A DNA stretch of 64,000 bases from Candidatus Latescibacterota bacterium (GTDB lineage Bacteria; Krumholzibacteriota; Krumholzibacteriia; WVZY01), in NCBI GenBank assembly GCA_963791045.1, contig CAWBQK010000009.1, positions 32,001 through 96,000 of the forward strand, written 5' to 3'. Both the position numbers and the translations under genes were made by a program. Positions 1 to 64,000 of the stretch are shown here, piece after piece (positions within the stretch are counted from its first letter, which is position 1; every line of letters begins with the position of its first letter). The notes below the pieces were generated by a model. It made no database searches and had not been told where the DNA came from. It was given only the letters and a program-made list of their open reading frames with translations.

Positions 1-780
1 AGGTTTGTGTAGAGCGGCCAGTAGTTGACCGCTATGTCCATGAAGGACGACAGCGCGCCGATACTCCAGAGATGTACGAGACTGATCAAAAACGGTAGCG
101 CAAACCCGGCGAGCGAGAGCAGGACCAAACCGGACCATTTCCCTTCCGGCGCTGTCGTCACGTTTTTTGATTTCAAGAAGAACGAAAATAAAAACAACGG
201 GGAAGCCCACCGCGGCCTGGGTTTTGACAATTGCCGCCATTCCAAAAAGGAACCCCGTCAAAAACCCTTTGAGGCCCGGGCGCATCAGGGGGCGCGACAT
301 CGCGACGAAGACGGATCCCGCGATTGGCAGCAGGATGAGAAACTCCCGCTGCAAACTGGTCATCGGGCCTTCTCCCATGTACCAGATCCCAAACACAACG
401 GCCCCACACCACGCGACAAGACGGCCAAACCCTTTCATCCAGAACCAGGTAATGGTGAGGATCGCCGACAGGCACAACAGGTCGGCGATTCTGAAACCGA
501 GATCGTTGTACGCCGAGAAGAAACGCCCAAGGAACCCATAGGCGTAATACGCCCCGGGCATATTCATGTCGAAAACATCTTTGTAGGGCACGTAGTTCAG
601 GTGCTCGATCAGATATGTGATGTACAACATGATCGGCGAGTCATGCTGCATTCTCCAGCGAAGCGACATCACCGCCGCCGCCACAAACACAAGCGTGGCG
701 ACACTGAGCACAACCGCGAGCGATCGCTTCCTGATAATTGATGTGGTTGGCGTCGAAGTCACAATCCGTTTCCGTTTCAT
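1..780 (-). CDS. GT-C fold (ArnT/PMT, GT39-like) membrane glycosyltransferase, runs off the window edge
   Basis: Not in the ORF track. Manual translation from ATG at 780: MKRKRIVTSTPTT...MQHDSPIMLY...YVPYKDVFDMNMPG followed by several TM helices. ATGA overlap with the stop of the upstream sulfatase-like gene. Confidence 0.75.
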   Translation of the reverse strand, partial: MKRKRIVTSTPTTSIIRKRSLAVVLSVATLVFVAAAVMSLRWRMQHDSPIMLYITYLIEHLNYVPYKDVFDMNMPGAYYAYGFLGRFFSAYNDLGFRIADLLCLSAILTITWFWMKGFGRLVAWCGAVVFGIWYMGEGPMTSLQREFLILLPIAGSVFVAMSRPLMRPGLKGFLTGFLFGMAAIVKTQAAVGFPVVFIFVLLEIKKRDDSAGREMVRFGPALARRVCATVFDQSRTSLEYRRAVVLHGHSGQLLAALHKP

Positions 781-2327
781 TTTATATAACCGAGACTCTT
801 GAGCTTCTTGAGAAGTTCGGGATCATTAACTTTTTCTTCGAACCCCGGCATCATCCACCCAATCGGAGGCGGCGGCCCGATCGCGTCTTTTCCTTCGTTA
901 TTCATGACCATCTCATCGAGTCGTGAGAGGAGCGCTTCGAGAGCTTGTTTACTGCCCTCATCTTGCGCGATATCTTTCGTCTCACGAGGATCCCGGTCGA
1001 TACGATACAACTCGTAATCATCGTCCGACCCCCAAATCAATTTCATCTTGCCGTCCTGAACCGCGCGCAGGCGCCGCATAAACGGAACCAGCTTTGCCGC
1101 CCGCCGGTTTCTCTCGGCGACATCGAGTTTTAAAAGATCAGGTTTGAACACCGACAACACCTGGCGCGGATAGTAATACTCGGCAAACACGGTGGCGTCC
1201 ACCGACTCCGCCCCTTCGGCAAAGAGATCACGGCCGACCCGCCGGCCCCGTTGCTTGATTCCACACTGCTTGAGAATTGTTGGGAAAAGATCGAGAAGTT
1301 CCGAGCGGTCGCGCCTCACCTCGCCGGCGCGGGAACCGCCGGGGAAACGAACAATCAGAGGGATCTCGAGCAGCGTGTTGTGGACGCTGAAAACATGCCC
1401 CACGAAACCGTGATCGCCGAGGTTCTCCCCATGATCGGAGATGATAACAACCAACGTCTCCTCGATGCGACCGTCCCGTTTGATGATTTCAAACAGTTCG
1501 CCGATCCTCGCGTCGAGGTGGGCCATTTCTCCATCGTACAGACGATTTGCCAGCGCGAGACGCTCCTGGTCAAACGGTTCGATCAGATAATGACCGGAGA
1601 GATCCATGTCCATGACTTCGAGAACCTCGCCCTGTGAGAATTCGTCGCCAACGAACCTGGAACGATATGGCTCGGGCGGCTCGTAGGGCGCATGTGCTTC
1701 GATATAGTTGAGGAAGGCAAAGTACGGCCGTTCGCGATCGCTGGACATGAGGAACCGGCGGAACGCCATGTTGTTTTGCTCGGCAAAACTCTTGTCCTTG
1801 TCGCGTTTGACCTTCAACCGGAACACTTCGTCAAACACGTCGAACCCTCTGACAAGACCGCTCGGACGGTTTACAACGGGATTCGCCGATACGGCGTACG
1901 TTTGATAACCCGCACTTCCAAGAAGCTCGGCGAGCGTGGGGACTTCGGTTGAAAGCTCAAGTGTTTCCTGCGTCGCGCGGTGCCCCACGGGGTAGAGCCC
2001 CGTGAACAGCGACGCGTGGGCGGCGAGCGTCCACCCGGAGTTCGAATAGAAATGTTCGAACCGGACGCCTTGCTTCGCGATGGCATCGATATTCGGCGTC
2101 GTGGGACGGTCGTACCCGTAGCACGACAGCCGATCGGCCCGCACGGTGTCGAGAACGATGAGTACCACGTTGTGTTTGGGCGCAGCGGTGCCGGACTCAC
2201 CCGAACAGCCCAGCAGACCCAACGTCGCGATGATGAGCAGGAAAAGCACAATCGCCGTTTGCGATTGTCTGCGTTTGAACGCGTTTTTGATTATGTTTGA
2301 CGGCATGAGTGTTTTCGCCTGAGTCAC
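777..2327 (-). CDS. Sulfatase-like hydrolase/transferase (alkaline phosphatase superfamily), probable lipoprotein
   Basis: VLIVLDTVRAD, WTLAAHASLFTG, SDHGE, lipobox LLGC, C-terminal LKSLGY. Start may be 2306. Confidence 0.88.
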   Translation of the reverse strand: MTQAKTLMPSNIIKNAFKRRQSQTAIVLFLLIIATLGLLGCSGESGTAAPKHNVVLIVLDTVRADRLSCYGYDRPTTPNIDAIAKQGVRFEHFYSNSGWTLAAHASLFTGLYPVGHRATQETLELSTEVPTLAELLGSAGYQTYAVSANPVVNRPSGLVRGFDVFDEVFRLKVKRDKDKSFAEQNNMAFRRFLMSSDRERPYFAFLNYIEAHAPYEPPEPYRSRFVGDEFSQGEVLEVMDMDLSGHYLIEPFDQERLALANRLYDGEMAHLDARIGELFEIIKRDGRIEETLVVIISDHGENLGDHGFVGHVFSVHNTLLEIPLIVRFPGGSRAGEVRRDRSELLDLFPTILKQCGIKQRGRRVGRDLFAEGAESVDATVFAEYYYPRQVLSVFKPDLLKLDVAERNRRAAKLVPFMRRLRAVQDGKMKLIWGSDDDYELYRIDRDPRETKDIAQDEGSKQALEALLSRLDEMVMNNEGKDAIGPPPPIGWMMPGFEEKVNDPELLKKLKSLGYIK

Positions 2328-2332
2328 ATCGC

Positions 2333-2420
2333 AGGCGTGGGTGGCATCGATGGGGCCCCCAAAACGCGCGAAGCGTTAGCGAGCGAGTGTGGGATAATCG
2401 ATGACAGGACCCGCGCCGGG
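2333..2420. repeat. Dispersed GC-rich intergenic repeat, copy 1
   Basis: AGGCGTGGGTGGCATCGATGGGGCCCCC and CGAAGCG...GACAGGACCCGCGCCGGG recur at 28651-28678 and 28782-28833. Confidence 0.7.
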
Positions 2421-2531
2421 ATGCGCCTCCATTGCAACTTGTTTTCGAAATCCATCGTAGACAAGAATAACCGAATATCCTCTATCGAAAAAGTCCATAT
2501 ATGTCCGGCCGATCCAATCGAGGAGGTTGAT

Positions 2532-3176
2532 ATGACCAGAAACATGATGCGAAATCGTGTGGTGATCCTTGCCGCGTTCACTCTCGTGGTGTCCGCGTTG
2601 GTTTCTTCGTCCGAGGACTGGGAAAAGAGATGGAATGAGCGTCAGCCTCCCGACAAGGTGATGGACGCAGTCGGTATCGAGCCCGGTATGACCGTGGCGG
2701 AGTTCGGCGCGGGCCGCGGACGTTACGCCGTGCAGGTCGCCGCCCGTCTCGGCGCCAGGGGCAAAATGTATGCTGAGGACATCGACGCGGGCGCGCTCGA
2801 ATACCTCGCGTCACGCTGCGAACGTGACAATATCCAGAACGTGGAGACGATCCTTGGTACGGTCACGGACCCAAAGTTCCCCAAAGGGTCGTGTGACTTT
2901 GCCTACTGTATCAACACGTATCACCACATCGAACAACCGGTTCAGCTCCTCCGAAACATGATCCCGGGCCTCAAACCCGATGGACGACTGGTCATCATCG
3001 AGCATTCACCGGAGAAAGCGCTCAAAGAGGGGTTTGAAGGGCACTGCACGCCGACCGATTCGGTGGTCGCGCACGCGACTGCGGCCGGGTACAAACTCGT
3101 GGAGACACACTCGTTTCTCGAACTCGATGAAATCTATGTGTTCGCGGTAGCGGCCAAAGAAAAAGCGGCCGATTGA
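2532..3176 (+). CDS. Class I SAM-dependent methyltransferase with N-terminal signal peptide
   Basis: VAEFGAGRG motif I, YAEDI, NTYHH, LKPDGRLVIIE; GAGGAGG RBS before ATG 2532. Confidence 0.85.
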   Translation: MTRNMMRNRVVILAAFTLVVSALVSSSEDWEKRWNERQPPDKVMDAVGIEPGMTVAEFGAGRGRYAVQVAARLGARGKMYAEDIDAGALEYLASRCERDNIQNVETILGTVTDPKFPKGSCDFAYCINTYHHIEQPVQLLRNMIPGLKPDGRLVIIEHSPEKALKEGFEGHCTPTDSVVAHATAAGYKLVETHSFLELDEIYVFAVAAKEKAAD

Positions 3177-3202
3177 GCGCTTTGCATTGCTCGACCGGCC
3201 GC
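3165..3202. terminator. Hairpin between convergent methyltransferase and msrA genes
   Basis: GCGGCCGATTGAGC...GCTCGACCGGCCGC inverted repeat; no strong U-tract. Confidence 0.4.
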
Positions 3203-3221
3203 GAGTCCGAAATGTCGTGGA

Positions 3222-3869
3222 TTACTTCGCCTGGTCGCCAAAAAGATCTCTGAATTTGACCAGCTTGGGAGCGACAACCGCCTGGCAGTACCCCTGCTCC
3301 GGGTTGCGTTTGAAGTAGTTCTGGTGATACTCCTCCGCCTCGAAAAAAACTTTCAGAGGAACAACTTCGGTAACTATCGGCTGATTCACGAGCTTTTTGG
3401 ATTCGATCTCGGCGATCTTTTTTTCGGCGGCTTCCTTCTGGCTCTCATTGTGGTAGAAAACCACCGACCGGTACTGGCTACCCACATCGGCTCCTTGCCG
3501 GTTGAGCGTGGTCGCATCGTGAATCGAGAAAAACACATTGAGAATTTCGTCAAAACTCACCACGCTCGCGTCGAACTCGATCTGGACGACCTCGGCATGC
3601 CCGGTACCGCCTGAACAAACCTCTTTGTAGGTGGGATTCTTTACCGCGCCGCCGGCGTACCCCGACACGACGGTCTTAACGCCTTTGAGCTCTTCGTATA
3701 CCGCTTCGAGACACCAAAAGCATCCACCGCCGAGTGTCGTCATCTGTGTGTCGCCGTTCTTACCCGCCGCTTTTGCCGAATCGCTCATCAGCTGTCCTTT
3801 CGGGATTCCGGGGCCGTTCAAAACGAAGAAGCCCAGGACGAGAATTGTCATCGATATTGATTTCCACAT
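3222..3869 (-). CDS. msrA: Peptide methionine sulfoxide reductase MsrA with signal-like N-terminus
   Basis: GGCFWC, GYAGG, TGHAEVV, RQGADVGSQYRS, AEEYHQNY; start placed at MWKSISM after GGGAG. Confidence 0.93.
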   Translation of the reverse strand: MWKSISMTILVLGFFVLNGPGIPKGQLMSDSAKAAGKNGDTQMTTLGGGCFWCLEAVYEELKGVKTVVSGYAGGAVKNPTYKEVCSGGTGHAEVVQIEFDASVVSFDEILNVFFSIHDATTLNRQGADVGSQYRSVVFYHNESQKEAAEKKIAEIESKKLVNQPIVTEVVPLKVFFEAEEYHQNYFKRNPEQGYCQAVVAPKLVKFRDLFGDQAK

Positions 3870-4099
3870 TATTGACTCCCTATGATAGACCCGTGCAGAG
3901 TTGATTGGAATATACAAAAGAGACACGGCCGCGGCAAATCCTTCATGTATTAGCGCGTATGTGAACGCCTTCACGTGGATGGTCCAGTAAAATTCCTGAC
4001 CCGCGCTGGGTAAGTGAGCGCAACCGTGACAATTGATGGGCGCCGTGGTAATATTTAACTTCAGAACAAGATCGAAACATTTGTCGAAACCACAATTAC

Positions 4100-5563
4100 A
4101 TGATGTCCTGGATTTCCGCATATAGACGCGTACTAACAGCCGGGGCGGCGCTGTCGTTGATCTGCGCCGTGGGTCTTTCGGTTTTGTCGGCCGGTTGCGG
4201 GCGCGGTGGGACGCCGCCCACGCGCAAACACGTTCTCGTGCTCACGATCGACACACTCCGTCACGATTATCTCTCCTCGGCGGGATATGATCTCCCGACG
4301 ACACCCTTCATTGACTCGCTTCTGTCCGGCGGAGTCGTTTTTGACAATGCCATCACACCCATCCCGCGGACGACACAGGCGCTGGCGAGTATGCTTACAG
4401 GCGCTTATCCGCACACCCACGGTGTGCGAACACTCTTCGATTCACTTTCCGACAACGTAACGACCGTGACGGAACTTGCACGTGGCGCGGGATATAAAAC
4501 GATCGCCGTGGTATCCAACCACATCCTCACGCGCGAACGCGGTCTCGACCGCGGATTCGATGTCTACGATTTTGGGACCGACGCGCGCGACGCCCAGGCG
4601 ACCACCCAGGCGGCGATCACACAGCTGCAAACCGTGAATCGGGACGATAAGCTCTTTGTCTGGGTTCATTACATCGACCCGCACGTGCCGTATTATCCGC
4701 CCCAGGAAATCGTCCACGACTTCGCTCCCAACTACGAGGGACGGTACAAGTGGCATTTCGGAGCAAAAAAAGGCGGGATTGGAAACCATGCCTATCCCAA
4801 AGATCTTCCGAAATCGAAGGCGGTGTTCCAGAATCCGCTTCCCGATTACGTCAACGCGCATATCCGTCGGCTTTACGCCGCCGACATCCGGTTTTCGGAC
4901 GACGCGGTGGCCGGTTTGATAACGTGGCTGCGGCGTGAGCTTGGCGAAGACTGGGTAATTGTGTTTGCGTCCGATCACGGGGAAAGCCTGGGCGAGCACG
5001 ATTATTTCTACGATCACGGCGACTATGTGTACAATGCGACGCTTAGGGTCCCCCTGGGCATCGTCCTCCCCGAAACCGACCCGCTCTTCCGTAAAGGACA
5101 CGTTGAGAGCTGGGTATCGCTTGCCGACATCACGCCGACACTCGCGGAGCTGATGAACCTGGAGTTCAACGGGGCGAATAAACAACTGGAGAGCCGGTCG
5201 CTGGTTCCCTGTCTCAGGGGCGAGTCGCTTCCCTCACAACCGGTGTTTTCGGAATGCGGCAAGGCGTTCTTCCCGGACCTCGTTCACCGCCGGACGGAGT
5301 TCACCGTGGCGGGACGTTTTCGAACGGTCATCGATGGCGACTGGAAACTCATCTGGACGCCGGGACAAGAGGACAGCCTGTCGTTCGAACTCTACAATCT
5401 CACGACGGACCCCGGCGAAACCCACAATATTCATGACCCGGCGCACCCGGAGGCCCGGCGTCTGACCGGGCTGCTCACACAGTGGCTCAAAAACACACCG
5501 CAACGCGACAGCACACCGAGCGACGCGGACATCGAGCGCCTCAAATCCCTCGGTTACATCTAA
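4100..5563 (+). CDS. Sulfatase-like hydrolase/transferase, probable lipoprotein
   Basis: LTIDTLRHD, PRTTQALASMLTG, DPH, SDHGE, lipobox SAGC, LKSLGYI. Confidence 0.88.
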   Translation: MMSWISAYRRVLTAGAALSLICAVGLSVLSAGCGRGGTPPTRKHVLVLTIDTLRHDYLSSAGYDLPTTPFIDSLLSGGVVFDNAITPIPRTTQALASMLTGAYPHTHGVRTLFDSLSDNVTTVTELARGAGYKTIAVVSNHILTRERGLDRGFDVYDFGTDARDAQATTQAAITQLQTVNRDDKLFVWVHYIDPHVPYYPPQEIVHDFAPNYEGRYKWHFGAKKGGIGNHAYPKDLPKSKAVFQNPLPDYVNAHIRRLYAADIRFSDDAVAGLITWLRRELGEDWVIVFASDHGESLGEHDYFYDHGDYVYNATLRVPLGIVLPETDPLFRKGHVESWVSLADITPTLAELMNLEFNGANKQLESRSLVPCLRGESLPSQPVFSECGKAFFPDLVHRRTEFTVAGRFRTVIDGDWKLIWTPGQEDSLSFELYNLTTDPGETHNIHDPAHPEARRLTGLLTQWLKNTPQRDSTPSDADIERLKSLGYI

Positions 5564-5579
5564 TCCGACAGCGGGGTAG

Positions 5580-6998
5580 TTACCACTCGGGGTTTTCCGC
5601 GGTAAGATATTCGTGGATCGATCGTGCCGCTTTGCGTCCGGCGCCCATCGCCATAATAACGGTTGCGGCTCCTGTCATCACGTCGCCACCCGTCCACACA
5701 CGCGGTTTCGAGGTCTTGCCCGTCTCGTCGTCGGCGGCGATATTGCCTTTTCTTCCGATGTCGAGTCCCGGGGTCGTCTGGGCGATCAAGGGGTTCGGGC
5801 TGTTTCCGATCGCGCACACAATCGCGTCGACGGGGACCAGCGTCTCCGAGCCTTCGACGGGCACGGGCCGGCGGCGCCCCGACTCGTCGGGTTCTCCCAG
5901 CTCCATCCTTTTGCACTCCATCTCCTTGACCCAACCGTTTTCGTCACCGATATAACGAAGCGGCAGTGTCAGAAGATCGAATATGACGCCTTCTTCCTCC
6001 GCATTTTCGACTTCTTCGAGTCGCGCGGGAAGTTCGTCCCTCGACCGCCGGTACACTATGTGGGTTTCGGCGCCCAGTCGCAGCGCGGTCCTGGCGCAGT
6101 CCATGGCCACGTTGCCCCCACCGACGACGAACACTTTCTTGTGGTTCTTGATCGGTGTACCGCTACCCGGGAGATAACCCTTCATCAGGTTCATTCGCGT
6201 CAGGTATTCGTTGGCCGAGTACACGCCGTTGAGGTTTTCTCCGGGGATATCCATAAACCACGGAAGCCCGGCGCCCGAACCGACAAAACAGGCGTCGTAT
6301 TCTTCGAGCAGGCTGTCAATCGTTCTCGTCCTGCCGATGATATAGTCCGTCACCATCTCCACGCCGAGTTTCTCGAGATAGTCCACTTCGCGTTTGACGA
6401 TCTTCTTGGGCAATCTGAATTCCGGAATTCCGTAGATCAATACGCCGCCCATTTCGTGGAGCGCTTCAAAAATCGTGACACCGTGACCCTGTTTGATGAG
6501 ATCGCCCGCAACGGTCAACCCCGCGGGGCCTCCACCGATTACCGCAATCTTCTTGCCCGTCGCCGGCGGAATCTCCGGCAGCTTGAGATTTTCCTGTTCG
6601 GCTTCCCAGTCGGCGAGGAACCGTTCGACACGGCCGATGGCAAGCTCGCCGCCCTTTTTTTGCAGTGCGCACACGCCCTCGCACTGGTCTTCCTGTGGGC
6701 ACACCCTTCCACACACGGCTGGAAGCAGGTTTTTGTCTTTGAGTATGCGGACACCTTCGGCGAAATCCCCTTCGGCCACCGCGGCCATCATCCCCGCGAT
6801 ATCGATCTCCACCGGACAGCTGCTAACACACCTCGGCTTCTTGCATACGAGACACCGGGCGGCTTCTTCCATCGCCAATTCCGCTGTGTATCCAAGCGCG
6901 ACTTCATCGAAATTGTGCGCGCGCACATCTTCGGCCTGTTTGGGCATCTCTCTTCTATTGAGATCGATCTTCTTTTTTTCTTTCTTGGGTTCGGCCAC
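5580..6998 (-). CDS. nfnB: NfnB/SudA: GltD-like large subunit of electron-bifurcating transhydrogenase
   Basis: CLVCKKPRCVSSCP, CGRVCPQEDQCE, GGGPAG (FAD), VGGGNVAMD and YRRS (NADPH); adjacent to an nfnA-like gene. Confidence 0.9.
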   Translation of the reverse strand: MAEPKKEKKKIDLNRREMPKQAEDVRAHNFDEVALGYTAELAMEEAARCLVCKKPRCVSSCPVEIDIAGMMAAVAEGDFAEGVRILKDKNLLPAVCGRVCPQEDQCEGVCALQKKGGELAIGRVERFLADWEAEQENLKLPEIPPATGKKIAVIGGGPAGLTVAGDLIKQGHGVTIFEALHEMGGVLIYGIPEFRLPKKIVKREVDYLEKLGVEMVTDYIIGRTRTIDSLLEEYDACFVGSGAGLPWFMDIPGENLNGVYSANEYLTRMNLMKGYLPGSGTPIKNHKKVFVVGGGNVAMDCARTALRLGAETHIVYRRSRDELPARLEEVENAEEEGVIFDLLTLPLRYIGDENGWVKEMECKRMELGEPDESGRRRPVPVEGSETLVPVDAIVCAIGNSPNPLIAQTTPGLDIGRKGNIAADDETGKTSKPRVWTGGDVMTGAATVIMAMGAGRKAARSIHEYLTAENPEW

Positions 6999-7061
6999 TG
7001 TATTAATCCTCTTGCTTGACGAATTGCCTATTACAAAATCTTGATATTTGATTTCCGCCTG

Positions 7062-7907
7062 CTATTGCGACAGGCAGGTCCGCTTCTTACACCCGCTCGT
7101 CTTGATGGATTTGGTTTCTTCGGCGACGTATGACTTCCGCCTCTGAAACAGCTCATCCCAATCCACCTCGTGTCCGTCAAAATCGGGACCATCCACGCAG
7201 GCAAACTTGGTTTCCGATCCAACCGTCACGCGGCAAACGCCGCACATTCCCGTGCCGTCGATCATGATTGGGTTCAAGGCGACAATCGTCTTGATCCCCA
7301 GGGGACGGCTCGCGTCGCAGCCTTTTTTAAGGAGGAGCGTACAGCCGTTTATAATGATCCGGTTGACGGGCACACCAAGCGACTCAATGATTTCGGGAAG
7401 CTGGTCAACGTGCCCCTTGATTCCTTTTGTGCCGTCGCGAGTGATGTAAATAATCTCGTCGGCCACGTCGCGCAGTTTCTCTTCCCAATACATGAGATAG
7501 GAGCTTCTGCTCTCCATCACCACGACGACCTTGTTGTTTTTCTCTTTCAACCCGCGGGCAATCGGATACACACTCCCGATTCCGTAACACCCACACAAAA
7601 GGAGAACCGTCCCAAACTCCTCAATCTCTGACGGCGTCCCCAACGGCCCCGCAAGAGTCGGAATACTATCGCCCTCTCTTAGCTCCGAGAGCTTTCCGGT
7701 TGTGTGTCCCACGTTCTGAACGACGGTGGTTACCGTTCCTTTTTCCGCATCCCAGTCGGAAAGCGACAACGGTATCCTTTCACCCTCCTCGTCCGCACGG
7801 ACAATAATGAACTGTCCGGGCTGAGCGGACTTTGCGACCGCGGGCGCTTCAAATGTCATGCGAAAAGCATTCGGGATGATCATCTCGGACTTGACCAGCT
7901 TAAACAT
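7062..7907 (-). CDS. nfnA: NfnA/SudB: PyrK-like FAD/[2Fe-2S] small subunit
   Basis: PGQF...ERIPLS, GPLG, PIMIDGTGMCGVCRV, FACVDGPDF. Confidence 0.88.
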   Translation of the reverse strand: MFKLVKSEMIIPNAFRMTFEAPAVAKSAQPGQFIIVRADEEGERIPLSLSDWDAEKGTVTTVVQNVGHTTGKLSELREGDSIPTLAGPLGTPSEIEEFGTVLLLCGCYGIGSVYPIARGLKEKNNKVVVVMESRSSYLMYWEEKLRDVADEIIYITRDGTKGIKGHVDQLPEIIESLGVPVNRIIINGCTLLLKKGCDASRPLGIKTIVALNPIMIDGTGMCGVCRVTVGSETKFACVDGPDFDGHEVDWDELFQRRKSYVAEETKSIKTSGCKKRTCLSQ

Positions 7908-10428
7908 CTTTTTTCCTTAAGTTTACACGCAGCGTACGCAACCCATCGGTGTCGGGTCCATCCAGTATAGTGCTCAACAAACCCGGCGGCTGTTCATCGA
8001 TCAGGCGAGCGCGCCATATTTTTTCAAAACCGTCCGAATTGACGATAACTTCGTCGCCCTCGGAAACCCCCGCGTTCAATGCGTCGTCGCGGTTCATCTC
8101 GACCACGCCTTCAATAAACAACTCCCCTGTTCCCGGTACGAATTCCCGCAGGGAAAGTCCCCTGTAGGTATGCTCGGAGACTGCGACACGAAGAACAAAC
8201 GGACAGTCGCCGGCATTCTCTTCCGGCTGAGATCCGGCGTCCGCCGCATCGTCCGATCCGGAACGATCCCCCTCCGGCAACGCGGCAAGTTCCATTCGCG
8301 CGGCATCAATATCTTTGTAACCGGCGACGATCTCTGACATTTCTTTTTGAATCTCGCCGACATTCTTGAAATCAAAACCGCTCTTCCCCATTTTTCTCGC
8401 GATCCGGCACAGGACATCCCAATCGGGCAGCGCATCCCCGGGAGGATCGACGATCTTACGCACCCTCTGTATCCGTCCCTCACCGTTGACAAAGGTGCCG
8501 TCCGCTTCGGAGAACGCCGCCGAAGGCAGTGAAAGGTCCGGATTGACGTCCGGCAGGGCCGGATAAATATTTTGATAGATCAAGAAATCGGTTTGAGGCC
8601 GCTCCGCGGGAGAACCATCGCCCACAAGAAAAGTCACCTTCGTTTTTTGCTTGATCGAGAATACGTAAGGCTCCGGCGACGATCCCGATCCGGCAAGATC
8701 GACACCCCACAATTTCGAGAGCTTTTTTATCTGGGCCGCATCGGATGAGGAATACCCACCGGGGAGAATTCCGGAACTGGCACCCATAAGGAGCGAGCCG
8801 AAAAGATTGTTGTGCGGAGGAAGAACGACGACCTTCGCGCCTATCGCCTCGCCGAGCAGTTTTATCGACCGGAGAATGTCCCGGGTCGACTCGCGCTGCA
8901 GAACTTCGGTTCCAACAAGAATGACGGGGTTATCCGCACCCCGCAGCATCGTCGCCGCGTTGAGAACGACTTCATCGACAGCGTCGCCCTCCCGATCAGC
9001 CGGGGGCTTCTCGCCGTTGCCATTGACCGAACCAAGAAGTTTTTCGAAGAACTTTCTCTCGGTGCCGGGTTGCGGCTTGATCCAAAGATCGCTCGATATC
9101 GCCAGTTCATTCGCGCGGGGATTGAGCGTAATAACTCTCGCTCCCCTGGCAACGGCTTTTCGAAGTTCGACGTTTACGACCGACTGAGCGAACTGGACGT
9201 CCAGACCAGCGCAGAATGCTACCTGCGCGTTCTTGATATCGGCGAGAGTTCCCGGCATTCTCAAAAGATCGACATAAGCGTCGAGGTCCGGCCCAAAGAA
9301 ACGCCTCGCATCGGTATCGATGTTGCCGGAACCCATCACGACACGCGTGAATTTTTGAGCGACATATAGATCTTCGCTCGAACAGTTCGCTGACACTACC
9401 ATCCCGAATTCTTCTGGACCACATTCGACAAGTCTCTCGGTCGCCAACGCTACCGCGTCATCCCACGAGCACTCCAACGACACACCATTTTCAAACGCGT
9501 ACGGCTTGGTCACGCGCGTTTCGTCGTTCACCAGCTCCGGAAGACAAAACCGGCCTTTCACGCAAAGTTGAGCATCGCTTACGACCGGGTCTTCGACCGG
9601 CAGACTACCGATGAGTTCATCCCCTTTGGCCAGCAGCTTGACCTGGCAGCCTATACCGCACAGAGGACAAGTCGAAACTTCTTCTTTGTCCGCGACGCCA
9701 TCCCATTTCTTGACTCTTTCCGACAGCGCGCCGGTCGGGCAAACGGCGATACACTCTCCGCAGAACTCGCAGCCCGCGTCGATCTGATCGCAGTCGTATG
9801 CCGTCCCCACCATCGTGTCCGAACCGCGTCTAAGAAACGCCAGAGCGGCCGAACCACGGAGCTCCCCACACACGCGCACGCAGCGCCCACAAAGAATACA
9901 AAGATTGTAGTCGCGGTCGATAAACGGGTCGCCTTTGGTCACTGGAATACCGCGGTATTTGATCGGATACACAAGCTCCTTCACACCGAGATATTCGGCC
10001 ACGTCCTGCAGTTCGCACTGGCCATCCGTGGGGCAGTAACGGCAACCCGTGGTAACACCCGCCTTGCGAACAGTTGTTTGCTTCGCCCGGCAATCATCCT
10101 TCTCGCCGCAAATCAAGCAACTCGACGGATGTTCGCTCAATATTAACTGGAGAATATCGACGCGCGCAGATTGAACGGCTTTCGAATTGGTTTTTACTTC
10201 CATTCCCTCTGTGACCGGCGTCGTACACGCCGCGGGGTATCCGCGCATCCCATCGACCTCGACGACACACATCCTGCATGCGCCAAACGGCGTCAGCTCC
10301 TTGTGGGTGCACAGCGTCGGTATGTATATGCCGTTTTGCTCGGCGGCTTGCAGAATGGTCGATCCCTTCTCGGCCTCGACCAGCTTGCCGTCCATTTTGA
10401 TTTTCATCTTCTGTGCTGTTTTACTCAT
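7900..10428 (-). CDS. NuoG/FdhF-like Fe-S subunit (BfuA-type) with degenerate molybdopterin domain
   Basis: N-terminal [2Fe-2S] (GACRMC), His-ligated cluster, CILCGRC/CEFCGEC, TCPLCGIGC..LCVKG, GTFVNGEGRIQ. The FdhF Cys/Sec-His site reads NIDTDARRFFG. Confidence 0.85.
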   Translation of the reverse strand: MSKTAQKMKIKMDGKLVEAEKGSTILQAAEQNGIYIPTLCTHKELTPFGACRMCVVEVDGMRGYPAACTTPVTEGMEVKTNSKAVQSARVDILQLILSEHPSSCLICGEKDDCRAKQTTVRKAGVTTGCRYCPTDGQCELQDVAEYLGVKELVYPIKYRGIPVTKGDPFIDRDYNLCILCGRCVRVCGELRGSAALAFLRRGSDTMVGTAYDCDQIDAGCEFCGECIAVCPTGALSERVKKWDGVADKEEVSTCPLCGIGCQVKLLAKGDELIGSLPVEDPVVSDAQLCVKGRFCLPELVNDETRVTKPYAFENGVSLECSWDDAVALATERLVECGPEEFGMVVSANCSSEDLYVAQKFTRVVMGSGNIDTDARRFFGPDLDAYVDLLRMPGTLADIKNAQVAFCAGLDVQFAQSVVNVELRKAVARGARVITLNPRANELAISSDLWIKPQPGTERKFFEKLLGSVNGNGEKPPADREGDAVDEVVLNAATMLRGADNPVILVGTEVLQRESTRDILRSIKLLGEAIGAKVVVLPPHNNLFGSLLMGASSGILPGGYSSSDAAQIKKLSKLWGVDLAGSGSSPEPYVFSIKQKTKVTFLVGDGSPAERPQTDFLIYQNIYPALPDVNPDLSLPSAAFSEADGTFVNGEGRIQRVRKIVDPPGDALPDWDVLCRIARKMGKSGFDFKNVGEIQKEMSEIVAGYKDIDAARMELAALPEGDRSGSDDAADAGSQPEENAGDCPFVLRVAVSEHTYRGLSLREFVPGTGELFIEGVVEMNRDDALNAGVSEGDEVIVNSDGFEKIWRARLIDEQPPGLLSTILDGPDTDGLRTLRVNLRKKDV

Positions 10429-12316
10429 TGGTTCCACCTGCTTCGTTCCCTACAAGAAGTCCGTCGCCGGCGACGGCTCCGAATTCACATATCTCATAAC
10501 ACGCCCGGCATTTCACACACTTGGTCGGATCCAGGACATGCGGCACCCTCTTTTCGCCGGTAATCGCCCCGGTCGGGCACGCCCTCATGCAGCGAAGACA
10601 ACCCGTACACAATTCCGGGATAATCCGGAACTCGACGAGATCACTGCAAATCACCGCGTCACATCTCTTGTCGTTTATGTGAGCAAGGTATTCCGAACGG
10701 AAATAGCGAATCGTGGTCAGCGCCGGATTCGGCGCCGTTTGCCCGAGACCGCACAACGATGTGTTGCGGATAGTCTCCCCGAGGGATTCGAGCGTGTCGA
10801 GATCCTCTTCAACGCCTTCCCCTCGTGTGATCCTCTCGAGAATATCGACCATGTGTCGCGTGCCGATTCGGCACGGGTTGCACTTGCCGCACGACTCGGC
10901 CTGGGTAAAATTCAAAAAGTACTTGGCCACATCCACGACGCAGGTATCCTCATCCATTACGATCAGACCACCCGAACCCATTATCGATCCTGCTTGCGCC
11001 AGTGATTCATATTCCACCGGCGTGTCGAGAAACTCCTTGGGAAGACAACCGCCCGAAGGACCGCCCGTCTGAACCGCTTTGAATTCCTTGATCGAACCGC
11101 CGCCGATGTCGAAAATGATTTCCCTGAGCGTGGTCCCCATCGGCACCTCGATGAGACCCGTGCGGGCAACCTTGCCGACAAGTGAAAACGTCTTTGTGCC
11201 GCAGCTCTTTTTGGTTCCGTACTGGCTGTACCAATCGGCCCCGTTTCTCAGAATGCTCGGCAGCGAAGCGAGAGTTTCGACGTTGTTGATAACTGTCGGC
11301 TTTTTCCAGAGACCGGAAACCGCGGGGTAAGGCGGCCGCGATCTGGGCATTCCGCGCTCGCCTTCGATCGACGCGATGAGCGCCGTTTCCTCTCCGCAAA
11401 CAAACGCGCCAGCGCCTTCTTTGATAGAAATATCAAAATCAAACCCGGAGCCGAGGATGTTCTTTCCGAGAAGCCCGAACTTTCGAATCTGCCCCACCGC
11501 TTTTTTCAAACGGGCCACGGCGAGCGGGTACTCCGCCCTTATATAGATGTAACCATGCGCCGCTCCAATTGCGTACGCGGCAATCAACAAACCCTCTAGA
11601 AGCGCGTGCGGGTCCCCCTCAATGAGAGAACGGTTCATGAACGCGCCCGGATCGCCTTCATCGGCATTGCATATCATGTATTTGGTATCGCCCGGAGCAT
11701 TCCGGCAAAACTCCCATTTCTTTGCCGTCGTAAACCCGGCGCCGCCGCGGCCCCGGAGCCCCGCCGCCGACACCTCGGCGATCACCTGCTCCGGCCCATC
11801 CGCGAGCGCAGCCTTCAATCCAAGGTATCCGTCATTCGCAAGATAGTGGCCTACATTTTCCGGATCGATGATACCGCAGTTTTTGAGGACTATTCTCACC
11901 TGGGGTTTAAGCATCGGCAGGTCGAAAAACCGCGGCAAATCCCCGACGGATTCTTCGCCCTCTTTGCCGAAGTGGCCAACGGCAAAGCGCTGGAGCGGAG
12001 CGCCGTCCATGACATGCGATTTGATAATCCGCCGCGCATTCTTTGCGGTCACGTTCGAATAGCTGACCCGAGGCTCTCCGGGCATCGCGATGTCCATTAG
12101 CGGTTCGAGATAGCACGGTCCAATGCAGCCGACTTCCACGATTTTCGCTTCGAGCTTGAACTCCTCGAGCGACTCCTTGATCGTCTCCATCACCTGGAGC
12201 GCACCGGCGGCGCGTCCGCACGATGCCATCCCCAGATAGATGACGGGCACCTCGCTGGTCATCAGCGTCGCCCAATCTTCGTCTGCCTTTCTAATCGTGT
12301 TCAGAAAATCATTCAT
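10421..12316 (-). CDS. nuoF: NuoF/HydB-like FMN-NADH subunit (BfuB-type) with N-terminal thioredoxin-like Fe-S domain and C-terminal 2x[4Fe-4S]
   Basis: GRGGAGF, NADEGDPGAFM, GAFVCGEETAL, GGPSGG, ESCGKCNPCR, HINDKRCDAVIC, CTGCLRC/CVKCRAC. Confidence 0.92.
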   Translation of the reverse strand: MNDFLNTIRKADEDWATLMTSEVPVIYLGMASCGRAAGALQVMETIKESLEEFKLEAKIVEVGCIGPCYLEPLMDIAMPGEPRVSYSNVTAKNARRIIKSHVMDGAPLQRFAVGHFGKEGEESVGDLPRFFDLPMLKPQVRIVLKNCGIIDPENVGHYLANDGYLGLKAALADGPEQVIAEVSAAGLRGRGGAGFTTAKKWEFCRNAPGDTKYMICNADEGDPGAFMNRSLIEGDPHALLEGLLIAAYAIGAAHGYIYIRAEYPLAVARLKKAVGQIRKFGLLGKNILGSGFDFDISIKEGAGAFVCGEETALIASIEGERGMPRSRPPYPAVSGLWKKPTVINNVETLASLPSILRNGADWYSQYGTKKSCGTKTFSLVGKVARTGLIEVPMGTTLREIIFDIGGGSIKEFKAVQTGGPSGGCLPKEFLDTPVEYESLAQAGSIMGSGGLIVMDEDTCVVDVAKYFLNFTQAESCGKCNPCRIGTRHMVDILERITRGEGVEEDLDTLESLGETIRNTSLCGLGQTAPNPALTTIRYFRSEYLAHINDKRCDAVICSDLVEFRIIPELCTGCLRCMRACPTGAITGEKRVPHVLDPTKCVKCRACYEICEFGAVAGDGLLVGNEAGGTNE

Positions 12317-12761
12317 ATTTTTCCAAAATTTCGTTGAGGTCGTTGACAGTGACACGGCTGTGAATCTCGTCCCCTATTTTTACAACGGGCGCGAGCGCGC
12401 AGCACCCAAGACATGCGGCGCGTTCGAAATCATAACGTCCGTCTTCCGTGGTTTGGCCCGGCGATACTCCAAGCTCTCGTTGGATACCTTCACTGAGAAC
12501 ATGCCCCCCGGCAACATGGCAGGCAGTGCCCAGGCAAACCTTAACCGAGTGCCTCCCTGGCTCTGTGAATCGGAACTGGGAGTAAAACGACGCGACGCCA
12601 AAAATCTTGCTTTCGGAAATCTTCAAAAAACGCGAAATACGTTTGACGGTCTCTTTCGAGATAAAACCGTCTTTCTCTTGAAAGTCCTGAAGGATCGCAA
12701 TCAGTTCACCCTGCTTTCCTTCAAATTCGGAAAATGTGCTCGTCGAATCTTTATCAATCAT
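12309..12761 (-). CDS. nuoE: NuoE/HydC-like [2Fe-2S] subunit (BfuC-type)
   Basis: VASFYSQF, VCLGTACHVAG, ACLGCCALAP. Confidence 0.92.
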   Translation of the reverse strand: MIDKDSTSTFSEFEGKQGELIAILQDFQEKDGFISKETVKRISRFLKISESKIFGVASFYSQFRFTEPGRHSVKVCLGTACHVAGGHVLSEGIQRELGVSPGQTTEDGRYDFERAACLGCCALAPVVKIGDEIHSRVTVNDLNEILEKYE

Positions 12762-12822
12762 GAGATGCCCTCACCATCGAAGTTTGTCACACACCTTGCC
12801 CCTGCTAAAAACATTTAACTAA

Positions 12823-13416
12823 TCAGCTCGAGGCGGTGTTGTCCTTGTCTCTGGGTTTTCTTTTGTGCAGATGATAATAACAAGTCCGCTTTACGACATC
12901 TCGCAGCAGACATTTCTCGCGGAAGTAAATCCCGCACCGGAAACACAGCTCCGGCGGCGCGGTTTCCAACTCGACGATATCGGCGGACAACCGATCGAGA
13001 AGATCCGCGGTCTGGATGAAATCCTCCGGCATAAACTGTCGAAACAGGCCGTCGAGTACCTTGTCCTGGACCTTTTCGTATCTTTCGAGCAATGAATGTG
13101 CTTCCGGCGTAAGAGACAACTCGTTCACGCGGCGGTCGGTCTTCGATTCCACGCGCAGGAGATATCCACGGCGAACGAGTCTGTCGACCGCCTTGCTCGC
13201 GGCGGCGTTGGTCACCCGGCAAAAAGCAGCCACTTCGGTTATGCTTTCAACATTGGTCGAAGCCACAAGCTTGAGAAGCCTGAGCTGGGAGATGGTGACC
13301 TCCCCACCAAGTTCCTCTCGAAGATGCTCCATCATCAACTCGTCCACCGCGGAACTGAAGATATGCATGCTCGCGAGGAAGTCGTTGATAATCCTGGTTC
13401 GCTCTTTCACAGCCAC
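12823..13416 (-). CDS. MarR-family regulator with C-terminal Cys-rich tail
   Basis: TISQLRLL..NAAASKAVDRL..DRR winged HTH; CFRCGIYFREKCLLRDVVKRTC; AAGGAG RBS before GTG 13416. Confidence 0.88.
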   Translation of the reverse strand: MAVKERTRIINDFLASMHIFSSAVDELMMEHLREELGGEVTISQLRLLKLVASTNVESITEVAAFCRVTNAAASKAVDRLVRRGYLLRVESKTDRRVNELSLTPEAHSLLERYEKVQDKVLDGLFRQFMPEDFIQTADLLDRLSADIVELETAPPELCFRCGIYFREKCLLRDVVKRTCYYHLHKRKPRDKDNTASS

Positions 13417-13481
13417 GTTTTGAGCTCCTTGGTTTGGAATCGCGGGCACGGACTTTCGAGGCCTGCCGCCCTCGAATTCAA

Positions 13482-13511
13482 TATATGGTGTTAATATTAT
13501 ATGGTGTTAAT
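13482..13511. promoter_or_regulatory. 14-bp direct repeat (TATATGGTGTTAAT x2, period 16) overlapping a likely leftward sigma70 promoter
   Basis: Exact copies at 13482-13495 and 13498-13511. Minus strand reads TTGCCA followed 15-17 nt later by TATAAT/TAATAT. Confidence 0.55.
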
Positions 13512-13770
13512 TTGTTTGGCAAGTTTTTTTTTGCGGTGGACGGGATCAGTATTTCGAACACCCATAAAGTGTGGGGTGATTCCGTCCTGGATCCCAAGTA
13601 TTCATATATAAAATATTGTATGACAGCAATGTACGTCAATGTCCAAGCATAATCAGGGTGGGCGGCACGTCAGCAAACACCCAGACCGTCACGGACACAA
13701 CGCCACAACCTAGCCTAATCTATTCGAAACAGTTGAAGTCCCCATTACGCCTGATAAAAACCCCAGGACT

Positions 13771-13815
13771 TTGTGAATTTTTTCCCTTGACCCTACGATT
13801 AACCAGGTTTACTGT
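13771..13815 (+). promoter_or_regulatory. Rightward sigma70 promoter with an overlapping Rex-like half-site
   Basis: TTGACC(13787)-N17-TACTGT(13810). TTGTGAATTTTTTCCCTT at 13771-13788 matches the left arm of the Rex consensus TTGTGAA-N4-TTCACAA. Confidence 0.45.
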
Positions 13816-13935
13816 TTAGTGGAGAGTTTGGCGAGGCTTACAATCTTAGCGCCTTTGAGCATCACACAACTGGGTCACCTCTCGGATGAAAGTGGAAGCA
13901 ACTTCCAACCATCGCGGCTGAAGAGGGGCAAAATT

Positions 13936-14538
13936 GTGGAATCAGTTCAAAGAACGGCTATCATAAACAACTTCCTCGCCAGCATGAGCATCTTCTCGTC
14001 GGCGACCAATGAACTCATGGCCGAGCAGCTTAAAAGCAAGCTCGGTGGCGAGTTGACCATCTCCCAGTTGAGACTCCTCAAGTTAATCGCAAAAACTGAC
14101 ATTCGAAGCATCAGCGACGTTGCCACATTCCTCGGCGTAAGCAACGCCGCGGCAAGCAAAGCGGTGGACCGCCTGGCCCGGCGCAAACTGGTTTCGAGAA
14201 TCGAATCTCCGGACGACAGACGCGCGACCCGTTTAAAACTCACTCGAAATGGCTCCCAGCTACTCGAACAATACGAGACGGCTCAGAATCATATCCTCGA
14301 AGGACTCTTCCGGCAGTTTATGCCGGAGGACTTTATTCAGTTGGCGGAACTGCTCGATCAGCTTTCCTGCGACATTGTCGAGCACGATTCCGGCCCGCGC
14401 GACGTTTGCTTTCGCTGCGGCATCTATTTCCGTGACAGATGCTCTCTCCGAAGCATTGTCGGCAACGGCTGCGGCTGCGTAAAAATCCGCGATGGGAAAA
14501 ACGTCGACGGCGCCGACACACCCAAACACAATCTGTAG
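13936..14538 (+). CDS. MarR-family regulator with C-terminal Cys-rich tail (paralog of 12823-13416)
   Basis: Same winged HTH; shared LFRQFMPEDFIQ; CFRCGIYFRDRCSLRSIVGNGCGC; GAGGGG before GTG 13936. Confidence 0.88.
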   Translation: MESVQRTAIINNFLASMSIFSSATNELMAEQLKSKLGGELTISQLRLLKLIAKTDIRSISDVATFLGVSNAAASKAVDRLARRKLVSRIESPDDRRATRLKLTRNGSQLLEQYETAQNHILEGLFRQFMPEDFIQLAELLDQLSCDIVEHDSGPRDVCFRCGIYFRDRCSLRSIVGNGCGCVKIRDGKNVDGADTPKHNL

Positions 14539-14553
14539 GAGGGATGTAACAAA

Positions 14554-15135
14554 ATGAGGCCGGTGATAAAAAGTGAAACCCACCGTGACCTGGATTTCGC
14601 GCAGTGGGTCAAAGACCTTCACGGCGCTGAGCACCTCAAAGAGTGTATCCAGTGCGGTGTATGCAGCGGCAACTGTCCCCTCGGCAAATACATGGATTAT
14701 AGTCCCCGGCGGTTGATTCACATCGCGAAGGAAGGCTTCAAAGAGGAAGTCCTCGGCAGTTTCACCATCTGGCTCTGCACTAGCTGCTATGCCTGCGCGG
14801 CAGATTGCCCCAGGGAGATCAAAGTCACCGACATCATATACGCGCTAAAACGGCGCGCGATCGAAGAAAATTACTATCCCCGGAAATTTCCGATCCCGAC
14901 TCTCGCTCGTGAATTCGGCAAAATGGTTCGGAAAAACGGGCGCATCACCGAAGCCAAGCTTGTCATCAATGTATTCATGCGGACGAACGTACGACGGGCA
15001 CTCAGTATGGCGCCGCTGGGAAAGGATCTGATGCGTACCGGCCGATTCTCTCTCAAAACGGAATCAGTCAAAAACAAATCTCAGATCGAGACATTGTTGA
15101 AAGCTCTCGAAAACGATAAGGAGGGCTCGGTATGA
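14554..15135 (+). CDS. hdrC: Heterodisulfide reductase subunit C-like
   Basis: CIQCGVCSGNCP and WLCTSCYACAADCPR; directly upstream of hdrB. Confidence 0.9.
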   Translation: MRPVIKSETHRDLDFAQWVKDLHGAEHLKECIQCGVCSGNCPLGKYMDYSPRRLIHIAKEGFKEEVLGSFTIWLCTSCYACAADCPREIKVTDIIYALKRRAIEENYYPRKFPIPTLAREFGKMVRKNGRITEAKLVINVFMRTNVRRALSMAPLGKDLMRTGRFSLKTESVKNKSQIETLLKALENDKEGSV

Positions 15136-16016
15136 AAAAATATCCGTACTATCCGGGCTGCTCGGCCAAGGGCACCGGCAAAGCCTACGAAGAATCTCTC
15201 CTCGGAGTTTTCGAGGCCCTCGACATTCAACTCGACGAATTGGACGACTGGAACTGTTGCGGGGCGACCGCCTATATGTCAATCGATCAGACCCAGGCAT
15301 GTGCGCTCGCGGGGCGCAACCTCGCGCTCGCCGAGGCGCTGGGCAACGGCCAGGATCTCGTGACTCCCTGCAATGCGTGCTACCTTGTCCTGCACAAAAC
15401 CCAAACCTATCTCAACGAGCATCCGGAAATCCGCGACAAAGTTAAGAAAGCCCTCAACGCGGCGGGACTCAGTTACAAAGGAACGTCGCGAGTTCGCCAT
15501 CCGCTGGATATCCTCGTCAACGACATCGGGATCAAGGCCGTTGGGGAAAGGGTCACGCAGTCGCTGAAAGGGTTGAAAGTCGCCCCGTACTACGGGTGTC
15601 AGATTGTCAGACCCTATGCGCTCTTCGACGACCAGCACGACCCGCAAACGATGGACAAACTCATCAAGGCCACGGGCGCGGAAGTCGTTGACTATCCGTT
15701 CAAGACACGTTGTTGCGGGGCCAGTCAGACGGGGACTCTTCCGGAAACGGGATCTCATCTCGTGTACCAGATTCTCCAGGAGGCCCACTACAGGGGAGCC
15801 GATGTCGTGGCCACAATATGTCCCCTGTGCCAGTTCAACCTCGACGCCTATCAAAAAAAGGTTCGGGGCAAACATGATCTCGAACCGATGCCCGTGGTCT
15901 ACTTCACGCAGTTGCTGGGGATGGCTTTCGGACTGCCGGAAGAAAAAATCGGTTTCAGAAGAAACATCGTGCCGGCCGAGCCGGTCTTGAGAAGGAGAGT
16001 AGCTCATGGCGCCTAA
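15132..16016 (+). CDS. hdrB: Heterodisulfide reductase subunit B-like
   Basis: Two CCG domains: YYPGC..WNCCGA..TPCNAC and YYGC..RCCGA..TICPLC. Confidence 0.92.
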   Translation: MKKYPYYPGCSAKGTGKAYEESLLGVFEALDIQLDELDDWNCCGATAYMSIDQTQACALAGRNLALAEALGNGQDLVTPCNACYLVLHKTQTYLNEHPEIRDKVKKALNAAGLSYKGTSRVRHPLDILVNDIGIKAVGERVTQSLKGLKVAPYYGCQIVRPYALFDDQHDPQTMDKLIKATGAEVVDYPFKTRCCGASQTGTLPETGSHLVYQILQEAHYRGADVVATICPLCQFNLDAYQKKVRGKHDLEPMPVVYFTQLLGMAFGLPEEKIGFRRNIVPAEPVLRRRVAHGA

Positions 16017-17991
16017 AACCAACGATGGCAGCAACGGGACACCCCGCATAGGGGTCTACGTCTGCCACTGCGGGACCAACATCTCCGGCCCCGTGGATGT
16101 CGAGGAAGTGGCGGAGTACGTCGCGACGTGCCCGGTGTCAAGCTGGCGAAGGATTACAAGTACATGTGTCCGGCCCCGGGCAGGAGATCATCAAACAGGA
16201 CATCAAGGAATTCGGTCTCGACCGGCTTGTCGTCGCCGCGTGCTCCCCGTCGCTGCACGAGAAGACATTCCGCAACGCGGCCGCCGAGGCGGGACTGAAC
16301 CAGTTCTTTTTCCAGATGGTTAATATCCGCGAACACGACTCATGGGTCCACGAGGACAAGGGCAAGGCGACGGCCAAGGCAAAGGACCTGATCCGTGCCG
16401 CCGTCCGCCGCGTCGCAATGGCACAAACCTCTCGAAAGCAAGACGTGTCGGAATCCACCCGGACGCGCTGATCGTGGGCGGCGGGATCGCGGGCATCCAC
16501 GCGGCGCTGACGATGGCCAACGCCGGGAAGAAGGTGTACCTGGTGGAGAGGGAGCCGACGATCGGCGGCCACATGGCCCAGTTCGACAAGACGTTCCCGA
16601 CCCTCGACTGCGCCGCCTGCATCCTCACGCCGAAGATGACCCATGTGAACCCACCCCAACATCACTCTGTGGACGATGCCGAGGTGGCGAAAGTCGACGG
16701 CTTCGTCGGCGAACTACAAGGTGCGGGTGCGAACGAAGCCCCGTTACATCATCGAGGACCTGTGCGTCGGCTGCCTCGAGTGCATCGAGGCCTGCGTGTT
16801 CAAGAACGGGGAAGATTCCCGACGAGTTCAACCTGGGGCTGAGCAAGCGCAAGCCGATCTACATCCCGTTCCCCCAGGCGGTGCCGCAGGTGGTCGGTCA
16901 TCGACCCCGAAGCCTGCATCGAGTTCAGAGCGGAAAGTGCAAGAAGACCTGCGTCGAGGCGTGCGCCGACCGCGACGCGATCGACTTCCAGCAGGAAACG
17001 AGACACGAGACGATCAAGGTCGGCACGATCATGCTCGCCACCGGGTTCAAGACCTTCGATGCCAACGGGTGCCCTACTACGGCTACGGCACGTACCCCAA
17101 CGTCTACACCGCCCTGGAGGTGGAGCGACTCGTCAACGCTGCCGGCCCCACCGGCGGCGAAATCGTGCTGCGGGACGGCCGGAACCGAAGACGCGTCGGG
17201 ATCATCCACTGCGTCGGCAGCCGCGACGAGAACACCAACCGCATTGCTCGCGGGTCTGCTGCATGTATTCGTTGAAGCTCGCCCACCTGGTCAAGGAGAA
17301 AACCGGCGCGGAGGTCTACAACTTCTACATCGACATGCGGACCCCGGGCAAGGGATTGGAGGAGTTCTACAATCGGGTCGCGGATGAAGGAGCCCATTTC
17401 ATCCGCGGCAAGGTGGCGAACGTGTACCAGGAGCCGGAAAGCGATGGGGATATGGTCCTGCAGGTAGAGGACACGCTGGCCGGAATGTATCGCAAGATTC
17501 CGGTGGACATGGTGGTCCTCGCAACCGGAATCGAGCCGCAGGAGGACGCCGAGGACGTGCGCAGGATGTTCAACATCGCCTGCTCAAACGGGGGCTTCTT
17601 CATGGAGCGCCATCCCAAACTGGCGCCGGTGAGCACGCTTCACCGACGGGATCTTCCTCGCCGGGTGCTGCCAGGGACCGAGGGACATCCCCGACACCGT
17701 GGCCCAGGCCGGCGCGGCGGCGGCGGAGGCGCTGGCGCTCATCGACCGAAGGACATCGAGCTCGAGCCCAACACGGCGCGCGTCCACGAAGACGAATGCT
17801 CGGGGTGCAAGAACTGTATCGGGGTTTGCCCGTACCAGGCGATCTCATTCGAGGATGAGAGCAAGGCCGTCATCAACGAGGTGCTCTGCAAGGGATGCGG
17901 CACCTGCGTGGCAGCGTGCCCATCCGGTTCCATCCAACAGAATCTGTTCGAAGACGACGAGATCTTCGAGGAGATCTGGGGGTGTTATTGA
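16006..17991 (+). CDS. hdrA: Heterodisulfide reductase subunit A (many frameshifts in this assembly)
   Basis: Ordered fragments across three frames: GVYVCHCGTNI, VVAACSPSLH, GGGIAG, DKTFPTLDCAACILTP, IHCVGSRD, CSRVCCMYS, HPKLAPV, CKGCGTCVAACP. Confidence 0.88.
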
Positions 17992-17994
17992 ACT

Positions 17995-18464
17995 ATGAGT
18001 GATGCCAAGAAAACCAGACCAGGACCGTTTGAGCCAAGGATAGTCGCGTTCTTCTGTAACTGGTGTACTTACCTCGCCGCCGACCTGGCCGGCACCTCGC
18101 GGATGAAGTACGCCCCAAACGCGAGCGTGATCCGGGTGATGTGTTCGGGGCGGGTGGATCCCCAGTTCGTGCTGGATGCGTTCGCCAAGGGAGCCGACGG
18201 CGTTCTGATCGGCGGATGCCATCCGGGCGACTGCCACTACCAGGAGGGAAACTACAAGACACTGCGGCGCATGCAGTTCTTGAAGCGCATGCTCGTCGAT
18301 ATGGGGATTGAAGAGGAGCGGTTCCGGCTCGAATGGATTTCGGCAGCGGAGGCCGAACGATTGAAAAGCGTAGTTAACGAGATGGTCGCGAACGTCAAGA
18401 AACTCGGACCGCTCGAAGTCGAGGTCCCGGACGAAGACTTGTTCCAAGGAGGTGAACGCGATAA
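17995..18464 (+). CDS. mvhD: MvhD [2Fe-2S] subunit (stop apparently lost to an indel near 18460)
   Basis: FCNWCTY, RVMCSGRV, GCHPGDCHY, WISAAE; strong RBS AAGGAGGTGA for the next gene at 18446-18455. Confidence 0.88.
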
Positions 18465-19469
18465 TGGAAAGCTCGAATACGGCCAAACCCAAAGTCGCGT
18501 TCTACTGGTGTGCATCTTGCGGCGGGTGCGAGGAGGCCGTCGTGGACCTTGCCGAGAAGATACTCGATGTCGTCGCGGCGGTGGACATCGTTTTCTGGCC
18601 CGTGGCAATGGATTTCAAGAACAAGATGTACGAGGCGATGGAGGACGACTCGATTCTCGCTTCGTTCATAAACGGAGCAATCCGGACCACCGAGCAGGAG
18701 GAAATGGCGGAATTGCTGCGGGAAAAGTCAAAGGTCGTCGTGGCGTTCGGCTCGTGCTCACATCTCGGTGGAATCCCCGGCCTGGCCAACCTCTGGAGCC
18801 GTGAAACCATCTTTGAGCACGTTTACGCAGAGGCCCCCGGACACCATAACCCCGATAACATTCGCCCCCAAATGAACTATGACGACAACGGACGCAACGT
18901 CACGCTCCCCGGGTTTTTCGACACGGTAAGGGCGCTCGATCAGGCAATCGAGGTAGACTACTACCTGCCCGGCTGCGCGCCGACACCCGGCATTATCGCC
19001 GGCGCGGTCGAGACGTTGTTGAGCGGCAACCTGCCGCCAAAAGGCACCGTGCTCACGCCGGATGTCGCTCTGTGCGATCAATGCTCGCGCAAGGATTCGA
19101 AACCGGAAGACCATGACCATCACCGAGTTCAAACGCCCGCACGAGATCATCATCGACCCGGACAAGTGCATTCTCGCGCAAGGAGTAATCTGTATGGGAC
19201 CGGCGACGCGGGCGGGTTGCGAAGCCCTCTGCGTCGAAGGCAACATGCCCTGCACGGGCTGTTTTGGACCAACGAGCCGGGTCAGGGATCAGGGCGCCAA
19301 GATTCTTTCCGCCATTTGTTCCAATATCGACAGCAAGGACGAGGCGGAGATCAACAGGATTCTCGACAAAATCCCCGATCCGATCGGCACGTTCTACCGG
19401 TACGGCCTTCCGCACTCGCTGTTAAAACGAAAAAGAATCGGTTCATTGGAGAAAAAGGTTGAAGTCTAA
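18464..19469 (+). CDS. mvhG: [NiFe]-hydrogenase small subunit MvhG (frameshift near 19115)
   Basis: WCASCGGCE, AFGSC, LPGCAP, LCDQC, then in the second frame CILAQGVICMGPATRAGCEALC..PCTGCFGP. Confidence 0.88.
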
Positions 19470-19487
19470 ACGGCAAGGTGGTTTTCC

Positions 19488-21053
19488 ATGTCCGACGAAA
19501 GAAATGACGCGCTTAAAGAAACAATAAAAGAGGGCTCCGGCAGAGCCAATGCATCCTACATGAACGCGCGGCGCCGGATCACGATCGATCCAATCACACG
19601 GCTCGAAGGTCACGGCAAGATCGATATCTTTCTCAACGATGAGGGGAATGTCGACCGCGCGTATTTTCAGATCCCCGAACTCAGAGGTTTTGAGAAATTC
19701 GCTGAAGGGCGTCTGTCCGAGGACATGCCCCAAATCACGTCGCGAATTTGCGGTGTATGTCCAACCGCCCATCACATGGCGGGCACCAAGGCCCTTGACG
19801 ATCTCTACAACGTAGAGCCGACGGATACGGCCAAGAAAATCCGCGAGATGATCTACAACATCTTTATGGTGGAGGATCACGCGCTTCACTTCTACTTTCT
19901 CGGCGGACCCGACTTTGTCGTTGGTCCCGGAGCCCCGGCAGCCGAGAGAAACGTCCTGGGTGTCATCGGCAAGGTCGGTATCGACACCGGCAAAAAGGTG
20001 ATCTCGATGCGACGGCGGCTTCGTGAAATCATCACGATGGTCGGCGGCAAGATCATTCATCCGGTATTCGGTCTTCCCGGCGGTGTGGCGCGCGGGATCA
20101 AAAAAGAAGAGATAAAACAGATCCAGGAGATCGCGGCCGAGGCCGTTGAGTTCGGCAAGTTCACGCTGGATATTCTCAAAAAAGTCGTCCTCGAGAACAA
20201 CGACTACGTCAACCTGATCGTGTCCGACGCGTTCACACACAACACCTATTACATGGGTCTCGTGGATGAAAACAATAAAGTCAACTTCTACGATGGAAAG
20301 ATCCGCGTCGTCGACCCCGAGGGCAAGGAATATGCGAAATTCAACACCCAGGATTATCTCGATCACATAAACGAGCATGTCGAGCCCTGGAGCTATGTCA
20401 AATTCAGCTTCCTGAAGAACGTCGGATGGAACGGTTTCAACGATGGCGTAGATAGCGGCATCTATTGTGTGGCCCCGCTCGCCCGCCTGAACGTGGCGGA
20501 TGGAATGGCCACACCGGTTGCCCAGGAAGCCTACGAGAAGTATTTCGAGGTCCTCGGCGGCAAGCCGGTACACCACACACTGGCCAACCACTGGGCCCGC
20601 GTCGTCGAATTGATCTACGCTGCTGAACGTTTCCAGGAGCTTGCCAACGATCCACAGATCACCGAACCCAATATTCGCAATCTGCCCACGGAGAAACCAA
20701 CCAGGGGCATCGGCGTCGTCGAAGCGCCGCGCGGGACGCTTTTCCACGATTACCAGACGGACGAACGCGGAGTGATCACAAAAGCCAACCTGATCGTGGC
20801 GACTCAGAACAACTCGGCACGCACCGCGATGAGCGTGGAAAAAGCGGCCAAGGGCTTGATCTCCAACAACAATGTAACTGATGAAATCTTGAACGAGGTC
20901 GAGATGGCTTTCCGCGCGTACGATCCGTGCCACGCGTGCGCGACGCATTCGTTGCCCGGAAGCATGCCGCTGGTTCTTCGGATCCGCGACCTCAAGGGCG
21001 AGACAAACATGATGATTCGGCGGGATACGAATGGCAGCATCCACAAAGAATAA
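19488..21053 (+). CDS. mvhA: [NiFe]-hydrogenase large subunit, group 3c-like MvhA
   Basis: TRLEGHG, L1 SRICGVCPTAH, EAPRG, L2 RAYDPCHACATH plus cleavable C-terminal extension. Confidence 0.93.
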   Translation: MSDERNDALKETIKEGSGRANASYMNARRRITIDPITRLEGHGKIDIFLNDEGNVDRAYFQIPELRGFEKFAEGRLSEDMPQITSRICGVCPTAHHMAGTKALDDLYNVEPTDTAKKIREMIYNIFMVEDHALHFYFLGGPDFVVGPGAPAAERNVLGVIGKVGIDTGKKVISMRRRLREIITMVGGKIIHPVFGLPGGVARGIKKEEIKQIQEIAAEAVEFGKFTLDILKKVVLENNDYVNLIVSDAFTHNTYYMGLVDENNKVNFYDGKIRVVDPEGKEYAKFNTQDYLDHINEHVEPWSYVKFSFLKNVGWNGFNDGVDSGIYCVAPLARLNVADGMATPVAQEAYEKYFEVLGGKPVHHTLANHWARVVELIYAAERFQELANDPQITEPNIRNLPTEKPTRGIGVVEAPRGTLFHDYQTDERGVITKANLIVATQNNSARTAMSVEKAAKGLISNNNVTDEILNEVEMAFRAYDPCHACATHSLPGSMPLVLRIRDLKGETNMMIRRDTNGSIHKE

Positions 21054-21504
21054 CCCGAAAACCCGTCTCCTTTGCCTCGGGAACGACATTCTCTCCGATG
21101 ACGCGATCGGAATTCGCGTGGCCAACGAGCTACGCGGACGGCTGCCGGAAGCGGTGGATGTCGTCGACAGCATGGAATCGGGTTTTCATCTTCTCGACTA
21201 TCTTCTCGGTGTCGACCGGGTCATCGTTGTCGACTCGGTCAAGACCGGCGGCGAGCCCCCCGGTTTTGTGTACGAGCTCGCCGAAGGCGATATTGATACG
21301 ATTCCAGGCACTTCTCCCCACTATATCGGACTTTTCGAAACGCTCGCCCTGGGCAGAGAACTCGGTCTGGACGTCGCCACCGAGCTTGTCATTGTCGCCA
21401 TCGAAGTGGTAGACTGTATGACCGTCGGCGGGGATATGAACCCTGTTGTTGAACAGGCGATTCCCGGCGTAATCAAGAGGGTGGAGGCTTTGGTGGGTCA
21501 ATAA
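21031..21504 (+). CDS. Hydrogenase maturation endopeptidase
   Basis: LGNDILSDDAIG, IVVDS, SPH. Confidence 0.88.
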   Translation: MAASTKNNPKTRLLCLGNDILSDDAIGIRVANELRGRLPEAVDVVDSMESGFHLLDYLLGVDRVIVVDSVKTGGEPPGFVYELAEGDIDTIPGTSPHYIGLFETLALGRELGLDVATELVIVAIEVVDCMTVGGDMNPVVEQAIPGVIKRVEALVGQ

Positions 21505-21851
21505 TGCACGAGTTTGGAATCGCTAGTTCTATTTTCGAGACAATAAAGTCTGAAGCCGAAAAACAACCGGGAACCCGGATTGTCGCTTTGGGGCTCAAAA
21601 TCGGCGAAGTCTCCGGTGTTGAGCCTGATTCCCTTGAATTCTGCCTGCACGCCCTCGTCAAGGATACCGAGTTCGACCCACTTGCCATAGAATTCGAGGC
21701 CTCCCCACGGCGCCAACGATGTCCCGAGTGCAATAACGAGTTCGATGTAGTAGACTATGAGGTGGCCTGCCCGGAATGTGGTGAGCTACGCACACAGCTC
21801 GTATCCGGGGATGAATTGGAGATTCTTTATTTAGAGGTGGAAGATACATGA
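21504..21851 (+). CDS. hypA: Nickel metallochaperone HypA
   Basis: MHE start, two CPEC, GDEL. Confidence 0.95.
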   Translation: MHEFGIASSIFETIKSEAEKQPGTRIVALGLKIGEVSGVEPDSLEFCLHALVKDTEFDPLAIEFEASPRRQRCPECNNEFDVVDYEVACPECGELRTQLVSGDELEILYLEVEDT

Positions 21852-22510
21852 GCCGTGTGCAGGTTAAACGCAAAGTCCTCAAGGAAAACGACCGCATCGC
21901 CGAGGAGCTCAGAAACCAGTTCAGTTCGCAGCGCGTGCTGACGCTCAACCTGATCAGCTCTCCCGGCGCGGGCAAGACTTCCCTTCTCGAACAATCGCTC
22001 CAGCATTTCAGCGAAGACGTCCGGACCGCCGTCTTGACGGGCGACATCGAAACCGAAAACGACGCTGAGAGACTGGCCAGCTACGGGTATCCGGTGCGGC
22101 AGATCACGACGGGCGGATCGTGCCACCTTGATGCCCGCATGATAGAGAAGGGGCTCGCCGATCTCGGCGAAGACGGGCTCGATGTTCTCTTTATTGAAAA
22201 CGTCGGTAATCTCGTGTGCCCGGCGAGCTTCGATCTTGGAGAAGCGTCCAAGATCGTGGTGCTGAGCGTCACCGAAGGTGATGACAAACCGCTCAAATAC
22301 CCGTCAACGTTCCTAAAATCAGATTTGCTCGTTTTGAACAAAATAGATCTTTTGCCCCACGTGCCCTTCGATATTTCGAAAGCAAGGGAGAACGCGAAAC
22401 GCGTCCACCCGGATATCGAAATTCTCGAAGTGTCGTGCACGACTGGGGAAGGTGTAGACGCGTGGGTTCGATGGGTGGAGAACCGGCTAGATTCGCTTCG
22501 CTCGGCGTAA
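21848..22510 (+). CDS. hypB: Nickel insertion GTPase HypB
   Basis: SSPGAGKT, CHLDA, ENVGNLVCPASFDLGE, NKID. Confidence 0.95.
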   Translation: MSRVQVKRKVLKENDRIAEELRNQFSSQRVLTLNLISSPGAGKTSLLEQSLQHFSEDVRTAVLTGDIETENDAERLASYGYPVRQITTGGSCHLDARMIEKGLADLGEDGLDVLFIENVGNLVCPASFDLGEASKIVVLSVTEGDDKPLKYPSTFLKSDLLVLNKIDLLPHVPFDISKARENAKRVHPDIEILEVSCTTGEGVDAWVRWVENRLDSLRSA

Positions 22511-22602
22511 TGCCGGAAGGATAAAATGGACGGCCACCGGAAATGGCGGCGCTTTTCAGCCTCTCCGCGCGATTTGGAACAACTATCTTGGGAGACAGAG
22601 GT

Positions 22603-24213
22603 ATGACACAACAGACCGTAGCCCAGCACGTATTGCTCGGTGACGAAGCGGTGGCTCTGGGGGCGATCCACGCGGGGATAACCGCCGCGTACGCGTACCC
22701 GGGCACGCCATCGACGGAAATCACCCAGTACATTTTGAACCACAAAGCCCGCGAGGGCAAGCCGCACGCCGCCTGGTGCGCGAACGAAAAAACCGCCGTC
22801 GAGGAAGGGCTCGGCACCTCGTTCGCCGGCAGACGCGCCCTGGTATCGATGAAACATGTCGGCCTCAATGTGGCCGCGGATCCGTTCATCAATTCGGCGC
22901 TGATATCGATTCACGGCGGCCTCGTACTCGCCGTCGCCGACGATCCGGGGATGCACAGCTCGCAAAACGAACAGGACACCCGCATCCTGGTGGATTTTGC
23001 GCGTGTGATGTGTCTCGAACCGGCCAACCAGCAGGAAGCTTACCAGATGACGCTCGACGCGTTCGACCTCTCCGAGCGTTTCGACATTCCTGTCGTGCTT
23101 CGTCTCGTCACGCGACTGGCGCACAGCCGCGCCGTCGTCGAGGTCGGAGAGGCCCGCGAAGAGAACCCAATCTCGAGAGTGGCCGACAAATCGACCTGGA
23201 TTCTGCTTCCTTCGAACGCGAGACGCCAGTGGCACGAGCTTCTCGGCCGTCAGAAAGACATGCTCGAATACACAGAGCAGTGCCCTCACAACCAACTCGC
23301 TCTCAACGATAAATGGCACGGGCTCGGCGTTATCACGACGGGGATTGCCAAAAATTACTACATGGAAGCGGCCGACGATATGGGAGAAACGCCGTCGCAT
23401 CTCCACATAGGCGCGTACCCGATGCCCGTCGACAAGATCAGAAAACTCGTCGACCATGTCGATCGGGTTCTTATTCTCGAGGAGGGCTACCCCTACGTCG
23501 AGCGTGCCCTGCGGGGAATTCTCCCGATGAAGAAAGACATCCTCGGCAAGGAAAACGGTCGTGTTCCATTGGAAGGCGAACTCAACCCCGACATCGTTCG
23601 GGTTGCGCTGGGTCTCAACATCCCCGAGGGCGTTACCCTCTCGAACGTGAAACTCCCAAATCGGCCGCCCCAGCTCTGCAAGGGATGCCCGCACGGTGAC
23701 GCGTACGGTGCAATCAAAGAGGCGCTCTCGGAGTATGAGAGCACGATGGTGACATCGGATATTGGTTGTTACACGCTCGGCGCGCTGCCTCCCTACTCGG
23801 CAATCGAATCATGCGTGTGCATGGGGGCTTCAATCGGAATGGCCAAGGGCGCCGCCGAGGCAGGCGTTCATCCGGTCGTTGCCGTTATCGGAGACAGCAC
23901 GTTTCTCCATTCCGGTGTGACACCGCTCATGGATGCCGCGACGGCCGACGCCAACATGACCCTTGTCATTCTCGACAACGAGATCGTCGCAATGACGGGA
24001 CTCCAGCCCACGGTGCTGCCCAGTTCCCGGCTTGAAACGCTTATCCCGGGCGTCGGTGTCGCGCCTGAGCATTTCCATGTTCTCGACGCCCATCCAAAGA
24101 AAATAAAAGAGAACACCGACATACTGAAGCGTGAGATCGCGCACAAAGGTCTATCGGTAATCATAATGGTCCGTACGTGTCTCGAAGAGGCCCGCAAAAA
24201 GAAACAGAAGTAG
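22603..24213 (+). CDS. iorA: Indolepyruvate:ferredoxin oxidoreductase alpha subunit (short form)
   Basis: YPGTPSTEI, NEKTA, MKHVGLNVA, SSQNEQD, LCKGCPH, DIGCY, GDSTFLHSG. Confidence 0.92.
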   Translation: MTQQTVAQHVLLGDEAVALGAIHAGITAAYAYPGTPSTEITQYILNHKAREGKPHAAWCANEKTAVEEGLGTSFAGRRALVSMKHVGLNVAADPFINSALISIHGGLVLAVADDPGMHSSQNEQDTRILVDFARVMCLEPANQQEAYQMTLDAFDLSERFDIPVVLRLVTRLAHSRAVVEVGEAREENPISRVADKSTWILLPSNARRQWHELLGRQKDMLEYTEQCPHNQLALNDKWHGLGVITTGIAKNYYMEAADDMGETPSHLHIGAYPMPVDKIRKLVDHVDRVLILEEGYPYVERALRGILPMKKDILGKENGRVPLEGELNPDIVRVALGLNIPEGVTLSNVKLPNRPPQLCKGCPHGDAYGAIKEALSEYESTMVTSDIGCYTLGALPPYSAIESCVCMGASIGMAKGAAEAGVHPVVAVIGDSTFLHSGVTPLMDAATADANMTLVILDNEIVAMTGLQPTVLPSSRLETLIPGVGVAPEHFHVLDAHPKKIKENTDILKREIAHKGLSVIIMVRTCLEEARKKKQK

Positions 24214-24223
24214 AGGTGAAGGG

Positions 24224-24808
24224 ATGAAGTTCGACATCGTTCTCTCAGGTGTTGGCGGACAGGGGGTGCTTTCGCTCTCGGCGATCATCGCCTCCGGCGC
24301 CATGAAGGAAAATCTCTTTGTTAAACAGTCCGAAGTGCACGGGATGTCCCAACGGGGCGGAGCGGTTCTCGCAAACCTCAGGATCTCCGACAAGCCGATC
24401 GCAAGCGACTTGATACCTCGAGGCCGTGCCTCGATGATCTTGAGCATGGAACCGCTCGAGAGTCTTCGTTATGTATCGTACCTGTCGCCCGAAGGAGCGT
24501 TGATCACATCGACGACTCCGATGATCAACATTCCCAATTACCCGGATCTCGAGGAACTGCTGGGTCAGATTCGGGGCATTCCGGGGGCGATCCTTGTGGA
24601 AAGCGAGCGGCTCGCAAAATTAGCAGGCTCGCCGAGGGCCGCCAATATGGTCATGGTCGGCGCCGCATCGCACCTGCTTCCCGTCAAAGTCGAAACGATG
24701 GAGCATTACATCGAAAGCGTCTTCAAGAAAAAGGGCGAAAAGATCGTCGAGGCCAACTTGAAGGCGTTTGCGGCGGGGCGCGAAGTCTCGGCCCATGAAC
24801 GCGCATAG
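24224..24808 (+). CDS. iorB: Indolepyruvate:ferredoxin oxidoreductase beta subunit
   Basis: GVGGQG, SEVHGMSQRGG, NMVMVG, NLKAF. Confidence 0.92.
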   Translation: MKFDIVLSGVGGQGVLSLSAIIASGAMKENLFVKQSEVHGMSQRGGAVLANLRISDKPIASDLIPRGRASMILSMEPLESLRYVSYLSPEGALITSTTPMINIPNYPDLEELLGQIRGIPGAILVESERLAKLAGSPRAANMVMVGAASHLLPVKVETMEHYIESVFKKKGEKIVEANLKAFAAGREVSAHERA

Positions 24809-24933
24809 CGCGCTCGCGGGTATTAGCAAAAAGATGATGGGTGTGCGTCATTCACAAAGCGGTGACGCACACCGAGCGCCGTTCGATCCTGTCAGGAAAA
24901 CAACCTACGCATATCCATACAGAGAGTACAACA

Positions 24934-27168
24934 ATGACACGAAATCAGATCCGGGAGGTTCTTGAGTCCGTTAAAGCCGCGGGGCGTGACGTCCTCCTTG
25001 AAACCGAAGGCATACGCATCCTCGAGGCCCTGGGTTTTGACGTTCCAAAATATGTTTTCATCCAGCGCTCGGGTGAAGTGGCCGCCGTCGATCTGGGCGC
25101 ATTTACAGGCGATCGAGTGGTGGTTAAGGTGATCTCCCCCGACATTCTGCATAAGAGCGATGTCGGGGGTGTTTTGTTTCCGGACAGAAATCACAACGCA
25201 ATCCGCACGGCCGTGGCGGAGATGGAAGAAAGTTTCATCGGCCGAAACATCGAGGGTTACACAATCCACCAAATGGTGTCTTATGACCGTTCGCTCGGCA
25301 ACGAGTTGCTACTCGGGTTAAGATCGACGCCCGACTTCGGACCGGTCGTCGTGTTTGGCGCCGGTGGAATTTACACGGAATATCTCGCGGACAATTTCAA
25401 AACAGGGCGAGACGTCGCCATCATGTCCGCCGAGGTTCCCCCTGTCGGAGGGACCGGGAGAGTTCTCGAGAGAATCGCGCTCACGCCGCTTCTCGTCGGC
25501 GGTCTCCGTGGACAGCGATCAAGGATCGCCGCCGAGGATCTCGAGAGCCTGATGGACAACATGCTCGAGTTCGCCCGGACGTTTGTGCCCAATGAGATTT
25601 CCGAGTTTGAGATAAACCCGCTGGTCGTGTCCGAAGGTCATCTGATCGCACTCGATGTCGTCGTCAAACTCGCCTCCCCCCCGATCGAAACCACGCCGGA
25701 GCGGCCGATCGACAAAATCAGCTATCTTCTTACACCACAATCTGTTGCTGTAATAGGCGTGTCCGAGAAGATGAACCCCGGACACATAATCCTCAACAAT
25801 CTGATACGCGAGGGTTTTGACAAGGATCGCATCTTTGTCATCAAACCCGGGATCGAGGAAATCGAGGGGTGCCGGTGCTACCCCGATGTCGCCTCGCTCC
25901 CGGAAAAGGTGGATCTTTTTGTGCTGAGCGTCTCTGCCGCTCAGACATCGCCCACAGTTACCGAAATTATAAAGACACAAAAAGCGGAAAGCATGATCGT
26001 CATCCCCGGCGGACTCGAGGAGAAGTCGGGCACCGAGACCATTGTTAGCGGCATGCGCGCCGCGCTTCTTGAGTCACGGTCAGATGCATGGAGGGGGCCG
26101 GTCATAAACGGCGGCAACTGTCTTGGGATTCGATCGCTTCCCGGCCGTTACGACACAATGTTCATCCCGCCCCACAAGATCGCGCTTCCGGACAAACCTC
26201 CCGCCCCGCTCGCCGTAGTCAGCCAGAGCGGCGCGTTTTCGATTTCAAAAAATAGCAAGATATCGTGCGTCAACCCGCTCTACACGATCTCGTTCGGAAA
26301 CCAGACGGATCTTACCGTCGGAGATTACCTCACCTATATGAAGGACGATCCCGACGTCGATATTTTTGCCGTTTATGTCGAGGGCTTCAAACCGCTCGAT
26401 GGAATCCGTTTCGTCAAAGCGGCGAAGGAAATCACCGAAATGGGCAAGACGGTGATCCTGTACAAGGCGGGACGTTCGTCCGAAGGGGCGAAAGCGTCGG
26501 CGAGTCATACCGCATCGATCGCGGGTAACTACCCCGTGACGCGCGAGCTGTCGACGAACGCGGGCGTAATCGTCGCCGAGACGATCGCGGATTTCGAAGA
26601 CCTCGTAATGATGTTTACATGCCTTCGTGACAAAGAGGTGGCGGGGTGGCGGCTGGGCGCGATGTCCAACGCGGGTTTCGAATCGGTGGCGATGGCGGAC
26701 AACCTCGGTCGGTTCAGGCTCGAGAATTTTGCGCCGGACACCGATGGGCTTCTTCTTGAGGCATTCAAAAAGATGCGAATCGAAAACATCGTCGACATCC
26801 ACAATCCTCTCGATCTGACGCCGATGACGACCGACTCCGGGTACCAGGCAATCATGCGCGCAATGCTCGGGGACGACGGCGTCGACGTTGGAGTGGTTGG
26901 TTGTGTTCCGATGACACCCGCGCTCAACACGCTCGTGGCTGGCGAAGGTCATCCGGATAACGTTCACTCCGAAAAAGGTATCGTGGCAAGAATGAAGAAG
27001 GTCCGGGACGTATCGACAAAGGCTTGGGTCGCCATCGTCGATGCCGGCCCCGTTTATGACGAGATGACCCGGCTGCTCAAAGAGAACGACATTCCGACGT
27101 TCCGCACGGCAGACCGCGCGCTTCGTTTGTTTCACAGATTCTGTGAGGTTCGGCTCTCGCGGGGCTGA
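24934..27168 (+). CDS. ADP-forming acyl-CoA synthetase (ACD), beta-alpha fusion
   Basis: ATP-grasp KVISPDILHKSDVGGV, FGPVVVFG, EINPL; CoA-binding domain GGNCLG, SQSGA; catalytic SHTASIAG. Confidence 0.88.
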   Translation: MTRNQIREVLESVKAAGRDVLLETEGIRILEALGFDVPKYVFIQRSGEVAAVDLGAFTGDRVVVKVISPDILHKSDVGGVLFPDRNHNAIRTAVAEMEESFIGRNIEGYTIHQMVSYDRSLGNELLLGLRSTPDFGPVVVFGAGGIYTEYLADNFKTGRDVAIMSAEVPPVGGTGRVLERIALTPLLVGGLRGQRSRIAAEDLESLMDNMLEFARTFVPNEISEFEINPLVVSEGHLIALDVVVKLASPPIETTPERPIDKISYLLTPQSVAVIGVSEKMNPGHIILNNLIREGFDKDRIFVIKPGIEEIEGCRCYPDVASLPEKVDLFVLSVSAAQTSPTVTEIIKTQKAESMIVIPGGLEEKSGTETIVSGMRAALLESRSDAWRGPVINGGNCLGIRSLPGRYDTMFIPPHKIALPDKPPAPLAVVSQSGAFSISKNSKISCVNPLYTISFGNQTDLTVGDYLTYMKDDPDVDIFAVYVEGFKPLDGIRFVKAAKEITEMGKTVILYKAGRSSEGAKASASHTASIAGNYPVTRELSTNAGVIVAETIADFEDLVMMFTCLRDKEVAGWRLGAMSNAGFESVAMADNLGRFRLENFAPDTDGLLLEAFKKMRIENIVDIHNPLDLTPMTTDSGYQAIMRAMLGDDGVDVGVVGCVPMTPALNTLVAGEGHPDNVHSEKGIVARMKKVRDVSTKAWVAIVDAGPVYDEMTRLLKENDIPTFRTADRALRLFHRFCEVRLSRG

Positions 27169-27250
27169 CCTTTGCAGAAGGATTTGGTGGGTTTTGCTGA
27201 ACGAGAGGCTCCGGACCAGCGGCGGCCTCGTCCACACAATTGGAGGTACC

Positions 27251-28612
27251 ATGAGAATCCGTTTTATTTCGACGGCGTTTGTCGTTGCGGCCTTGCTGTG
27301 CCTTGTGTTGGGGCAAGCCATGGCCGAAACCGTGGCCGGTGAAGCGGCGCTTGGATCCCAGAAATACGAGAACTACGACCGGCCCGAAGACTGTGCGGAT
27401 TGCCACGTAAATTTCTACGAACAGTGGACACAGGCGATGATGTCCCAGGCGTACACACACCACTGGGATGAAATCGAGTATTTCAATCTCGCCGTCCCCC
27501 ATGCCGAAAGAGACGAGAAGGTCGCCGGCGTCAAGGCGGGTTGCAACGGTTGCCACGCGCCTATTGTCTTTTCTTGCCGGTGACATTCCACCGCCCAGGC
27601 CGAGTGAAAACTCGCGCGCGAACGAATCGGTGTCGTGCGACGTGTGTCACACCATCACCGGCTTCGAGGGTGATACGCCGTTCAATTTCAACTTTATTTC
27701 GTCACCCGGTGATGTCAAATACGGCCCAAATGCCAATCCCGATGTGGCCGATCACGAGGTCGCGAAGAGCGAGTTCATCAAATCCGCCGAATACTGCGGC
27801 ACATGCCACAACGAAAAGAGCCCGTACGGCGCGTGGGTAAAGTCGACGCATCTCGAGTGGAAAGAAGGTCCGTACGCCGAACGCAATGTGCCGTGTCAGA
27901 ATTGCCACATGCCGACGGCGTGGGGCGCCAAGGTCGAAGACGGAGCGGAAGGCTGGGTCGCCCAGCATCTCTTCCACGGCGCGCACGATCCCGGCAAACT
28001 CGCCGGCGCCGTCGAGATCCGGATGAATCCGAAAACGCGGAAGACTCAAAGACGGGCGGCCGTGTCGTCGTCAACGTCCAGCTCTTCAACGCGAAGGCCG
28101 GACACAAGATTCCGACCGGATCGGTCGAAGATCGTATCGTGTGGCTCCATGTCACGGCGACCGACTCGAAGGGCAAGACCTTCCACCTGCCGGTGGACCA
28201 GAAAGGATTTGACGGCGAGGAGTACACAATCGCCGCCGATGTCCTCGCCTATCAGGACATGGGTGTGCCGCTCGACAAACCCGACTTCAAGGGCGTCCAG
28301 CGTGACGGCGTTCCCGTCGGCGACCGGATTTTCCGGATGCCGTACTTCGACCCGCAGGGCCGGATGACGATCATGCAGTGGAACACGGCATCGTTCGGCG
28401 CCGACTATCGGATCGGCCCGCGTGAAACCAAGATCGAAACGTACACCTGGCAGATTCCCGCCGACGCGGCGCCGGGTAAAGTGGTTTTCAAAGCGGTAAT
28501 GAACTATCAAAAACTCGTCCAGCCAGTCGCCGAGTTTCTCGGCGTCCCCAAGGACGAGACCGAGATCGTCGTGATCAACACGGCGGACACCTGGATCGAT
28601 ATCGTTGAATAG
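27251..28612 (+). CDS. Periplasmic pentaheme cytochrome c, copy 1 (frameshifts near 27565 and 28040)
   Basis: Signal peptide; CADCH, CNGCH, CDVCH, CGTCH, CQNCH; C-terminal GHKIPTGSVEDR domain collinear with copy 2. Confidence 0.85.
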
Positions 28613-28650
28613 TGACTCGGTGGGGTCTTTCTCGGGCCCTCGTTAAGCTA

Positions 28651-28833
28651 AGGCGCGGGTGGCGCCGATGGGGCCCCCGCCGCGGCGTAGCGTCGCGGAG
28701 TGCGGGGTGTACCACCTCGCTCCTAGGGGCGAATCTGAATGGTGAGTGCAAATTGCCCTTGTCGGCGTATGAGCAACCGCACGAAGCGAAAGCGAGCACG
28801 CGCGGGGTAATCGGCGACAGGACCCGCGCCGGG
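28651..28833. repeat. Dispersed GC-rich repeat, copy 2 (longer internal spacer)
   Basis: Two blocks similar to 2333-2360 and 2369-2420; internally repeated GGG..CG(A/G)(T/C)G..CCC stem-like units. Confidence 0.7.
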
Positions 28834-28983
28834 GTGGCCGATGACAGGATCCTAGCGAAGCGTAGTGCGGGCCCAAGGTAGGTCGCTTTGTTTACCTAGA
28901 ACGCAGCCGTACCGGGACCGAGAATGACCGAACCGGCCGAACTGCACCGGCGAACTGCTCGCACACAATTGGGAGGAGTTGTA

Positions 28984-30340
28984 ATGAGAGTTTTCGGATG
29001 GATTATCGTGGTCGCTCTGTTGTTGATTCCGCTGGCCGTGGCGGCGCAGGAGTCGGAGCTGCCGGCCGGGGACGAGGCGCTCGGCACCAAAAAGTACGAC
29101 CAGTACGAGATGCCCAAGACATGCGGGGCCTGTCACACTGATTTCTTCAGACAGTGGGAACAGGCGATGATGTCGCAGGCGTACACCCACCACTGGGACG
29201 AGATCGAATACTTCGAACTTGCCATCCCACACGCCGACAAAGACGAAATGGTGGCCGGTGTCAAAGCGGGGTGCAACGGTTGTCACGCCCCCGTTTCTTT
29301 TTTTGGCCGGCGATGTCCCGCCGCCACGCCCCGAGGAGAACTCGCGCGCGAATGAGTCCGTGTCGTGCGATTTATGTCATACCATCATCGGTTTCAAAGG
29401 CGACACGCCGTACAATTTTAATTTCATTTCGTCGCCCGGCAAAACCAAGTACGGCCCCAAAGAGGGTCTCTCGTCTCCCTACCATGAGACCGAGCTCCTC
29501 CCGTTCATCTCCACCGCCGAATTCTGCGGGACGTGTCACAACGAGATGAGCCCGTACGGCCAGTGGGTCAAGGCCACTCATCTCGAGTGGAAAGAAGGCC
29601 CCTATTCCGCCCAGGGTGTTCCCTGTCATCACTGTCACATGCCGAAGGGCAAGGGCAAGAACGCGGTCATGGCCAAGGAGGACTATATCGCCCAGCATCT
29701 TTTCCACGGCGCTCACGATCCAGGCAAACTCGCCGGCGCCGTCGAAATGCGGATGCACCCCGACGTGCGTGAAATCGAATACGACGGCACCATCACCCTC
29801 AAGCTCCAGCTCCATAACGCCAAGGCGGGGCACAAGATACCAACAGGGTCAGTCGAAGACCGGATTGTCTGGGTGCATGTAACCGCCACCGACGCCGACG
29901 GCAAGACCTACCACCTCCCCGTCGACAAAAAGGGGTTCGAAGGCGAGGAATACACGATCGCCGCCGACGTTCTCGCATACCAGGACATGGGTGTCCCGCT
30001 AAACGATCCAAACTTCAAGGGAGTTCAACGCGACGGCGTTCCGATCGGAGACAGGATCTTCCGCATGCCGTACTTCGACCCGCAAGGCAGGATGACGATC
30101 ATGCAGTGGAACACCAAGTCTTTCGGAGTCGACTACCGGATCGGCCCGCGAGAGACCAAGATCGAATCGTTCACCTGGGAACTTCCAGAGGATATCGCGG
30201 TCGGCATCGTCAAATTCGAGGCGGTACTCAACTATCAGCGGCTCGTCACGCCGGTTGCCGAGCTTCTCAAAGTGCCGGAAGAAGAAACTGAAACCGTTGT
30301 CATCAACCGGGCAAACACATGGGTCGAGGTTTACGAATAG
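28984..30340 (+). CDS. Periplasmic pentaheme cytochrome c, copy 2 (frameshift near 29300)
   Basis: Signal peptide; CGACH, CNGCH, CDLCH, CGTCH, CHHCH; one extra T in a T7 run. Confidence 0.87.
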
Positions 30341-30378
30341 TCGGAAAGCGGCACCGAACGATGGGAGGAGATAGCGGA

Positions 30379-31578
30379 ATGAAATGGCAAGCCTGTATCA
30401 TAATGGTTCTAATCGGTATCTTTGTGTTTTTGTCGGTCACCCCGCCGGAAACCGACGCGATCCCCGCGTTCGCACGGCGGTACAAGTTGTCGTGCACGAC
30501 ATGTCATGCGCCGTTCCCACGTCTGAAAGATTTCGGCGATGAGTTTGCCGGCAACGGCTTCTACATCCCGGAGGAAGAGAAAGAGCGCGACTACGTGTCC
30601 GGTGGCGACCCGCTGCTCTCGCTCAACAAGACGTTCCCGATCGCCATCCGCATGGATGCTTTCGCACAGTATGATAGCGACAAGGACATCGGCACCGATC
30701 TCCAGGCGCCCTGGGGTGTCAAGCTGCTCTCCGGAGGCACGATCGCCAAGAACATCGGCTACTACTTTTACTTTTATCTCATGGAGCGCGGCGACATCGC
30801 CGGTCTCGAGGATGCTTACGTTCACTTCAACAACATCCGCGGCTGGGAGCTTGACATTATGGTTGGTCAGTTCCAGACATCCGACCCGTTGATGAAACGC
30901 GAGATGAGATTGACCCGCGAAGACTACCGCGCATACGTCGCCCGTCCCGGCGAGTCGCGGATCAACATCACTTATGATCGCGGCGTGATGATCCCCTTCA
31001 CGATCACAAAGACATCAACCGACCTCGTCGGGATGGTCGTGAACGGAAACGGTCTTCCCGACGCCGATAGCGACCGGGTCTACGATGAGAATGGTTTCAA
31101 AAATGTGGCCTTTCACTTGAACCAGGCGATTGTCGATGTCGCATCGCTCGGCGGGTATGTCTATTACGGCCGCGAGAAGTCATCGGATCCGTTAGTAGAA
31201 AACGCCCCCGAATACCAGAATGAAGTGACTTATCTGGGCGTCGATGGTGGGGTGGATTTCAGTCAGCATGCGGCACTCAGAGCCCAGTATCTGTACCGCA
31301 AGGACACGAATCCGTTCTTCGTCGCAACACCCGAAGATGTCGAGACCAACGGCCTCATCGTCGAACTCGTCCTGTCCCCCGACATCGAGCGGGCTCGATA
31401 TCATGTCACGCTTCTCTACAACCTCGTCGATTCCGATGACGATTTCACTGATTATGAAACGGGAACGGCGAGCTTGTCGTATCTTCTCGCCCGAAACGCG
31501 CGGCTGATGGGAGAGTATTCCTACAACGTCACTCAAAGCTTTAACCGGGTTGTGCTCGGCTTCATCGGCGCTTTCTAA
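30379..31578 (+). CDS. Cyc2-like monoheme cytochrome c-porin fusion
   Basis: Signal peptide then AIPAFARRYKLSCTTCHAPFPRLKDFGDEFAGNGF; beta-strand-rich body ending in Phe. Confidence 0.78.
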   Translation: MKWQACIIMVLIGIFVFLSVTPPETDAIPAFARRYKLSCTTCHAPFPRLKDFGDEFAGNGFYIPEEEKERDYVSGGDPLLSLNKTFPIAIRMDAFAQYDSDKDIGTDLQAPWGVKLLSGGTIAKNIGYYFYFYLMERGDIAGLEDAYVHFNNIRGWELDIMVGQFQTSDPLMKREMRLTREDYRAYVARPGESRINITYDRGVMIPFTITKTSTDLVGMVVNGNGLPDADSDRVYDENGFKNVAFHLNQAIVDVASLGGYVYYGREKSSDPLVENAPEYQNEVTYLGVDGGVDFSQHAALRAQYLYRKDTNPFFVATPEDVETNGLIVELVLSPDIERARYHVTLLYNLVDSDDDFTDYETGTASLSYLLARNARLMGEYSYNVTQSFNRVVLGFIGAF

Positions 31579-31588
31579 ATAGCCTCTC

Positions 31589-31623
31589 AAACCCCCGATT
31601 TCGCAATGGAATCGGGGGTTTTT
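31589..31623 (+). terminator. Rho-independent terminator
   Basis: AAACCCCCGATT-loop-AATCGGGGGTTTTT. Confidence 0.85.
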
Positions 31624-31638
31624 GTGTCCATTTTGGTC

Positions 31639-31667
31639 TTGAATCCGCCCCCCGTGACCGCTATACT
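31639..31667 (+). promoter_or_regulatory. sigma70 promoter of the nickel operon
   Basis: TTGAAT-N17-TATACT. Confidence 0.7.
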
Positions 31668-31670
31668 CTT

Positions 31671-31701
31671 TGGTATTACGAATATAACATTTGTAATACC
31701 A
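31671..31701. promoter_or_regulatory. NikR operator
   Basis: Perfect arms TGGTATTAC-N13-GTAATACCA just downstream of the -10; the operon ends in nikR. Confidence 0.8.
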
Positions 31702-31714
31702 GGAGGCAAACCCG

Positions 31715-32425
31715 GTGAAATGGATTCTCGCGGCGATTTTATTCATAATTTCGACCCCGCTCGCGGTCTTCGCCCACGACATGTGGATCGAGAAAACCCC
31801 CGCGGGACCCACGCTTTTTTACGGACACAAATACGGACACAAGCACTCACAACACGAGGGCGCGGAGCTCGTCGAGTATTCTGCCTACATCATCGTCCGG
31901 GCGGACTGTTTTGACGCTGGCGGGGCGGGCGGTCCGGCCGTCCTGGGAGACACATCGCCGGTTACGATCGGCGGCCCCTGCGCGGCCGTTTTCGTGCTCA
32001 CCTCGACCGGTATCTGGTCCAAGACCCCATACGGGACAAAAAATATCCCGAAAACAGAAGCCGACAACGCGATCAAGAGTTGGTTGTCGTTCGAGAGCGT
32101 CAAACGGATCGACGCGTGGGGCGAGCCTCTCTCCCGCCCGCTCACAGAGAATCTCGAGATCACACCGGTCGAGAACCCGCTCATTCTAAAAAACGGCAAG
32201 AAACTGCGACTTCTCGTTACATTCGAGGGCCAACCCGTCTCCGGCGTAGCGGTCGGTTATGACGGAGAACCACGCGGTGTCACTGACAAGGATGGCCGCA
32301 TTAACATCAAGCTCCGCCACGGCGGATTCCAGCTTGTCCAGGCCTCGCTTCACAGGCCATACGAATCACCCGAAGCGGACGAAGTCATTCACACCACCAA
32401 TCTCAATTTTGAGACGGAGCAGTAA
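31715..32425 (+). CDS. DUF4198-like periplasmic Ni/Co uptake protein
   Basis: Signal peptide ending AH, YGH, LEITPVENP, TDKDG. Confidence 0.75.
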   Translation: MKWILAAILFIISTPLAVFAHDMWIEKTPAGPTLFYGHKYGHKHSQHEGAELVEYSAYIIVRADCFDAGGAGGPAVLGDTSPVTIGGPCAAVFVLTSTGIWSKTPYGTKNIPKTEADNAIKSWLSFESVKRIDAWGEPLSRPLTENLEITPVENPLILKNGKKLRLLVTFEGQPVSGVAVGYDGEPRGVTDKDGRINIKLRHGGFQLVQASLHRPYESPEADEVIHTTNLNFETEQ

Positions 32426-32428
32426 CCC

Positions 32429-32860
32429 ATGAAAAAGATATGTATCGTCGTCGCGTGTGTTCTTTTGGTGTCGACACTCGTCCATGCCCACGAACTCCGG
32501 CGCGCGGTATCCCAAACCGACGCCGTCGTCATTGAGTTGACCTACGCCGACGGGACCCCGTTCGATTTTGAGCAATACGAGATTTATTCGCCCGGCGGCG
32601 GGGCGCCCTTTCAGGTGGGACGTAGCGATGCGCACGGTCGCGTGGTGTTCGTTCCCGACGTGGCGGGAGAATGGCGATTGAAAGCGTTTTCGGAGGACGG
32701 GCACGGAACTGATTTCACGTTTGAAACCAACGCGGGTGGAAAGGCAATAGGATCGGATCAACCGCTGGTCTGGCGTTATTCGATGATATTCGTTGGCGTC
32801 GCCATCATTCTGGGCGCGTTTGGATTGCTTTCACTTTTCTTGAAGAGGAGGACAGGATGA
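32429..32860 (+). CDS. Membrane-anchored nickel transport accessory protein (NikL/CbiL-like)
   Basis: Signal peptide ending AH, YADGTP, GRSDAHG, DGH, C-terminal TM helix. Confidence 0.6.
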   Translation: MKKICIVVACVLLVSTLVHAHELRRAVSQTDAVVIELTYADGTPFDFEQYEIYSPGGGAPFQVGRSDAHGRVVFVPDVAGEWRLKAFSEDGHGTDFTFETNAGGKAIGSDQPLVWRYSMIFVGVAIILGAFGLLSLFLKRRTG

Positions 32861-33840
32861 GATGGGTTGTTGTGGTGTGTGCGATTCTGGTTCTGAGCTC
32901 CGGCGTCGCGAACGCCCATCACGGCGTGGCGTCACTGGGTGTCGCCGGACTCGAAGGACCCGGCGCTCCCCTCGAGACGTCAACATCGGCCACACTGCCA
33001 AGCAATGGCTGGCTGATCTACGGCAAGGTCGATTACGCACGTTTTGAGAAATTCACGCCGGAACTAGATGCTGAGGGCGACTACAACGCTTTCTGGATGT
33101 ACAGCCTCGGATACGGCATCCGCTCCTGGCTGTCTCTTTACTGTTTTGTTCCGTTCTATTCGAAGGTGGTCGAAGACAACTCGTACAACACGACGGGCTT
33201 TGCCGACATTTCACTGATGGGTGTCTTTGGATTCAAATACGACGAGGGTCTCAAACTTACGCGTGACACGGAGAGTCTCGACGACATGGAGGACTGGCAT
33301 TTCACGCTCTACGGCGGAATGAGCCTCCCCACGGGAAACGCAAACATCAAAGACTCCGAAGGCAGCATCGACCCCGGAATGTCCCTCGGATTCGGCCGCC
33401 CGGCGTACCAGGCGGGGTTCACGGCGACAAAACTCTTTGCCCATCGCTTCACGTACGTTCTCGAGGGATCCTACATCGGGTTCACCGAGTACGAATACGA
33501 TGACGGCAGCAAGGTACAGTTTGGCGAAGAACTTCGACTGAATAACGCGTTTGTCGCAAAGCTCCTCACCAAACCCAGCGCGAAGTTCAGACTCGACGGG
33601 ATTCTTGAGGCGGACTACCTGAGCCTGGGACGCGACAAGCTAAACGGCGAGGGTGAACTTGCCACCGGCGGCGACATGCTTTACATCGTACCGGGCCTGC
33701 GAATTTTTTACAAAAACACGAGCCTCGCCGGCGGCGTCAAACTCCCGGTCTGGACCGACCTCAACGAAGACGATCTCCAGCAGGGCGCCGAGGGCAAGGA
33801 AAACTACCGCGCGATCGTCACGTTGTCGGTCCTTTTGTAG
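32857..33840 (+). CDS. Outer-membrane beta-barrel transporter (MetA-pathway/SphA-like)
   Basis: Signal peptide ending AHH, GFADISL, SLPTG, TGGDMLYIVPG, alternating beta-strand pattern. Confidence 0.6.
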   Translation: MRWVVVVCAILVLSSGVANAHHGVASLGVAGLEGPGAPLETSTSATLPSNGWLIYGKVDYARFEKFTPELDAEGDYNAFWMYSLGYGIRSWLSLYCFVPFYSKVVEDNSYNTTGFADISLMGVFGFKYDEGLKLTRDTESLDDMEDWHFTLYGGMSLPTGNANIKDSEGSIDPGMSLGFGRPAYQAGFTATKLFAHRFTYVLEGSYIGFTEYEYDDGSKVQFGEELRLNNAFVAKLLTKPSAKFRLDGILEADYLSLGRDKLNGEGELATGGDMLYIVPGLRIFYKNTSLAGGVKLPVWTDLNEDDLQQGAEGKENYRAIVTLSVLL

Positions 33841-33855
33841 TAAACGGAGACACGG

Positions 33856-34497
33856 GTGCACATTCCCGACGGATTCATATCACCAAAGGTTTACATCCCG
33901 GCCTACGCCGCCGCCGCGGGGCTGTGGGTGTATGCGGCGCGGCGGGTCAAGCGGGGTCTTAGCGAAGAGGCGCTCCCGCTCATCGCGGTAATCACGGCGC
34001 TTGCCTTCGTGTTGATGATGATTGCCATCCCGCTTCCCGGCGGCACCTCGGTGCACGCTTCCGGAATCGGCGTCCTCGCCGTTTTGTTCGGCGTGTGGGT
34101 GTCGTTTTTGTCGATCTCGATGGTACTCATGATCCAGGCGCTCCTCTTCGGCGTGGGAGGCATCACGTCGCTGCCCATCAACGCGATCGCGATGGGGCTC
34201 GCCGGTGGTTTCGCCGCCGCGGTCGGCTTCCGATTGATCAAGAACCTCTCGATGAAAGCCGCATTGTTCCTGGCCGGGTGGCTCGCCGTGGTGGTACCGG
34301 CGATCATCCTCGCCGTTGTCCTCGGCTTGCAGCCGGCAATCGCGCACACCGCCGACGGCACACCACTATTTTTTCCGTTTGGAATCAATATCACGCTCCC
34401 CGCCGTTACGATTCCACATGCACTCGTCGGCATCGGCGAAGGCGTGCTTACCGTTCTCGTGTATCAGTTCGTCACACGCTTGAGGAAGAAATCGTGA
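33856..34497 (+). CDS. cbiM: ECF Ni/Co transporter S component NikM/CbiM
   Basis: MHIPDG N-terminus, GTSVH, QALLFGVGG, GEG. Confidence 0.9.
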   Translation: MHIPDGFISPKVYIPAYAAAAGLWVYAARRVKRGLSEEALPLIAVITALAFVLMMIAIPLPGGTSVHASGIGVLAVLFGVWVSFLSISMVLMIQALLFGVGGITSLPINAIAMGLAGGFAAAVGFRLIKNLSMKAALFLAGWLAVVVPAIILAVVLGLQPAIAHTADGTPLFFPFGINITLPAVTIPHALVGIGEGVLTVLVYQFVTRLRKKS

Positions 34498-35048
34498 ACA
34501 GACAAACAGCGATCCTCATCGTCTACCTCACCGTGGTGTTCGCCATCACTATGATTCACAATGCCGCGGCGCTTGCCGTCGCGCTGTTCGGAGCGATCAT
34601 CTTCGCCGGCGCTCGTCGTTGGCCGATCGCACGTCGATCGCTACTCGCCATCGTGCTTTTTAATTCGGTCGTAACGGTCTCGTACATACTGCTGACAATA
34701 TTTCAGGGTGGATTCTCTTTCTATTTTGTTGTGTTGATAAATGTCCGCGTATTTCTTCTGACGTACCTGACATTTCTTGTGGTCGAACGGGTGAATCCAT
34801 TCAAGGCCCTGGCGTTTTCAAACACACTCTCCTATCTCTTTTCCCTGGCCTACGGACACATCATCACATTTCGCCGTTTGTACGACGATTTCCGCCTGGC
34901 GCTGAAGAGCAGAACGATGAAACGCGCCCGCACGCGGGATCTCTACCGTCACGGGGCGGCAACCGGGGCGTTCTTTCTCCAGAAATCGCTCCACGACACG
35001 ACTGAAATCACCGAGGCAATGAAATCACGGGGGTTCTTCAATGATTAG
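34494..35048 (+). CDS. cbiQ: ECF T component NikQ/CbiQ
   Basis: TM helices, ALKSR and AMKSRG; GTGA overlap with the cbiM stop. Confidence 0.8.
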   Translation: MNRQTAILIVYLTVVFAITMIHNAAALAVALFGAIIFAGARRWPIARRSLLAIVLFNSVVTVSYILLTIFQGGFSFYFVVLINVRVFLLTYLTFLVVERVNPFKALAFSNTLSYLFSLAYGHIITFRRLYDDFRLALKSRTMKRARTRDLYRHGAATGAFFLQKSLHDTTEITEAMKSRGFFND

Positions 35049-35817
35049 CGTCGAGGGTCTCGGCCACGCGTACAACGGTGACGAGTTGATCCTCAAAGGA
35101 GTGACCTTTGCCGTAGAGCCAGGAGAAAAGGTGGTTCTTCTGGGGACAAACGGGTGCGGCAAATCCTCGCTTCTCAAGATATTGAACGGGTTGATTTCAC
35201 CACGCGAAGGTCGCTTCAACTATAAAGACGAGATAATCACGCCGGCGCTTCTCAAAGACGCGTCATTCAACCGCCGCTTCCGCCGTGAGGTCGTCCTACT
35301 CTTTCAAAACCCCGACGCGATGCTCTTTAACCCGACCGTCTTCGATGAAATCGCCTTCGGCCTTCGCCAGCTCGGAATCGATTCCGTAGACGACCGCGTC
35401 AAATACTGGGCGGATCAATTCGATCTCACACGTTATCTCGACCGGGTACCCTTTCAACTGAGCCGGGGGGAAAAGCAAAAGGTATGTCTCGCGTCGCTTC
35501 TCGCTATCGAGCCCGAATTCCTCCTTCTCGATGAACCGACGGCGAACCTCGACCCGCGGAGCACCGGATGGCTTGTCGACTACCTTCAGGATATTGAGAT
35601 GACAACACTCGTCACCACCCACAACCTCGGAATCGCTTCGGAGCTTGGCGACCGCACGCTTGTGTTATCCGAGACTCACGAACTGATCTATGACGGCAAG
35701 ATCGACGATCTCCTCGGCGACACAGACAAGCTCATCGCCGCGAATCTCGTTCACGTCCACAAACACAAACACGGCGATGTCGAGCACCGCCACTATCACA
35801 CCCACGACTGGGAGTAG
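35041..35817 (+). CDS. cbiO: ECF ATPase NikO/CbiO with His-rich tail
   Basis: [23 protein letters not shown], tail [18 protein letters not shown]. Confidence 0.9.
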
Positions 35818-35821
35818 GAAC

Positions 35822-36244
35822 ATGGCCAGGAAGGATGACACCATCCGTTTTACCGTGTCTTTGCCCGAAAAGCTATTCAAGGAGCTGGACAAACGCGTGA
35901 GCCGGAAAGAATATTCGTCGCGTTCCGAGTTCGTACGCGATCTCATCCGCGAGCAGATCATCGAAACAAAATGGTCGGACAGCTCAGGCGCCGTCGTCGG
36001 CGTCCTGACGATAAGCTTCGACCATCATCAGCGCGGACTCACACAGAAGATACTCGACATCCAGCATAGCAAGTTTGTCAACATCCTGTGCTCGACCCAC
36101 GTTCACATGGATCACCACAACTGCCTCGAAGTCATCATCATCAAGGGGAAGCCGCCCGAAATCGAGCGTATAAAAAATCAAATCGGCGGGCTTCGCGGGG
36201 TCCGCTTTGCCAAACTCACGCGAGCGTCAACAGTTGAGATGTAG
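35822..36244 (+). CDS. nikR: Nickel-responsive regulator NikR
   Basis: [28 protein letters not shown]. Confidence 0.95.
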
Positions 36245-36258
36245 CGGCCAGGGGCGGA

Positions 36259-37944
36259 TCAGAAGAAGAATTTGACCTGAGCACATGCCACGGAAGCGGC
36301 GTTGAAGGAGCCAACGTTTGTTGCCGTCAACACATCGATGGCAAGCCTGTCCCGAAATATGAACCCAAAACCCATGTTGAGATTGAGCGTCGTGCCGTAT
36401 GTGATCTGATGGTCGGTACTCCAATACGACAGGTTTTCATCGGGTTCCGCTATCTCGAGCAGACCGATCTCTCGCTCGAGCTCCCCACTCGTGTCGAGAC
36501 GCGTTGCGCGTATCTGCGTACCGAAGCGCCAGGCCACATTGCGGTGAAGATTCCACTCCACTCCCATTGGCAAAACCAGCAGCCAGTATTCCCTCGTGTA
36601 GGCGGCCCGCTGGTTGTAGGCGGATTCATACGAGCCCGGCGTGCCCCCGCCGTCGACGGAAATGACACCCGTTCCAATGCCGTCCTCTTCAAACTCCTGG
36701 TAGTCGATCTTGGCGCGTACACCAAACGCGAATTGAAGCTTCTCTGTGATGGTGTCTATAAACGCGACGGAATGATCCGTTGAAAACCAGGTGGCGGTGC
36801 CATCCAAATCATATGACACGGCCACGGATTCTTCGTAAACGCTTACTTCGGACTCGTAGTAATCATTCTCGGTAATTCCCGTCCCGTCGCCATTTGATTC
36901 CCCCCATGAAACCCGGTGGAAGCTCCGAACACGATCGCCCCATCTAAATCCCAATCGGCCGAACAACAGGTAACTATCGTAAGAACGGGTCGCATCGTAT
37001 GTCTTATTGTTGGAACTGTAACCAGGTGTCGGGTCATCCCAGTAACCCAACCCGTTGCGGTCGTAATCTTCGTCATGGACGGCCAACAAGTAACTGTCGT
37101 TGGTGAGTCTCTCACTTTGAACGACGCCCCCGAGGACGGCCTGTGCAAAGAAGCCCGAGTTTCGAGCCAATCCCAGGGACAGTTGGGCTGTCGCCCTCTC
37201 AAAATCGCCTGTGTCGCGGTCGTAACTATAATTCCTGATCAACTCGCTGAAATCCGGAGAACCGGTGTCAATTCTCTCATCGGCCCACACCCGGCCGTAT
37301 CCCATATCGTCATAACTCGCCCTGATGCGCACTCCAACCCTCAATCCGTCGGATTGAGGATCGCCCGTTCCCAACGCGGCATCGGCAACGAAGTGATAGA
37401 GACTGGATTCCCTCCCGTTTGCATCGCCATCCAACCTCACATCGCGATTCCCGTTTCCAGACACGTTGACCTGAAGGACCTCCCAGCTTTGCAAATTGTC
37501 GTCACCTTTGGCCGCCGCTTCCAAAGAGAACGATAGCTTGGTTGATTTGGTCAACGGGGTGACAAAACCGACGGTGTATGGAGTGTAGGATCGCTGCCAT
37601 TCGTAGCGCATGTCGCCCGGAACCTTCTCGGGTGGAAGCGTTGTGCTCCCATACGACGACATTCCGGAGTTGTCGGGGTAGTAGAATGTCAAAGGTTTGA
37701 CGGGCAGACTCCCCGCGTATATCTGGCTGTCCCTCAGATCACCGACGCGCGCGGGGTTGAGGAAGGCGGCCGTTTGCGGATCATCGATGAGACCAGCGAA
37801 GCTGTCTCCAAGGGAAAAGATCCGCAATGAATAGCTGGTCTGGGCGAGAGCAGGGCCGCCAGCCACCCCGGCGATGAATACCAGCACCGCTGCGCAGAGC
37901 GATATTCGCAGAGCTTTGTTTCTGACTGAGAGGTAACGGTGCAT
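36259..37944 (-). CDS. Hypothetical outer-membrane beta-barrel protein
   Basis: Signal peptide, AFLNPA, amphipathic strands, C-terminal FFF. Confidence 0.6.
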   Translation of the reverse strand: MHRYLSVRNKALRISLCAAVLVFIAGVAGGPALAQTSYSLRIFSLGDSFAGLIDDPQTAAFLNPARVGDLRDSQIYAGSLPVKPLTFYYPDNSGMSSYGSTTLPPEKVPGDMRYEWQRSYTPYTVGFVTPLTKSTKLSFSLEAAAKGDDNLQSWEVLQVNVSGNGNRDVRLDGDANGRESSLYHFVADAALGTGDPQSDGLRVGVRIRASYDDMGYGRVWADERIDTGSPDFSELIRNYSYDRDTGDFERATAQLSLGLARNSGFFAQAVLGGVVQSERLTNDSYLLAVHDEDYDRNGLGYWDDPTPGYSSNNKTYDATRSYDSYLLFGRLGFRWGDRVRSFHRVSWGESNGDGTGITENDYYESEVSVYEESVAVSYDLDGTATWFSTDHSVAFIDTITEKLQFAFGVRAKIDYQEFEEDGIGTGVISVDGGGTPGSYESAYNQRAAYTREYWLLVLPMGVEWNLHRNVAWRFGTQIRATRLDTSGELEREIGLLEIAEPDENLSYWSTDHQITYGTTLNLNMGFGFIFRDRLAIDVLTATNVGSFNAASVACAQVKFFF

Positions 37945-38027
37945 TCAGACCCACTGATGTTACGAAAGCCACGAAAAGCCCAGCTCCGCCGTGGGGCGCG
38001 AAAAAGAAGGTGCCGGGACGTTTCGTC

Positions 38028-38056
38028 AGTATAGCGACCGCCGGATGGCGAGTCCA
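38028..38056 (-). promoter_or_regulatory. Putative sigma70 promoter
   Basis: Minus strand TGGACT-N17-TATACT. Confidence 0.4.
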
Positions 38057-38248
38057 CAAAGAAAGCTGAATTGGCCGCCCGTAATTTAAGCGAGGAAACG
38101 TTCTTCTCTCTCATCTTCACAAACTCGTCGCACATGAAAAACAAACAACGCTCTCAATCCTTCTTCATCTCGCCGAGGTCGATCGAAGAGATCTTCACCT
38201 CGAGTACGGGTTTAGACTCTCAATTCGTCACCGCAGGCTCGGCCAGAG

Positions 38249-38289
38249 AAAAACCCGTGCGGACCTTTAACGATCCACACGGGCTTTTT
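38249..38289 (-). terminator. Rho-independent terminator (A/T tracts on both sides)
   Basis: AAAAACCCGTGCGGA...TCCACACGGGCTTTTT, downstream of the lipoprotein gene. Confidence 0.7.
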
Positions 38290-38307
38290 GTCAATTCTGT
38301 CGCAAGA

Positions 38308-39198
38308 CTACGGGCAGACGATGTTGTTCTGTTGGGTGTCCCAGCAGGCCTTCTCGTAGTTGTTGTAATCCGGAACCTGAAGGCTTCCCGATCCATCGAA
38401 GTACCACGTGACGTTGTAGATCTCGGGAATCGACACGTCGGTAAGCTCGATGTAGTTCATCGCCGGAGAGTCGAAGAACACAACATTGTTGCCCTCGTCG
38501 GGGGACCCCGGATAGTTGCACAGAAGCGTCAGTTTGTGAACGTCACCAGGCAGGTTCTCCCAATCGATCCGCAGTGACTGCTCACCGGTCGTCTGCATCG
38601 CGGCCGCGGCGAGGAGAATCTCATCGGCGTTGGGTTCGTAGAACTGCCAGTAACCGGACACGTTGCTCTTCATCGCCTCACCGGTGAACCACACGAAATG
38701 ATCTAGCGGCATCTCGGGATTGTTGGTTGATACTTCCATCCGCCACACCGTGCTCACACCCGCATCCTTCCCATAGAGGAAGATGGCGTATTCGATATCA
38801 CCCTCGACAAAGATATAGGTCCACAGATAGGACCCATCATCCTGCGGCTGCGGAACCGAGTGGATGGCCAGCGCAAACGCGGCAACCGGCGGTTCGAGCG
38901 CGGCCCAGAACGTGAGCTGAATATAGAAAGCACGAACGGCTGCCTCGATGAAGTTCTGCTTGTTCGTTTCCGCAAGCGCCATCCCGTCGATGCTTCCCTT
39001 CTCCACCATCTGCGGCGTGACCTGGGCCTGATCGAAGAACGACAGGTCTACCGACATCGTCGACATGGCGGGGAGCGCGGGGGCCTGTTCTTCAACCGGC
39101 GCCGCGGGGTTATCGTCGCTGTTGCACGCCTGGACTCCCACCAGCGCGATCGCAAGAACGATGAACATTCCCGCTCTGATTGTAAGACGACTCAACAT
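38308..39198 (-). CDS. Hypothetical lipoprotein
   Basis: CAGGAGG RBS, lipobox VQAC, C-terminal ACWD..C. Confidence 0.7.
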   Translation of the reverse strand: MLSRLTIRAGMFIVLAIALVGVQACNSDDNPAAPVEEQAPALPAMSTMSVDLSFFDQAQVTPQMVEKGSIDGMALAETNKQNFIEAAVRAFYIQLTFWAALEPPVAAFALAIHSVPQPQDDGSYLWTYIFVEGDIEYAIFLYGKDAGVSTVWRMEVSTNNPEMPLDHFVWFTGEAMKSNVSGYWQFYEPNADEILLAAAAMQTTGEQSLRIDWENLPGDVHKLTLLCNYPGSPDEGNNVVFFDSPAMNYIELTDVSIPEIYNVTWYFDGSGSLQVPDYNNYEKACWDTQQNNIVCP

Positions 39199-39265
39199 TT
39201 CAAACCTCCTGGATACGTCAGCAATTTCTTTTCTTGATTTAGTCTTCTTGCTTGCCCATTGACAA

Positions 39266-39281
39266 AGCACGTTGCGTGCCA
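39266..39281 (-). promoter_or_regulatory. sigma54 (-24/-12) promoter
   Basis: TGGCACGCAACGTGCT (GG-N10-GC). Confidence 0.65.
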
Positions 39282-39413
39282 GACGCGAAAAATCATAACC
39301 CATTAATAATACATTAGTTACAAAAACGCAGTTCCGCTAAAAATAGTGATAATCGGATACAGGTGTGGCCGCCGGGCAACACCCGACGGCCACGAAGAAA
39401 GAACGAGGAGCGA

Positions 39414-40070
39414 TTAGAAAAAGTAGGACATCGAGAGGCCAAGAGAGCTCTGCGAGCCCTCCTCGTCGATCTCGGTACTGAAACTGTTTTCGCCAAAATC
39501 GATCGTGGCCTCGTTGTAGTTGATAATATTGTGGGTGAAATCAACACCCAGCCCGAAGTGCCGCGAAAAGATATAATCGAATCCGCCGCCAAATGCGATC
39601 CCACCGCCGGAGATGTCGGCCGACACACTGCCTTCATTGAGTCCAAGCCCGTATCCGCCCAACCCACCTTTGATATAGGGCCTGAACGAGTTCTCCGGGA
39701 CAAACCGGTAGACGGCAAATAGACGAACGAAGCCGATGGCGGCATCGATTCTGGGATCCGACGTTTCGTGGCCCGCGGCGCCGGCGGAGAGTTCGAGAGC
39801 GAAGACACCGTTGAAATGGTATCCGCCAATAAACTCGAAGCCACCGCCATCGTCTTTGACGAAGAACACATCGTTCTCGGCCTCATCCACGTGGAGCGAC
39901 GAACCGATAAAGCGGAGGCCAAGATAGAATCCCTTGTCCATTTTCTCTTTTTCTTCAACATCGTGCGCCAGCACGCTTGCCGGGAGCGCCGCGGCAAAGA
40001 CGAACAACGCGGTCAAACCCGCCAACAATGCTTTCCTGAAAAATCCTCTTTGAAACAAACGCGTCATCAT
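39414..40070 (-). CDS. Outer-membrane beta-barrel (OmpA-like TM/porin family)
   Basis: Signal peptide, GFYLG, FRPY, GGGFDY, C-terminal YFF. Confidence 0.78.
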   Translation of the reverse strand: MMTRLFQRGFFRKALLAGLTALFVFAAALPASVLAHDVEEKEKMDKGFYLGLRFIGSSLHVDEAENDVFFVKDDGGGFEFIGGYHFNGVFALELSAGAAGHETSDPRIDAAIGFVRLFAVYRFVPENSFRPYIKGGLGGYGLGLNEGSVSADISGGGIAFGGGFDYIFSRHFGLGVDFTHNIINYNEATIDFGENSFSTEIDEEGSQSSLGLSMSYFF

Positions 40071-40143
40071 TTCGAACACCTCTTTTTTGTTCCCGTCATC
40101 CTGACACCCGGAATCCCTCATCATGCTTGCAATATATCCATTA

Positions 40144-40159
40144 ACCAACAAACGTGCCA
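40144..40159 (-). promoter_or_regulatory. sigma54-like promoter (variant -12)
   Basis: TGGCACGTTTGTTGGT. Confidence 0.5.
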
Positions 40160-40272
40160 TATTCGTCATGTTTTCGTAAATTCATAACCCTCTATTCTAC
40201 AACCAGTTACTCGACCACAACTCGATCCGGGCATTGTGATTGAGTGTGCCTTCCAATCACACACCGTGTCGT

Positions 40273-41667
40273 TCATTCACGCTCACCCTTGGTAATCTCA
40301 AGGGTCTTCATCTTTTTGTGGAGGTTGGTTCGCTCGAGTCCAAGCTCGTCCGCCGAGCGCGACACATTCCAATCGTTTCTCTCGAGAGTTTTCATTATTA
40401 ACTCACGCTCGAACCGCCGCCGCGCCTCCTGGAGCGGAACACCCAGATCCGCCGATGGCAAACCCGGGGCCGACTCCCGATCGCCACCTCCCACCACGGC
40501 ATTACCCATACGGATCTCGACACTGAGGTCACCGGCACTCAAGACTCCCCCGGCGGCCATAATCGCCATCCGTTCGACCTGGTTTTTGAGTTCCCTCACG
40601 TTGCCCGGCCACGGATATCTGACGAGTAGATCCATCGCCTCCGGATCGATCATTTTTCGCGGCATGTCGTACTGTTCGCAATACTCGTCCAGAAAAGTCT
40701 GCGCGAGGTACGGGATGTCGTCGGGTCGGGAACGAAGCGGCGGCGCCATAATCGGCACCACATTCAGACGAAAATAGAGATCCTCTCTAACACGGCCCGC
40801 GGCAACCTCCGCCGGCAGATCTTTGTTGGTCGCCGTGATCACACGAACATTCACTTTGATGACTTTGCTGCTCCCCACCTTCTCAATTTCGCCTTCCTGG
40901 AGCGCGCGGAGGACCTTGGTCTGGACACGAAGACTCATGTCGGCGACCTCGTCGAGAAAAAGCGTTCCACCATCGGCCGCCTCGAACTTGCCCTTTCGCC
41001 GCTCGGTCGCGCCGGTGTATGCGCCCTTCTCGCTTCCAAACAACTCCGCTTCGATAAGTTCCTCGGGAATCGCCGCGCAGTTGACTTTGATAAACGCGCG
41101 CCCCTTGCGCCGGCTCCTGTCGTGGATCGCCTGCGCGAGAAGTTCCTTTCCCGTCCCCGATTCACCCAGGACGAGAACCCTCGCGTCGGTCGGCGCCACC
41201 TTGTCGATCTGAGCGAGGATCTTTTTGACCTCCGGGCATCTTCCGAGAAACTCGCGCCGCCCCAACACCTTTTTCTTCAACATGATGTTTTCGCGTGCGA
41301 GTGTGCGTCTCTCGAGGGCATTCTTCGACGTGAGCAGAATCTTTTCCTTGCCGCAGTCTTTTTCGAGAAAATCAAACGCGCCGAGCTTGACCGCTTCTAC
41401 GGCCCGTTCGATCGAACCCTGCCCCGTAAGGATAACCACGATCTGGTCGGGGAGCCGTTTTTTGATTTCAGCGAGACCTTCGATTCCGTCGCGACCGGGC
41501 ATGGAGAGATCCATAAAGATCACGTCAAACGCCTCGTCGGAAAGTATCGCCAGCGCCTCGTCCACGTCTCCCGCCGTCCGGGTGTCCCACCCGGCATTCT
41601 GATGGATCATTTCGAGGGTGCGCCGTATGTTTTTTTCGTCGTCGACGATCAGCACGCGTCCGGCCAT
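40273..41667 (-). CDS. sigma54-dependent response regulator (NtrX/NtrC-like)
   Basis: Receiver VLIVDD; GESGTGKE, GAYTGA, LFLDEV, WPGNVREL; Fis-type HTH. Confidence 0.92.
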   Translation of the reverse strand: MAGRVLIVDDEKNIRRTLEMIHQNAGWDTRTAGDVDEALAILSDEAFDVIFMDLSMPGRDGIEGLAEIKKRLPDQIVVILTGQGSIERAVEAVKLGAFDFLEKDCGKEKILLTSKNALERRTLARENIMLKKKVLGRREFLGRCPEVKKILAQIDKVAPTDARVLVLGESGTGKELLAQAIHDRSRRKGRAFIKVNCAAIPEELIEAELFGSEKGAYTGATERRKGKFEAADGGTLFLDEVADMSLRVQTKVLRALQEGEIEKVGSSKVIKVNVRVITATNKDLPAEVAAGRVREDLYFRLNVVPIMAPPLRSRPDDIPYLAQTFLDEYCEQYDMPRKMIDPEAMDLLVRYPWPGNVRELKNQVERMAIMAAGGVLSAGDLSVEIRMGNAVVGGGDRESAPGLPSADLGVPLQEARRRFERELIMKTLERNDWNVSRSADELGLERTNLHKKMKTLEITKGERE

Positions 41668-41707
41668 TTTCACAGCTCCTGTTATTGTTTCATTCGATAC
41701 TGAGTTG

Positions 41708-43270
41708 TCACTCCGACCCACCGCCAGGCACAGAACCGCCAGCCGGCAAGATGATCTTGAATGTGGTCCCCTGCCCTCTCCCGCTTTCCACGTCTATTGT
41801 TCCGCCGTGCAAGAGAATAATGTTTTTGACCATCGCAAGCCCGAGTCCGCTTCCTTCTTCTTTTGTCGTGAAGTACGGATCAAAGATTTTTGCGCGGTGT
41901 GTCTCGTCTACTCCAGAACCGTTGTCCGATACCATCAAAGCAAAATCATCGCGTTCGCGTGTCAGCCGGACACGGATGGCCGGGTCATTGACGTCCCTAA
42001 CGGCGGCCACGGCATTGTCAAGAAGGTTGACGAGAACGCGCCGCATTTGATCCGGGTCGAACGCAAATTCACCAATCCCCGGCTCGACACTCAGCTCGAT
42101 CCCCCGTTGTGCATAGAGTCCCACGACATCGTGGGCAAGGGCGTCAAACGAAGACCGCCTCGGGTTGATGTCGGGCATCCGCGCGAACGACGAGAACTCC
42201 TTTACGAGCCTTTGGAGATGATCGAGTTCTTCGCCGACCACATGGGCGCTTTCTTCAACGAGTTTTTTATAACGCGGGTCGTCACCGTCGTACTGGTCTT
42301 TGAGTTCTTCCACGGTCAGACGGATCGGGAGCAGCGGGTTTTTGATTTCGTGCGCGAGGTGACGCGCCATGTCACGCCACGTAGCCATTCTTTCCATATC
42401 GATGAGACGTCGCTGCTGCCCGTCGAGCCGGGACACCATTGAATTGAAAGCGTCAACGAGCCGCCCAACTTCACCACCCGAACGCTCCTTTAGCCGGAAT
42501 GTCCAGTCACCGGCGGCAACGGCGTCGGCGCCCGCGGCGAGACGCCGGATCGGGTTCGCCATCCTCTCAGCCATAAAAAGCGCCACAAGAAGCGCCAGCA
42601 CCAGAATCACACTGTAAATAATGATAAACGGATAAAAAAAGCTCCGTTTCAAAGTCGGCCTGGTCAATCGGAGCTCGGCAAAGATCTGCCGGCCGCCGAT
42701 GAGTCGGTTGGCATCGTAGAGAAACGCCGGATCCATTTTTGAAAAAAAGATCGCGGCGCCTGGGTCCGAACCAGCGCCGGAGTCGGAAGACGGATACCAG
42801 GCGGCCAGCTGGATCGCCCGGTCCTCGGTATCAAGAAACATGATGTCATCCCGGGACACCGATACGTCTGCCCGTTCGATGAGACCCGTTCCATCGACGA
42901 GATCGAGAAATTCGGGGGTCCTGGTGATCCACCGCGGCGATGTCGGCGCGTCATCGCCCGATCCAAATTCGATAAACACGCAGTGGAGCGTATCGCCTGC
43001 CGACGAGACGACCCCGCCGTCGGACCGCTCTCTTTCCCCCGCCTCAACCCGGTCGACGACATTCACAACCTGTCGCTCGAAGTCCTTGTGGATCCGCAAG
43101 AGGTGCGCGCGCGCCACGGCCGACCCGCTCTTCAGAGCCTCTTCAACCGTCGTGTTCAAACCGACATCAAAACTTTTTTCAAGGAGAGTCTGAACGAGCA
43201 TCGATAGCGGAATCGCCGGCAACAGCGACACCACGAGACACAGGACCACCAGGCGAATGCGTATCGACAT
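41708..43270 (-). CDS. NtrY-like HAMP sensor histidine kinase
   Basis: Two TM helices, HAMP, ARHLAHEIKNPL, NLLDNA, DNGSG, GLGL. Confidence 0.9.
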   Translation of the reverse strand: MSIRIRLVVLCLVVSLLPAIPLSMLVQTLLEKSFDVGLNTTVEEALKSGSAVARAHLLRIHKDFERQVVNVVDRVEAGERERSDGGVVSSAGDTLHCVFIEFGSGDDAPTSPRWITRTPEFLDLVDGTGLIERADVSVSRDDIMFLDTEDRAIQLAAWYPSSDSGAGSDPGAAIFFSKMDPAFLYDANRLIGGRQIFAELRLTRPTLKRSFFYPFIIIYSVILVLALLVALFMAERMANPIRRLAAGADAVAAGDWTFRLKERSGGEVGRLVDAFNSMVSRLDGQQRRLIDMERMATWRDMARHLAHEIKNPLLPIRLTVEELKDQYDGDDPRYKKLVEESAHVVGEELDHLQRLVKEFSSFARMPDINPRRSSFDALAHDVVGLYAQRGIELSVEPGIGEFAFDPDQMRRVLVNLLDNAVAAVRDVNDPAIRVRLTRERDDFALMVSDNGSGVDETHRAKIFDPYFTTKEEGSGLGLAMVKNIILLHGGTIDVESGRGQGTTFKIILPAGGSVPGGGSE

Positions 43271-43947
43271 CAGCGCTTCACCTCCACTCCGACAGGCAGC
43301 AACTGTGGGTCAAAAAACTCGGTGCGATACCAGGAACTCCGATTGGCGGAATTCTCCTCGCGTGAAAAGAAGTGGCTTATGAGATCGTTGAGATTCAGCA
43401 CCTGCTCGTGCCATGATTCCTGATCGCCGCCCTGGACGTTGGCGCCGACCCATCCGGCGATCCGTTGCTGATCGCGGCTCCGCAGCGGGTGCACGGCAAT
43501 GCTGAACTTCACCGCGTATTCCGTTCCGGCCGCGGCGTTTTCGACCGGGGCCACAGCCAGTCCCCTCAGGTGCTCCATGGCGTCGATCATTTCCGAGAGC
43601 GTGGAATAGCGCCGTGTTGAATCCACGCTTTCCACAATATAGAAATCATCCCATACATCGTAGCGGAGTTCGAAGGTGTGTAGTCCGCCGCCGAGCAGTT
43701 TGTCGTTCTTGTTGACGAGGTTGTAGAGGACCTCGACAACGGCGGGAAGACCACTTTGCACGGTTCCAACGATTTGATCGGAGAAGAGGCCATCGCTCGT
43801 CACGTCACTCACAATAACGCCGTCGACCACGGACATCGAAGCGCTGCGGATCACGGGACGTTCTCCGGACCCGGCGCCGTACACGGGCGCCCAAAACAGC
43901 ATGAGAATGCTGACAAACGTGGGGAATGCCGATTTGCATACCGTCAT
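43270..43947 (-). CDS. DUF4390-like periplasmic protein
   Basis: VQSGLP, LRYDVW; coupled directly upstream of the NtrY-like kinase. Confidence 0.6.
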   Translation of the reverse strand: MTVCKSAFPTFVSILMLFWAPVYGAGSGERPVIRSASMSVVDGVIVSDVTSDGLFSDQIVGTVQSGLPAVVEVLYNLVNKNDKLLGGGLHTFELRYDVWDDFYIVESVDSTRRYSTLSEMIDAMEHLRGLAVAPVENAAAGTEYAVKFSIAVHPLRSRDQQRIAGWVGANVQGGDQESWHEQVLNLNDLISHFFSREENSANRSSWYRTEFFDPQLLPVGVEVKR

Positions 43948-43969
43948 GCGAGTGAGTAAGAACCTCGCT

Positions 43970-45373
43970 TTAATACGAGAAACCCAACAACAAATGAATC
44001 CTGAACGGATCTCCGGTCCGGCCCTCGGACAGAGGTACACCAACATCGAGACCGAGCGTGCCCAGCCAGGGCATGCCCAGGCGGACACCGTATCCAACCG
44101 CCGATTCAACATTACGGAATGAGAAGGACTCATCCCGCTGCCAACCCTGTCCCGCGTCAAAAAAGAAAAGTCCGGTGAGTCGCGGCTGCGGTCCGTGCGA
44201 GCCTATGAGCGGCGTTCTGATTTCAGTATTGATAAGCCAGAAGCCGTCGTTGCCTTCGGCCGGCGACAGGCTCCACTCGTCGAATCCGCGGATTGTGTAG
44301 TTGCCGCCAATGTAAAACCGGTCGTAGTAAGGCGCGTCGCCCGTAACCGCCCCCACCTTCATGCGGGAAGACCAGACCGTTCTTTCCCCGAGTGAGATGT
44401 GTTTGCGAACATCACCCACAACTTTTGTGAAAATCCTGTCGCCGCCGAGAAACGTATCGTTTATCTGGAGGGTCAAAAGCGAGAACGAACCCGAAAGCGG
44501 GTACGCATCGGAATCCCGTGTATCGCGGATCACACGGAAGAAAGCGCCGGTCGTAAGAGTTTTGCCGAGATCATCCTGAAGGGCGGTGGGAAGATCTTCG
44601 GGCGGGAAGTCTTCATCCTCCGACGAGTCGGTGAAAGTGCTGTCGGGTTCACTCGATTCGACATGGAGCCCCATTGAAAATCGTGTCGCACGGCCGACCT
44701 GGTACCGCAATGCAGCCTCCGCGCCGGCCCGCGTAATATCCTGGGTGTAGCGCCGCCAGTCGCTTCCCTGCCATGACGGGCTGCTACCAAAAAAGATGTG
44801 ATTCTGATTGTAAATATGACCACGGATGGAGTACCCGATGCCGCCGCTCTGAGGTATCGGCGTTTCCCATTCGGCGTCGACCCCCGCAATACGAAATCCC
44901 AATCGAAGCCCCAGCCGGAAACGCGATTCGATCCCAAACGCGTTGTCCATTCGAAGACCGAGGAGTGTCAAGAACCAGCCGTAGAGATCGTCGTAACCGA
45001 AACCCGTTTCAAACGACAGGAGCGACCGCTCGCTCACCGCTACGATGAGAACGACCTTGCCGCGCTCGCCTCCCGGACGCGTCGAAAGCTCGACGGCTGA
45101 GAAATATTCAGTGGCAATCAAACGCTCCCGGGCACCGTCCAGGCGATTGACATCGATCTCGTCACCAGGTTCGATATTGATATATCGACGGATGATCTTC
45201 TCAGGCGTTCTGTTGTTGCCGGTGATTTCAATCGACTCGAGACGCAGGACCCGCTCGTCCGACGAATCGCCAACGAGCGAATCCGCGGATGCGTCGGAAG
45301 CCTGAACCGCCCAGGCGATCCCGCCACACAGAAAGACCACAGCGGCTGCGAGCAGGGCGAGGCCGGTTTTCAT
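43970..45373 (-). CDS. BamA/TamA (Omp85) family protein with a single POTRA domain
   Basis: IEITGNNRT POTRA, DTRD, FYIGG..IRGF, GYGVR. Start uncertain (45373 or 45391). Confidence 0.85.
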   Translation of the reverse strand: MKTGLALLAAAVVFLCGGIAWAVQASDASADSLVGDSSDERVLRLESIEITGNNRTPEKIIRRYINIEPGDEIDVNRLDGARERLIATEYFSAVELSTRPGGERGKVVLIVAVSERSLLSFETGFGYDDLYGWFLTLLGLRMDNAFGIESRFRLGLRLGFRIAGVDAEWETPIPQSGGIGYSIRGHIYNQNHIFFGSSPSWQGSDWRRYTQDITRAGAEAALRYQVGRATRFSMGLHVESSEPDSTFTDSSEDEDFPPEDLPTALQDDLGKTLTTGAFFRVIRDTRDSDAYPLSGSFSLLTLQINDTFLGGDRIFTKVVGDVRKHISLGERTVWSSRMKVGAVTGDAPYYDRFYIGGNYTIRGFDEWSLSPAEGNDGFWLINTEIRTPLIGSHGPQPRLTGLFFFDAGQGWQRDESFSFRNVESAVGYGVRLGMPWLGTLGLDVGVPLSEGRTGDPFRIHLLLGFSY

Positions 45374-45404
45374 GAGTACATAATTGCGCATAAATCCCTG
45401 ATAT

Positions 45405-45420
45405 CGCAAGGGTTATGCCA
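45405..45420 (-). promoter_or_regulatory. sigma54 (-24/-12) promoter
   Basis: TGGCATAACCCTTGCG, canonical spacing. Confidence 0.7.
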
Positions 45421-45605
45421 TCCATGGGCACGACGCAAAAACCACGTAACTTAATTTCCTTTAATGACTTATAAATCGAGCGGGCGGGGACGTCAATCAC
45501 CATTCGCCCAATAGTGTGAAAAATATACACACCTGCGTGCGGAGGTGGAACGGTGGCTTTTTGACCGGGAGAAGGACCTCCCGGTGCGGGCGGCCCGGGA
45601 TGATT

Positions 45606-46580
45606 TCAACCGTTTTTGGCTTTGCCGCCATCGTCGGAGGGATAGCGCGACTCCATCGATGTCAGAAAGCGAACGCCGTAGCGCTCGACGACCTGAACAC
45701 GACCCATCCGCGAAAGCTCGGCGAGCGCGTCATCGACCTGGTCTTCCGACCACCTCGCCAGCGCCCGTTTTATTTCGTCCTCGCGGGTCGGATGCCGGCT
45801 GACGATATCAGTAATCGCGTCGACCACCGAGTCGAAACCGGCGAGATCGAGATCCACCGCGGCGGGATGGACAACATTTGCCGTGTCGCCAAGAATGGCC
45901 AGCGCGCGCAGAAGACCATCTTCACCGGGCGGTTCAATCCACGTCTCGGCGGGTGGCCGCGATGGAAGATTGATGTGGACGAGATCGGGACTCAACCGCC
46001 GGAGAATACCGGCGATGTCGCGGAGTGCCTCTTCGGTATCGTTCAAGTCTCTCATCAGCATCACTTCGGGCCAGAACTTCCCCTGGTAATCCGCGCGAAA
46101 GGCTACGAGCCCCTCGACATACGCTTCAAACGAAGTCCCGGGATGCGGCCGGTTAATCTTTTTGAACATCTCGGGGGACCCCGCATCGATCGAAGGCATC
46201 ACGGCATCCACACCGAGAATTGCCACCCGGACTTCAGGAATCGAGAGCAGCGCCCCATTGGTGAACATCGCCACGGGTATATCGGTCTTCTCTTTGAGTC
46301 GGTCTACGAGTTCACCGATGTGTAAATGGAGGAGAGATTCACCAGACCCCACAATCGACACCCAATCGATATCGCCCGGCTTGTGTTTATTGAGGGCGGA
46401 CTCGAACTCGGCGATCATGTCGTCGACCGGCGCGTAGTCTTTGCGATCGTTCACGAGCGGCGTGCTCCGCCCCAACTGGCAGTACACACAGTTCCAGTTG
46501 CAGGTCTTCATCGGAATGGGGTCAATGCCGAGCGACTTTCCCAGTCGCCGCGACGGCACGGGACCAAACACATATTTCAT
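45606..46580 (-). CDS. Radical SAM protein (COG0731-like)
   Basis: FGPVPSRRLGKSLGI, CNWNCVYC. Confidence 0.88.
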   Translation of the reverse strand: MKYVFGPVPSRRLGKSLGIDPIPMKTCNWNCVYCQLGRSTPLVNDRKDYAPVDDMIAEFESALNKHKPGDIDWVSIVGSGESLLHLHIGELVDRLKEKTDIPVAMFTNGALLSIPEVRVAILGVDAVMPSIDAGSPEMFKKINRPHPGTSFEAYVEGLVAFRADYQGKFWPEVMLMRDLNDTEEALRDIAGILRRLSPDLVHINLPSRPPAETWIEPPGEDGLLRALAILGDTANVVHPAAVDLDLAGFDSVVDAITDIVSRHPTREDEIKRALARWSEDQVDDALAELSRMGRVQVVERYGVRFLTSMESRYPSDDGGKAKNG

Positions 46581-46763
46581 CGGTCATCTCCCAACTGATT
46601 GTTGCAGTCGAAGCGGCGGCACGAGTCTGCCCTTAATTGCCCCCGAGTATAGTACGTCGAATAGACCCGAAGCAACCCCAGGCACGGGCCTTCGGCAATT
46701 CGCGCTGGACGCGGCCGCCAAGGAAAAGCGACAATGACACAACCTCCAACCTGAGAATAAATA

Positions 46764-48722
46764 ATGATCGGCGCATTTCTCATCATATTTCTGTCGGCCG
46801 TCGTCTCGATGCGGCTCAAGAGACAACCCGCGGCGGCCCGAACAGCGCTCGGTTTCGCCGTTGGAATCGGCGCGCCGATCCTGGCCATATCGGCGCTGGG
46901 ACGCGTCGGCATCCATGCAGGCACCTTCACGGTAATCGGTGTGTTCGTCGTCATCACCGGTCTCGTTCTCGCCATCACCACCCGATATAAAGACGAAGAA
47001 GACGATACACGCTGGCTTGGCGTCTACGCGGTGTCTTTTCTCATCGCGGCGATCACGGCGCTGGTCGGCCGCTCGCCCACTATCGGCGTTCTCGTCGATC
47101 CATGGGCGCACATGGCGTGGAGCCGCGATCTCACAACGGCACACACATTCTACCCGCCCGGACTTCCGGCTCTCGATGCCATTCTACGGACGGATCACGG
47201 CCTGGCCGGCGCTTTTCGCATGGCGCCCACGATTCTCCATGCCGCGCTTGCCGCTCAGTTTCTTGCGCTCGGCGAGTGTGTCAAAAGCAAGAATCGGTCG
47301 GCCGCTCCGGCAATCGGGCTTCTCGTATCGCTCGCCGCCATCGCGTACCTGATCGTTCCGGTGGCGTTTGGCAAGTTTGATCCTCCGCGCCCGGAGCTCA
47401 TGGCCGCCGTCTTTGTCACCGCTTCGTGGTGGATGATCGTCGCCAGGGGGAAAAGCCTCGCGTTCAGGAGCATCACGCTGGGGTTTTTCACATGCGCCGC
47501 ATTCGTCACCCATTTCAGTAATCTCGAAATCGCGCACATCATCGCGCTTGGCCTGACAATCGCGTTCGGCAGTTCGGGGACTCCCATCCGCCGGCTGCTC
47601 CTTCTTCTCGGATCCATTGCGATGGGGCTTGCCGTGTCCCTCGCCATTTCTCCTTGGCCGTTGACTCTCATTTTCAATCGGGACGCACTTCCGTACGCCG
47701 CGGTGTTCCACAGCAACGTCACCATTCCGTCCCCGCTCGCAATCGCGAGAATGTACGGGCTGGGCTTGAGCGTGGCCGGGGCGGCGTGTGCCCTGTGGAT
47801 CGTTCTGAATCTCCCAACGGCATATCGCCTGGTGAAAAGCGCCCTTGTTGGTTTGTGCGTCTTTGGAGTCGTTGTGGTGCTGCCTCTTTTCGCGGCCGCA
47901 TTGGGGATAAACATCCCGATATCGCTCGCCGCTTACCGGTTTTTCTTGGCCGCCGCACTACCTCTCGCAATCCTGATCGGGCTGACATCGTCTCTCACGC
48001 GGAGACGGCCCGCCGCGGGGATGATCGTGGCAGCGGTGTGTTTTTGTTTTCTTGCACTCGATGTCACCCTGCGGGCGGTCCTCACGCCGCTTCTCGTCCT
48101 GGCCACCGCGGCCCTCGTCGCCGGCTGGTGGACGCTCACACGGACACAGACAACCCGACGTCTGGGGTTGGCCGCCGCTCTCGCGCTAATCGCCGCCACC
48201 GCGATTCGCATCGCCATTTGGTTGCCGCAGCCTCCCTCCGAAGCGACATGGCTCAACAAAAACGGCGATCCACATATGACCGTAGTAACCAACTGGCCGC
48301 TCACCAACGCGCTCGATGCATTGGTCGACCAACCTGTCATCGACGGTCTGGCGGGAAACGACGGCAATGTCGCACGACACCGTTCGATGGTGTTGTCGCC
48401 ACTCCATGACCGTATTGACTGGTGCGGGGACGATTCGGCAACAAGCGTCGAAAGCCTGATCGAAACTCTCGAAGAGCTCGAGGCCCTGCCCGCATATCTC
48501 ATAGTGGGAAATCGGTTCGCCGAATCCTGGCGTTTGTATTCCGAACAGCACGCCAGAAGAATCGACATGGGCGATATCGAGGATCATCCGTTCTACGCCG
48601 CCCCACCCTGCGAGGAACCACCGGCCGATCGAATTACAAGAATTCGCGCGGCCATCGCGGCCCACGACAGGACCTCCCTCGAGTTCGACGACGAAGGCGT
48701 CACGGTGTATCGCGTCGAATAA
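46764..48722 (+). CDS. Polytopic membrane protein, possibly GT-C fold
   Basis: Many TM helices; DPWAH..YPPG in an early loop; soluble C-terminal domain. Confidence 0.55.
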   Translation: MIGAFLIIFLSAVVSMRLKRQPAAARTALGFAVGIGAPILAISALGRVGIHAGTFTVIGVFVVITGLVLAITTRYKDEEDDTRWLGVYAVSFLIAAITALVGRSPTIGVLVDPWAHMAWSRDLTTAHTFYPPGLPALDAILRTDHGLAGAFRMAPTILHAALAAQFLALGECVKSKNRSAAPAIGLLVSLAAIAYLIVPVAFGKFDPPRPELMAAVFVTASWWMIVARGKSLAFRSITLGFFTCAAFVTHFSNLEIAHIIALGLTIAFGSSGTPIRRLLLLLGSIAMGLAVSLAISPWPLTLIFNRDALPYAAVFHSNVTIPSPLAIARMYGLGLSVAGAACALWIVLNLPTAYRLVKSALVGLCVFGVVVVLPLFAAALGINIPISLAAYRFFLAAALPLAILIGLTSSLTRRRPAAGMIVAAVCFCFLALDVTLRAVLTPLLVLATAALVAGWWTLTRTQTTRRLGLAAALALIAATAIRIAIWLPQPPSEATWLNKNGDPHMTVVTNWPLTNALDALVDQPVIDGLAGNDGNVARHRSMVLSPLHDRIDWCGDDSATSVESLIETLEELEALPAYLIVGNRFAESWRLYSEQHARRIDMGDIEDHPFYAAPPCEEPPADRITRIRAAIAAHDRTSLEFDDEGVTVYRVE

Positions 48723-48819
48723 ACCAGGGCGCAACCGCGGTCACATTACATTTTCCTCTTTACTGACTCCGCAAAAACGGCTACTCATGGGTGCGAACCC
48801 CAATCAGGAGGAATCAACA

Positions 48820-49449
48820 ATGAGAAAATCACTGACAATTTTTCTGGTGATCTTGTGCATGGCCGCTACGGCGGTAACCACAATCGCCGGGAGCTCCGAA
48901 GAAGACGAGATGAAAGCCCGTCAGGGCCGGGAGAAAATCGATCTCGAGGCGAAATCGACGCTCGAACATCTTTTTGCGGAGAACGAATCCGCCAAAACCC
49001 TGTATGACAAAGCGTACGGATACGCGGTTTTCGACAACCTCAAGCTCTCACTATTCATCTCGGGCGGTGGCGGCAAAGGCGTCGCCGTTGAAAAGGAAAG
49101 CGGAAAACGGACCTACATGAATATGGGAACCGCGGGACTCAACCTCGGTCTGGGCGGCCAGAAATACCAGGTTGTGTTTTTGTTCGAACTCAAAGAAAGG
49201 TTCGACGATTTTGTCGACAAGGGATGGCAGGCCGACGCATCGGCAAACGCCGTCGCGGGCAAGTCCGGAGTAAACGCCGGCGCCAAATTCGTCAACGGGA
49301 TGGCGCTCTACCAGTTTACCGAAGCCGGCCTGATGCTGCAGGCTGACATCGCCGGCACGAAGTACTGGAAAAGCGACAGCCTCAACAAATACCCAAAAGA
49401 AGAGACGGCGGAAGAAGAAGCAGCTGAGGACGCAAAAAAAGACGACTAA
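48820..49449 (+). CDS. SYLF/YSC84-related lipid-binding protein
   Basis: AYGYAVF, GGGGKGV, GLGLGGQ, GLMLQADIAGTKY; CAGGAGG RBS. Confidence 0.8.
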   Translation: MRKSLTIFLVILCMAATAVTTIAGSSEEDEMKARQGREKIDLEAKSTLEHLFAENESAKTLYDKAYGYAVFDNLKLSLFISGGGGKGVAVEKESGKRTYMNMGTAGLNLGLGGQKYQVVFLFELKERFDDFVDKGWQADASANAVAGKSGVNAGAKFVNGMALYQFTEAGLMLQADIAGTKYWKSDSLNKYPKEETAEEEAAEDAKKDD

Positions 49450-49476
49450 CACAAGTCGTCTCGACGATCACAAAAT

Positions 49477-49513
49477 CGCCGGTGTATTCCTTATGGGGTA
49501 CGCCGGCGTTTTT
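49477..49513 (+). terminator. Rho-independent terminator
   Basis: CGCCGGTGTATTCC-TTAT-GGGGTACGCCGGCG followed by TTTTT. Confidence 0.7.
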
Positions 49514-49523
49514 ATATATTTCA

Positions 49524-51762
49524 CTAGTTCAGTCCTGCCTTATCGAGAAGGCCGGTGAACCGCGGGTCGGAACGCAAAACATCGAGACCGGGATGAACTC
49601 GCAAAGTCTCCATCCGGTGATCGCGTTCCTCGAAAGCCGAATTGAGCCAAGCGAAGGCCCTGTCACTCTCGCCCAACCCCGCATAGATAAGCGCCACACG
49701 GAATGGCGACACATACCTTTCACCCGACAACTCGAAAAGCTGATCCAAAACGCCGCGGGCACGGTCACCTTCGCCTGAGAGCGAGAAAATGATTCCAAGC
49801 TGAGAGAGGATCAAAGTGTCGCCGTCCCCCGCAAGACTCATCGCCTTTTGCGCCTCATCGATGGCCCTGGCGTACGCCGATCTGTGCGCGTAGGCAAGCG
49901 CGAGGAAATAGTGGGCGATGGCAAAACTGGGGTCCATTTCGAGTGTCTTGCGGAGCTGGTATATCGCCTCGTTATACCGCCGCGCGAAGTAGTACACCTG
50001 ACCGAGGTCGTTGTTGATGATGAGGGAGAGCGGGTCGAGTTCAAGCGCTTTTCTGCCCTCGGCGACCGCTTCGTCGTGCCGCCCCATGTAAGTCAAGAAT
50101 TCGGAGTACCACTGGTGGGCCGTCGCGTAGCTCGGATTCAGTTCGAGCGCACGTTTGTACTCTTTTTCCGCATTCGCCCAGTCCCAATCGTAATTGGCGC
50201 TTATCCACCCGAGCGATGCGTGCGCCTCTGCCAGCGTGTCGTCCAGCTTCGCCGGCTTTCTCCGCGGATGCCCTCGCGCGCGGAAATGCTTCCTTCGGCG
50301 AAAGGTGCCCGTACCACCCAAGCAGGGCGTATGAATCCGCTATCCCCGCATGGGCGATCGCGTAGTCCGGATCCTTGTCGATCGCCTGGCGATAGTACTC
50401 GAGGCTCTTCAGGTAACCGATCTCGGTTCGGAGATTCCAGAAGAACTGTCCCTTGAGATACAGGTTGTACGCTTCGACATCCTCGGTATGGCGTTTGACG
50501 AGAGCTTCTCTTTCGCTCTCCAAAAATTGTGACCCGCAACTTGTTGACGATGGCAAGTGTGATCTCGTCCTGGATGGCGAAAACATCCTCCATCTCGCGA
50601 TCGTACCGCTCGGACCATAGATGATAGCCGTCCGCCGCGTTGATCAAGCTGGGCGGTGATCCGGATCCGGTTCCCCGCTTTGCGGATGCTCCCTTCGAGA
50701 ATCGTTCCGACATTGAGCTTCTGGCCGATCCCGCGAATATCCTCGTTCTGGTCCTTGAACGAAAACGCCGAGGTTCGCGCCACAACCCGGAGCCCCTCGA
50801 CTTTGGCGAGCGCGTTTAATGATTTCTTCGGCAATTCCGTCACAAAGATATTCGAGTTCTTTTTTTCGGCTGACATCGGCAAAGGGAAGAACGGCGATCG
50901 ATTTCTGGAGATCTACGGGAGTAATTACTTTGCGGGGAAGCGGTTCGACGGCAATATTCCCGGGGGCCGTGAGATACTCGAGCATCTCCCCGGCGGTCTG
51001 GAAACGGTCGGCGGGATCTTTTTCCATCGCGTGCTCGACGATCCGCTGAATCGCGTCGGGGACTTCCGGCCGCAGCTGCTCGATCGGCACGGCCTCTTCA
51101 TTTATGACGGAATATACGATCGCCGCGTCGTAATCGCCTTTGAAGGGAAGTTCGCCGGTAAGCATTTCATAGAGGATGACGCCGAGCGACCAAATGTCGC
51201 TGCGGTGGTCCACCTCTCCCCCGCTTCCCTGCTCCGGCGACATGTACGCGGCGGTCCCCACACTCTTTGTCGTCTTAGAAATCTCGGCGCCCCCGACAAT
51301 CTTGGCGAGACCAAAATCCATAATCTTGATCTGGCCGTTGTCGGTGATCATGATATTGGAACTCTTGATATCCCGATGGATGACACCCCGTTTGTGTGCG
51401 GCGTCGAGACCGCGGGCGGCCTGTGCGGCGTATTCGATCGCGGTCGCGATACTCGCCGGGCCCTGCCGCGAGAACTCCCGGATGCTGTGTCCCTCGACAT
51501 AGGCCATCGATATAAAAATGAGGCTTTCGTCTTCGTCGATTTCGAAAATGGTGCAGATATTGGGGTGATCCAGCGCCGCGGCGGCCTGCGCCTCCCGGAT
51601 GAACCGCTCCCTGTGCTCCGTGTTCTCGAACGCGTGCGGCTGGAGAAATTTTAATGCCACCGGACGTTTGAGCCTTTCGTCCTCGGCCTTATACACGACT
51701 CCCATTCCGCCCTCACCGAGCTTCTCGAGAATCCTGTAATGAGATATTGTTCGTCCAATCAT
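49524..51762 (-). CDS. Ser/Thr kinase + TolB-like (SIAVLPF) + TPR protein; several frameshifts
   Basis: GEGGMG, HRDIK, DFG, YMSPE, then [26 protein letters not shown] and TPRs across frames. Confidence 0.85.
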
Positions 51763-52045
51763 GATATTGGCGCTATCGTCAGATGACTATGGGCGGGGTA
51801 TAGCGGTGATCAATCCACACATCATAATATACGTCTATTGTAGCAAGAAGGTTCCAGAGAGTCAAAAACGGTGAAGGCCTGCGGAGAAAGCGCAAAACTC
51901 GCCTCGCGAGCAATTTCGCCCAGCACCGCCACCAATGCAAGACCGCAACTGTTGCTTCGATAATAGCTTACAATGCTAAATAAATTTACGTCTTTTTATC
52001 CGTTGGGCGCGGTTGTACCATGTTCTGTGTAACCGAAAGGACATC

Positions 52046-52408
52046 ATGAAATCCGCAACACGCCGTTCAACCGCAACTCTGCCGTTTGTCTTCGTCGTCG
52101 CAGCCCTCATTGTCGCCCAGGCAATGACCGGCTGCACGCACTACGGAGACCCGCGCGCCGAACTGATCGTCACGTCAAACAGGGATGACGCGACGATTTA
52201 CCTCGTCCCGATTGACAAAGAGCTCGTCAAACCGCTCACTTCCAAAGCTCTCAAGCAGTACAACATCGGCTCCACGTCTTCACCACGCGGGATATGGGTC
52301 AATCACGGGTACTACTGGCTGGTGCTCGAAGACAAGGGAACCTGGTCGGGGCCGATCGAATTCGAGGTGCGGCTGGACAATCTCAACAAGGTCCACGTGG
52401 ATTTTTGA
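52046..52408 (+). CDS. Small lipoprotein (PEGA-like strand pattern)
   Basis: AAGGA RBS, lipobox MTGC, LIVTSNRDDATIY. Confidence 0.6.
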   Translation: MKSATRRSTATLPFVFVVAALIVAQAMTGCTHYGDPRAELIVTSNRDDATIYLVPIDKELVKPLTSKALKQYNIGSTSSPRGIWVNHGYYWLVLEDKGTWSGPIEFEVRLDNLNKVHVDF

Positions 52409-52441
52409 CCGAACGGTGGGAGACGGGGTGGAATCGCGCCA

Positions 52442-52480
52442 ATCGAGGATCTTGTAATGGGAGATCGTCTTGCCGATCAT
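52442..52480 (-). pseudogene. 13-codon N-terminal stub of a third Ser/Thr kinase
   Basis: Encodes MIGKTISHYKILD; ATGA-coupled to the stop of the 52477-55132 kinase. Confidence 0.7.
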
Positions 52481-55132
52481 GGGGTTGCCTTTGAGTGCCT
52501 CAGGATCACCGCCTGGTATTTCGGGTTGTCGCGAAGCGGTTCCCATCTCGGATCGATCTTCATGGTGGACGCGCACATAAGGGCCGGAATCGACAATACG
52601 TAATCAATCTTCTCGATCGCCCTGTCGTAATCGCCCACCAGGACATACGTCCACGCAAGAAAAGTTTCGAAATCCGCCCCGCGAATCGCGTCAATCGAGA
52701 CCGGCGTAATCTCGACGGAACGCGTCGCCTCGCGAATCGCGTCCTCCGACCGGCCGAGGACGGCATAGACCGGACCCAGGGCGCTGTGTATGCGGGAGTC
52801 ATCGGGGCGGATGGCCAGCTCCCTCTCGAGGGATGTCCGCGCCGATTCGCTCAGTTCCCGGCTCCTTGCTTCGTCTCCCATCATTGCGCTGGCAAACGCC
52901 GCCGCGGCCGCCGTGGGAATCGCGTGCGATGCATCCTCGAAAAACTCCACTCCGGCCGTCAGCGCGCGATCGCGGGCCGCCTCAAAGTCCTTTTCAAAAA
53001 TCTCCTGCCAGCAAAACAGAAAATCGATCCAGGGCTCCCGTCCGCCGGGAACCGATTCGAGGATTGCGCGTGCCTCGGGAAGATTTCCTGTGTCGACCCA
53101 CACGGTAAGCGCCTTGAATCCGTAACTCCAGATCTGGTCGGGAGCGACGGCGATCGCCCGATCGAATAACTCGAACGCCCTGTCGTAATCGCGCATGAAC
53201 GTGTATGTAATGCCGACCTCCCGAAGCAGCTGAGGATCCCTGGGACTAAGTTCGAGACATGCGTTCAGATGGCTCAACGCCTCCTCCCACCGCCCCTGCC
53301 GGCGCCGGATCCATCCGATGTGCTGAAGGATATCACCCCGGTTGGGCAGCATTTCCCCAACCTTTTCAAATTCTTCGAGAGCACGGTCGTAGTCCCTGTG
53401 GCAATGGTAATAGTAATACCCCATCGCAAGCGTCGCCTCGGGGAGCTCCGGTTGGAGCGCAAGGGCCCGGTCCACGGCGGCCTTGCACTTTTCGACGTGC
53501 TCTTGCGTTCGTTCGGCTCCCATGTTGAAGATCTGCGAATGCGCGATGGCAAGATCGGCCCAGGCGACGGCGAAATGAGGATCGAGTTCGACGGCGCGTT
53601 CGAACATCTCGAGGACGAGACGCCAGAGCCGCAGCGAGTACCCGGCTCTCACCATGTAATCGCGTCCCCGAAGAAACGCCTGATACGCTTCCATGTTCGC
53701 CGTCGGCTTCGCGTCGATCGCAGCGCGTTCGGGCTCGAGCAGGGTCACATTGAGTTGCTCCGTGACCTGTATCGCTATCTCGGATTGAACGTCAAAAATG
53801 TCCTCAAGAACGCGGTCGTACTGGTCCGTCCACAGATGCGTATCATCCGACACGCGGATAAGCTGCGGCGTCACCCGCACGCGGCTTTCGCCGTCACCGG
53901 GGCGGTCCCACCGGACCGTTCCCTCGAGCACATAGTCCACGCCAAGCTCGTCACCAATTTCTTTTATAGACTTGCCCGCGCCTTTGTATTGAATCGCGCT
54001 CGTTCGTGAAATCACACCAAGATCGCGAAGAGACGCCAACCGGCTCGTGATCTCTTCGGTCACGCCGTCGGCAAAATACTCGACCTCCGATGGACCCAGA
54101 TTTTGAAAAGGAAGAACGACGAGCATCGTTCTTTCGGGATGCGTGATCTTGAAGTCCTTATTGTGTTTTTGTTTGAGTGTGAACTGCCAGTTGATGGCGT
54201 AGGTGACGACAACAGCAATAATCGCCACCAAGATGACGCCCGCCCAGCGATCCGTTCTGCGACTTTTGCCCGGCGCGCGGGCGGGCGATTTTGACGATGC
54301 CGTTGACGGACGTTCCAGCCGGGGACTCTCACGATTCAAATCGGCAAAAACTTCGTCAATATTCTGGAAGCGATCGCCCGGCTTCTTTCTCGAGGCATCC
54401 GGCCACAACGGCTTCGAGATCCCCGGGAATGTCGGGACGGCGCGACGACAACGGCTCGGGCTCCTTGTTGAGAATCGAGTACATCACCGCTTGTTCGTGT
54501 TCACCGGAAAACGGAAGCGCCCCCGTCAACATCTCGTACAAAACTACACCGAGCGACCAGATGTCGGCCCGTTGATCAACATCATCTCCGCTCGTTTGTT
54601 CGGGCGCCATATAGGCGGCCGTCCCCACCGTAGTTCCGGCCTTTGTCAACCGGATCTGCCCGGACAGTTTGGCCAGACCAAAATCAAATATCTTGATCTC
54701 GTTGTCTTCGGTGACAAAAATATTGGCCGGTTTGATGTCACGGTGAACGATTTCGCCCGCATGCGCTTTGGCAAGACCTCGCGCAATCTGGCTGGCGATT
54801 TCGACGGCCTCGTCGACGTCGAGCGGCCCTCTGTCGATTCGTTCTTTCAGCGTCTCCCCCTTATAACAGGCCATACTGATAAACATCTGGCCGTCATCGG
54901 TCTCATTGATTTCATAAACGGTGCAGATATTATTGTGGTCCAGTGCAGAGGCCGCCTGGGCTTCCTGGATAAACCGTTCCTTGGCTTCCGCGTCACGAGT
55001 GAGTTCGGGGGGGAGAAACTTGAGGGCGACAATTCGCTTTAATTTGAGATCCTCGGCTTTATAGACGACACCCATGCCGCCCTCGCCGAGTTTCTCGAGG
55101 ATCTTGTAGTGCGATACGGTTTTACCGATCAT
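52477..55132 (-). CDS. Ser/Thr kinase + TM + TolB-like + TPR protein; frameshift near 54390
   Basis: MIGKTVSHY..GEGGMG, HRDIKPAN, DFG, YMAPE; second frame LVVLPFQN, VISRTS, TPRs. Confidence 0.87.
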
Positions 55133-55250
55133 GGCTCCCCTTCGAGAGACCGGCGCACCGCTACTAGCTACAAGATGTGTTTACAAAGATGGGGTGCTGC
55201 ACCATAACCTTTTCGATCACGCCCCTGCGAACAACAGGGGATTCAACGCG

Positions 55251-58200
55251 TCACATGCTCCGCCTATACTGCCCGCCGACATCAAAGAGCGCGGCGGTCA
55301 CCTGGCCGATAGAGCAATACTTGCACGCTTCCATTAGTTTCTCGAAGATGTTTTTGTTCTGTATGGCGGCGAGCTGAACCGCCCGCAAGGATTCATCCAC
55401 CTCAGTTTTATTTCTCGCATTCAAGGCTACGGTGGTATTGATCTGCTGTTTTTTCTCTTCTTCGGTGGACCGAATGACTTCCTGCGGAAGGACAGTCGGC
55501 GACCCTTTCGAATTGAGAAACGTATTCACGCCAACAATCGGATACTCGCCGGTGTGCTTGAGCGTTTCGTAGTAGAGGCTCTCCTCCTGGATCTTGCCCC
55601 GCTGGTACATCGTTTCCATCGCGCCCAACACGCCGCCGCGCTCGGTGATACGATCGAACTCGGCGAGAACGGCCTCCTCGACCAGATCGGTGAGTTCCTC
55701 GATGATAAAGGATCCCTGCATGGGGTTCTCGTTTTTGGCCAGACCCAACTCGCGGTTTATAATCAGCTGTATCGCAATCGCGCGGCGAACCGACTCTTCG
55801 GTCGGCGTGGTGATCGCCTCATCGTATGCGTTCGTGTGGAGCGAGTTGCAGTTGTCGTAGATCGCGTAGAGCCCCTGGAGTGTCGTACGTATATCGTTGA
55901 AATCAATTTCCTGCGCATGGAGCGACCGGCCCGAAGTCTGGATGTGATATTTGAGCATTTGCGCGCGTCGAATTCGCGCCGTACTTGTTCTTCATCGCCT
56001 TGGACCAGATCCGCCTCGCAACGCGTCCAATCACCGCGTACTCGGCATCGATCCCGTTCGAGAAGAAGAACGACAAGTTGGGACCAAAGTCGTTGATATC
56101 CATCCCGCGGCTCAGGTAATACTCGACGTACGTAAAACCGTTGGCGAGCGTGAACGCAAGCTGCGTGATCGGGTTCGCCCCCGCCTCGGCGATATGGTAA
56201 CCCGATATCGACACCGAGTAAAAATTGCGGACGTTGTTGGTGACAAAGAATGACTGAACGTCCCCCATCATCCTCAGCGCGAACTCCGTCGAGAAAATAC
56301 ACGTGTTCTGCGCCTGATCTTCCTTGAGGATGTCCGCCTGAACGGTTCCTCTGACCTCGTTGAGCGTCCGTTTTTTGATCTTCGCATAAACATCGGCGGG
56401 CAGGACCTGATCGCCCGTTACGCCGAGGAGCATCAATCCGAGTCCATCATTCCCCTCGGGCAGCGCTCCGTGATACCGAGGGCGTTCGGCGCCCTTTTTC
56501 GCAAAAATATCTTTTATCTTCTTTTCAACTTCGTTCTCGAGTCCTTTCTCTTTTATGTGCAGCTCGCACTGCTGATCGATCGCCGCGTTCAAAAAGAACC
56601 CCAGCATCATCGGGCCCGGACCGTTGATCGTCATCGACACGGACGTCTTGGGATCGGCGAGGTTGAACCCCGAGTAGAGCTTCTTCGCGTCGTCGAGACA
56701 ACACACCGACACGCCGGAATTACCGATCTTTCCATAGATATCGGGCCGGAAGTCGGGATCCCGCCCGTAGAGGGTCACCGAATCGAACGCCGTCGACAAC
56801 CGCTTGGCCGGCATTCCCATGCTCACATAATGAAACCGCCGGTTGGTCCGTTCGGGCGGTCCCTCACCGGCGAACATCCGCGTGGGATCCTCCCCTTCGC
56901 GCTTGAACGGGAAAAGCCCCGCCGTGTACGGAAACTCGCCGGGCACGTTCTCCCGGAGACGCCATTTGAGAACGTCGCCCCACGCATCGTACCTGGGAAA
57001 CGCCACCTTGGGCACCATCGTGTGCGACAAGCTTTCCGACTGGGTCTCGATGGCAAGTTCGCGGTCTCTGACCTGGAACTTGAACACTTTCTGTTTATAC
57101 TTTTTCTTTAGTTTTTTCCACGCGTCGAGAAGCTTCTTGTTTTCCGGATCGAGACGCGCCTCGACTTCCTTGAACGACTTCTTGAGATCCTTAATGATCT
57201 CTTCGTTCACCTTGCCGTCACCTTCCTCGAGCGTTTCGATCGACATCTTCAACGCGTACAGTTTCTGCGCGATCTCACCCTGTTCTTCCGCCCACTCATC
57301 GTAGGCTCTGTTGTTCTCGGCAATCTCCGACAGGTACCTCGTCCTGTGCGGCGGAATGATATAGACCTTTTCGGACATTTCGTCGGTCACTTTAAAACTC
57401 GAGACGAGATCCGCCCCCGTCTTTTTGACGAGTTCGTGCATGATCTCGACATAGAGTTCGTTCATCCCCGGATCGTTGAACTGCGAGGCAATGGTTCCGT
57501 ACACGGGGAGATCGGCATCTTTGGTCTCCCACAAGTTGTGATTGCGTTTGAACTGCTTTTTCACATCGCGGAGCGCATCGGCGGCTCCGCGTTTGTCAAA
57601 CTTGTTGAGCGCTATGATGTCGGCGAAGTCGAGCATCTGAATTTTCTCGAGCTGTGTCGCCGCGCCGTACTCCGGAGTCATCACATAAAGGCTTAAGTCC
57701 GCATGCTCGCTGATATCGGCGTCCGATTGCCCGATCCCCGAGGTTTCAACAATAATGAAATCATACTCCGCCGCCTTGAGAACATTGACGGCATCCTCGA
57801 CATGAGATGAGAGCGCGCGGTTGGACTGCCGCGTGGCGAGCGAACGCATAAAGACACGATCGTTGTAAACGGCGTTCATACGAATGCGGTCGCCGAGAAG
57901 CGCGCCGCCGGTTTTCTTGCGCGACGGGTCGACCGATACGATGGCCATCGCCTTGTCTTTGAAATCGATCAGAAAACGGCGGACGAGTTCGTCTATCACG
58001 GAGGACTTGCCTGCGCCGCCGGGTCCCGTGACGCCAAGAACCGGCGTCCGAACGCTGCCGGCGAGTTCGCGAACCTCGGCCATATCTTTCTTACATACCT
58101 TGGGAAAGTTCTCCGCGGCGGAGATCAGACGGGCGATCGAAAAGGTGTCCTTTTCCTTGAGCTTGCCCACATTGCCATTGAGATTGGCGCCTACCGGGAA

Positions 58201-58680
58201 ATCGCTTTTCTCCACCACATCGTTGATCATTCCCTGAAGCCCCATGGCACGCCCGTCATCGGGTGAATAGATCCGCTCGATCCCGTAATCGTGGAGCTCA
58301 TCCATCTCCTCTGGAAGAATCACTCCACCCCCACCGCCGAATATCTTTATGTGATCGGCGCCGCGCTCTTTCAAGAGGTCATGCATGTATTTGAAAAACT
58401 CGATGTGCCCGCCCTGGTACGATGTAATCGCGATGGACTGAGCATCTTCCTGGACGGCGCAATCCACGATGTCACCGACACTGCGATCGTGACCCAGATG
58501 GATGACTTCGACTCCGGTGGACTGGAGAATCCGGCGCATGATATTTATCGCCGCATCGTGCCCGTCAAAGAGCGATGCCGCGGTAACGATTCTCACGTGG
58601 TTTTTGGGTTTGTATGGTTTAATTTCTCGCATGCTTGTCTTCGTCCCCATTGTTTTGTCCGCACTTCTGTTTTTAGACAC
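55251..58680 (-). CDS. icmF: Fused isobutyryl-CoA mutase/MeaB GTPase IcmF (frameshift near 55960)
   Basis: [13 protein letters not shown]12-binding domain, [51 protein letters not shown]. Confidence 0.92.
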
Positions 58681-58833
58681 ACCACCCCATCCCCGGACAC
58701 GTCCAATTCGTCCCGTCCGCGTGGATCGAGGCTAACTTGTCGATCTTTCCCAGTTTACAGGAAAACACCGCGTACGGGCAACCCTCAGCGGCACAACAAT
58801 AGGCGGGGAGAAGGATATGGGGGACAGCCGACA

Positions 58834-58883
58834 GGCCACAATATATTGTGGCCCGCCTTGGCGATAACCACTTTATATGGGGT
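58834..58883. promoter_or_regulatory. Tandem NrdR-box-like sites upstream of icmF
   Basis: Perfect 20-bp palindrome GGCCACAATATATTGTGGCC (58834-58853); second box CCACTTTATATGGGGT offset by 32 bp. Confidence 0.6.
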
Positions 58884-58912
58884 GACAACCACCGTGCGAC
58901 AAAAACCCTGGT

Positions 58913-59464
58913 CTATTTCCCCGGCGGGAAATTGCCGAGAATAATGTCAACGGCCTTGGTGATCCGCTCGTTTTTCTTCTCGGGATCCTGGGTGGGTTTG
59001 ACCTCGGCTTCGACCGACCCTTTCCATGCAAGCTGTTTGGAGGCAGCGTCGAAGATATTGATCTCGAGGAATCCCTGCCGCCATTCATATGAGTACGTGT
59101 ACGACCAGTCAAATTCCGTATACGGAAAGTCTTTGTACGCATCCGTTGTCTGGGTCATGGTCATTTCGTCTTTGACTACGCCATGATACATAACGAGGAA
59201 GTCGGGGTCTTCGGTGTTCCGCTTATAACCTCTTGCGGTGAGGTGTTTATCGATGGCGTTGAGAATACGGGCATGGGTAAACCCATCCACCGGACCTGCA
59301 TCCACCGCCCTGTCCGCCGGCTCGGGCAGCCAGTTCCAGGACTGGTATTGGGCAAACTCCACGGTGGGGTCATAGTCCGAATGCTTCTGCACACTCGAGC
59401 ATCCGGCAAGGACGACCGGCGCGAGAATGACCACCGCGGCAAACATTACAAATAGATTTTTCAT
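58913..59464 (-). CDS. DUF4136-like lipoprotein
   Basis: LAGC lipobox, DYDP, PDFLV, GFLEINIFDA..WKG, FPP end. Confidence 0.8.
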   Translation of the reverse strand: MKNLFVMFAAVVILAPVVLAGCSSVQKHSDYDPTVEFAQYQSWNWLPEPADRAVDAGPVDGFTHARILNAIDKHLTARGYKRNTEDPDFLVMYHGVVKDEMTMTQTTDAYKDFPYTEFDWSYTYSYEWRQGFLEINIFDAASKQLAWKGSVEAEVKPTQDPEKKNERITKAVDIILGNFPPGK

Positions 59465-59522
59465 ATTCGAGTCACCTTGTCCCGTTGTTGAATCGCGCAC
59501 GGCCGATCGTTGCGAGCGCCCG

Positions 59523-60248
59523 TTACAAGAAAAATGTCATCCCAAAACCCAACCCCGACTGAATGAGATCGTACTTAAAAAGATCGTCGCCGCTGCCCGT
59601 CGAGTAGTTGACGCCCCACGCTCTGTATCCGACGAAGAACGCGACATTGACCGCGAAGTAGTCGACACCAACAAATGCATTCCAGGAGAAATCAGATCCC
59701 ACGCCGAACCCGCCGACATCACCGCGCAAAATAAATCGTGTGTTCTCGACAAATTCGTATGCGTAGCGCGCGCCGACGATCGGATCGATCCAATTCTCGC
59801 TTCCGCTGGACTCGGGCTCTCCTTCTTCGGTTCGATCAATAGCAACATCCATGTACCGAACCCCACCGAGAACCTCGAATCCGTAATCCATGTGATACGC
59901 CGCCCCCCCTTCCAACCGCCACGAGTTCATCTCCGTCCGGGTCGTATCTTCTTCATGATCGTTCCGCGTCAACTTGAAATCGAGAAGCAAAGATAAGTTG
60001 CGTTTCTTGCCCTCAACATGAAAATTCATGCTCCACGATCTGAGATTCCACATGTCACTGGCGCTGTAATCGATCGATTCACGCTGACCATCAACCGCGA
60101 CATCACCGCTGAGCGCAGCCATCCAGAAGTACGGCGAAAACTCGATGTTCCACCTGTTCCTGCTGTGCGGCCTTTGCGAAAAGGCGTCTGTGACACCGGA
60201 GACGAGCAGCAACGGAACCAGAAGCAGGACGACTATTATATGTTTCAT
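59523..60248 (-). CDS. Hypothetical outer-membrane beta-barrel protein
   Basis: PYFW, WIDPIVGAR, GDVGGFG, GYR. Confidence 0.7.
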   Translation of the reverse strand: MKHIIVVLLLVPLLLVSGVTDAFSQRPHSRNRWNIEFSPYFWMAALSGDVAVDGQRESIDYSASDMWNLRSWSMNFHVEGKKRNLSLLLDFKLTRNDHEEDTTRTEMNSWRLEGGAAYHMDYGFEVLGGVRYMDVAIDRTEEGEPESSGSENWIDPIVGARYAYEFVENTRFILRGDVGGFGVGSDFSWNAFVGVDYFAVNVAFFVGYRAWGVNYSTGSGDDLFKYDLIQSGLGFGMTFFL

Positions 60249-60329
60249 CGATTGAGCTCCAGATTAAGGTTCGCCGGCAATACTATCAAAGCCGCCGTTG
60301 CGGCGAGAACGAAACCACGGCCGCAGCTA

Positions 60330-62630
60330 CTAGCGTTTCTTTCTTGACCCGCCCGACCCGCCGGATCGCTGCCTTGGCTGAGAACTACTGGATTGCTGTC
60401 TTGACTGCGAACTCTGCCGGTAACTCTGGGTGTTCGCCGTTCCACGCTGACGTGAGTTGTGCTGCTTGTTCAGATCTTGTTGCTTCCGCTGAGTCTGTGA
60501 CTTGTCGCGGCTTGACGGCTGCTGCTTGTCCATCGACGACCACCCGTTCTTGTTGTTCTGTTCCCACCCCTTGTCTGTCTTTCGATAGACATTGCCGCTC
60601 TTGTCCGAGTAGACATTGTTCTGCCGGCTCGAAGCTCCGCCCAGTTGTTGACTGGATCTGTTTTGGGTTCCCTTCTGGTTCGCCGTCGCCGTCCGCGGCT
60701 GTTTTCCGGCCGCGGGTTGGGTCGACGCTCCCTTACGGTTCGCAGTGGTCGTTCGCGCCCGCTCACCGGTGTTGCGCACGCCGTCTCGTTGTTTGTACAG
60801 GTTTGGCGAAGGCTGCCTTTGCCCGGCGCGATACCCAGCGGCATACCCCGCGCTGGCCCCTTGCCGGTAACCATGATGATAACCGTGGTGATATCCGTGA
60901 CGATACCCATGACGGTACCCGGTCGGGCCCCAATATCCCCTGTAAGGACTGCCGAACCCTACGTGAAACCATCCGTAGCTCATCCCGTAGCTGAAACCCC
61001 ACCCCGTCCAAGGGTTGTAGTGAACGCGAAACCCGTAGGTGACCGGGCGCGGATAATAATAGTGGCCGTACCAGGGTCTGTACCAGTACCCCGTTCCATA
61101 CACGACGCAGCCGCCGTACGCATAGGACCCGTAATAACCCGGCGTGTACCCCACGTACACGACGTCCGGCGTCGAGTCGTACACGTACACGTACTTTACA
61201 TTGTAGACGGGCTCACTCGGTGGAATCGACTGCACGTCGTCGGGAACGCTCACGCATACCACCCACGGCCCCGTCGCATTGGCCGATTCGAACCATACGG
61301 CGTTGTCACAGCAGTAGTACTTACCATCGATATGAAGCACCGACTTGCCCGTGTTCACCGCGTAGGACACGTTCGTGTCCTCTATCCTCTTGAACTCCGG
61401 ATTGCCGTCGTAGGTAACTTCAACGGTCGCGGTTTTACGGTCGACCGTCGCCGTTTGTGGAATTTGGTTTTCGAGAGCCGCATCGCGGGCTTCCTGAGTG
61501 CCGGCCACACTGGCAAGTACCGATTCCATATCGGACCCGGCCGGAATATTCGGGAAATCTTTTGGCAAGCTGTCGGGGGATACAAAAGTCCACTCGGCGC
61601 CGGTAAGTGATTTCGATGTATACCATCGGCCCGAAATCAACACGTAGTAAGTCTGGGACCCGATATCCATGATGATGTCGTTCTCGGTGTTTTTCATGTA
61701 CAAGAGTTCTGTGCCCTCGACGGACGCATACTCGGGCGCGCCATCCGACATCAGCAGCTCGGTGGGTTCGGTGGCAACAACAACCTGTGGAATCACGGGT
61801 TCCGCCGGTTCTTCGGTTTCCGCTTCTTCGGGATCCACAGGCGCCTCGGCTTCGTCTTCGGGGGGCGCTTCCTCGACATGATCTTTGGCCAGGTCGACGA
61901 CCTCTTTCGGCGGATCATCGATCGTCTGCCAACCGCTCATCACATCTTTGGACGTGTACCAGTACTCGCCGCCCTTGAGAAAGAAGCGTTTCGACGCCGG
62001 GTCCTCGACAACAAAGAAGGGGGTATTCACGAGATATTTATATTTCGAACCTTCAATCTCGTCAAAAATCGGATCGCCGTCGATCATCACGAGAACCGCG
62101 ATGTGATCCGTGTACAGAATCTTCGGTGGTTCATTATTTATTTGTTCCGATAAAGTCTTCTCCTGCTCGACCAGGTCCATCTCGGCAAGAAGCCGGTCAA
62201 GCGAGAAGGAGAGATCGGCCTTGGCAAAGGAATCTTCGATAATAGCCACCAACTGCGCGGATTGTGCTTCATCAAGCGTGGGAAATTTGATCGCGTCGAT
62301 TTTGAGCTCGAGGAGATCGACCATTCTTGTTTCGAAGTCCGTCGACACACGAGAGTCGAACCACACGGCGCCGAACACCGGCTCGGCATTCTCCGTTTCT
62401 TTGACCATCACCGCCGAACGACTCATGATTTTGTCGGATTCGAACGACTCGAGCTGGGGCTGATAGACCACCACAGTCGCCATGCCCGCTTGTATCTCGC
62501 GGGGCCAGTCCATGTACTTGCCCTCGTCGGCGGCATCCTGGGACAGAGCGATCGCCACGGTGGACAAGACCACGGCGGCCGTCAAAGCGATTGTCGCCCA
62601 TACTCTGCATATCTCCGAGATCGATCTCAT
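60330..62630 (-). CDS. Secreted protein with Tyr/Gly-rich and Q/S/R-rich low-complexity C-terminus
   Basis: Signal peptide, WPRE..YQPQ, VYVGYTPGY, GYxHG repeats. Confidence 0.7.
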   Translation of the reverse strand: MRSISEICRVWATIALTAAVVLSTVAIALSQDAADEGKYMDWPREIQAGMATVVVYQPQLESFESDKIMSRSAVMVKETENAEPVFGAVWFDSRVSTDFETRMVDLLELKIDAIKFPTLDEAQSAQLVAIIEDSFAKADLSFSLDRLLAEMDLVEQEKTLSEQINNEPPKILYTDHIAVLVMIDGDPIFDEIEGSKYKYLVNTPFFVVEDPASKRFFLKGGEYWYTSKDVMSGWQTIDDPPKEVVDLAKDHVEEAPPEDEAEAPVDPEEAETEEPAEPVIPQVVVATEPTELLMSDGAPEYASVEGTELLYMKNTENDIIMDIGSQTYYVLISGRWYTSKSLTGAEWTFVSPDSLPKDFPNIPAGSDMESVLASVAGTQEARDAALENQIPQTATVDRKTATVEVTYDGNPEFKRIEDTNVSYAVNTGKSVLHIDGKYYCCDNAVWFESANATGPWVVCVSVPDDVQSIPPSEPVYNVKYVYVYDSTPDVVYVGYTPGYYGSYAYGGCVVYGTGYWYRPWYGHYYYPRPVTYGFRVHYNPWTGWGFSYGMSYGWFHVGFGSPYRGYWGPTGYRHGYRHGYHHGYHHGYRQGASAGYAAGYRAGQRQPSPNLYKQRDGVRNTGERARTTTANRKGASTQPAAGKQPRTATANQKGTQNRSSQQLGGASSRQNNVYSDKSGNVYRKTDKGWEQNNKNGWSSMDKQQPSSRDKSQTQRKQQDLNKQHNSRQRGTANTQSYRQSSQSRQQSSSSQPRQRSGGSGGSRKKR

Positions 62631-62700
62631 TTCAATTGCCTCTTCTGGTTATCGTACCCAATACAAAAACTCAAAAACGTTCATGCAGCCGATTTGTTCA

Positions 62701-63576
62701 TCAAGGCAGCAAGGATTGCCGCGCCGGAATGGCAAGGACCGCGCACGGCGACCTTCTCACCACTTGTTCCGACCGGCTGCCCTTGAGCGCACCGAGAATT
62801 CCTTCCGGCCCTTCGGTTGTCATTAATATCAGGTCGACGGATTCTTGCTCGGCGACCTCGATGACACTTGCGACCGAATCTCCCGACACATCGCGTGTCG
62901 TCCACGCGCACCCCGGCGACTCTGGATGATTGACCTTTGTAATTTCTTTTTTGTCTGAAATGTTGAGCATAATTATTTCGACCGGCGACGACGCGGACAA
63001 ACCGGCGACAAGACCGGCGGTCGTGGCGGCGATCCCCGAGCCGGAGCTATGATCGACGGCGACCAGGATCTTTTTGAGATCAATCCGGCCATCGTCGAGA
63101 GAAACAAAACCGCGGGCAGAACTAGGGACGAAAAGCGTCCTGGTTTCCGAGCCTCGCGCGATCCCCTCGGCCATCGACGGACGTAGCCAGCGGGGCAGGC
63201 CGTCTCGACCCTGTGTCGCCACAACGATGAGATCCGTGGGGTTCTCGTCGATGTAGTCGATCACGGCGGAGAGCGGTCGTCTCTTCTGAAGGCTCACCTT
63301 TTTGACCCGGACATCGAGCTCCCTGAAGATCGCCGTGCGCGATCCGCCGTCTTCGAGCAGACCCCAGCGTTCTAACGTCGCCCGCACCGACGGGAAATTC
63401 GACCATCGTTTTCTTTTATCGCCGACGCCGGCATTGAGCATGGTGAGGCTCGTCTTCTCGTGAAGCGCAATCGCCAGCGCGTGCGCAAATGCCCGTTCGC
63501 TTTCCTCGGAGAAATCGGACGGGTGGAAGATCGATTCGACAAACGGTTTGTGATCGTACGTTTGGCTCACAACCAT
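62701..63576 (-). CDS. Tandem universal stress protein
   Basis: IFHPSDFS, DLIVVATQGR, ILVAVD, GSRSEQVVRRSPCAVL. Confidence 0.85.
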   Translation of the reverse strand: MVVSQTYDHKPFVESIFHPSDFSEESERAFAHALAIALHEKTSLTMLNAGVGDKRKRWSNFPSVRATLERWGLLEDGGSRTAIFRELDVRVKKVSLQKRRPLSAVIDYIDENPTDLIVVATQGRDGLPRWLRPSMAEGIARGSETRTLFVPSSARGFVSLDDGRIDLKKILVAVDHSSGSGIAATTAGLVAGLSASSPVEIIMLNISDKKEITKVNHPESPGCAWTTRDVSGDSVASVIEVAEQESVDLILMTTEGPEGILGALKGSRSEQVVRRSPCAVLAIPARQSLLP

Positions 63577-63653
63577 AAAATCCTCGACTAATGCAATACC
63601 ACCGCAACTCGCTTCAAATAGAGTATACCCTACTCAACCCAGCCCGCGCCGGG

Positions 63654-64000
63654 TTAATAGTCCTTGGACCAGCCGAAGCCGAGGCTTGTTTGCCCGCGCT
63701 GGCCGTATGTCGATTCCAGCCTGAACTGGCCTCGCAGAAAATACTCAAGGCTGACAAAAGAGTCCGACTCCGGATCCAGCGCCTGCGCGTAACTCAACAA
63801 CGCCCTGGGGTTCAGATATTTTCCAACCGTCAGCGCGGTGCCTTCGTTGTCGCGGCCCGTGCTGGTGATCGAGACAACGTCCACCCCGACCTGACCGCCA
63901 AACTCCTCCTGGAGTTTGGCCGCGCCCAGCGATGCGATCATTTCTGTGGATCGTTTTTTAACGAGATCCGCCTGACCGTCGTCGAGATCATCGAATGTCC
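63654..64000 (-). CDS. tamB: TamB-like protein, C-terminal part (begins beyond the window)
   Basis: LTVGKYL..LEYFL..WSKDY, typical of the DUF490 C-terminus. Confidence 0.65.
   Translation of the reverse strand, partial: TFDDLDDGQADLVKKRSTEMIASLGAAKLQEEFGGQVGVDVVSITSTGRDNEGTALTVGKYLNPRALLSYAQALDPESDSFVSLEYFLRGQFRLESTYGQRGQTSLGFGWSKDY

Follow-up and report, generated by a model that had tools for sequence, protein, structure and literature searches.

Five adjacent minus-strand genes in the 64,000-nucleotide stretch of DNA analysed here (the window) probably encode one soluble hybrid BfuABC–NfnSL complex, in which a variant NfnA, designated NfnS*, would act as the adaptor that joins NfnL to the Bfu core. 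The open reading frames of the set are NuoE-like, NuoF-like, NuoG-like, NfnA-like and NfnB-like, and Pfam and NCBIfam agree with the expected families. The five genes and the regulator gene next to them are as follows.

12823..13449, minus strand: MarR-family regulator gene (Pfam MarR), 61 nt upstream of the nuoE-like gene and on the same strand
12309..12761, minus strand: BfuC, NuoE-like, 150 aa (Pfam PF01257, E 2e-44; NCBIfam NuoE/HoxE-type matches)
10421..12355, minus strand: BfuB, NuoF-like, 644 aa from the earliest GTG; likely start M14 at 12316
7900..10437, minus strand: BfuA*, NuoG-like (Pfam), 845 aa; likely start M4 at 10428
7062..7907, minus strand: NfnS*, variant NfnA, 281 aa (NCBIfam PRK06222, 346 bits; 5jca_S, 276 bits)
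5580..6998, minus strand: NfnL, NfnB, 472 aa (4ylf_B, 560 bits; 5jca_L, 501 bits)

The junctions among the first four genes (nuoE-nuoF-nuoG-nfnA) read ATGAATGA, ATGAGTAA and ATGTTTAA. Given the NuoF start at M14 and the NuoG start at M4, all three are 8-nt start/stop overlaps of the ATGNNTRA type, and the spacing between nfnA and nfnB is 63 nt. The ORFs and the junction letters bear out the gene order, the overlaps, the 63-bp gap and every motif string quoted in an earlier sequence-only reading of this DNA. The overlaps and the short gap indicate translational coupling of the five genes and support a single complex. The MarR-family gene may be co-transcribed with the five-gene unit, although its membership is uncertain; in a consensus scan, promoter-like matches on the minus strand were found only upstream of this gene.

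NfnS* differs from canonical NfnA in the loops that normally bind NAD. Three features define the difference.

7572..7604, minus strand: loop LLLCGCYGIGS, NfnS* residues 102-112, after strand 100-106 of the NAD-type domain
7512..7514, minus strand: codon of Glu132, at the end of strand 126-133; Gly in canonical NfnA
7326..7352, minus strand: loop INGCTLLLK, NfnS* residues 186-194, after strand 183-187, with C189 at the Pro of the GP motif

In PDB alignments these loops fall on IGGGVGVA or VGGGVGIA and on the GP of solved NfnS subunits. C107, at the third Gly of GGGxG, is Cys in 22/22 split and 121/121 fused members of the family and Gly in 59/59 canonical proteins; C189 is conserved in the same 22/22 and 121/121 members, and all 59 canonical proteins have Pro there. 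Glu132 is found in 21 of 22 split and all 121 fused members, whereas 58 of 59 canonical proteins have Gly. All 121 alignment rows of fused relatives hold C107, E132, G188-C189 and W250. Y108 and G111 are also clade-specific, position 108 being aromatic in every one of the 121 fusion rows (Tyr 117, Phe 4). The substitutions relative to canonical NfnA are G107C, A111G, G132E and P189C, and three of the replaced residues (Gly107, Ala111 and Pro189) are invariant in 59/59 canonical proteins. C105, the first Cys of 'CGC', is variable (G or A in relatives). The 'CGCYG/NGC' signature proposed earlier therefore stands for C107 and C189 but not for C105, and is better written as G-C-[YF]-G plus G-C-[TP] plus Glu132.

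NfnS* retains its FAD-binding motifs and an Asp+3Cys [2Fe-2S] site. An AF2 model (pLDDT 88, pTM 0.87) has C107, E132 and C189 within strands 100-106, 126-133 and 183-187 of a nucleotide-binding-type domain, or immediately following them. The small subunit of Pyrococcus furiosus NfnII ('Xfn', 5vj7) also has a non-canonical loop, IGAYTGIV, whose Tyr aligns with C107 in a PDB alignment, and the available sections of PMC12221290 report that NfnII carries out no NAD-dependent reaction and that its NAD(H) site is occluded. NfnII differs in that it keeps the GP motif, does not have the Cys pair and, as far as it is described in the available text, is a stand-alone heterodimer with no link to Bfu genes. 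From the motifs and this precedent we infer that NfnS* has probably lost its NAD(H) pocket.

The variant NfnA is a distinct clade and not a one-off. In the tree, a branch with UFBoot 100 / SH-aLRT 95, recovered in 100% of 200 bootstrap trees, separates it from all other sequences, and at least eight named phyla are represented in it. From 597 confirmed NfnA relatives, the best 80 genome loci were taken for a count of gene neighbourhoods; 21 of them are variant and 59 canonical (for 53 of the latter, the upstream sequence spans 1.5 kb or more). A NuoG-like gene lies directly upstream of NfnA in 20/21 variant loci versus 0/59 canonical loci, which is the association with nuoEFG-like genes that the sequence-only reading had proposed to look for (Fisher p = 3.6e-17, a value that ignores shared ancestry). 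The counts do not represent independent events, because the loci are interrelated and near-duplicates occur among the metagenome loci. Since the Cys substitutions recur throughout the split and fused relatives and are tied to a gene neighbourhood, the pattern goes beyond chance. At the single exception, L007, the variant NfnA stands behind a transporter gene instead of NuoG; this genome has a NuoG-like gene with the duplicated motif described below at a contig end.

Natural fusions of the two proteins are frequent. An Opitutales locus encodes the NuoG-like protein and the variant NfnA in a single 834-aa frame. In a search for longer homologues, all 120 best matches combine NuoG-type Pfam domains with PF10418, and 117 of them match the G-C-[YF]-G loop pattern, while canonical motifs occur in 0/120. 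Among metagenome loci retrieved by searching with a single fusion protein, the BfuA* and NfnS* parts share one open frame in 32/34, NuoF is directly upstream in 24/29 and NfnB is directly downstream in 27/30. The sequence-only reading had suggested that NfnA is wired into a five-subunit Bfu complex, and these BfuA*~NfnS* fusions, abundant as they are, argue strongly for one complex.

NfnB is present in 17/21 variant genome loci. Two loci have none in the cluster (L012 and L021), and in a third (L010) it lies upstream of nuoE; with these three loci lacking an adjacent NfnB, NADP(H) would be no obligatory partner. The flanking genes of the hybrid cluster differ between loci. PntAB and canonical nfnBA flank it in two Bacteroidota loci (L011 and L016), and a canonical nfnBA pair is also present in a third (L025). 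All five hybrid-holding genomes tested encode a second, canonical NfnA, and in the three Bacteroidota loci a canonical NfnA sits beside the hybrid; because the two coexist, a purely redundant Nfn function is unlikely for the hybrid.

The NuoF-like subunit had been read earlier as a B subunit of the bifurcating type, and its features agree. BfuB combines a thioredoxin-like domain at the N-terminus with an FMN/NADH domain that holds ADEGDPGAFM at 231 and GGPSGG at 431; it further has a B1 [4Fe-4S] motif and, at the C-terminus, two [4Fe-4S] motifs of the CxxCxxCxxxCP type at 583 and 613. It also contains the following site.

10646..10681, minus strand: H-x5-C-x4-C site of BfuB, HINDKRCDAVIC, residues 559-570, the B2 site of Bfu enzymes

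This site aligns with the same motif in 9bov_B and 9n5u_B, and the available text of PMC9304861 describes it as Bfu-specific. Nearly full-length alignments were obtained to five solved B subunits (9bov_B, 766 bits; 9n5u_B, 760; 8oh5_B, 750; 7t2r_B, 743; 7q4v_B, 709). BfuB thus carries the Bfu sequence hallmarks, with the B subunits of Nfn-Bfu enzymes as its closest solved relatives. BfuC has the thioredoxin-like [2Fe-2S] motif (CLGTAC at 76 and CLGCC at 117).

The best overall matches of BfuA* are FdsA (6tg9_A, 9wxb_B) and complex I NuoG, with which it shares the N-terminal cluster domains and a molybdopterin-type fold; the NCBIfam NuoG match, at 317 bits, is below the cut-off. A PDB alignment to FdsA, together with a map of invariant Cys and His over 121 family members, gives sites for a [2Fe-2S] cluster, a His-ligated [4Fe-4S] cluster, two ferredoxin-type [4Fe-4S] clusters and a molybdopterin-domain [4Fe-4S] cluster. 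BfuA* departs from FdsA and NuoG at two places.

10015..10092, minus strand: family-specific insertion in BfuA*, residues 116-141, with a second CxxCx5C motif (C132, C135, C141)
9289..9312, minus strand: DARRFFGP, the degenerate counterpart of the formate-dehydrogenase active site, which aligns with 'CARVCHSP' in 9wxb_B and 6tg9_A

The duplicated motif, C132-x2-C135-x5-C141, is invariant in 121/121 family members, and K125 and T130 of the insertion are near-invariant. It is missing from the alignments shown for five solved chains (HydA, NiFe-Bfu A and FdsA) and from 4/4 NuoG-like proteins unlinked to a variant NfnA. The insertion is a candidate extra Fe-S site; the sequence-only reading had missed it. 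In the active-site stretch, Phe takes the place of both the Mo-ligand Cys and the catalytic His of FdsA, and the stretch is deleted in 99/121 members of the family. The Fdh-like domain is accordingly predicted to be catalytically dead, leaving BfuA* with no catalytic site of its own.

NfnL was described earlier as canonical; clade-specific columns were looked for in this protein and none were found. It has eight cluster Cys, Glu125 as non-Cys ligand, FAD and NADPH motifs, and R195 and R326, the equivalents of P. furiosus R201 and R333. Its full-length matches to 4ylf_B (T. maritima NfnB) and 5jca_L score well above those to Stn-type chains (344 to 285 bits). Judged by the NfnSL-versus-Stn criteria available in PMC10482914 (section 9) and PMC12221290, NfnL is assigned to the NfnSL type and not to the Stn type, and by sequence it is indistinguishable from a bifurcating NfnL.

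Two known families resemble parts of the hybrid. Stn/NfnABC (Nfn-Bfu, Type 1 Bfu) has been solved from Sporomusa ovata (8oh5), Caldicellulosiruptor saccharolyticus (9bov) and an archaeon (Tsi NfnABC, 9n5u, identified by molecule name). Its BfuB/BfuC core is that of the hybrid, and in it, too, an NfnL-type NADPH/FAD module is joined to a NuoG/Fdh-like scaffold with an inactive Fdh domain, as given in the available parts of PMC10482914 and PMC11829005; in the latter, the Csac NfnA subunit comprises an NTD, an NfnL-like domain and an Fdh/NuoG-like domain. NADP(H), NAD(H) and ferredoxin would be the likely common substrates. The earlier comparison with a split Sporomusa StnABC that retains NfnA was apt, BfuB being closest to Nfn-Bfu B subunits. 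The hybrid differs in having a separate NfnL of the NfnSL type with the Glu125 ligand, where StnC has a conserved Lys, and an NfnS homologue, whereas Stn as described in the available text has no NfnA homologue (PMC10482914); it also differs in the extra CxxCx5C of BfuA*, not seen in the solved chains shown. NfnSL/NfnAB, solved from Thermotoga maritima (4ylf) and P. furiosus (NfnI, 5jca), has the identical nfnA-nfnB gene order and matches NfnL (all hallmark residues kept) and NfnS* over their full length. The differences are the replaced NAD-binding loops of NfnS* and its position adjoining, or fused to, the BfuA subunit within a BfuCBA operon. A 2019 survey of Nfn architecture distinguishes patterns A to D, and a text search showed the word 'Nuo' to be absent from it (PMC6405883); no earlier description of a hybrid Bfu–Nfn enzyme was found in the searchable literature.

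In the hybrid complex that we favour, BfuC and BfuB would form a core with the NAD(H)/FMN site and ferredoxin-binding C-terminal clusters, BfuA* would be an iron-sulfur wire with a dead Fdh-like domain and one extra cluster-type motif, and NfnL would be the entry point for NADP(H). NfnS* would be an adaptor because it keeps FAD and [2Fe-2S], has apparently lost the NAD(H) pocket and would be physically attached to BfuA*, in many organisms by fusion to the BfuA* C-terminus. Electrons that canonical NfnS trades with NAD(H) would go to or from the BfuA chain instead, and NAD(H) would be handled at BfuB only. Overall, the complex most likely works as an Nfn/Stn-like transhydrogenase between NADP(H), NAD(H) and ferredoxin, perhaps with a stoichiometry or direction other than that of canonical NfnAB. 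By our own estimate, a serial double bifurcation from NADPH to NAD and ferredoxin looks thermodynamically unfavourable, and a bifurcating NfnL that fed its high-potential branch into the Bfu core would give no sensible bifurcation from NADPH.

It is also conceivable, though unlikely, that NfnS* uses its rebuilt pocket to turn over another substrate, X, which is not a pyridine nucleotide, and that the complex is a Bfu enzyme with X as third substrate. C107 and C189 could then form a redox-active dithiol/disulfide or a metal site near the FAD, Glu132 could serve as acid/base, and the NADPH module, NfnL, would be optional. That two Cys and a Glu are invariant, and not merely degenerate, argues for a positive function, but the extra cluster motif that co-occurs in BfuA* is explained by wiring no less well than by catalysis. 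BfuCBA* and NfnS* stand without NfnB in the clusters of L012 and L021, against the 17/21 variant genome loci and 27/30 fused metagenome loci that have it. Canonical NfnAB coexists in the same genomes, and an unknown carrier ('Xfn') has been proposed for P. furiosus NfnII in the available text of PMC12221290; the conserved neighbours, however, suggest no candidate for X, and the flanks vary between loci.

There is a slight chance that binding of NAD(H), or of a similar dinucleotide, has survived in NfnS*, so that the complex would have either a second NAD(H) site or a site where a nucleotide regulates it. In classical Rossmann folds, an acidic residue ending strand 2 binds the adenine ribose and favours NAD over NADP. 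Glu132 resembles such a residue, so the pocket may hold a dinucleotide-like ligand, and the G-x-x-x-G-x-G spacing is partly kept (GCYGIG). Against this, the three residues invariant in canonical NfnA are all replaced, position 108 is aromatic in all the fusion rows, and the C107 position is Tyr in NfnII-S, whose NAD site is reported as occluded (PMC12221290, available sections). Hardly credible is a pair of independent co-transcribed enzymes, a BfuABC-type module that would use an unknown third substrate and a stand-alone NfnS*L acting as NADPH:ferredoxin oxidoreductase like P. furiosus NfnII: NfnL is fully canonical, an NfnSL with an occluded NAD site and FNOR activity only is known from the same available text, and the variant nfnAB pair of L007 has no NuoG-like neighbour, but the fusions are abundant, the variant follows a NuoG-like gene at the 20 other loci, the associated BfuA* carries a motif missing from unlinked NuoG-like proteins, and BfuA* would have no catalytic site of its own.

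We read the hybrid BfuABC–NfnSL complex as widespread. It would join two redox energy-coupling enzyme families that are usually described apart.

The cluster comprises five genes, all on the minus strand, which form a putative operon:

12761..12309, minus strand: BfuC, NuoE-like, 150 aa (ORF call; thioredoxin-like [2Fe-2S] by Pfam and NCBIfam)
12355..10421, minus strand: BfuB, NuoF-like, 644 aa from the earliest GTG (Complex1_51K, SLBB, NADH_4Fe-4S and two Fer4 by Pfam and NCBIfam)
10437..7900, minus strand: BfuA*, NuoG-like, 845 aa (Fer2_4, NADH-G_4Fe-4S_3, Fer4_Nqo3, Molybdop_Fe4S4 and Molybdopterin)
7907..7062, minus strand: NfnS*, NfnA-like, 281 aa (PRK06222 'sulfide/dihydroorotate dehydrogenase-like' family by NCBIfam)
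6998..5580, minus strand: NfnL, NfnB-like, 472 aa (Fer4_20 and Pyr_redox_2, gltA/NfnB type)

All strings cited in the sequence-only reading were found in the ORFs of the window, and the nuoE/F/G-nfnA-nfnB arrangement that it described is borne out. At the three junctions upstream of nfnB's own, the sequence is ATGAATGA, ATGAGTAA and ATGTTTAA; these are 8-nt start/stop overlaps provided that NuoF starts at M14 and NuoG at M4; nfnA and nfnB are 63 nt apart. A MarR-family regulator gene (12823-13449, minus strand) lies 61 nt 5' of nuoE on the same strand. It encodes a protein with a Cys-rich C-terminal tail (C-x2-C ... C ... C within the last ~45 residues) that might control the operon in response to redox state. 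In a promoter and terminator scan that gave nothing decisive, promoter-like matches on the operon strand were found only 5' of the MarR gene. The data sets listed for the operon included none from RNA, and those from DNA had small shares. At the other end, a sulfatase-family gene (4100-5563, plus strand) with a signal-like, lipoprotein-like N-terminal start is convergent with nfnB, and the two stop codons are 16 nt apart.

BfuB has the domain set of the BfuB subunits of the Bfu family (PF01512, PF10531, PF10589 and Fer4 families at 577-629). As set out in PMC9304861, this set comprises FMN/NADH, SLBB and NADH_4Fe-4S (B1) domains and a C-terminal 2x[4Fe-4S] ferredoxin domain (B3/B4). The B2 site H-x5-C-x4-C is present as HINDKRCDAVIC at 559, together with ADEGDPGAFM at 231 and GGPSGG at 431, and all three align to the same residues of the solved B subunits 9bov_B and 9n5u_B. 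These are among the Bfu-specific features named in passages of Schut et al. 2022 (PMC9304861) and Xiao et al. 2025 (PMC12018979), where H-x5-C-x4-C, GAFM and GGPSG are described as kept in bifurcating NuoF homologues and missing from non-bifurcating ones. Nearly full-length alignments of BfuB to solved B subunits scored 766 bits with 9bov_B (Csac NfnABC), 760 bits with 9n5u_B (archaeal Nfn-Bfu), 750 bits with 8oh5_B (Sporomusa Stn), 743 bits with 7t2r_B (NiFe-Bfu) and 709 bits with 7q4v_B (HydB), compared with at most 418 bits in that search for NuoF/Nqo1 and FdsB chains of the non-bifurcating kind. The aligned region takes in the thioredoxin-like domain at the N-terminus, the GAFM and GGPSGG stretches, the B1 motif, H-x5-C-x4-C and both C-terminal clusters. 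The thioredoxin-like domain, the place of the B5 site in the family, aligns from residues 34-39 with the NfnB of Csac and Tsi, and its NCBIfam 2Fe-2S ferredoxin matches are weak; according to the part of PMC11829005 that treats this site, solved members carry [2Fe-2S] in some cases and Zn in others, a choice that sequence cannot tell. BfuC, with PF01257 and four Cys, corresponds to the [2Fe-2S] subunit of the family. By the sequences of its proteins the locus fits the Bfu family, whose definition in PMC9304861 also asks that NAD(H) and ferredoxin be reduced or oxidised in a reaction coupled to a third substrate.

The NuoG-like subunit, BfuA*, aligns most closely among PDB chains with the alpha subunits of NAD-dependent formate dehydrogenases. 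A formate dehydrogenase function is ruled out: where the Mo/W enzymes have a Cys/Sec metal ligand followed by a catalytic His, BfuA* has Phe at both positions (FdsA 'CARVCHSP' aligns to 'DARRFFGP'), so that BfuA* would have no catalytic site of its own. The active-site stretch is deleted altogether in 99 of 121 BfuA* relatives. Across the 121 NuoG-like sequences that are linked or fused to a variant NfnA, all standard cluster ligands are invariant, including those of A1 and A2 (C43/54/57/71 and H103/C107/C110/C116). Likewise invariant in this alignment is a second CxxCx5C (C132, C135, C141), which repeats the His-cluster motif in tandem, and K125 and T130 beside it are nearly so. CxxCx5C is single-copy in five solved relatives with printed alignments (three HydA chains, NiFe-Bfu A and FdsA) and in 4 of 4 NuoG-like proteins unlinked to the variant: the C15 copy of the window's own genome and those of loci L023, L028 and L054. 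Elsewhere in the Methanothrix genome that holds hybrid locus L021, a second NuoG-like gene (L089, G002:C2:45687-50039; 922-aa frame) also has the duplicated CxxCx5C.

NfnL resembles the large subunit of NfnSL rather than the corresponding domain of Stn. Over its full length it scored 560 bits with T. maritima NfnB and 501 bits with P. furiosus NfnI-L, and 344 to 285 bits with Stn-type chains. It has Glu125 in 'RVERF' where 9bov_A and 9n5u_A have 'LKRF', and it keeps R195 and R326, the equivalents of P. furiosus R201 and R333. Residues of the E125, R195 and R326 type are the NfnL hallmarks in the relevant sections of PMC12221290 and PMC10482914, and the second of these describes the Lys ligand of the FAD-proximal [4Fe-4S] cluster (K170) as strictly conserved in StnC. 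A comparison of 16 hybrid-linked NfnB with 53 canonical ones gave no clade-specific residues at the chosen threshold.

The small subunit is where the locus departs from canonical NfnSL. NfnS* keeps the FAD and [2Fe-2S] motifs (ERIPLS at 43, GHTTG at 67, and MIDGTGMCGVC at 215, an Asp+3Cys site), and all 81 aligned NfnA homologues share C222, C225 and C237. In full-length alignments to solved NfnS, however, it has LCGCYGIGS and NGCT in place of IGGGVGVA / VGGGVGIA and GP, so that the GGGxGxA and GP loops that mark NAD(H) binding in NfnSL are replaced by C107, G111 and C189. Of the 600 matches listed in a scan of species-representative genomes, 597 were confirmed as NfnA relatives; the best 80 loci were analysed, 21 of which have the Cys variant. 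In the 22 variant sequences (the window included) and 59 canonical ones, position 107 is Cys in 22/22 and Gly in 59/59, position 111 Gly in 22/22 and Ala in 59/59, position 189 Cys in 22/22 and Pro in 59/59, and position 132 Glu in 21/22 and Gly in 58/59, respectively. The Cys substitution of the NAD loops noticed in the sequence-only reading therefore stands for C107 and C189; the first Cys of the loop, C105, is not conserved. The 22 variants form one side of a branch in the maximum-likelihood tree (UFBoot 100 / SH-aLRT 95, 100% of 200 bootstrap trees). They come from Ignavibacteriota, Planctomycetota, Bacteroidota, Thermodesulfobacteriota, Verrucomicrobiota, Elusimicrobiota, Bacillota and Methanobacteriota, plus MAGs labelled Aminicenantes.

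In an AF2 model of NfnS* (pLDDT 88.1, pTM 0.87), C107 comes right after strand 100-106 and ahead of helix 109-122, E132 is at the end of strand 126-133, and G188-C189 come right after strand 183-187 and ahead of helix 190-203. Nucleotide-binding domains of the NfnS type usually have the strand order 3-2-1-4-5. With that order, the model would place C107, E132 and C189 on neighbouring strand ends, in the former NAD crevice beside FAD. A precedent for the loss of NAD binding is found in P. furiosus NfnII, an NfnSL homologue whose NAD(H) site is reported in PMC12221290 to be occluded; in the alignment, a Tyr of NfnII-S falls opposite C107.

The sequence-only reading proposed to test whether this variant occurs only with nuoEFG-like genes, and the best 80 loci show such a link. 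The gene immediately upstream is NuoG-like in 20 of the 21 variant loci and in 0 of the 59 canonical loci, for 53 of which 1.5 kb or more of DNA upstream is present (Fisher p = 3.6e-17, a value that ignores the shared ancestry of the loci). The one exception, L007, has a transporter gene upstream of the variant, and another contig of that genome carries at its end a NuoG-like gene with the duplicated motif. Among the canonical loci, L023 and L028 have Bfu-type genes nearby, divergent and not adjacent, and in L054 they come behind a NuoF~GltD / HydA-like cluster and a further ORF, again without being adjacent.

In many relatives the two proteins are one. The NuoG-like protein and variant NfnA of L018 (Opitutales) form a single open frame of 834 aa, and 2527 longer homologues of the window NfnA were found at E ≤ 1e-20. 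The best 120 of these all have NuoG-type Pfam domains and PF10418, and are 517-1229 aa long, mostly ~830 or ~1135 aa. The loop pattern of the variant is present in 117 of these best 120, and canonical GGGxGxA or GP..MM in none of them. C107, E132, G188-C189 and W250 are present in all 121 fusions (the best 120 and L018), and at position 190 Thr and Pro are equally frequent (58 each). One fusion protein was used to fetch metagenome loci, which gave 43 with the NfnA part, several of them near-duplicates. Both parts are in one stop-free frame in 32 of 34 loci, the exceptions being one frameshift and one stop. NuoF is directly upstream in 24 of 29, the others having an extra NuoG-like piece between or NuoF fused to a GltD-like domain, and NfnB is directly downstream in 27 of 30, two of the three exceptions having NfnB upstream of nuoE. 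In L106 and L108 the NuoF beside the fusion gene is a fusion too, with a GltD-like domain, and NfnB is upstream of nuoE; L099-L101 have a separate upstream set of NuoE and NuoF~GltD-like genes, and an extra NuoG-like piece before the BfuA*~NfnS* gene. L010, from an Elusimicrobiota single-cell genome, was ruled out as a second fusion: a TAA stop and an inverted repeat lie between the genes, and nfnA* starts at an ATG of its own. The repeat between nuoG* and nfnA* is long and perfect-looking (~8810-8880, within L010:8779-8920), and the frame remains open through it, giving the look of a fusion.

Complex prediction of BfuA* residues 1-700 with NfnS* was classed as 'weak support', with an ipSAE of 0.39 (runs 0.44, 0.37, 0.39) against 0.00 for the best control and no interface given, on a calibration whose mark was reached by 116 of 157 solved complexes and 2 of 215 mismatched pairs, only 18 of the 157 plus both mismatches lying at ≤0.60. 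The runs shared 66% or more of their contacts, with a partner pLDDT of 79 or higher. This prediction carries no weight in our interpretation. The data show BfuC-BfuB-BfuA*-NfnS*(-NfnL) to be a conserved unit, with BfuA* and NfnS* as partners. There is good support for the subunits associating; how they work is inferred.

Several loci have further genes at their edges. In 5 of 14 related loci examined, the hybrid has at its flank a gene for an [FeFe]-hydrogenase-like protein of 420-445 aa with 2x[4Fe-4S], Fe_hyd_lg_C and PF04060 (L001:2017-4112; L059:2738-4072; L005:12066-13352; L008:11207-13342; L009:10269-12356). In the L001 protein, 'SHCP' replaces the usual TSCCP motif. A histidine-kinase-like ATPase lies beside the hydrogenase-like gene in L001, L008 and L009, with a DRTGG protein too in L008 and L009, and such a set resembles a sensory hydrogenase module. 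The genome of the window gave no counterpart. In Bacteroidota the hybrid occurs in a 'transhydrogenase island', between the membrane transhydrogenase PntAB (L011, L016) and canonical nfnBA on the opposite strand (flanks L011:993-4032 and 12257-13648; L016:957-3935 and 12218-14518; L025:9872-12172). In the window's own genome, contig C11 (L092, G000:C11:332500-343500) encodes at ~966-7362 a second NuoE-like protein, followed by a NuoF~GltD-type fusion broken into at least five overlapping ORFs, possibly by frameshifts or faults of the assembly, and then by a small 2Fe-2S protein and one that is GltB-like. With this gene content the cluster is ruled out as a Stn-type enzyme.

Among known systems, Stn/NfnABC, NfnSL and P. 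furiosus NfnII come closest. In Stn/NfnABC the NfnL-like domain is inserted in the BfuA polypeptide, whereas here NfnL is a separate 472-aa gene product and BfuA* has no Pyr_redox or Fer4_20 domain. Stn has a Lys ligand at the proximal cluster where NfnL has Glu125, and it has no NfnS/NfnA homologue, while here the gene of NfnS* stands between those of BfuA* and NfnL, and relatives have NfnS* joined to BfuA* in one polypeptide. Canonical NfnSL has in its NfnS the NAD loops that are replaced in NfnS*. The locus thus departs from both Stn and canonical NfnSL in features that define them. The architecture is real, conserved and widespread, and a Bfu-NfnSL hybrid is its best class. Geobacter SfrAB, with a NuoG/Fdh-like and a GltD-like subunit, may be a further resemblance. 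Xiao et al. call NfnSL and NfnABC/Stn unrelated, and in the relevant passages of PMC12018979 and PMC10482914 they are treated as unrelated machines for the same reaction, one or the other per organism. The text of a 2019 survey of Nfn architectures (PMC6405883) gives four patterns, none with a NuoG link, and has 0 occurrences of 'Nuo'. Section 5 of Schut et al. 2022 (PMC9304861) has no Bfu type with NfnS/NfnL subunits; the paper leaves 17 BfuB clades unassigned and mentions Nfn-type BfuB in Bacteroidetes. Our literature search, which covered sources outside subscription journals, found no account of a BfuABC + NfnS/NfnL hybrid or of a NuoG~NfnA fusion.

How such a complex might work can be outlined. 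NfnS* would no longer bind NAD(H) and would be an FAD/[2Fe-2S] adaptor that links NfnL to the BfuA wire. NAD(H) would react at the FMN of BfuB, and ferredoxin at the BfuB C-terminus and possibly at NfnL too. The invariant Cys/Cys/Glu and the extra motif of BfuA* may form the connection, as a further cluster or metal site; the pocket could also have another function, perhaps acting on a different, non-pyridine-nucleotide substrate. Speaking against a simple Nfn-like role are the coexistence of canonical NfnA in 5 of 5 hybrid-bearing genomes tested and beside the hybrid in three Bacteroidota loci, the clusters of L012 and L021 that have no NfnB, and the window's own genome (81% complete), in which no canonical NfnA was found. 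Two bifurcation-competent centres may coexist, because NfnL keeps all sequence hallmarks of bifurcating NfnL and BfuB all those of the Bfu core. Using the physiological potentials given in PMC9304861 (NADH ~ -280 mV, NADPH ~ -380 mV, Fd ~ -500 mV), we estimate that serial double bifurcation from NADPH would be unfavourable. In the confurcating direction, our own arithmetic with strict coupling would give NADH + 6 Fd(red) -> 4 NADPH. We tentatively propose, while regarding it as rather doubtful, that the NAD pocket of NfnS has become a new cofactor site, an Fe-S/metal site or redox-active dithiol built from C107, C189 and E132, maybe with the CxxCx5C and Lys125 of BfuA*. Such a site would hard-wire the S-FAD of an intact bifurcating NfnSL to the BfuBC flavobicluster, giving a two-centre machine with an NADPH : NADH : ferredoxin stoichiometry unlike that of Nfn and Stn, and could make it an evolutionary link between NfnSL and NfnABC/Stn.

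The locus represents a third architecture, with hundreds of relatives in many phyla, in which a complete NfnSL-type pair is coupled, often by covalent fusion, to BfuABC. The coupling would run via a small subunit that has two invariant cysteines in exchange for its NAD pocket. This would provide a natural system with a flavin-only bifurcation site and a flavobicluster site within one complex, as well as a testable route to the origin of Stn. It also flags a large set of genes that are now annotated only as 'sulfide/dihydroorotate dehydrogenase-like FAD/NAD-binding protein'. In anaerobes of sediments and digesters, hybrid complexes of this kind may set the NADPH/ferredoxin balance.

Follow-up and report, generated by a model that had tools for sequence, protein, structure and literature searches.

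Divergent MarR-like regulators with a conserved four-cysteine tail adjoin electron-transfer and hydrogenase operons in a Candidatus Latescibacterota bacterium

Genes for hydrogenases and electron carriers are regulated in response to redox state by SurR in Pyrococcus and by Rex in Firmicutes and Thermotogae; SurR senses by a CxxC disulfide and Rex by binding NADH or NAD+, and both belong to protein families other than MarR. For bacteria outside the model phyla, little has been described of how Hdr-Mvh, Nfn-like, and NuoEFG-like electron-routing enzymes are controlled. Within the MarR family, the canonical repressors MarR, MexR, SlyA, FabT, and OhrR are winged-helix dimers that act on efflux and detoxification genes, each encoded beside its targets and acting at a palindromic operator that overlaps the promoter. 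The zinc sensors AdcR and ZitR, whose DNA binding depends on bound metal, have Zn sites that lie within the core instead of a C-terminal Cys4 tail, and no MarR protein with a tail ligated by cysteines is known to us. A likeness in another respect is offered by ArnR of Corynebacterium glutamicum, a winged-helix regulator of anaerobic-metabolism genes in which a [4Fe-4S] cluster is bound by C-terminal cysteines. These three cysteines (179, 193, and 223) belong to a larger sensory domain that has been compared to TRAPPC3, and the protein occurs in Actinobacteria only (PMC12343034).

Here, we analyzed a stretch of 64,000 nucleotides from a Candidatus Latescibacterota contig (CAWBQK010000009.1; hereafter, the window), in which two MarR-type genes, R1 and R2, are transcribed back to back (Table 1). 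A preliminary description had claimed a divergent paralogous pair with four shared peptides, each protein ending in Cx2Cx7Cx9C, and these claims held: both ORFs were present with 62% identity over 175 aa (E 1e-80, sequence comparison), all four peptides were found in both translations, and the cysteine positions could be read in each. For R1, GTG 13416 is the likely start, because AAGGAG lies 8 nt upstream and homologs are 197 aa long. The likely R2 start, GTG 13936, retains a conserved N-terminal RTAIINNFLAS stretch that is missing from P0094, the gene as called in the database (184 aa), which starts later. Both proteins passed the Pfam cut-off for the MarR domain (PF01047; 33.2 bits for R1 and 42.5 bits for R2 versus 24.6), and the recognition helix NAAASKAVDRL was identical in the two and nearly invariant among 121 homologs. 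An AF2 model (pLDDT 81.7) predicted the MarR fold, with helical dimerization ends around a winged helix, and matched FabT, MarR, MexR, and SlyA in Foldseek over about 130 to 150 columns (E 1e-7 to 1e-5; TM up to 0.86 on the target). AdcR and ZitR also appeared among the PDB matches, but the AdcR-type profile NF038251 gave only 33.4 and 43.2 bits versus a cut-off of 175.

Table 1. Features of the regulator locus, in window coordinates.
Feature	Position	Strand	Remarks
nfnB/gltD-like subunit	5580-6998	-	TIGR01316 578.6 bits versus cut-off 471.75
nfnA-like FAD/NAD subunit	7062-7907	-	NF004862 345.7 bits versus cut-off 220
nuoG/fdhA-like subunit, 845 aa	7900-10437	-	2Fe-2S, 4Fe-4S, molybdopterin fold; all equivalog cut-offs missed
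nuoF-like FMN/NADH subunit	10421-12355	-	Complex1_51K, NADH_4Fe-4S; two C-terminal 4Fe-4S domains, Fer4 at residues 577-627
nuoE-like 2Fe-2S subunit	12309-12761	-	PF01257 E 2e-44; NF005722 140.9 bits versus cut-off 141
marR paralog R1	12823-13416	-	197 aa from GTG 13416; ORF open 12823-13449; heads nuoEFG-like/nfnAB-like operon
R1 four-cysteine tail	12862-12957	-	Residues 165-196 of 208-aa ORF; C169, C172, C180, C190
Predicted R1 promoter	13482-13522	-	TTGCCA, 17 nt, TAATAT; A-tract upstream; promoter scan
Predicted R2 promoter	13787-13815	+	TTGACC, 17 nt, TACTGT; candidate operator TTAACCAGGTTTA at 13799-13811
marR paralog R2	13936-14538	+	200 aa from GTG 13936; ORF open 13819-14538; heads hdr-mvh-hyp-ior-ACD operon
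R2 four-cysteine tail	14395-14490	+	C197, C200, C208, C218, plus extra C220
hdrC; hdrB	14554-15135; 15132-16016	+	Fer4 and CCG domains; TIGR03290, TIGR03288 below cut-offs
hdrA	16006-17991	+	About 9 frame switches in assembly
mvhD (FlpD domain), mvhG, mvhA	17995-21053	+	mvhG 18452-19462, mvhA 19488-21053; Pfam/NCBIfam
hycI-type maturation protease, hypA, hypB	21031-22510	+	Pfam
iorA, iorB, ADP-forming acyl-CoA synthetase (ACD)	22543-27168	+	Pfam/NCBIfam

The R1/R2 family shares with canonical MarR repressors the winged-helix dimer fold, a regulator gene adjoining its targets and, by prediction, an operator overlapping the promoter. Unlike them, it has an extra C-terminal tail of about 40 to 45 residues with four invariant cysteines and an invariant arginine, and its targets would be energy-metabolism operons. 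The PDB matches, by sequence and by fold, ended at about residue 150, in agreement with the absence of such a tail from typical MarR proteins. Alignment of homologs from Latescibacterota, Gemmatimonadota, and Acidobacteriota showed cysteines 169, 172, 180, and 190, together with R177, to be invariant in all 121, and so a test named beforehand, by which unconserved tail cysteines would have spoken against the idea of a sensing pair, came out in its favor. A more distant branch found in relatives (about 32% identity) carried Cx2Cx7Cx8C in all eight members. At E<=1e-3, a search with only the tail as query recovered 86 representatives, almost all of which were fragments or about 200 aa long; two of these were checked and were MarR proteins, and the four long outliers, also checked, were unrelated. 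Judged from these alignments, the four-cysteine tail is a family trait; a tally of cysteine spacings over rows that had been selected by that very spacing was left out of account. Compared with ArnR, the R1/R2 family has four cysteines within 22 residues, occurs in other phyla and shows no sequence likeness in the tail. SurR and Rex are functional analogues from different families and with different sensing chemistry.

The gene order nuoE/F/G-like plus nfnAB proposed behind R1 was confirmed by Pfam and NCBIfam, except that the "nuoG-like" product has a molybdopterin fold, and a Pfam scan of this 845-aa protein found no H-cluster or Fe-hydrogenase large-subunit domain. NuoE- and NuoF-like subunits are present, but the H-cluster subunit of a HydABC-type (Bfu) [FeFe] hydrogenase is not among the encoded proteins. 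As in NfnAB, a small FAD/2Fe-2S subunit and a GltD-like subunit are encoded side by side, and bifurcation by this pair is putative. The order hdrCBA-mvhDGA-hypAB-iorAB-ACD behind R2 was likewise confirmed, with two corrections: a hycI-type protease had been missed, and hdrA is not one open frame. Ungapped tblastn with the HdrA of locus L035 hopped between three frames, and relatives' contigs showed indels against hdrA at 16168, 16649, 17237/17242, and 17637; a single DNA sequencing run contained relatives' fragments only. We rejected the reading of hdrA as a selenocysteine gene (TGA=U), because the in-frame stops come from frame shifts. All six HdrABC-MvhAGD subunits were recognizable by domain, with NCBIfam equivalog cut-offs not reached. 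Gaps between genes are <=33 nt, and one transcription unit is therefore predicted. The proposal of three bifurcation modules forming a complete hub was overstated, since annotation is at the domain level with most equivalog cut-offs unreached, hdrA is frame-broken, and the third Bfu-like subunit is NuoG/FdhA-like and not a hydrogenase.

The neighborhoods of homologs were counted by tblastn with a fixed query panel, within 5 kb, in 80 related loci. Genes of hdr, mvh, hyp, nuoEFG-like, or gltD-like type were found in 51 of the 80, compared to a baseline of 2.6% of bases lying <=5 kb from such genes in the window's own genome (G000). Linkage to redox operons, the absence of which had also been set in advance as counting against the idea, was therefore borne out for most loci, while 29 of the 80 had no redox neighbor. 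On the same strand, the next gene downstream was of hdr type in 15 loci, of hyp type in 13, and of nuo type in a single one, and in 12 of the 80 loci the housekeeping GTPase gene era followed the regulator. In the distant Cx2Cx7Cx8C branch, 2-oxoacid:ferredoxin oxidoreductase genes adjoined all five members whose neighbors were Pfam-scanned. Among 31 relatives, an NiFe large-subunit match was found in five of the eight genomes with the close regulator form, compared to three of the 23 without it.

The regulators' own promoters share a candidate operator, TTAACC-N-GGTTAA, which a Gibbs motif search found conserved between -35 and -10. In the R1 promoter, two TTAAC half-sites lie 16 bp apart, forming TATATGGTGTTAAT twice on the plus strand (repeat and motif alignment) with three mismatches to the full palindrome, and within the window this 14-nt repeat occurred only in these two copies, without excess. 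The R2 operator had the top PWM score in the whole 3.66-Mb genome, for a PWM that had been built including the R2 site. With <=1 mismatch, TTAACNNNGTTAA was present in 30 of 79 upstream regions, compared to 5 of 3563 control windows and 7 of 1090 low-GC controls, and with <=2 mismatches in 54 of 79 compared to 55 of 3563, the motif having been found and counted on one and the same set of upstream regions. In the motif alignment, many operators contained a third TTAAC or TCAAC, placed 16 bp away from the first. Six further sites lie in regulator loci, three of them 280 to 365 bp upstream of hdrC or mvhG and 4 to 10 kb from the regulator. A genome-wide scan for the palindrome found 31 copies versus 56 expected, showing no enrichment and giving no basis for a regulon outside the locus; matches in the genome-wide PWM scan were AT-rich, and an Rfam search of 13300-14100 gave no match. 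Both regulators likely bind a shared palindrome in their own promoters.

We propose that R1 and R2 are paralogous MarR repressors with a metal-holding Cys4 module, the redox or occupancy state of which would set binding to TTAAC-type operators, and we regard this explanation as about evenly poised between right and wrong. Each regulator, as the first gene of a redox operon, is predicted to repress its own operon by binding the TTAAC-type sites predicted inside its own promoter; repression is suggested because the candidate operator sits in the 17-bp spacer. Both paralogs may act on both promoters, because their recognition helices are identical. They might also pair as a heterodimer, as the preliminary description suggested. 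The Cys4 module would probably hold Zn or an Fe-S cluster, and DNA might be released under reducing or anoxic conditions, when the oxygen-sensitive, ferredoxin-linked enzymes are useful. The redox or metal state of the cell is thus predicted to switch both operons via R1 and R2.

An alternative, which we consider unlikely, is a static role for the tail as a Zn(Cys)4 finger, which would do no more than stabilize the dimer or provide additional contacts to DNA, such as to the extra TTAAC half-site located 16 bp downstream. The actual signal would then be a small-molecule ligand of the typical MarR pocket, or there would be none. The third TTAAC or TCAAC in many operators would suit this reading, as would the CxxCG knuckle and the composition of the R1 tail (10 basic and 3 acidic residues, net charge about +7, read from the sequence). 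One homolog (P0107) is labeled "uncharacterized C2H2 Zn-finger protein" by JGI, and a static finger fits the sub-threshold likeness of the tail to C2H2 and GATA fingers equally well. All these zinc-finger matches, the only sequence hints for the tail, were, however, far below cut-offs: the tail profile gave the C2H2 finger 2lvh in PDB (E 0.06), the GATA profile gave 11.9 to 14.3 bits versus a cut-off of 26.8, and a C2H2 array (P0185) matched in the tail search at E 1e-5 was counted below threshold. Moreover, the x2, x7, x9 ligand spacing fits no canonical C2H2 or GATA finger, and the consistent link to oxygen-sensitive, ferredoxin-dependent operons in three phyla suggests a related signal. These weak hints point to a zinc-finger-like fold as much as to an Fe-S site. 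No significant match to the tail was found in PDB or Pfam, and a look-up in the ESM Atlas gave no usable match. In the AF2 model the tail had a pLDDT of 65 to 79; folded alone it had a pLDDT of 59, too poor for a fold search. DSSP placed isolated bridges at residues 169 and 190 of the model, consistent with the first and fourth cysteines lying side by side. In Pfam and NCBIfam, no curated family covered the tail and, besides the MarR domain itself, none was reached at cut-off for the regulators; in the literature, we found no description of a MarR protein with a cysteine-ligated tail or of such a control system, consistent with the earlier remark that this is not a described system.

The tail could instead sense nickel or iron supply, matching the synthesis of the NiFe hydrogenase and of HypAB nickel insertion to metal availability. 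Genes of hyp type lie <=5 kb from the regulator in 17 of the 80 loci, being directly downstream in the 13 given above, one homolog is fused to HypC, and His residues often follow the fourth cysteine (CYYHLHK). These residues are not invariant, however, and many regulators of the family lie ahead of gltD-like, nuoEFG-like, or 2-oxoacid oxidoreductase genes where no hydrogenase is close by. Furthermore, no NiFe large-subunit match was found in genomes G012, G016, and G017 despite their regulator; in G012, the divergent twin pair is kept, flanked by kinases, and NuoE is only a 59-aa remnant. We hold metal supply to be a very improbable signal. There is similarly little chance that these are ordinary ligand-responsive MarR repressors sensing a metabolite such as the arylacetate or acyl-CoA products of IOR/ACD, with cysteines incidental to signaling. 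In its favor, the R2 operon contains iorAB-ACD, these genes also adjoin homologs in L006, L007, L008, and L043, and an indole-3-acetate-binding MarR (7l1i) is among the PDB matches. Against it, ACD lies <=5 kb away in only 4 of the 80 loci and ior in 2, and four cysteines kept across branches as distant as about 32% identity are not incidental.

A wider form of the proposed redox- or occupancy-switched repression, which we offer tentatively and think somewhat improbable, is that R1 and R2 represent the first dedicated transcription factor family for bacterial flavin-based electron-bifurcation and group-3 hydrogenase operons. The Cys4 module would then read ferredoxin/thiol redox poise through an Fe-S cluster that is redox-active or through a Zn-thiolate switch, and in Latescibacterota, Gemmatimonadota, and Acidobacteriota the paralogs, sharing an operator code, would keep the pools of H2, NAD(P)H, ferredoxin, and disulfide in balance. 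A tail that proved to be a redox or Fe-S sensor would be a new sensing module for one of the largest regulator families, and it could indicate when hydrogen metabolism is switched on in abundant soil and sediment phyla. The family offers an easily testable handle: the protein, of 200 aa, can be produced in E. coli, the predicted operator is 13 bp long, and the residues to be mutated number four.

In a tree of the homologs, which takes in three non-MarR rows (L059_5843+, L072_14886+, and L073_9664+) on a long branch, the nearest relative of R1 was L004, likewise located ahead of nuoEFG, and the sister of R2 was L005, which is hdr-adjacent.

The two divergent MarR-family paralogs of the window, R1 and R2, were 62% identical across 175 residues (E 1e-80), and both passed the Pfam MarR cut-off. 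All four peptides that the preliminary description quoted as shared were found in both translations, and the Cx2Cx7Cx9C tail was indeed located at each C-terminal end, as C169/C172/C180/C190 in R1 and C197/C200/C208/C218 in R2, the latter with an additional C220. Judged from sequence, R1 likely starts at GTG 13416, with AAGGAG 8 nt 5' of it and homologs of 197 aa, and R2 likely starts at GTG 13936, which retains its conserved N-terminal stretch, absent from the database gene call P0094.

The tail proved to be a family trait. A word-indexed protein search gave 656 matches at E ≤ 1e-3, and in an alignment of 121 rows (R1, R2 and the best 119 foreign matches, with R2's own gene call P0094 omitted) C169, C172, C180, C190 and R177 were invariant, the recognition helix (VSNAAASKAVDRLVRRG) was nearly invariant, and a His after the fourth Cys was frequent, not invariant. 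When the 61-residue tail alone was searched against 1.84 billion representatives, 86 matches were obtained at E ≤ 1e-3, nearly all of them either fragments or ~200-aa proteins whose tail spans residues 130-190; two were checked and were MarR. The four long outliers were rejected as unrelated proteins, one being a C2H2 zinc-finger array. Solved MarR structures matched the core by sequence and fold, all matches stopping near residue 150, and no NCBIfam model matched R1 or R2 at cut-off. No description of a four-cysteine MarR family was found in literature searches covering titles, abstract openings and ArnR passages. Relatives of the window's genome also encode a distant branch (~32% identity), in which 8/8 members had the tail C-[LM]-[RF]-C-[AG]-A-Y-x4-C-P-x7-C-P, that is, Cx2Cx7Cx8C. 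One database protein, P0096 (281 aa), has a four-cysteine MarR in frame with a HypC/HupF domain (PF01455, E 1e-24); it comes from a contig of 2.4 kb, and either a true fusion or an overlooked stop could account for it.

Features of the window and of related loci (window coordinates unless a locus or genome is named)
Feature	Position	Strand	Description
R1 ORF	12823-13449	-	four-cysteine MarR paralog, divergent from R2
R2 ORF	13819-14538	+	four-cysteine MarR paralog, divergent from R1
R1 operon		-	62-nt gap after R1, then nuoE-like, nuoF-like, nuoG/fdhA-like, nfnA-like, nfnB/gltD-like
R2 operon, first part		+	16-nt gap after R2, then hdrC, hdrB, hdrA, mvhD, mvhG, mvhA
R2 operon, second part		+	hycI-type protease, hypA, hypB, iorA, iorB, ADP-forming acyl-CoA synthetase
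R2 promoter (predicted)	13787-13815		TTGACC, 17 nt, TACTGT; predicted operator TTAACCAGGTTTA at 13799-13811
R1 promoter (predicted)			TTGCCA, 17 nt, TAATAT; two TTAAC half-sites 16 bp apart
Distant-branch members	L091-L098		genomes G002, G005, G007, G011, G019, G020, G025, G027; Cys-Pro pairs in tail
G012 pair	G012:C1:558777-560303	- and +	L100:17706-18350 (-) and L101:720-1319 (+)

In a pattern scan of a single genome from each species, 149 relatives were found, and the 80 best loci were analysed, a set biased towards tail-bearing members because the scan patterns contained the tail motif. All 80 were metagenome-assembled, from Latescibacterota, Krumholzibacteriota, Eisenbacteria, Gemmatimonadota and Acidobacteriota. 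By tblastn with a fixed query panel, at least one hdr, mvh, hyp, nuoEFG-like or gltD-like gene lay within 5 kb at 51 of these 80 loci (hdr 24, mvh 20, hyp 17, gltD-like 12), and none at 29; as background, 2.6% of bases in the window's own genome were within 5 kb of a panel match. The GTPase gene era was directly 3' of the regulator at 12/80 loci, and 2-oxoacid:ferredoxin oxidoreductase genes adjoined all five distant-branch members with Pfam-scanned neighbours. Among 31 relatives, a NiFe large-subunit match was present in 5/8 genomes with the close form versus 3/23 without it; since related genomes are not independent, the association with the operons is strong when counted by locus and loose when counted by genome. 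In a sample of 151 genomes from the window's phylum, the family was confined to the window's order, with 13 of 26 genomes positive versus 0/124 from seven other families. This patchy presence, yet common occurrence in Gemmatimonadota and Acidobacteriota, hints that the family moved by transfer along with the operons.

Gibbs sampling of the regions upstream at 79 loci, together with the two window promoters (81 regions in all), returned the consensus TTAACC-N-GGTTAA, lying between a TTG-type -35 box and a -10 box. Compared with 250-nt control windows from the same loci, TTAACNNNGTTAA occurred in 30/79 MarR upstream regions versus 5/3563 control windows and 7/1090 low-GC control windows at ≤1 mismatch, and in 54/79 versus 55/3563 at ≤2 mismatches, a contrast inflated by discovering and counting the motif on the same upstream set. 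Elsewhere in those loci there were six more predicted sites (≤1 mismatch), three of them preceding hdrC or mvhG by 280-365 bp, at 4-10 kb from the regulator; these sites are a result independent of the motif discovery set. The R1 promoter had 3 mismatches to the full palindrome. The position of the predicted site inside the 17-bp spacer suggests repression. Their identical recognition helices would allow R1 and R2 each to bind both promoters. Between the divergent promoters is an 11-nt inverted repeat (window 13538-13548 and 13577-13587), its arms 91% complementary and separated by 28 nt, which had no match in Rfam.

The full-length model gave the tail a pLDDT of 65-79 and showed bridges at residues 169 and 190; folded by itself, the tail reached only 59. 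Its only sequence likenesses were to zinc fingers, all sub-threshold, and it is strongly basic (10 basic and 3 acidic of 36 residues). We propose that the tail is a putative metal-binding Cys4 module that would make R1 and R2 local repressors responsive to redox or metal state, zinc and Fe-S being about equally probable as the predicted metal. There is also a substantial chance that it is a purely structural finger. In ArnR, also a winged-helix regulator, C-terminal cysteines hold a [4Fe-4S] cluster, although its cluster-bearing domain differs from the R1/R2 tail (PMC12343034).

The pair had been described as heading three electron-bifurcation modules that form a complete hub. The gene orders were recognised, and gaps of ≤33 nt between the plus-strand genes suggest a single transcription unit, but hdrA is frame-broken, and the NuoEF-like module has as its third subunit a molybdopterin-fold protein rather than a hydrogenase. 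Most subunits missed the NCBIfam equivalog cut-offs, and bifurcation by these enzymes would follow from their family names only. The hdrA gene (window 16006-17991) runs through three reading frames with ~9 switches, in pieces each 43-86% identical to an intact homolog. An assembly error is likely, because contigs of relatives, from one public run, had indels at four of the frame-switch places and another nuoF-like gene of this genome matched in four separate pieces, suggesting more frame errors in the assembly; a pseudogene is possible. That nuoF-like gene belongs to a further nuoE/nuoF/gltD-like/nuoG-like cluster (G000:C11:333465-337911). The G+C content of the hdrA region was 62.6%, above its neighbours. 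The mvhD ORF (window 17995-18804) continues ~130 codons beyond the FlpD domain, which spans residues 16-138, and shares ~350 nt with mvhG, so a stop may be missing or a frame error present at this junction. Just upstream of the window, and outside it, lies a second, distant NiFe hydrogenase (G000:C9:19377-26759), whose two subunits, small and large, share 24-28% identity with Mvh; a protease, hypD and hypE lie alongside, so that C9:19-59 kb forms an island of hydrogenase and redox genes.

By quick maximum-likelihood phylogeny, R2 clustered with L005, a regulator 5' of hdrC (SH-aLRT 89), and R1 with L004, which is 5' of nuoEFG, and both copies of genome G012 (SH-aLRT 94). From these groupings, R1 and R2 look like two lineages, each linked to its own operon. 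G012, which shares its family with the window's genome, also has a divergent four-cysteine MarR pair, flanked by Ser/Thr kinases and an LVIVD-repeat protein, with a remnant of just 59 residues left of NuoE, indicating that the pair can outlive its operons.

Follow-up and report, generated by a model that had tools for sequence, protein, structure and literature searches.

Metagenomic studies use Cyc2 as their marker for microbial iron oxidation. Its published signature is AXPXFAR[Q/K][T/Y] placed 5 residues upstream of CXXCH, with PXL 4 residues after it, and the screen for the family asks for proteins of 365 aa or more that form a porin of 16 strands, with OprO and OprP as structural relatives (Keffer et al. 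2021, PMC8406198). One purified Cyc2 is described as having its heme in a low-spin state and bound by two axial ligands (PMC13692758), and FeGenie-based studies have reported cyc2 in MAGs of Krumholzibacteria, Aminicenantes, Calditrichota, KSB1, Eisenbacteria and Gemmatimonadota (PMC7914226, PMC9769843). MccSep, which is ExtKL (GSU2937-2936), is the pentaheme selenoprotein polysulfide reductase of Geobacter sulfurreducens; it is described as a periplasmic protein consisting of a cap that holds five hemes and a stem of Ig-like fold (PMC13510729), and its gene adjoins extI, which encodes an outer-membrane porin (PMC5877670). In the MtrCAB, PioAB/MtoAB and Geobacter Pcc/Ext conduits a periplasmic multiheme gene adjoins an outer-membrane barrel gene, and the barrels are described as having at least 20 strands and sheathing a deca- or octaheme protein (PMC8406198).

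The locus described here lies on the + strand of the window (the whole stretch of 64,000 nucleotides that was analysed) and consists of two tandem paralogous pentaheme cytochrome genes followed by a gene for a fused monoheme cytochrome-porin (Table 1). An earlier note on this DNA had placed its features at the coordinates found here and had described the first two products as paralogous secreted proteins, and this was borne out: the joined products are 68.8% identical, repeat blocks of the two genes are 74-86% identical at the nucleotide level, and both N-termini resemble signal peptides, that of gene 1 ending in ...GQAMA. Within the fetched flanks, all 80 relatives contained a single pentaheme copy, which sets this genome apart by its tandem duplication. 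The leader claimed to be shared by the two genes is indeed repeated upstream of gene 2, but its motif ACAATTGG was present in 0 of the 80 related loci. The leader thus belongs to the unit that was duplicated and is no signal shared across the family. The hydrogenase/Hdr island said to lie nearby was located upstream, at about 14.5-22.5 kb of the window, where HdrBC-like, MvhD, NiFe-hydrogenase, HycI, HypA and HypB genes are found.

Table 1. Positions of features of the pentaheme cytochrome and cytochrome-porin locus in the window
Feature	Position	Strand	Remark
Gene 1 leader, with ribosome-binding stretch, CACACAATTGGAGG	27233..27246	+	repeated upstream of gene 2
Pentaheme cytochrome gene 1	27251..28612	+	453-aa conceptual product, three frame segments joined
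CxxCH motifs of gene 1	27392-27406, 27542-27556, 27636-27650, 27795-27809, 27894-27908	+	joined frames
Break 1 of gene 1	27569..27572	+	TTTT where relatives have TTT; +1 at Phe of CNGCHAPxxF|LAGD
Break 2 of gene 1	about 28038..28048	+	-1 change (one base short) in variable loop ...RMNPKTR|..KTGG
AGHKIPTGS loop of gene 1	28097-28123	+	
Spacer between paralogs, 371 nt	28613..28983	.	contains copy of 62-nt repeat
Gene 2 leader, with ribosome-binding stretch, CACACAATTGGGAGG	28962..28976	+	sequence reading
Pentaheme cytochrome gene 2	28984..30340	+	451 aa (P0001), TTTT read as one step
CxxCH motifs of gene 2	29122-29136, 29272-29286, 29366-29380, 29525-29539, 29624-29638	+	joined frames
Break of gene 2	29298..29304	+	T7 where in-frame reading needs T6; +1 at same Phe codon as gene 1
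AGHKIPTGS loop of gene 2	29825-29851	+	
Fused monoheme cytochrome-porin gene	30379..31578	+	intact, 399 aa
IPAFARRY of porin	30460-30483	+	
CTTCH of porin	30493-30507	+	
Intrinsic-terminator-like hairpin, then U run, operon end	about 31589..31626	+	folding energy

Each pentaheme protein contains the five CxxCH motifs that had been claimed for it only once the frames are joined; in order these are CADCH, CNGCH, CDVCH, CGTCH and CQNCH in gene 1 and CGACH, CNGCH, CDLCH, CGTCH and CHHCH in gene 2. The five-heme helical N-terminal part is followed by an Ig-like beta-sandwich domain, and this heme-free C-terminal part contains AGHKIPTGSVEDR and RIFRMPYFDPQGRMTIMQWNT, as reported previously. An AF2 model (mean pLDDT 77) was helical in its N-terminal half and beta-rich in its C-terminal half. 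The only whole-length Foldseek match was 5ZE8, the penta-heme cytochrome c552 of Thermochromatium tepidum (E 1.1e-18, TM 0.56/0.64; 19% identity over 462 aligned columns), which was also the sole match in a PDB sequence search (E 5e-9); 'sole' applies to PDB copies from which the MccSep structures 9WT8-9WTC were absent. Of 8000 candidates scored in a family search, 2619 proteins passed at E <= 0.001, and the best 120 of these 2619 were mostly intact and of about 437-478 aa. Judged from its sequence, the pentaheme protein is a member of a very large unnamed family. Mean column identity was 73% among 36 sequences from many phyla, with long invariant motifs in the heme-free domain, and the CxxCH motifs of both the pentaheme and the porin were invariant in the alignments.

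The signal peptide of the porin is followed by AIPAFARRYKLSCTTCH, which reads AIPAFARRY-KLS-CTTCH-APF-PRL. CTTCH (residues 39-43), behind the hydrophobic leader, is the only CxxCH of the protein; it is separated by three residues from AIPAFARRY, is followed by PRL, and the chain ends in a C-terminal Phe. Alignment of 36 family members showed that C39, C42 and H43 are invariant in all 36, as are P29, A30 and R33, and P47 and L49 of the PXL motif (H43-A-P-F-P47-R-L49). The strict form FAR[QK][TY] occurred in 11 of the 36, and the window protein departs from the published motif by carrying R in place of Q/K. The 16 long strands predicted by AF2 (mean pLDDT 75) agree with the beta-barrel claimed previously, and Foldseek matches were 16-strand porins including OprP (2o4v, TMq 0.59) and OprO (4rjw/4rjx). 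The family search returned 2926 proteins, all unnamed; Pfam and NCBIfam gave no match, and in an Atlas search all clusters were unnamed but for one, in which 20% of the members carry Porin_O_P. The likeness to the Cyc2 family (A. ferrooxidans Cyc2, Mariprofundus Cyc2PV-1 and Leptospirillum Cyt572) includes the signal peptide, PxFAR at the mature N-terminus (YPGFARKYNF of Cyt572 is comparable to AIPAFARRY), a single CxxCH with PxL four residues on, a length of about 400 aa and the predicted OprO/OprP-like barrel. As the sequence comes close to the published signature and the modelled fold fits, we conclude that the third gene is probably Cyc2-like, in keeping with the Cyc2-type N-terminal motif noted earlier. 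It differs from Cyc2 in that no invariant His or Met outside CxxCH, as a second heme ligand, was visible in the 36-sequence alignment.

A further difference from Cyc2 lies in the gene order. Among 80 related loci, taken with their flanks from genome contigs of many FCB-group phyla, 77 had the porin gene directly downstream of the pentaheme gene in the same orientation; the proposed linkage of the two genes is thus conserved and near-obligate, and it holds in many sediment bacteria. With a barrel predicted and the CxxCH motifs invariant as well, none of the three outcomes that the note had named as refuting was observed. Two of the exceptions are contigs that end right after the pentaheme gene (L008 and L031), and the third (L040) was without a porin by HMM as well. 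When the 880 neighbouring ORFs of the 80 loci were clustered, no conserved neighbour other than the porin was found, the next commonest being a sigma-54 response regulator (15/80). Pfam searches with 11 neighbour-cluster representatives identified no conserved rhodanese, ExtJ-like or quinol-dehydrogenase genes near the 80 loci. In the literature searched we found no published account of a pentaheme gene paired with a Cyc2-like porin gene, for Cyc2 itself or otherwise.

The window pentahemes share with MccSep a length of about 450 aa, five CxxCH motifs, a predicted periplasmic location, the N-terminal heme cap, the Ig-like domain at the C-terminus and the AGHxIPxG loop, and in both cases the gene adjoins one for an outer-membrane porin. 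The match to the ExtKL profile NF040886 of NCBIfam was weak but significant (E 1.5e-12, 46.8 bits, residues 152-309 only) and did not reach the equivalog cut-off of 250. MccSep has Sec (or Cys) after AGHxIPxG, whereas this position is Ser in both window genes (S288, invariant in 36/36 family members), neither of which contains an in-frame TGA. Heme 2 of MccSep has a distal Cys ligand; the window pentaheme is without one, as all ten Cys of P0001 are inside CxxCH, and P0002 and P0242 likewise have no extra Cys. The partner porins differ too: ExtI reportedly has 21 strands and no heme, unlike the heme-bearing window porin with its 16 predicted strands. The Geobacter ExtHIJKL cluster also encodes the rhodanese lipoprotein ExtH and the small periplasmic protein ExtJ, neither of which was conserved near window-type pairs in the 80 loci. 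Thus, the analogy with Geobacter ext clusters drawn in the earlier note holds only loosely: distant homology to ExtKL is present, but rhodanese, ExtJ-like and quinol-dehydrogenase linkages were not found in the 80 loci, and the Sec/Cys residue and the heme-2 Cys are absent. The adjacency of the two genes is shared with the MtrCAB-type conduits, whereas the window barrel, with 16 strands and a heme of its own, is too small for a 45-kDa protein.

Starting from these parts, their families and folds, and the linkage of their genes, we consider the chances about even that the locus encodes a two-part outer-membrane redox module that varies the Cyc2 theme, with the pentaheme duplicated here and the frameshifts described below arising from assembly errors. 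One part would be a soluble periplasmic five-heme c-type cytochrome that collects or delivers electrons. The other would be a fused cytochrome-porin of Cyc2 type, in which a short N-terminal domain bearing a single c-heme is attached to an outer-membrane barrel of 16 strands. The pentaheme would exchange electrons with the single heme of the pore, which in turn may react with a soluble redox species entering the barrel; Fe2+ or chelated Fe3+ would be the most plausible candidates, and the net result would be a six-heme path across the outer membrane. Docking of pentaheme and porin, which we base on the linkage of their genes, is an inference, as are the substrate and the direction in which electrons flow.

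Several observations sit uneasily with a simple relay. Conservation of the pentaheme is far above what a shuttle would need and suits an enzyme, and its closest characterised relative is an enzyme and no shuttle. No His or Met that could act as second heme ligand is invariant across the porin family, whereas one purified Cyc2 is described as having two axial ligands, and no inner-membrane quinol dehydrogenase was linked to the pair in the 80 loci.

We regard as rather unlikely, though deserving of weight, an arrangement of enzyme and uptake channel that follows the logic of ExtI and ExtKL. The pentaheme would then be a periplasmic oxidoreductase whose substrate, a small inorganic compound, reacts at a heme beside the AGHKxPTGS loop, and the porin would mainly pass this substrate inward or outward, its heme playing a minor role. 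Such an arrangement would account for the extreme conservation of the pentaheme, heme-free domain included, and for its distant homology to MccSep/ExtKL, which reduces polysulfide and selenite in the periplasm at an active site made up of heme 2 and the same loop; moreover, OprP and OprO, the structural relatives of the barrel, are anion channels. However, the Sec/Cys position is occupied by Ser in all 36 family members and by S, L, I, V or other residues, never C, in 91 full-length-like superfamily representatives, and since every Cys of the window pentahemes lies inside one of the five CxxCH motifs, a His/Cys heme is impossible. The U325A, U325C and C239H variants of MccSep are described as having lost activity (PMC13510729). 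Furthermore, a plain uptake channel needs no covalent heme, yet the porin heme motif is invariant in 36/36 sequences.

Returning to the two-part module, we tentatively suggest, as a possibility with somewhat less than an even chance, that the pair represents an outer-membrane redox machine that is widespread in the FCB group and has not been described before. In it, an MccSep-fold protein with Ser in place of Sec would be the obligate partner of a Cyc2-type pore, and the chemistry of the pair would differ both from classical Cyc2 iron oxidation and from polysulfide reduction. In that case, calls of 'cyc2 = iron oxidiser' would need re-reading in Ignavibacteria, Calditrichota, KSB1, Krumholzibacteria, Aminicenantes and their relatives. 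The phyla of the FeGenie reports cited above are those in which relatives of the window-type pair occur. There the Cyc2-like gene is almost never alone but follows a very strongly conserved pentaheme gene whose sole characterised relative is a sulfur- and selenium-reducing enzyme, and this linkage changes what may be concluded from a 'cyc2 hit' in anaerobic heterotrophs. As a compact system of two proteins and six hemes, the pair would also be tractable for work on outer-membrane electron transfer.

Neither pentaheme gene forms one ORF under table 11, a point that had escaped the earlier note. Gene 1 is spread over three frames with two frame changes and gene 2 over two frames with one change; across break 2 of gene 1, the repeat spacing between the genes goes from 1730 to 1728. 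At the shared +1 site all 80 related loci were in one frame, and the 67 that matched the site pattern were all in frame, with TTT/TTC followed by CTN, TTR or ATG codons. Because several other genes in the window are broken too (HdrA, an IcmF-like mutase and a kinase-TPR gene), the frameshifts are most likely indel errors of assembly, in which case the organism would make both full-length pentaheme proteins.

Two observations run against assembly error: the extra T falls at the very same codon in two old paralogs, and homopolymers are not generally miscalled in this assembly, the window having 55 runs of at least 6 nt, several of them inside ORFs with full-length Pfam matches.

The sound homopolymers elsewhere, the presence of three breaks within 2.7 kb and a truncated 326-aa product of gene 2 (P0086) in the deposited protein set would all agree with real frameshifts, both pentaheme genes being pseudogenes and only the porin still functional. 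We consider this improbable, as the joined frames contain no stop and decay after the breaks is not apparent. The gene 1 product is 89.4% identical to intact P0105 over 453 aa, with 93/106, 141/156 and 171/190 identities before, between and after the breaks (88-90%), and P0001 is 88% identical to intact P0002. Breaks are more severe still in neighbours that look essential, such as HdrA, and this points to the quality of the sequence; for two genes to be inactivated independently at one codon would, moreover, be an odd coincidence. It is very improbable that the +1 shift at TTT-T is biological, whether programmed +1 ribosomal frameshifting or a T-run slippage on/off switch: although codon and direction agree in paralogs only 69% identical, UUU-U would permit perfect +1 re-pairing of Phe tRNA, and 7 of 23 short representatives with the heme-2 motif lose family similarity 3-20 residues later, all 80 related loci are in one frame, P0002 and P0105 (88-89% identical) are intact, reading of the sequence revealed neither a Shine-Dalgarno-like stimulator upstream of the slip site nor, beyond it, a 0-frame stop or a codon that is evidently rare, gene 1 also requires a second, unrelated -1 correction, many other genes in the window are broken and, to our knowledge, a T4 run is below the length of known transcriptional slippage. 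Annotation calls for caution, since automated calling would yield pentaheme fragments in this assembly, P0086 being an example.

The repeat copy in the spacer (28775-28836) is 81% identical over 62 nt to a copy at 2362-2423, and no Rfam family matched within 26500-32500. The terminator claimed after the porin gene was recovered as a hairpin followed by a U run, with a folding energy of about -24 kcal/mol (z -4.17); 0 of 200 shuffles folded equally well. This hairpin was overlooked by the pattern scan and was picked up by folding.

The two tandem pentaheme cytochrome genes (genes 1 and 2) and the fused monoheme cytochrome-porin gene lie head to tail between an ADP-forming acetyl-CoA synthetase gene, which forms the 5' border of the group, and a hairpin terminator, which the earlier note had rightly placed after the porin gene (see table). 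We compared 80 related loci, that is, relatives' genome contigs with flanks found by pentaheme search. A porin gene was present 3' of the pentaheme gene and on the same strand in 77 of them, and the proposed linkage is thus kept. By NCBI labels, which are absent for 30 of the 80, these loci belong to Ignavibacteriota (14), Calditrichota (9), Bacteroidota (8), Krumholzibacteriota (5) and several other phyla. Two of the three loci without a porin gene are contig ends; at locus L040 the porin was absent from the 7.6 kb of downstream sequence examined. No other conserved neighbour was found around the pentaheme-porin pair in the 80 loci.

Features of the pentaheme-porin locus and its surroundings (window positions, except for L070)
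Feature	Position	Strand	Remarks
62-nt dispersed repeat	2362-2423; 28775-28836		copies 81% identical
179-nt inverted repeat	12911-13089 / 14263-14441		70% complementary
Hydrogenase/Hdr genes	14.5-22.5 kb		HdrBC-like, MvhD, small and large NiFe-hydrogenase subunits, HycI, HypA, HypB
HdrA-like gene	16003-17988	+	G+C maximum of the window, 62.6%
ADP-forming acetyl-CoA synthetase gene	24841-27168		5' border of three-gene group
Pentaheme gene 1	27251-28612	+	second break (-1) near 28038-28048
Pentaheme gene 2	28984-30340	+
Cytochrome-porin gene	30379-31578	+	399 aa
Hairpin terminator	about 31589-31626		-24 kcal/mol, z -4.2
Nickel/cobalt ECF transporter cluster	31715-36241	+
Second kinase/TPR gene	49527-51762
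Ser/Thr kinase gene	52480-55132	-	extra base near 54359-54408
IcmF-like fused B12/MeaB/mutase gene	55254-58680	-	extra base near 55906-55958
Homopolymer runs in ORFs with full-length Pfam matches	3343 (A7); 3418 (T7); 4765 (A7); 25676 (C7); 42634 (A7); 42742 (A7)
Porin gene of a related MAG	L070:9536-10659		spread over three frames

Pfam and NCBIfam searches with the porin product returned no match, and its 2926 relatives are all unnamed. The mature N-terminus reads AIPAFARRY-KLS-CTTCH-APF-PRL. Members of the Cyc2 family, as defined by Keffer et al. (PMC8406198), have AXPXFAR[Q/K][T/Y] before CXXCH and PXL four residues after it, are 365 aa or longer and form a 16-strand barrel like that of OprO/OprP. 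The window porin has every feature of this definition except that R takes the place of Q/K. Its PXL motif, length and predicted barrel support the proposed Cyc2 likeness, and its FAR motif differs from the definition at one position. Among 36 aligned members of the porin family, 11 carry the strict Cyc2 motif, and no His or Met beyond CxxCH is invariant. The AF2 model (mean pLDDT 75; 85-95 in the barrel, low confidence in the heme domain) contains 16 long strands, and its Foldseek matches are 16-strand porins, including OprP (TMq 0.59) and OprO; a beta-barrel, as had been proposed, is thus predicted. In studies based on FeGenie, cyc2, mostly of cluster 3, is reported for MAGs of Krumholzibacteria, Aminicenantes, Calditrichota, KSB1, Eisenbacteria and Gemmatimonadota (PMC7914226, PMC9769843). 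Cluster 3 Cyc2 genes are found in iron reducers too.

The pentaheme protein belongs to a very large, unnamed family. One search gave 2619 matches among 8000 scored candidates, another gave 532 relatives in species-representative genomes, and the wider superfamily comprises 3537 clusters at 50% identity (E <= 0.001). In an alignment of 36 sequences drawn from many phyla, mean column identity was 73%, and the invariant blocks include a Thr-His-x-Trp-Asp-Glu run (T67-F76, numbered as in P0002, an intact relative of the gene 2 product), QHLFHGAH, G-H-x-x-P-x-G-S and DYR-x-x-PR. Pfam recognized only generic multiheme models. The NCBIfam equivalog of ExtKL, NF040886, matched weakly at residues 152-309 (E 1.5e-12, 46.8 bits against a cut-off of 250). 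In the AF2 model (mean pLDDT 77) the N-terminal half is helical and the C-terminal half is a confident beta-sandwich. Its sole whole-length structural match, 5ZE8 (E 1.1e-18, TM 0.56/0.64), is the penta-heme cytochrome c552 of Thermochromatium tepidum, which is also the sole PDB match by sequence.

A 2026 study describes ExtKL, or MccSep, of Geobacter sulfurreducens as a polysulfide reductase that forms a tetramer in the periplasm and consists of a five-heme cap and an Ig-like stem; heme 2 has His/Cys ligation and selenocysteine lies within the peptide ...NHAGHSIPDGUPTPNR (PMC13510729). The window pentahemes read ...NAKAGHKIPTGSVEDR, with Ser where MccSep has Sec, and contain no Cys beyond the CxxCH motifs, unlike MccSep with its His/Cys heme 2. 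This Ser is invariant in the family (36 of 36 members). In 91 full-length-like superfamily representatives the Sec-equivalent position is occupied by S (29), L (19), I (9), V (7) or another residue (27), and never by C. Because Ser replaces Sec and Cys is confined to the CxxCH motifs, we conclude that the protein has the MccSep fold yet fails the catalytic features that define MccSep.

We infer that the two partners exchange electrons: a soluble periplasmic pentaheme would pass electrons to or from the pore heme, which in turn would react with a soluble redox species entering the barrel. Contact would have to occur at the periplasmic mouth of the pore, because a 16-strand barrel is too small to sheathe a 45-kDa protein. 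Electron disposal would be favoured in a host that, like this one, has the appearance of a fermentative anaerobe. The main alternative follows the logic of ExtKL and the adjoining Geobacter porin ExtI, by analogy with which the pentaheme could be the enzyme and the porin its uptake channel. Although the extreme conservation of the pentaheme speaks for such an arrangement, the Sec/Cys chemistry is missing and the pore carries an invariant heme of its own, and we consider it possible but rather doubtful. Each component belongs to, or comes close to, a known kind. What appears to be new is that a Cyc2-type pore is obligately paired with an MccSep-fold pentaheme carrying Ser for Sec; no description of a Cyc2-pentaheme pair was found in the openly accessible literature searched. 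The pairing has a bearing on the interpretation of cyc2 hits from FCB-group metagenomes.

Under translation table 11 neither pentaheme gene is a single ORF. In each, the frame shifts by +1 at one shared codon, that for the Phe which ends CNGCHAPxxF and precedes LAGDxPPPRP (GTC TTT T CTT GCC in gene 1, TCT TTT T TTG GCC in gene 2). Reading TTTT as one step yields a 451-aa gene 2 product, P0001, whose alignment with 13 intact homologs shows no gap here. The codons of relatives, for example TTT CTT GCC and TTT TTG GCC, are all in frame in the 67 of 80 loci that matched the sequence pattern used, and tblastn followed one frame across the site in all 80. A further break, of -1, falls in a variable loop of gene 1; the drop in spacing between the two gene copies from 1730 to 1728 is consistent with it. 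The gene 1 frames were joined by script into a stop-free product of 453 aa that is 89.4% identical to the intact database protein P0105, with 93/106 identities before, 141/156 between and 171/190 after the breaks. Neither gene shows decay 3' of its breaks.

As the downstream sequence is undecayed and other genes of the window are also broken, the breaks are most likely assembly indels. That two paralogs are broken at one codon is an oddity for this reading and is not explained by homopolymer miscalling; reads of one paralog may plausibly have been mapped to the other when the assembly was polished. Of the 55 runs of 6 nt or more in the window, several fall within ORFs that Pfam models match over their full length, which speaks against general miscalling of homopolymers. 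The TGA that ends the first frame of gene 1 was considered as a Sec codon and dropped, since the +1 frame resembles the family and the text downstream in the TGA frame does not. A programmed or switch-like frameshift at the shared Phe codon is very improbable; on reading of the sequence, the slip site showed neither a Shine-Dalgarno-like element nor a codon that is a stop or hungry. Among 23 short library representatives with the heme-2 motif, seven (P0299, P0319, P0324, P0344, P0346, P0355 and P0364, predicted from other assemblies) lose family similarity 3-20 residues past the motif, and F-L-A-G-D-x-P-P-P-R-P may be a stretch generally prone to indels.

Several further genes are broken. The HdrA-like gene switches frame many times within 2 kb, with recognisable HdrA text in all three frames, and the adjoining HdrBC-like, MvhD and hydrogenase genes are intact. 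One extra base splits the IcmF-like mutase exactly at Pfam position 288, and another separates the Ser/Thr kinase from its own TPR part; neither break is located at a long homopolymer run. A second kinase/TPR gene seems, from the ORF list, to be split too. The same sort of break occurs in another assembly, in the L070 porin gene.

Once the frames were joined, genes 1 and 2 proved to be the tandem paralogs that had been claimed: each protein starts with what resembles a signal peptide, carries five CxxCH motifs and ends in a C-terminal half that lacks heme and contains long conserved motifs. The two share nucleotide blocks of 74-86% identity and are 68.8% identical as proteins. The gene 2 product is 88% identical to intact P0002; since each has intact near-orthologs elsewhere (P0105, P0002), the genes are old paralogs. 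All 80 related loci contain a single pentaheme copy within their flanks, and the tandem pair is therefore special to the window genome. The shared leader proposed earlier, CACACAATTGG(G)AGG, does lie just 5' of both start codons. It is not kept in relatives: ACAATTGG occurs at this place in none of the 80 loci, which have no conserved leader motif, and it is therefore confined to the duplicated unit. The intergenic spacer of the tandem pair contains one copy of the 62-nt dispersed repeat. A search of 26500-32500, including this copy, against Rfam gave no match at E <= 1.

The setting next to a hydrogenase/Hdr island was borne out by the genes upstream. Directly beyond the terminator, the ECF transporter cluster encodes a DUF4198 protein, a NikL-like protein, a MetA-like outer-membrane barrel, CbiM, an ABC ATPase and NikR. 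Nickel/cobalt uptake fits with the nearby NiFe hydrogenase; neighbour clustering of the related loci showed no linkage of this cluster to the pentaheme-porin pair in other genomes. The 179-nt inverted repeat spans two divergent MarR-family genes, which are probably paralogous regulators.
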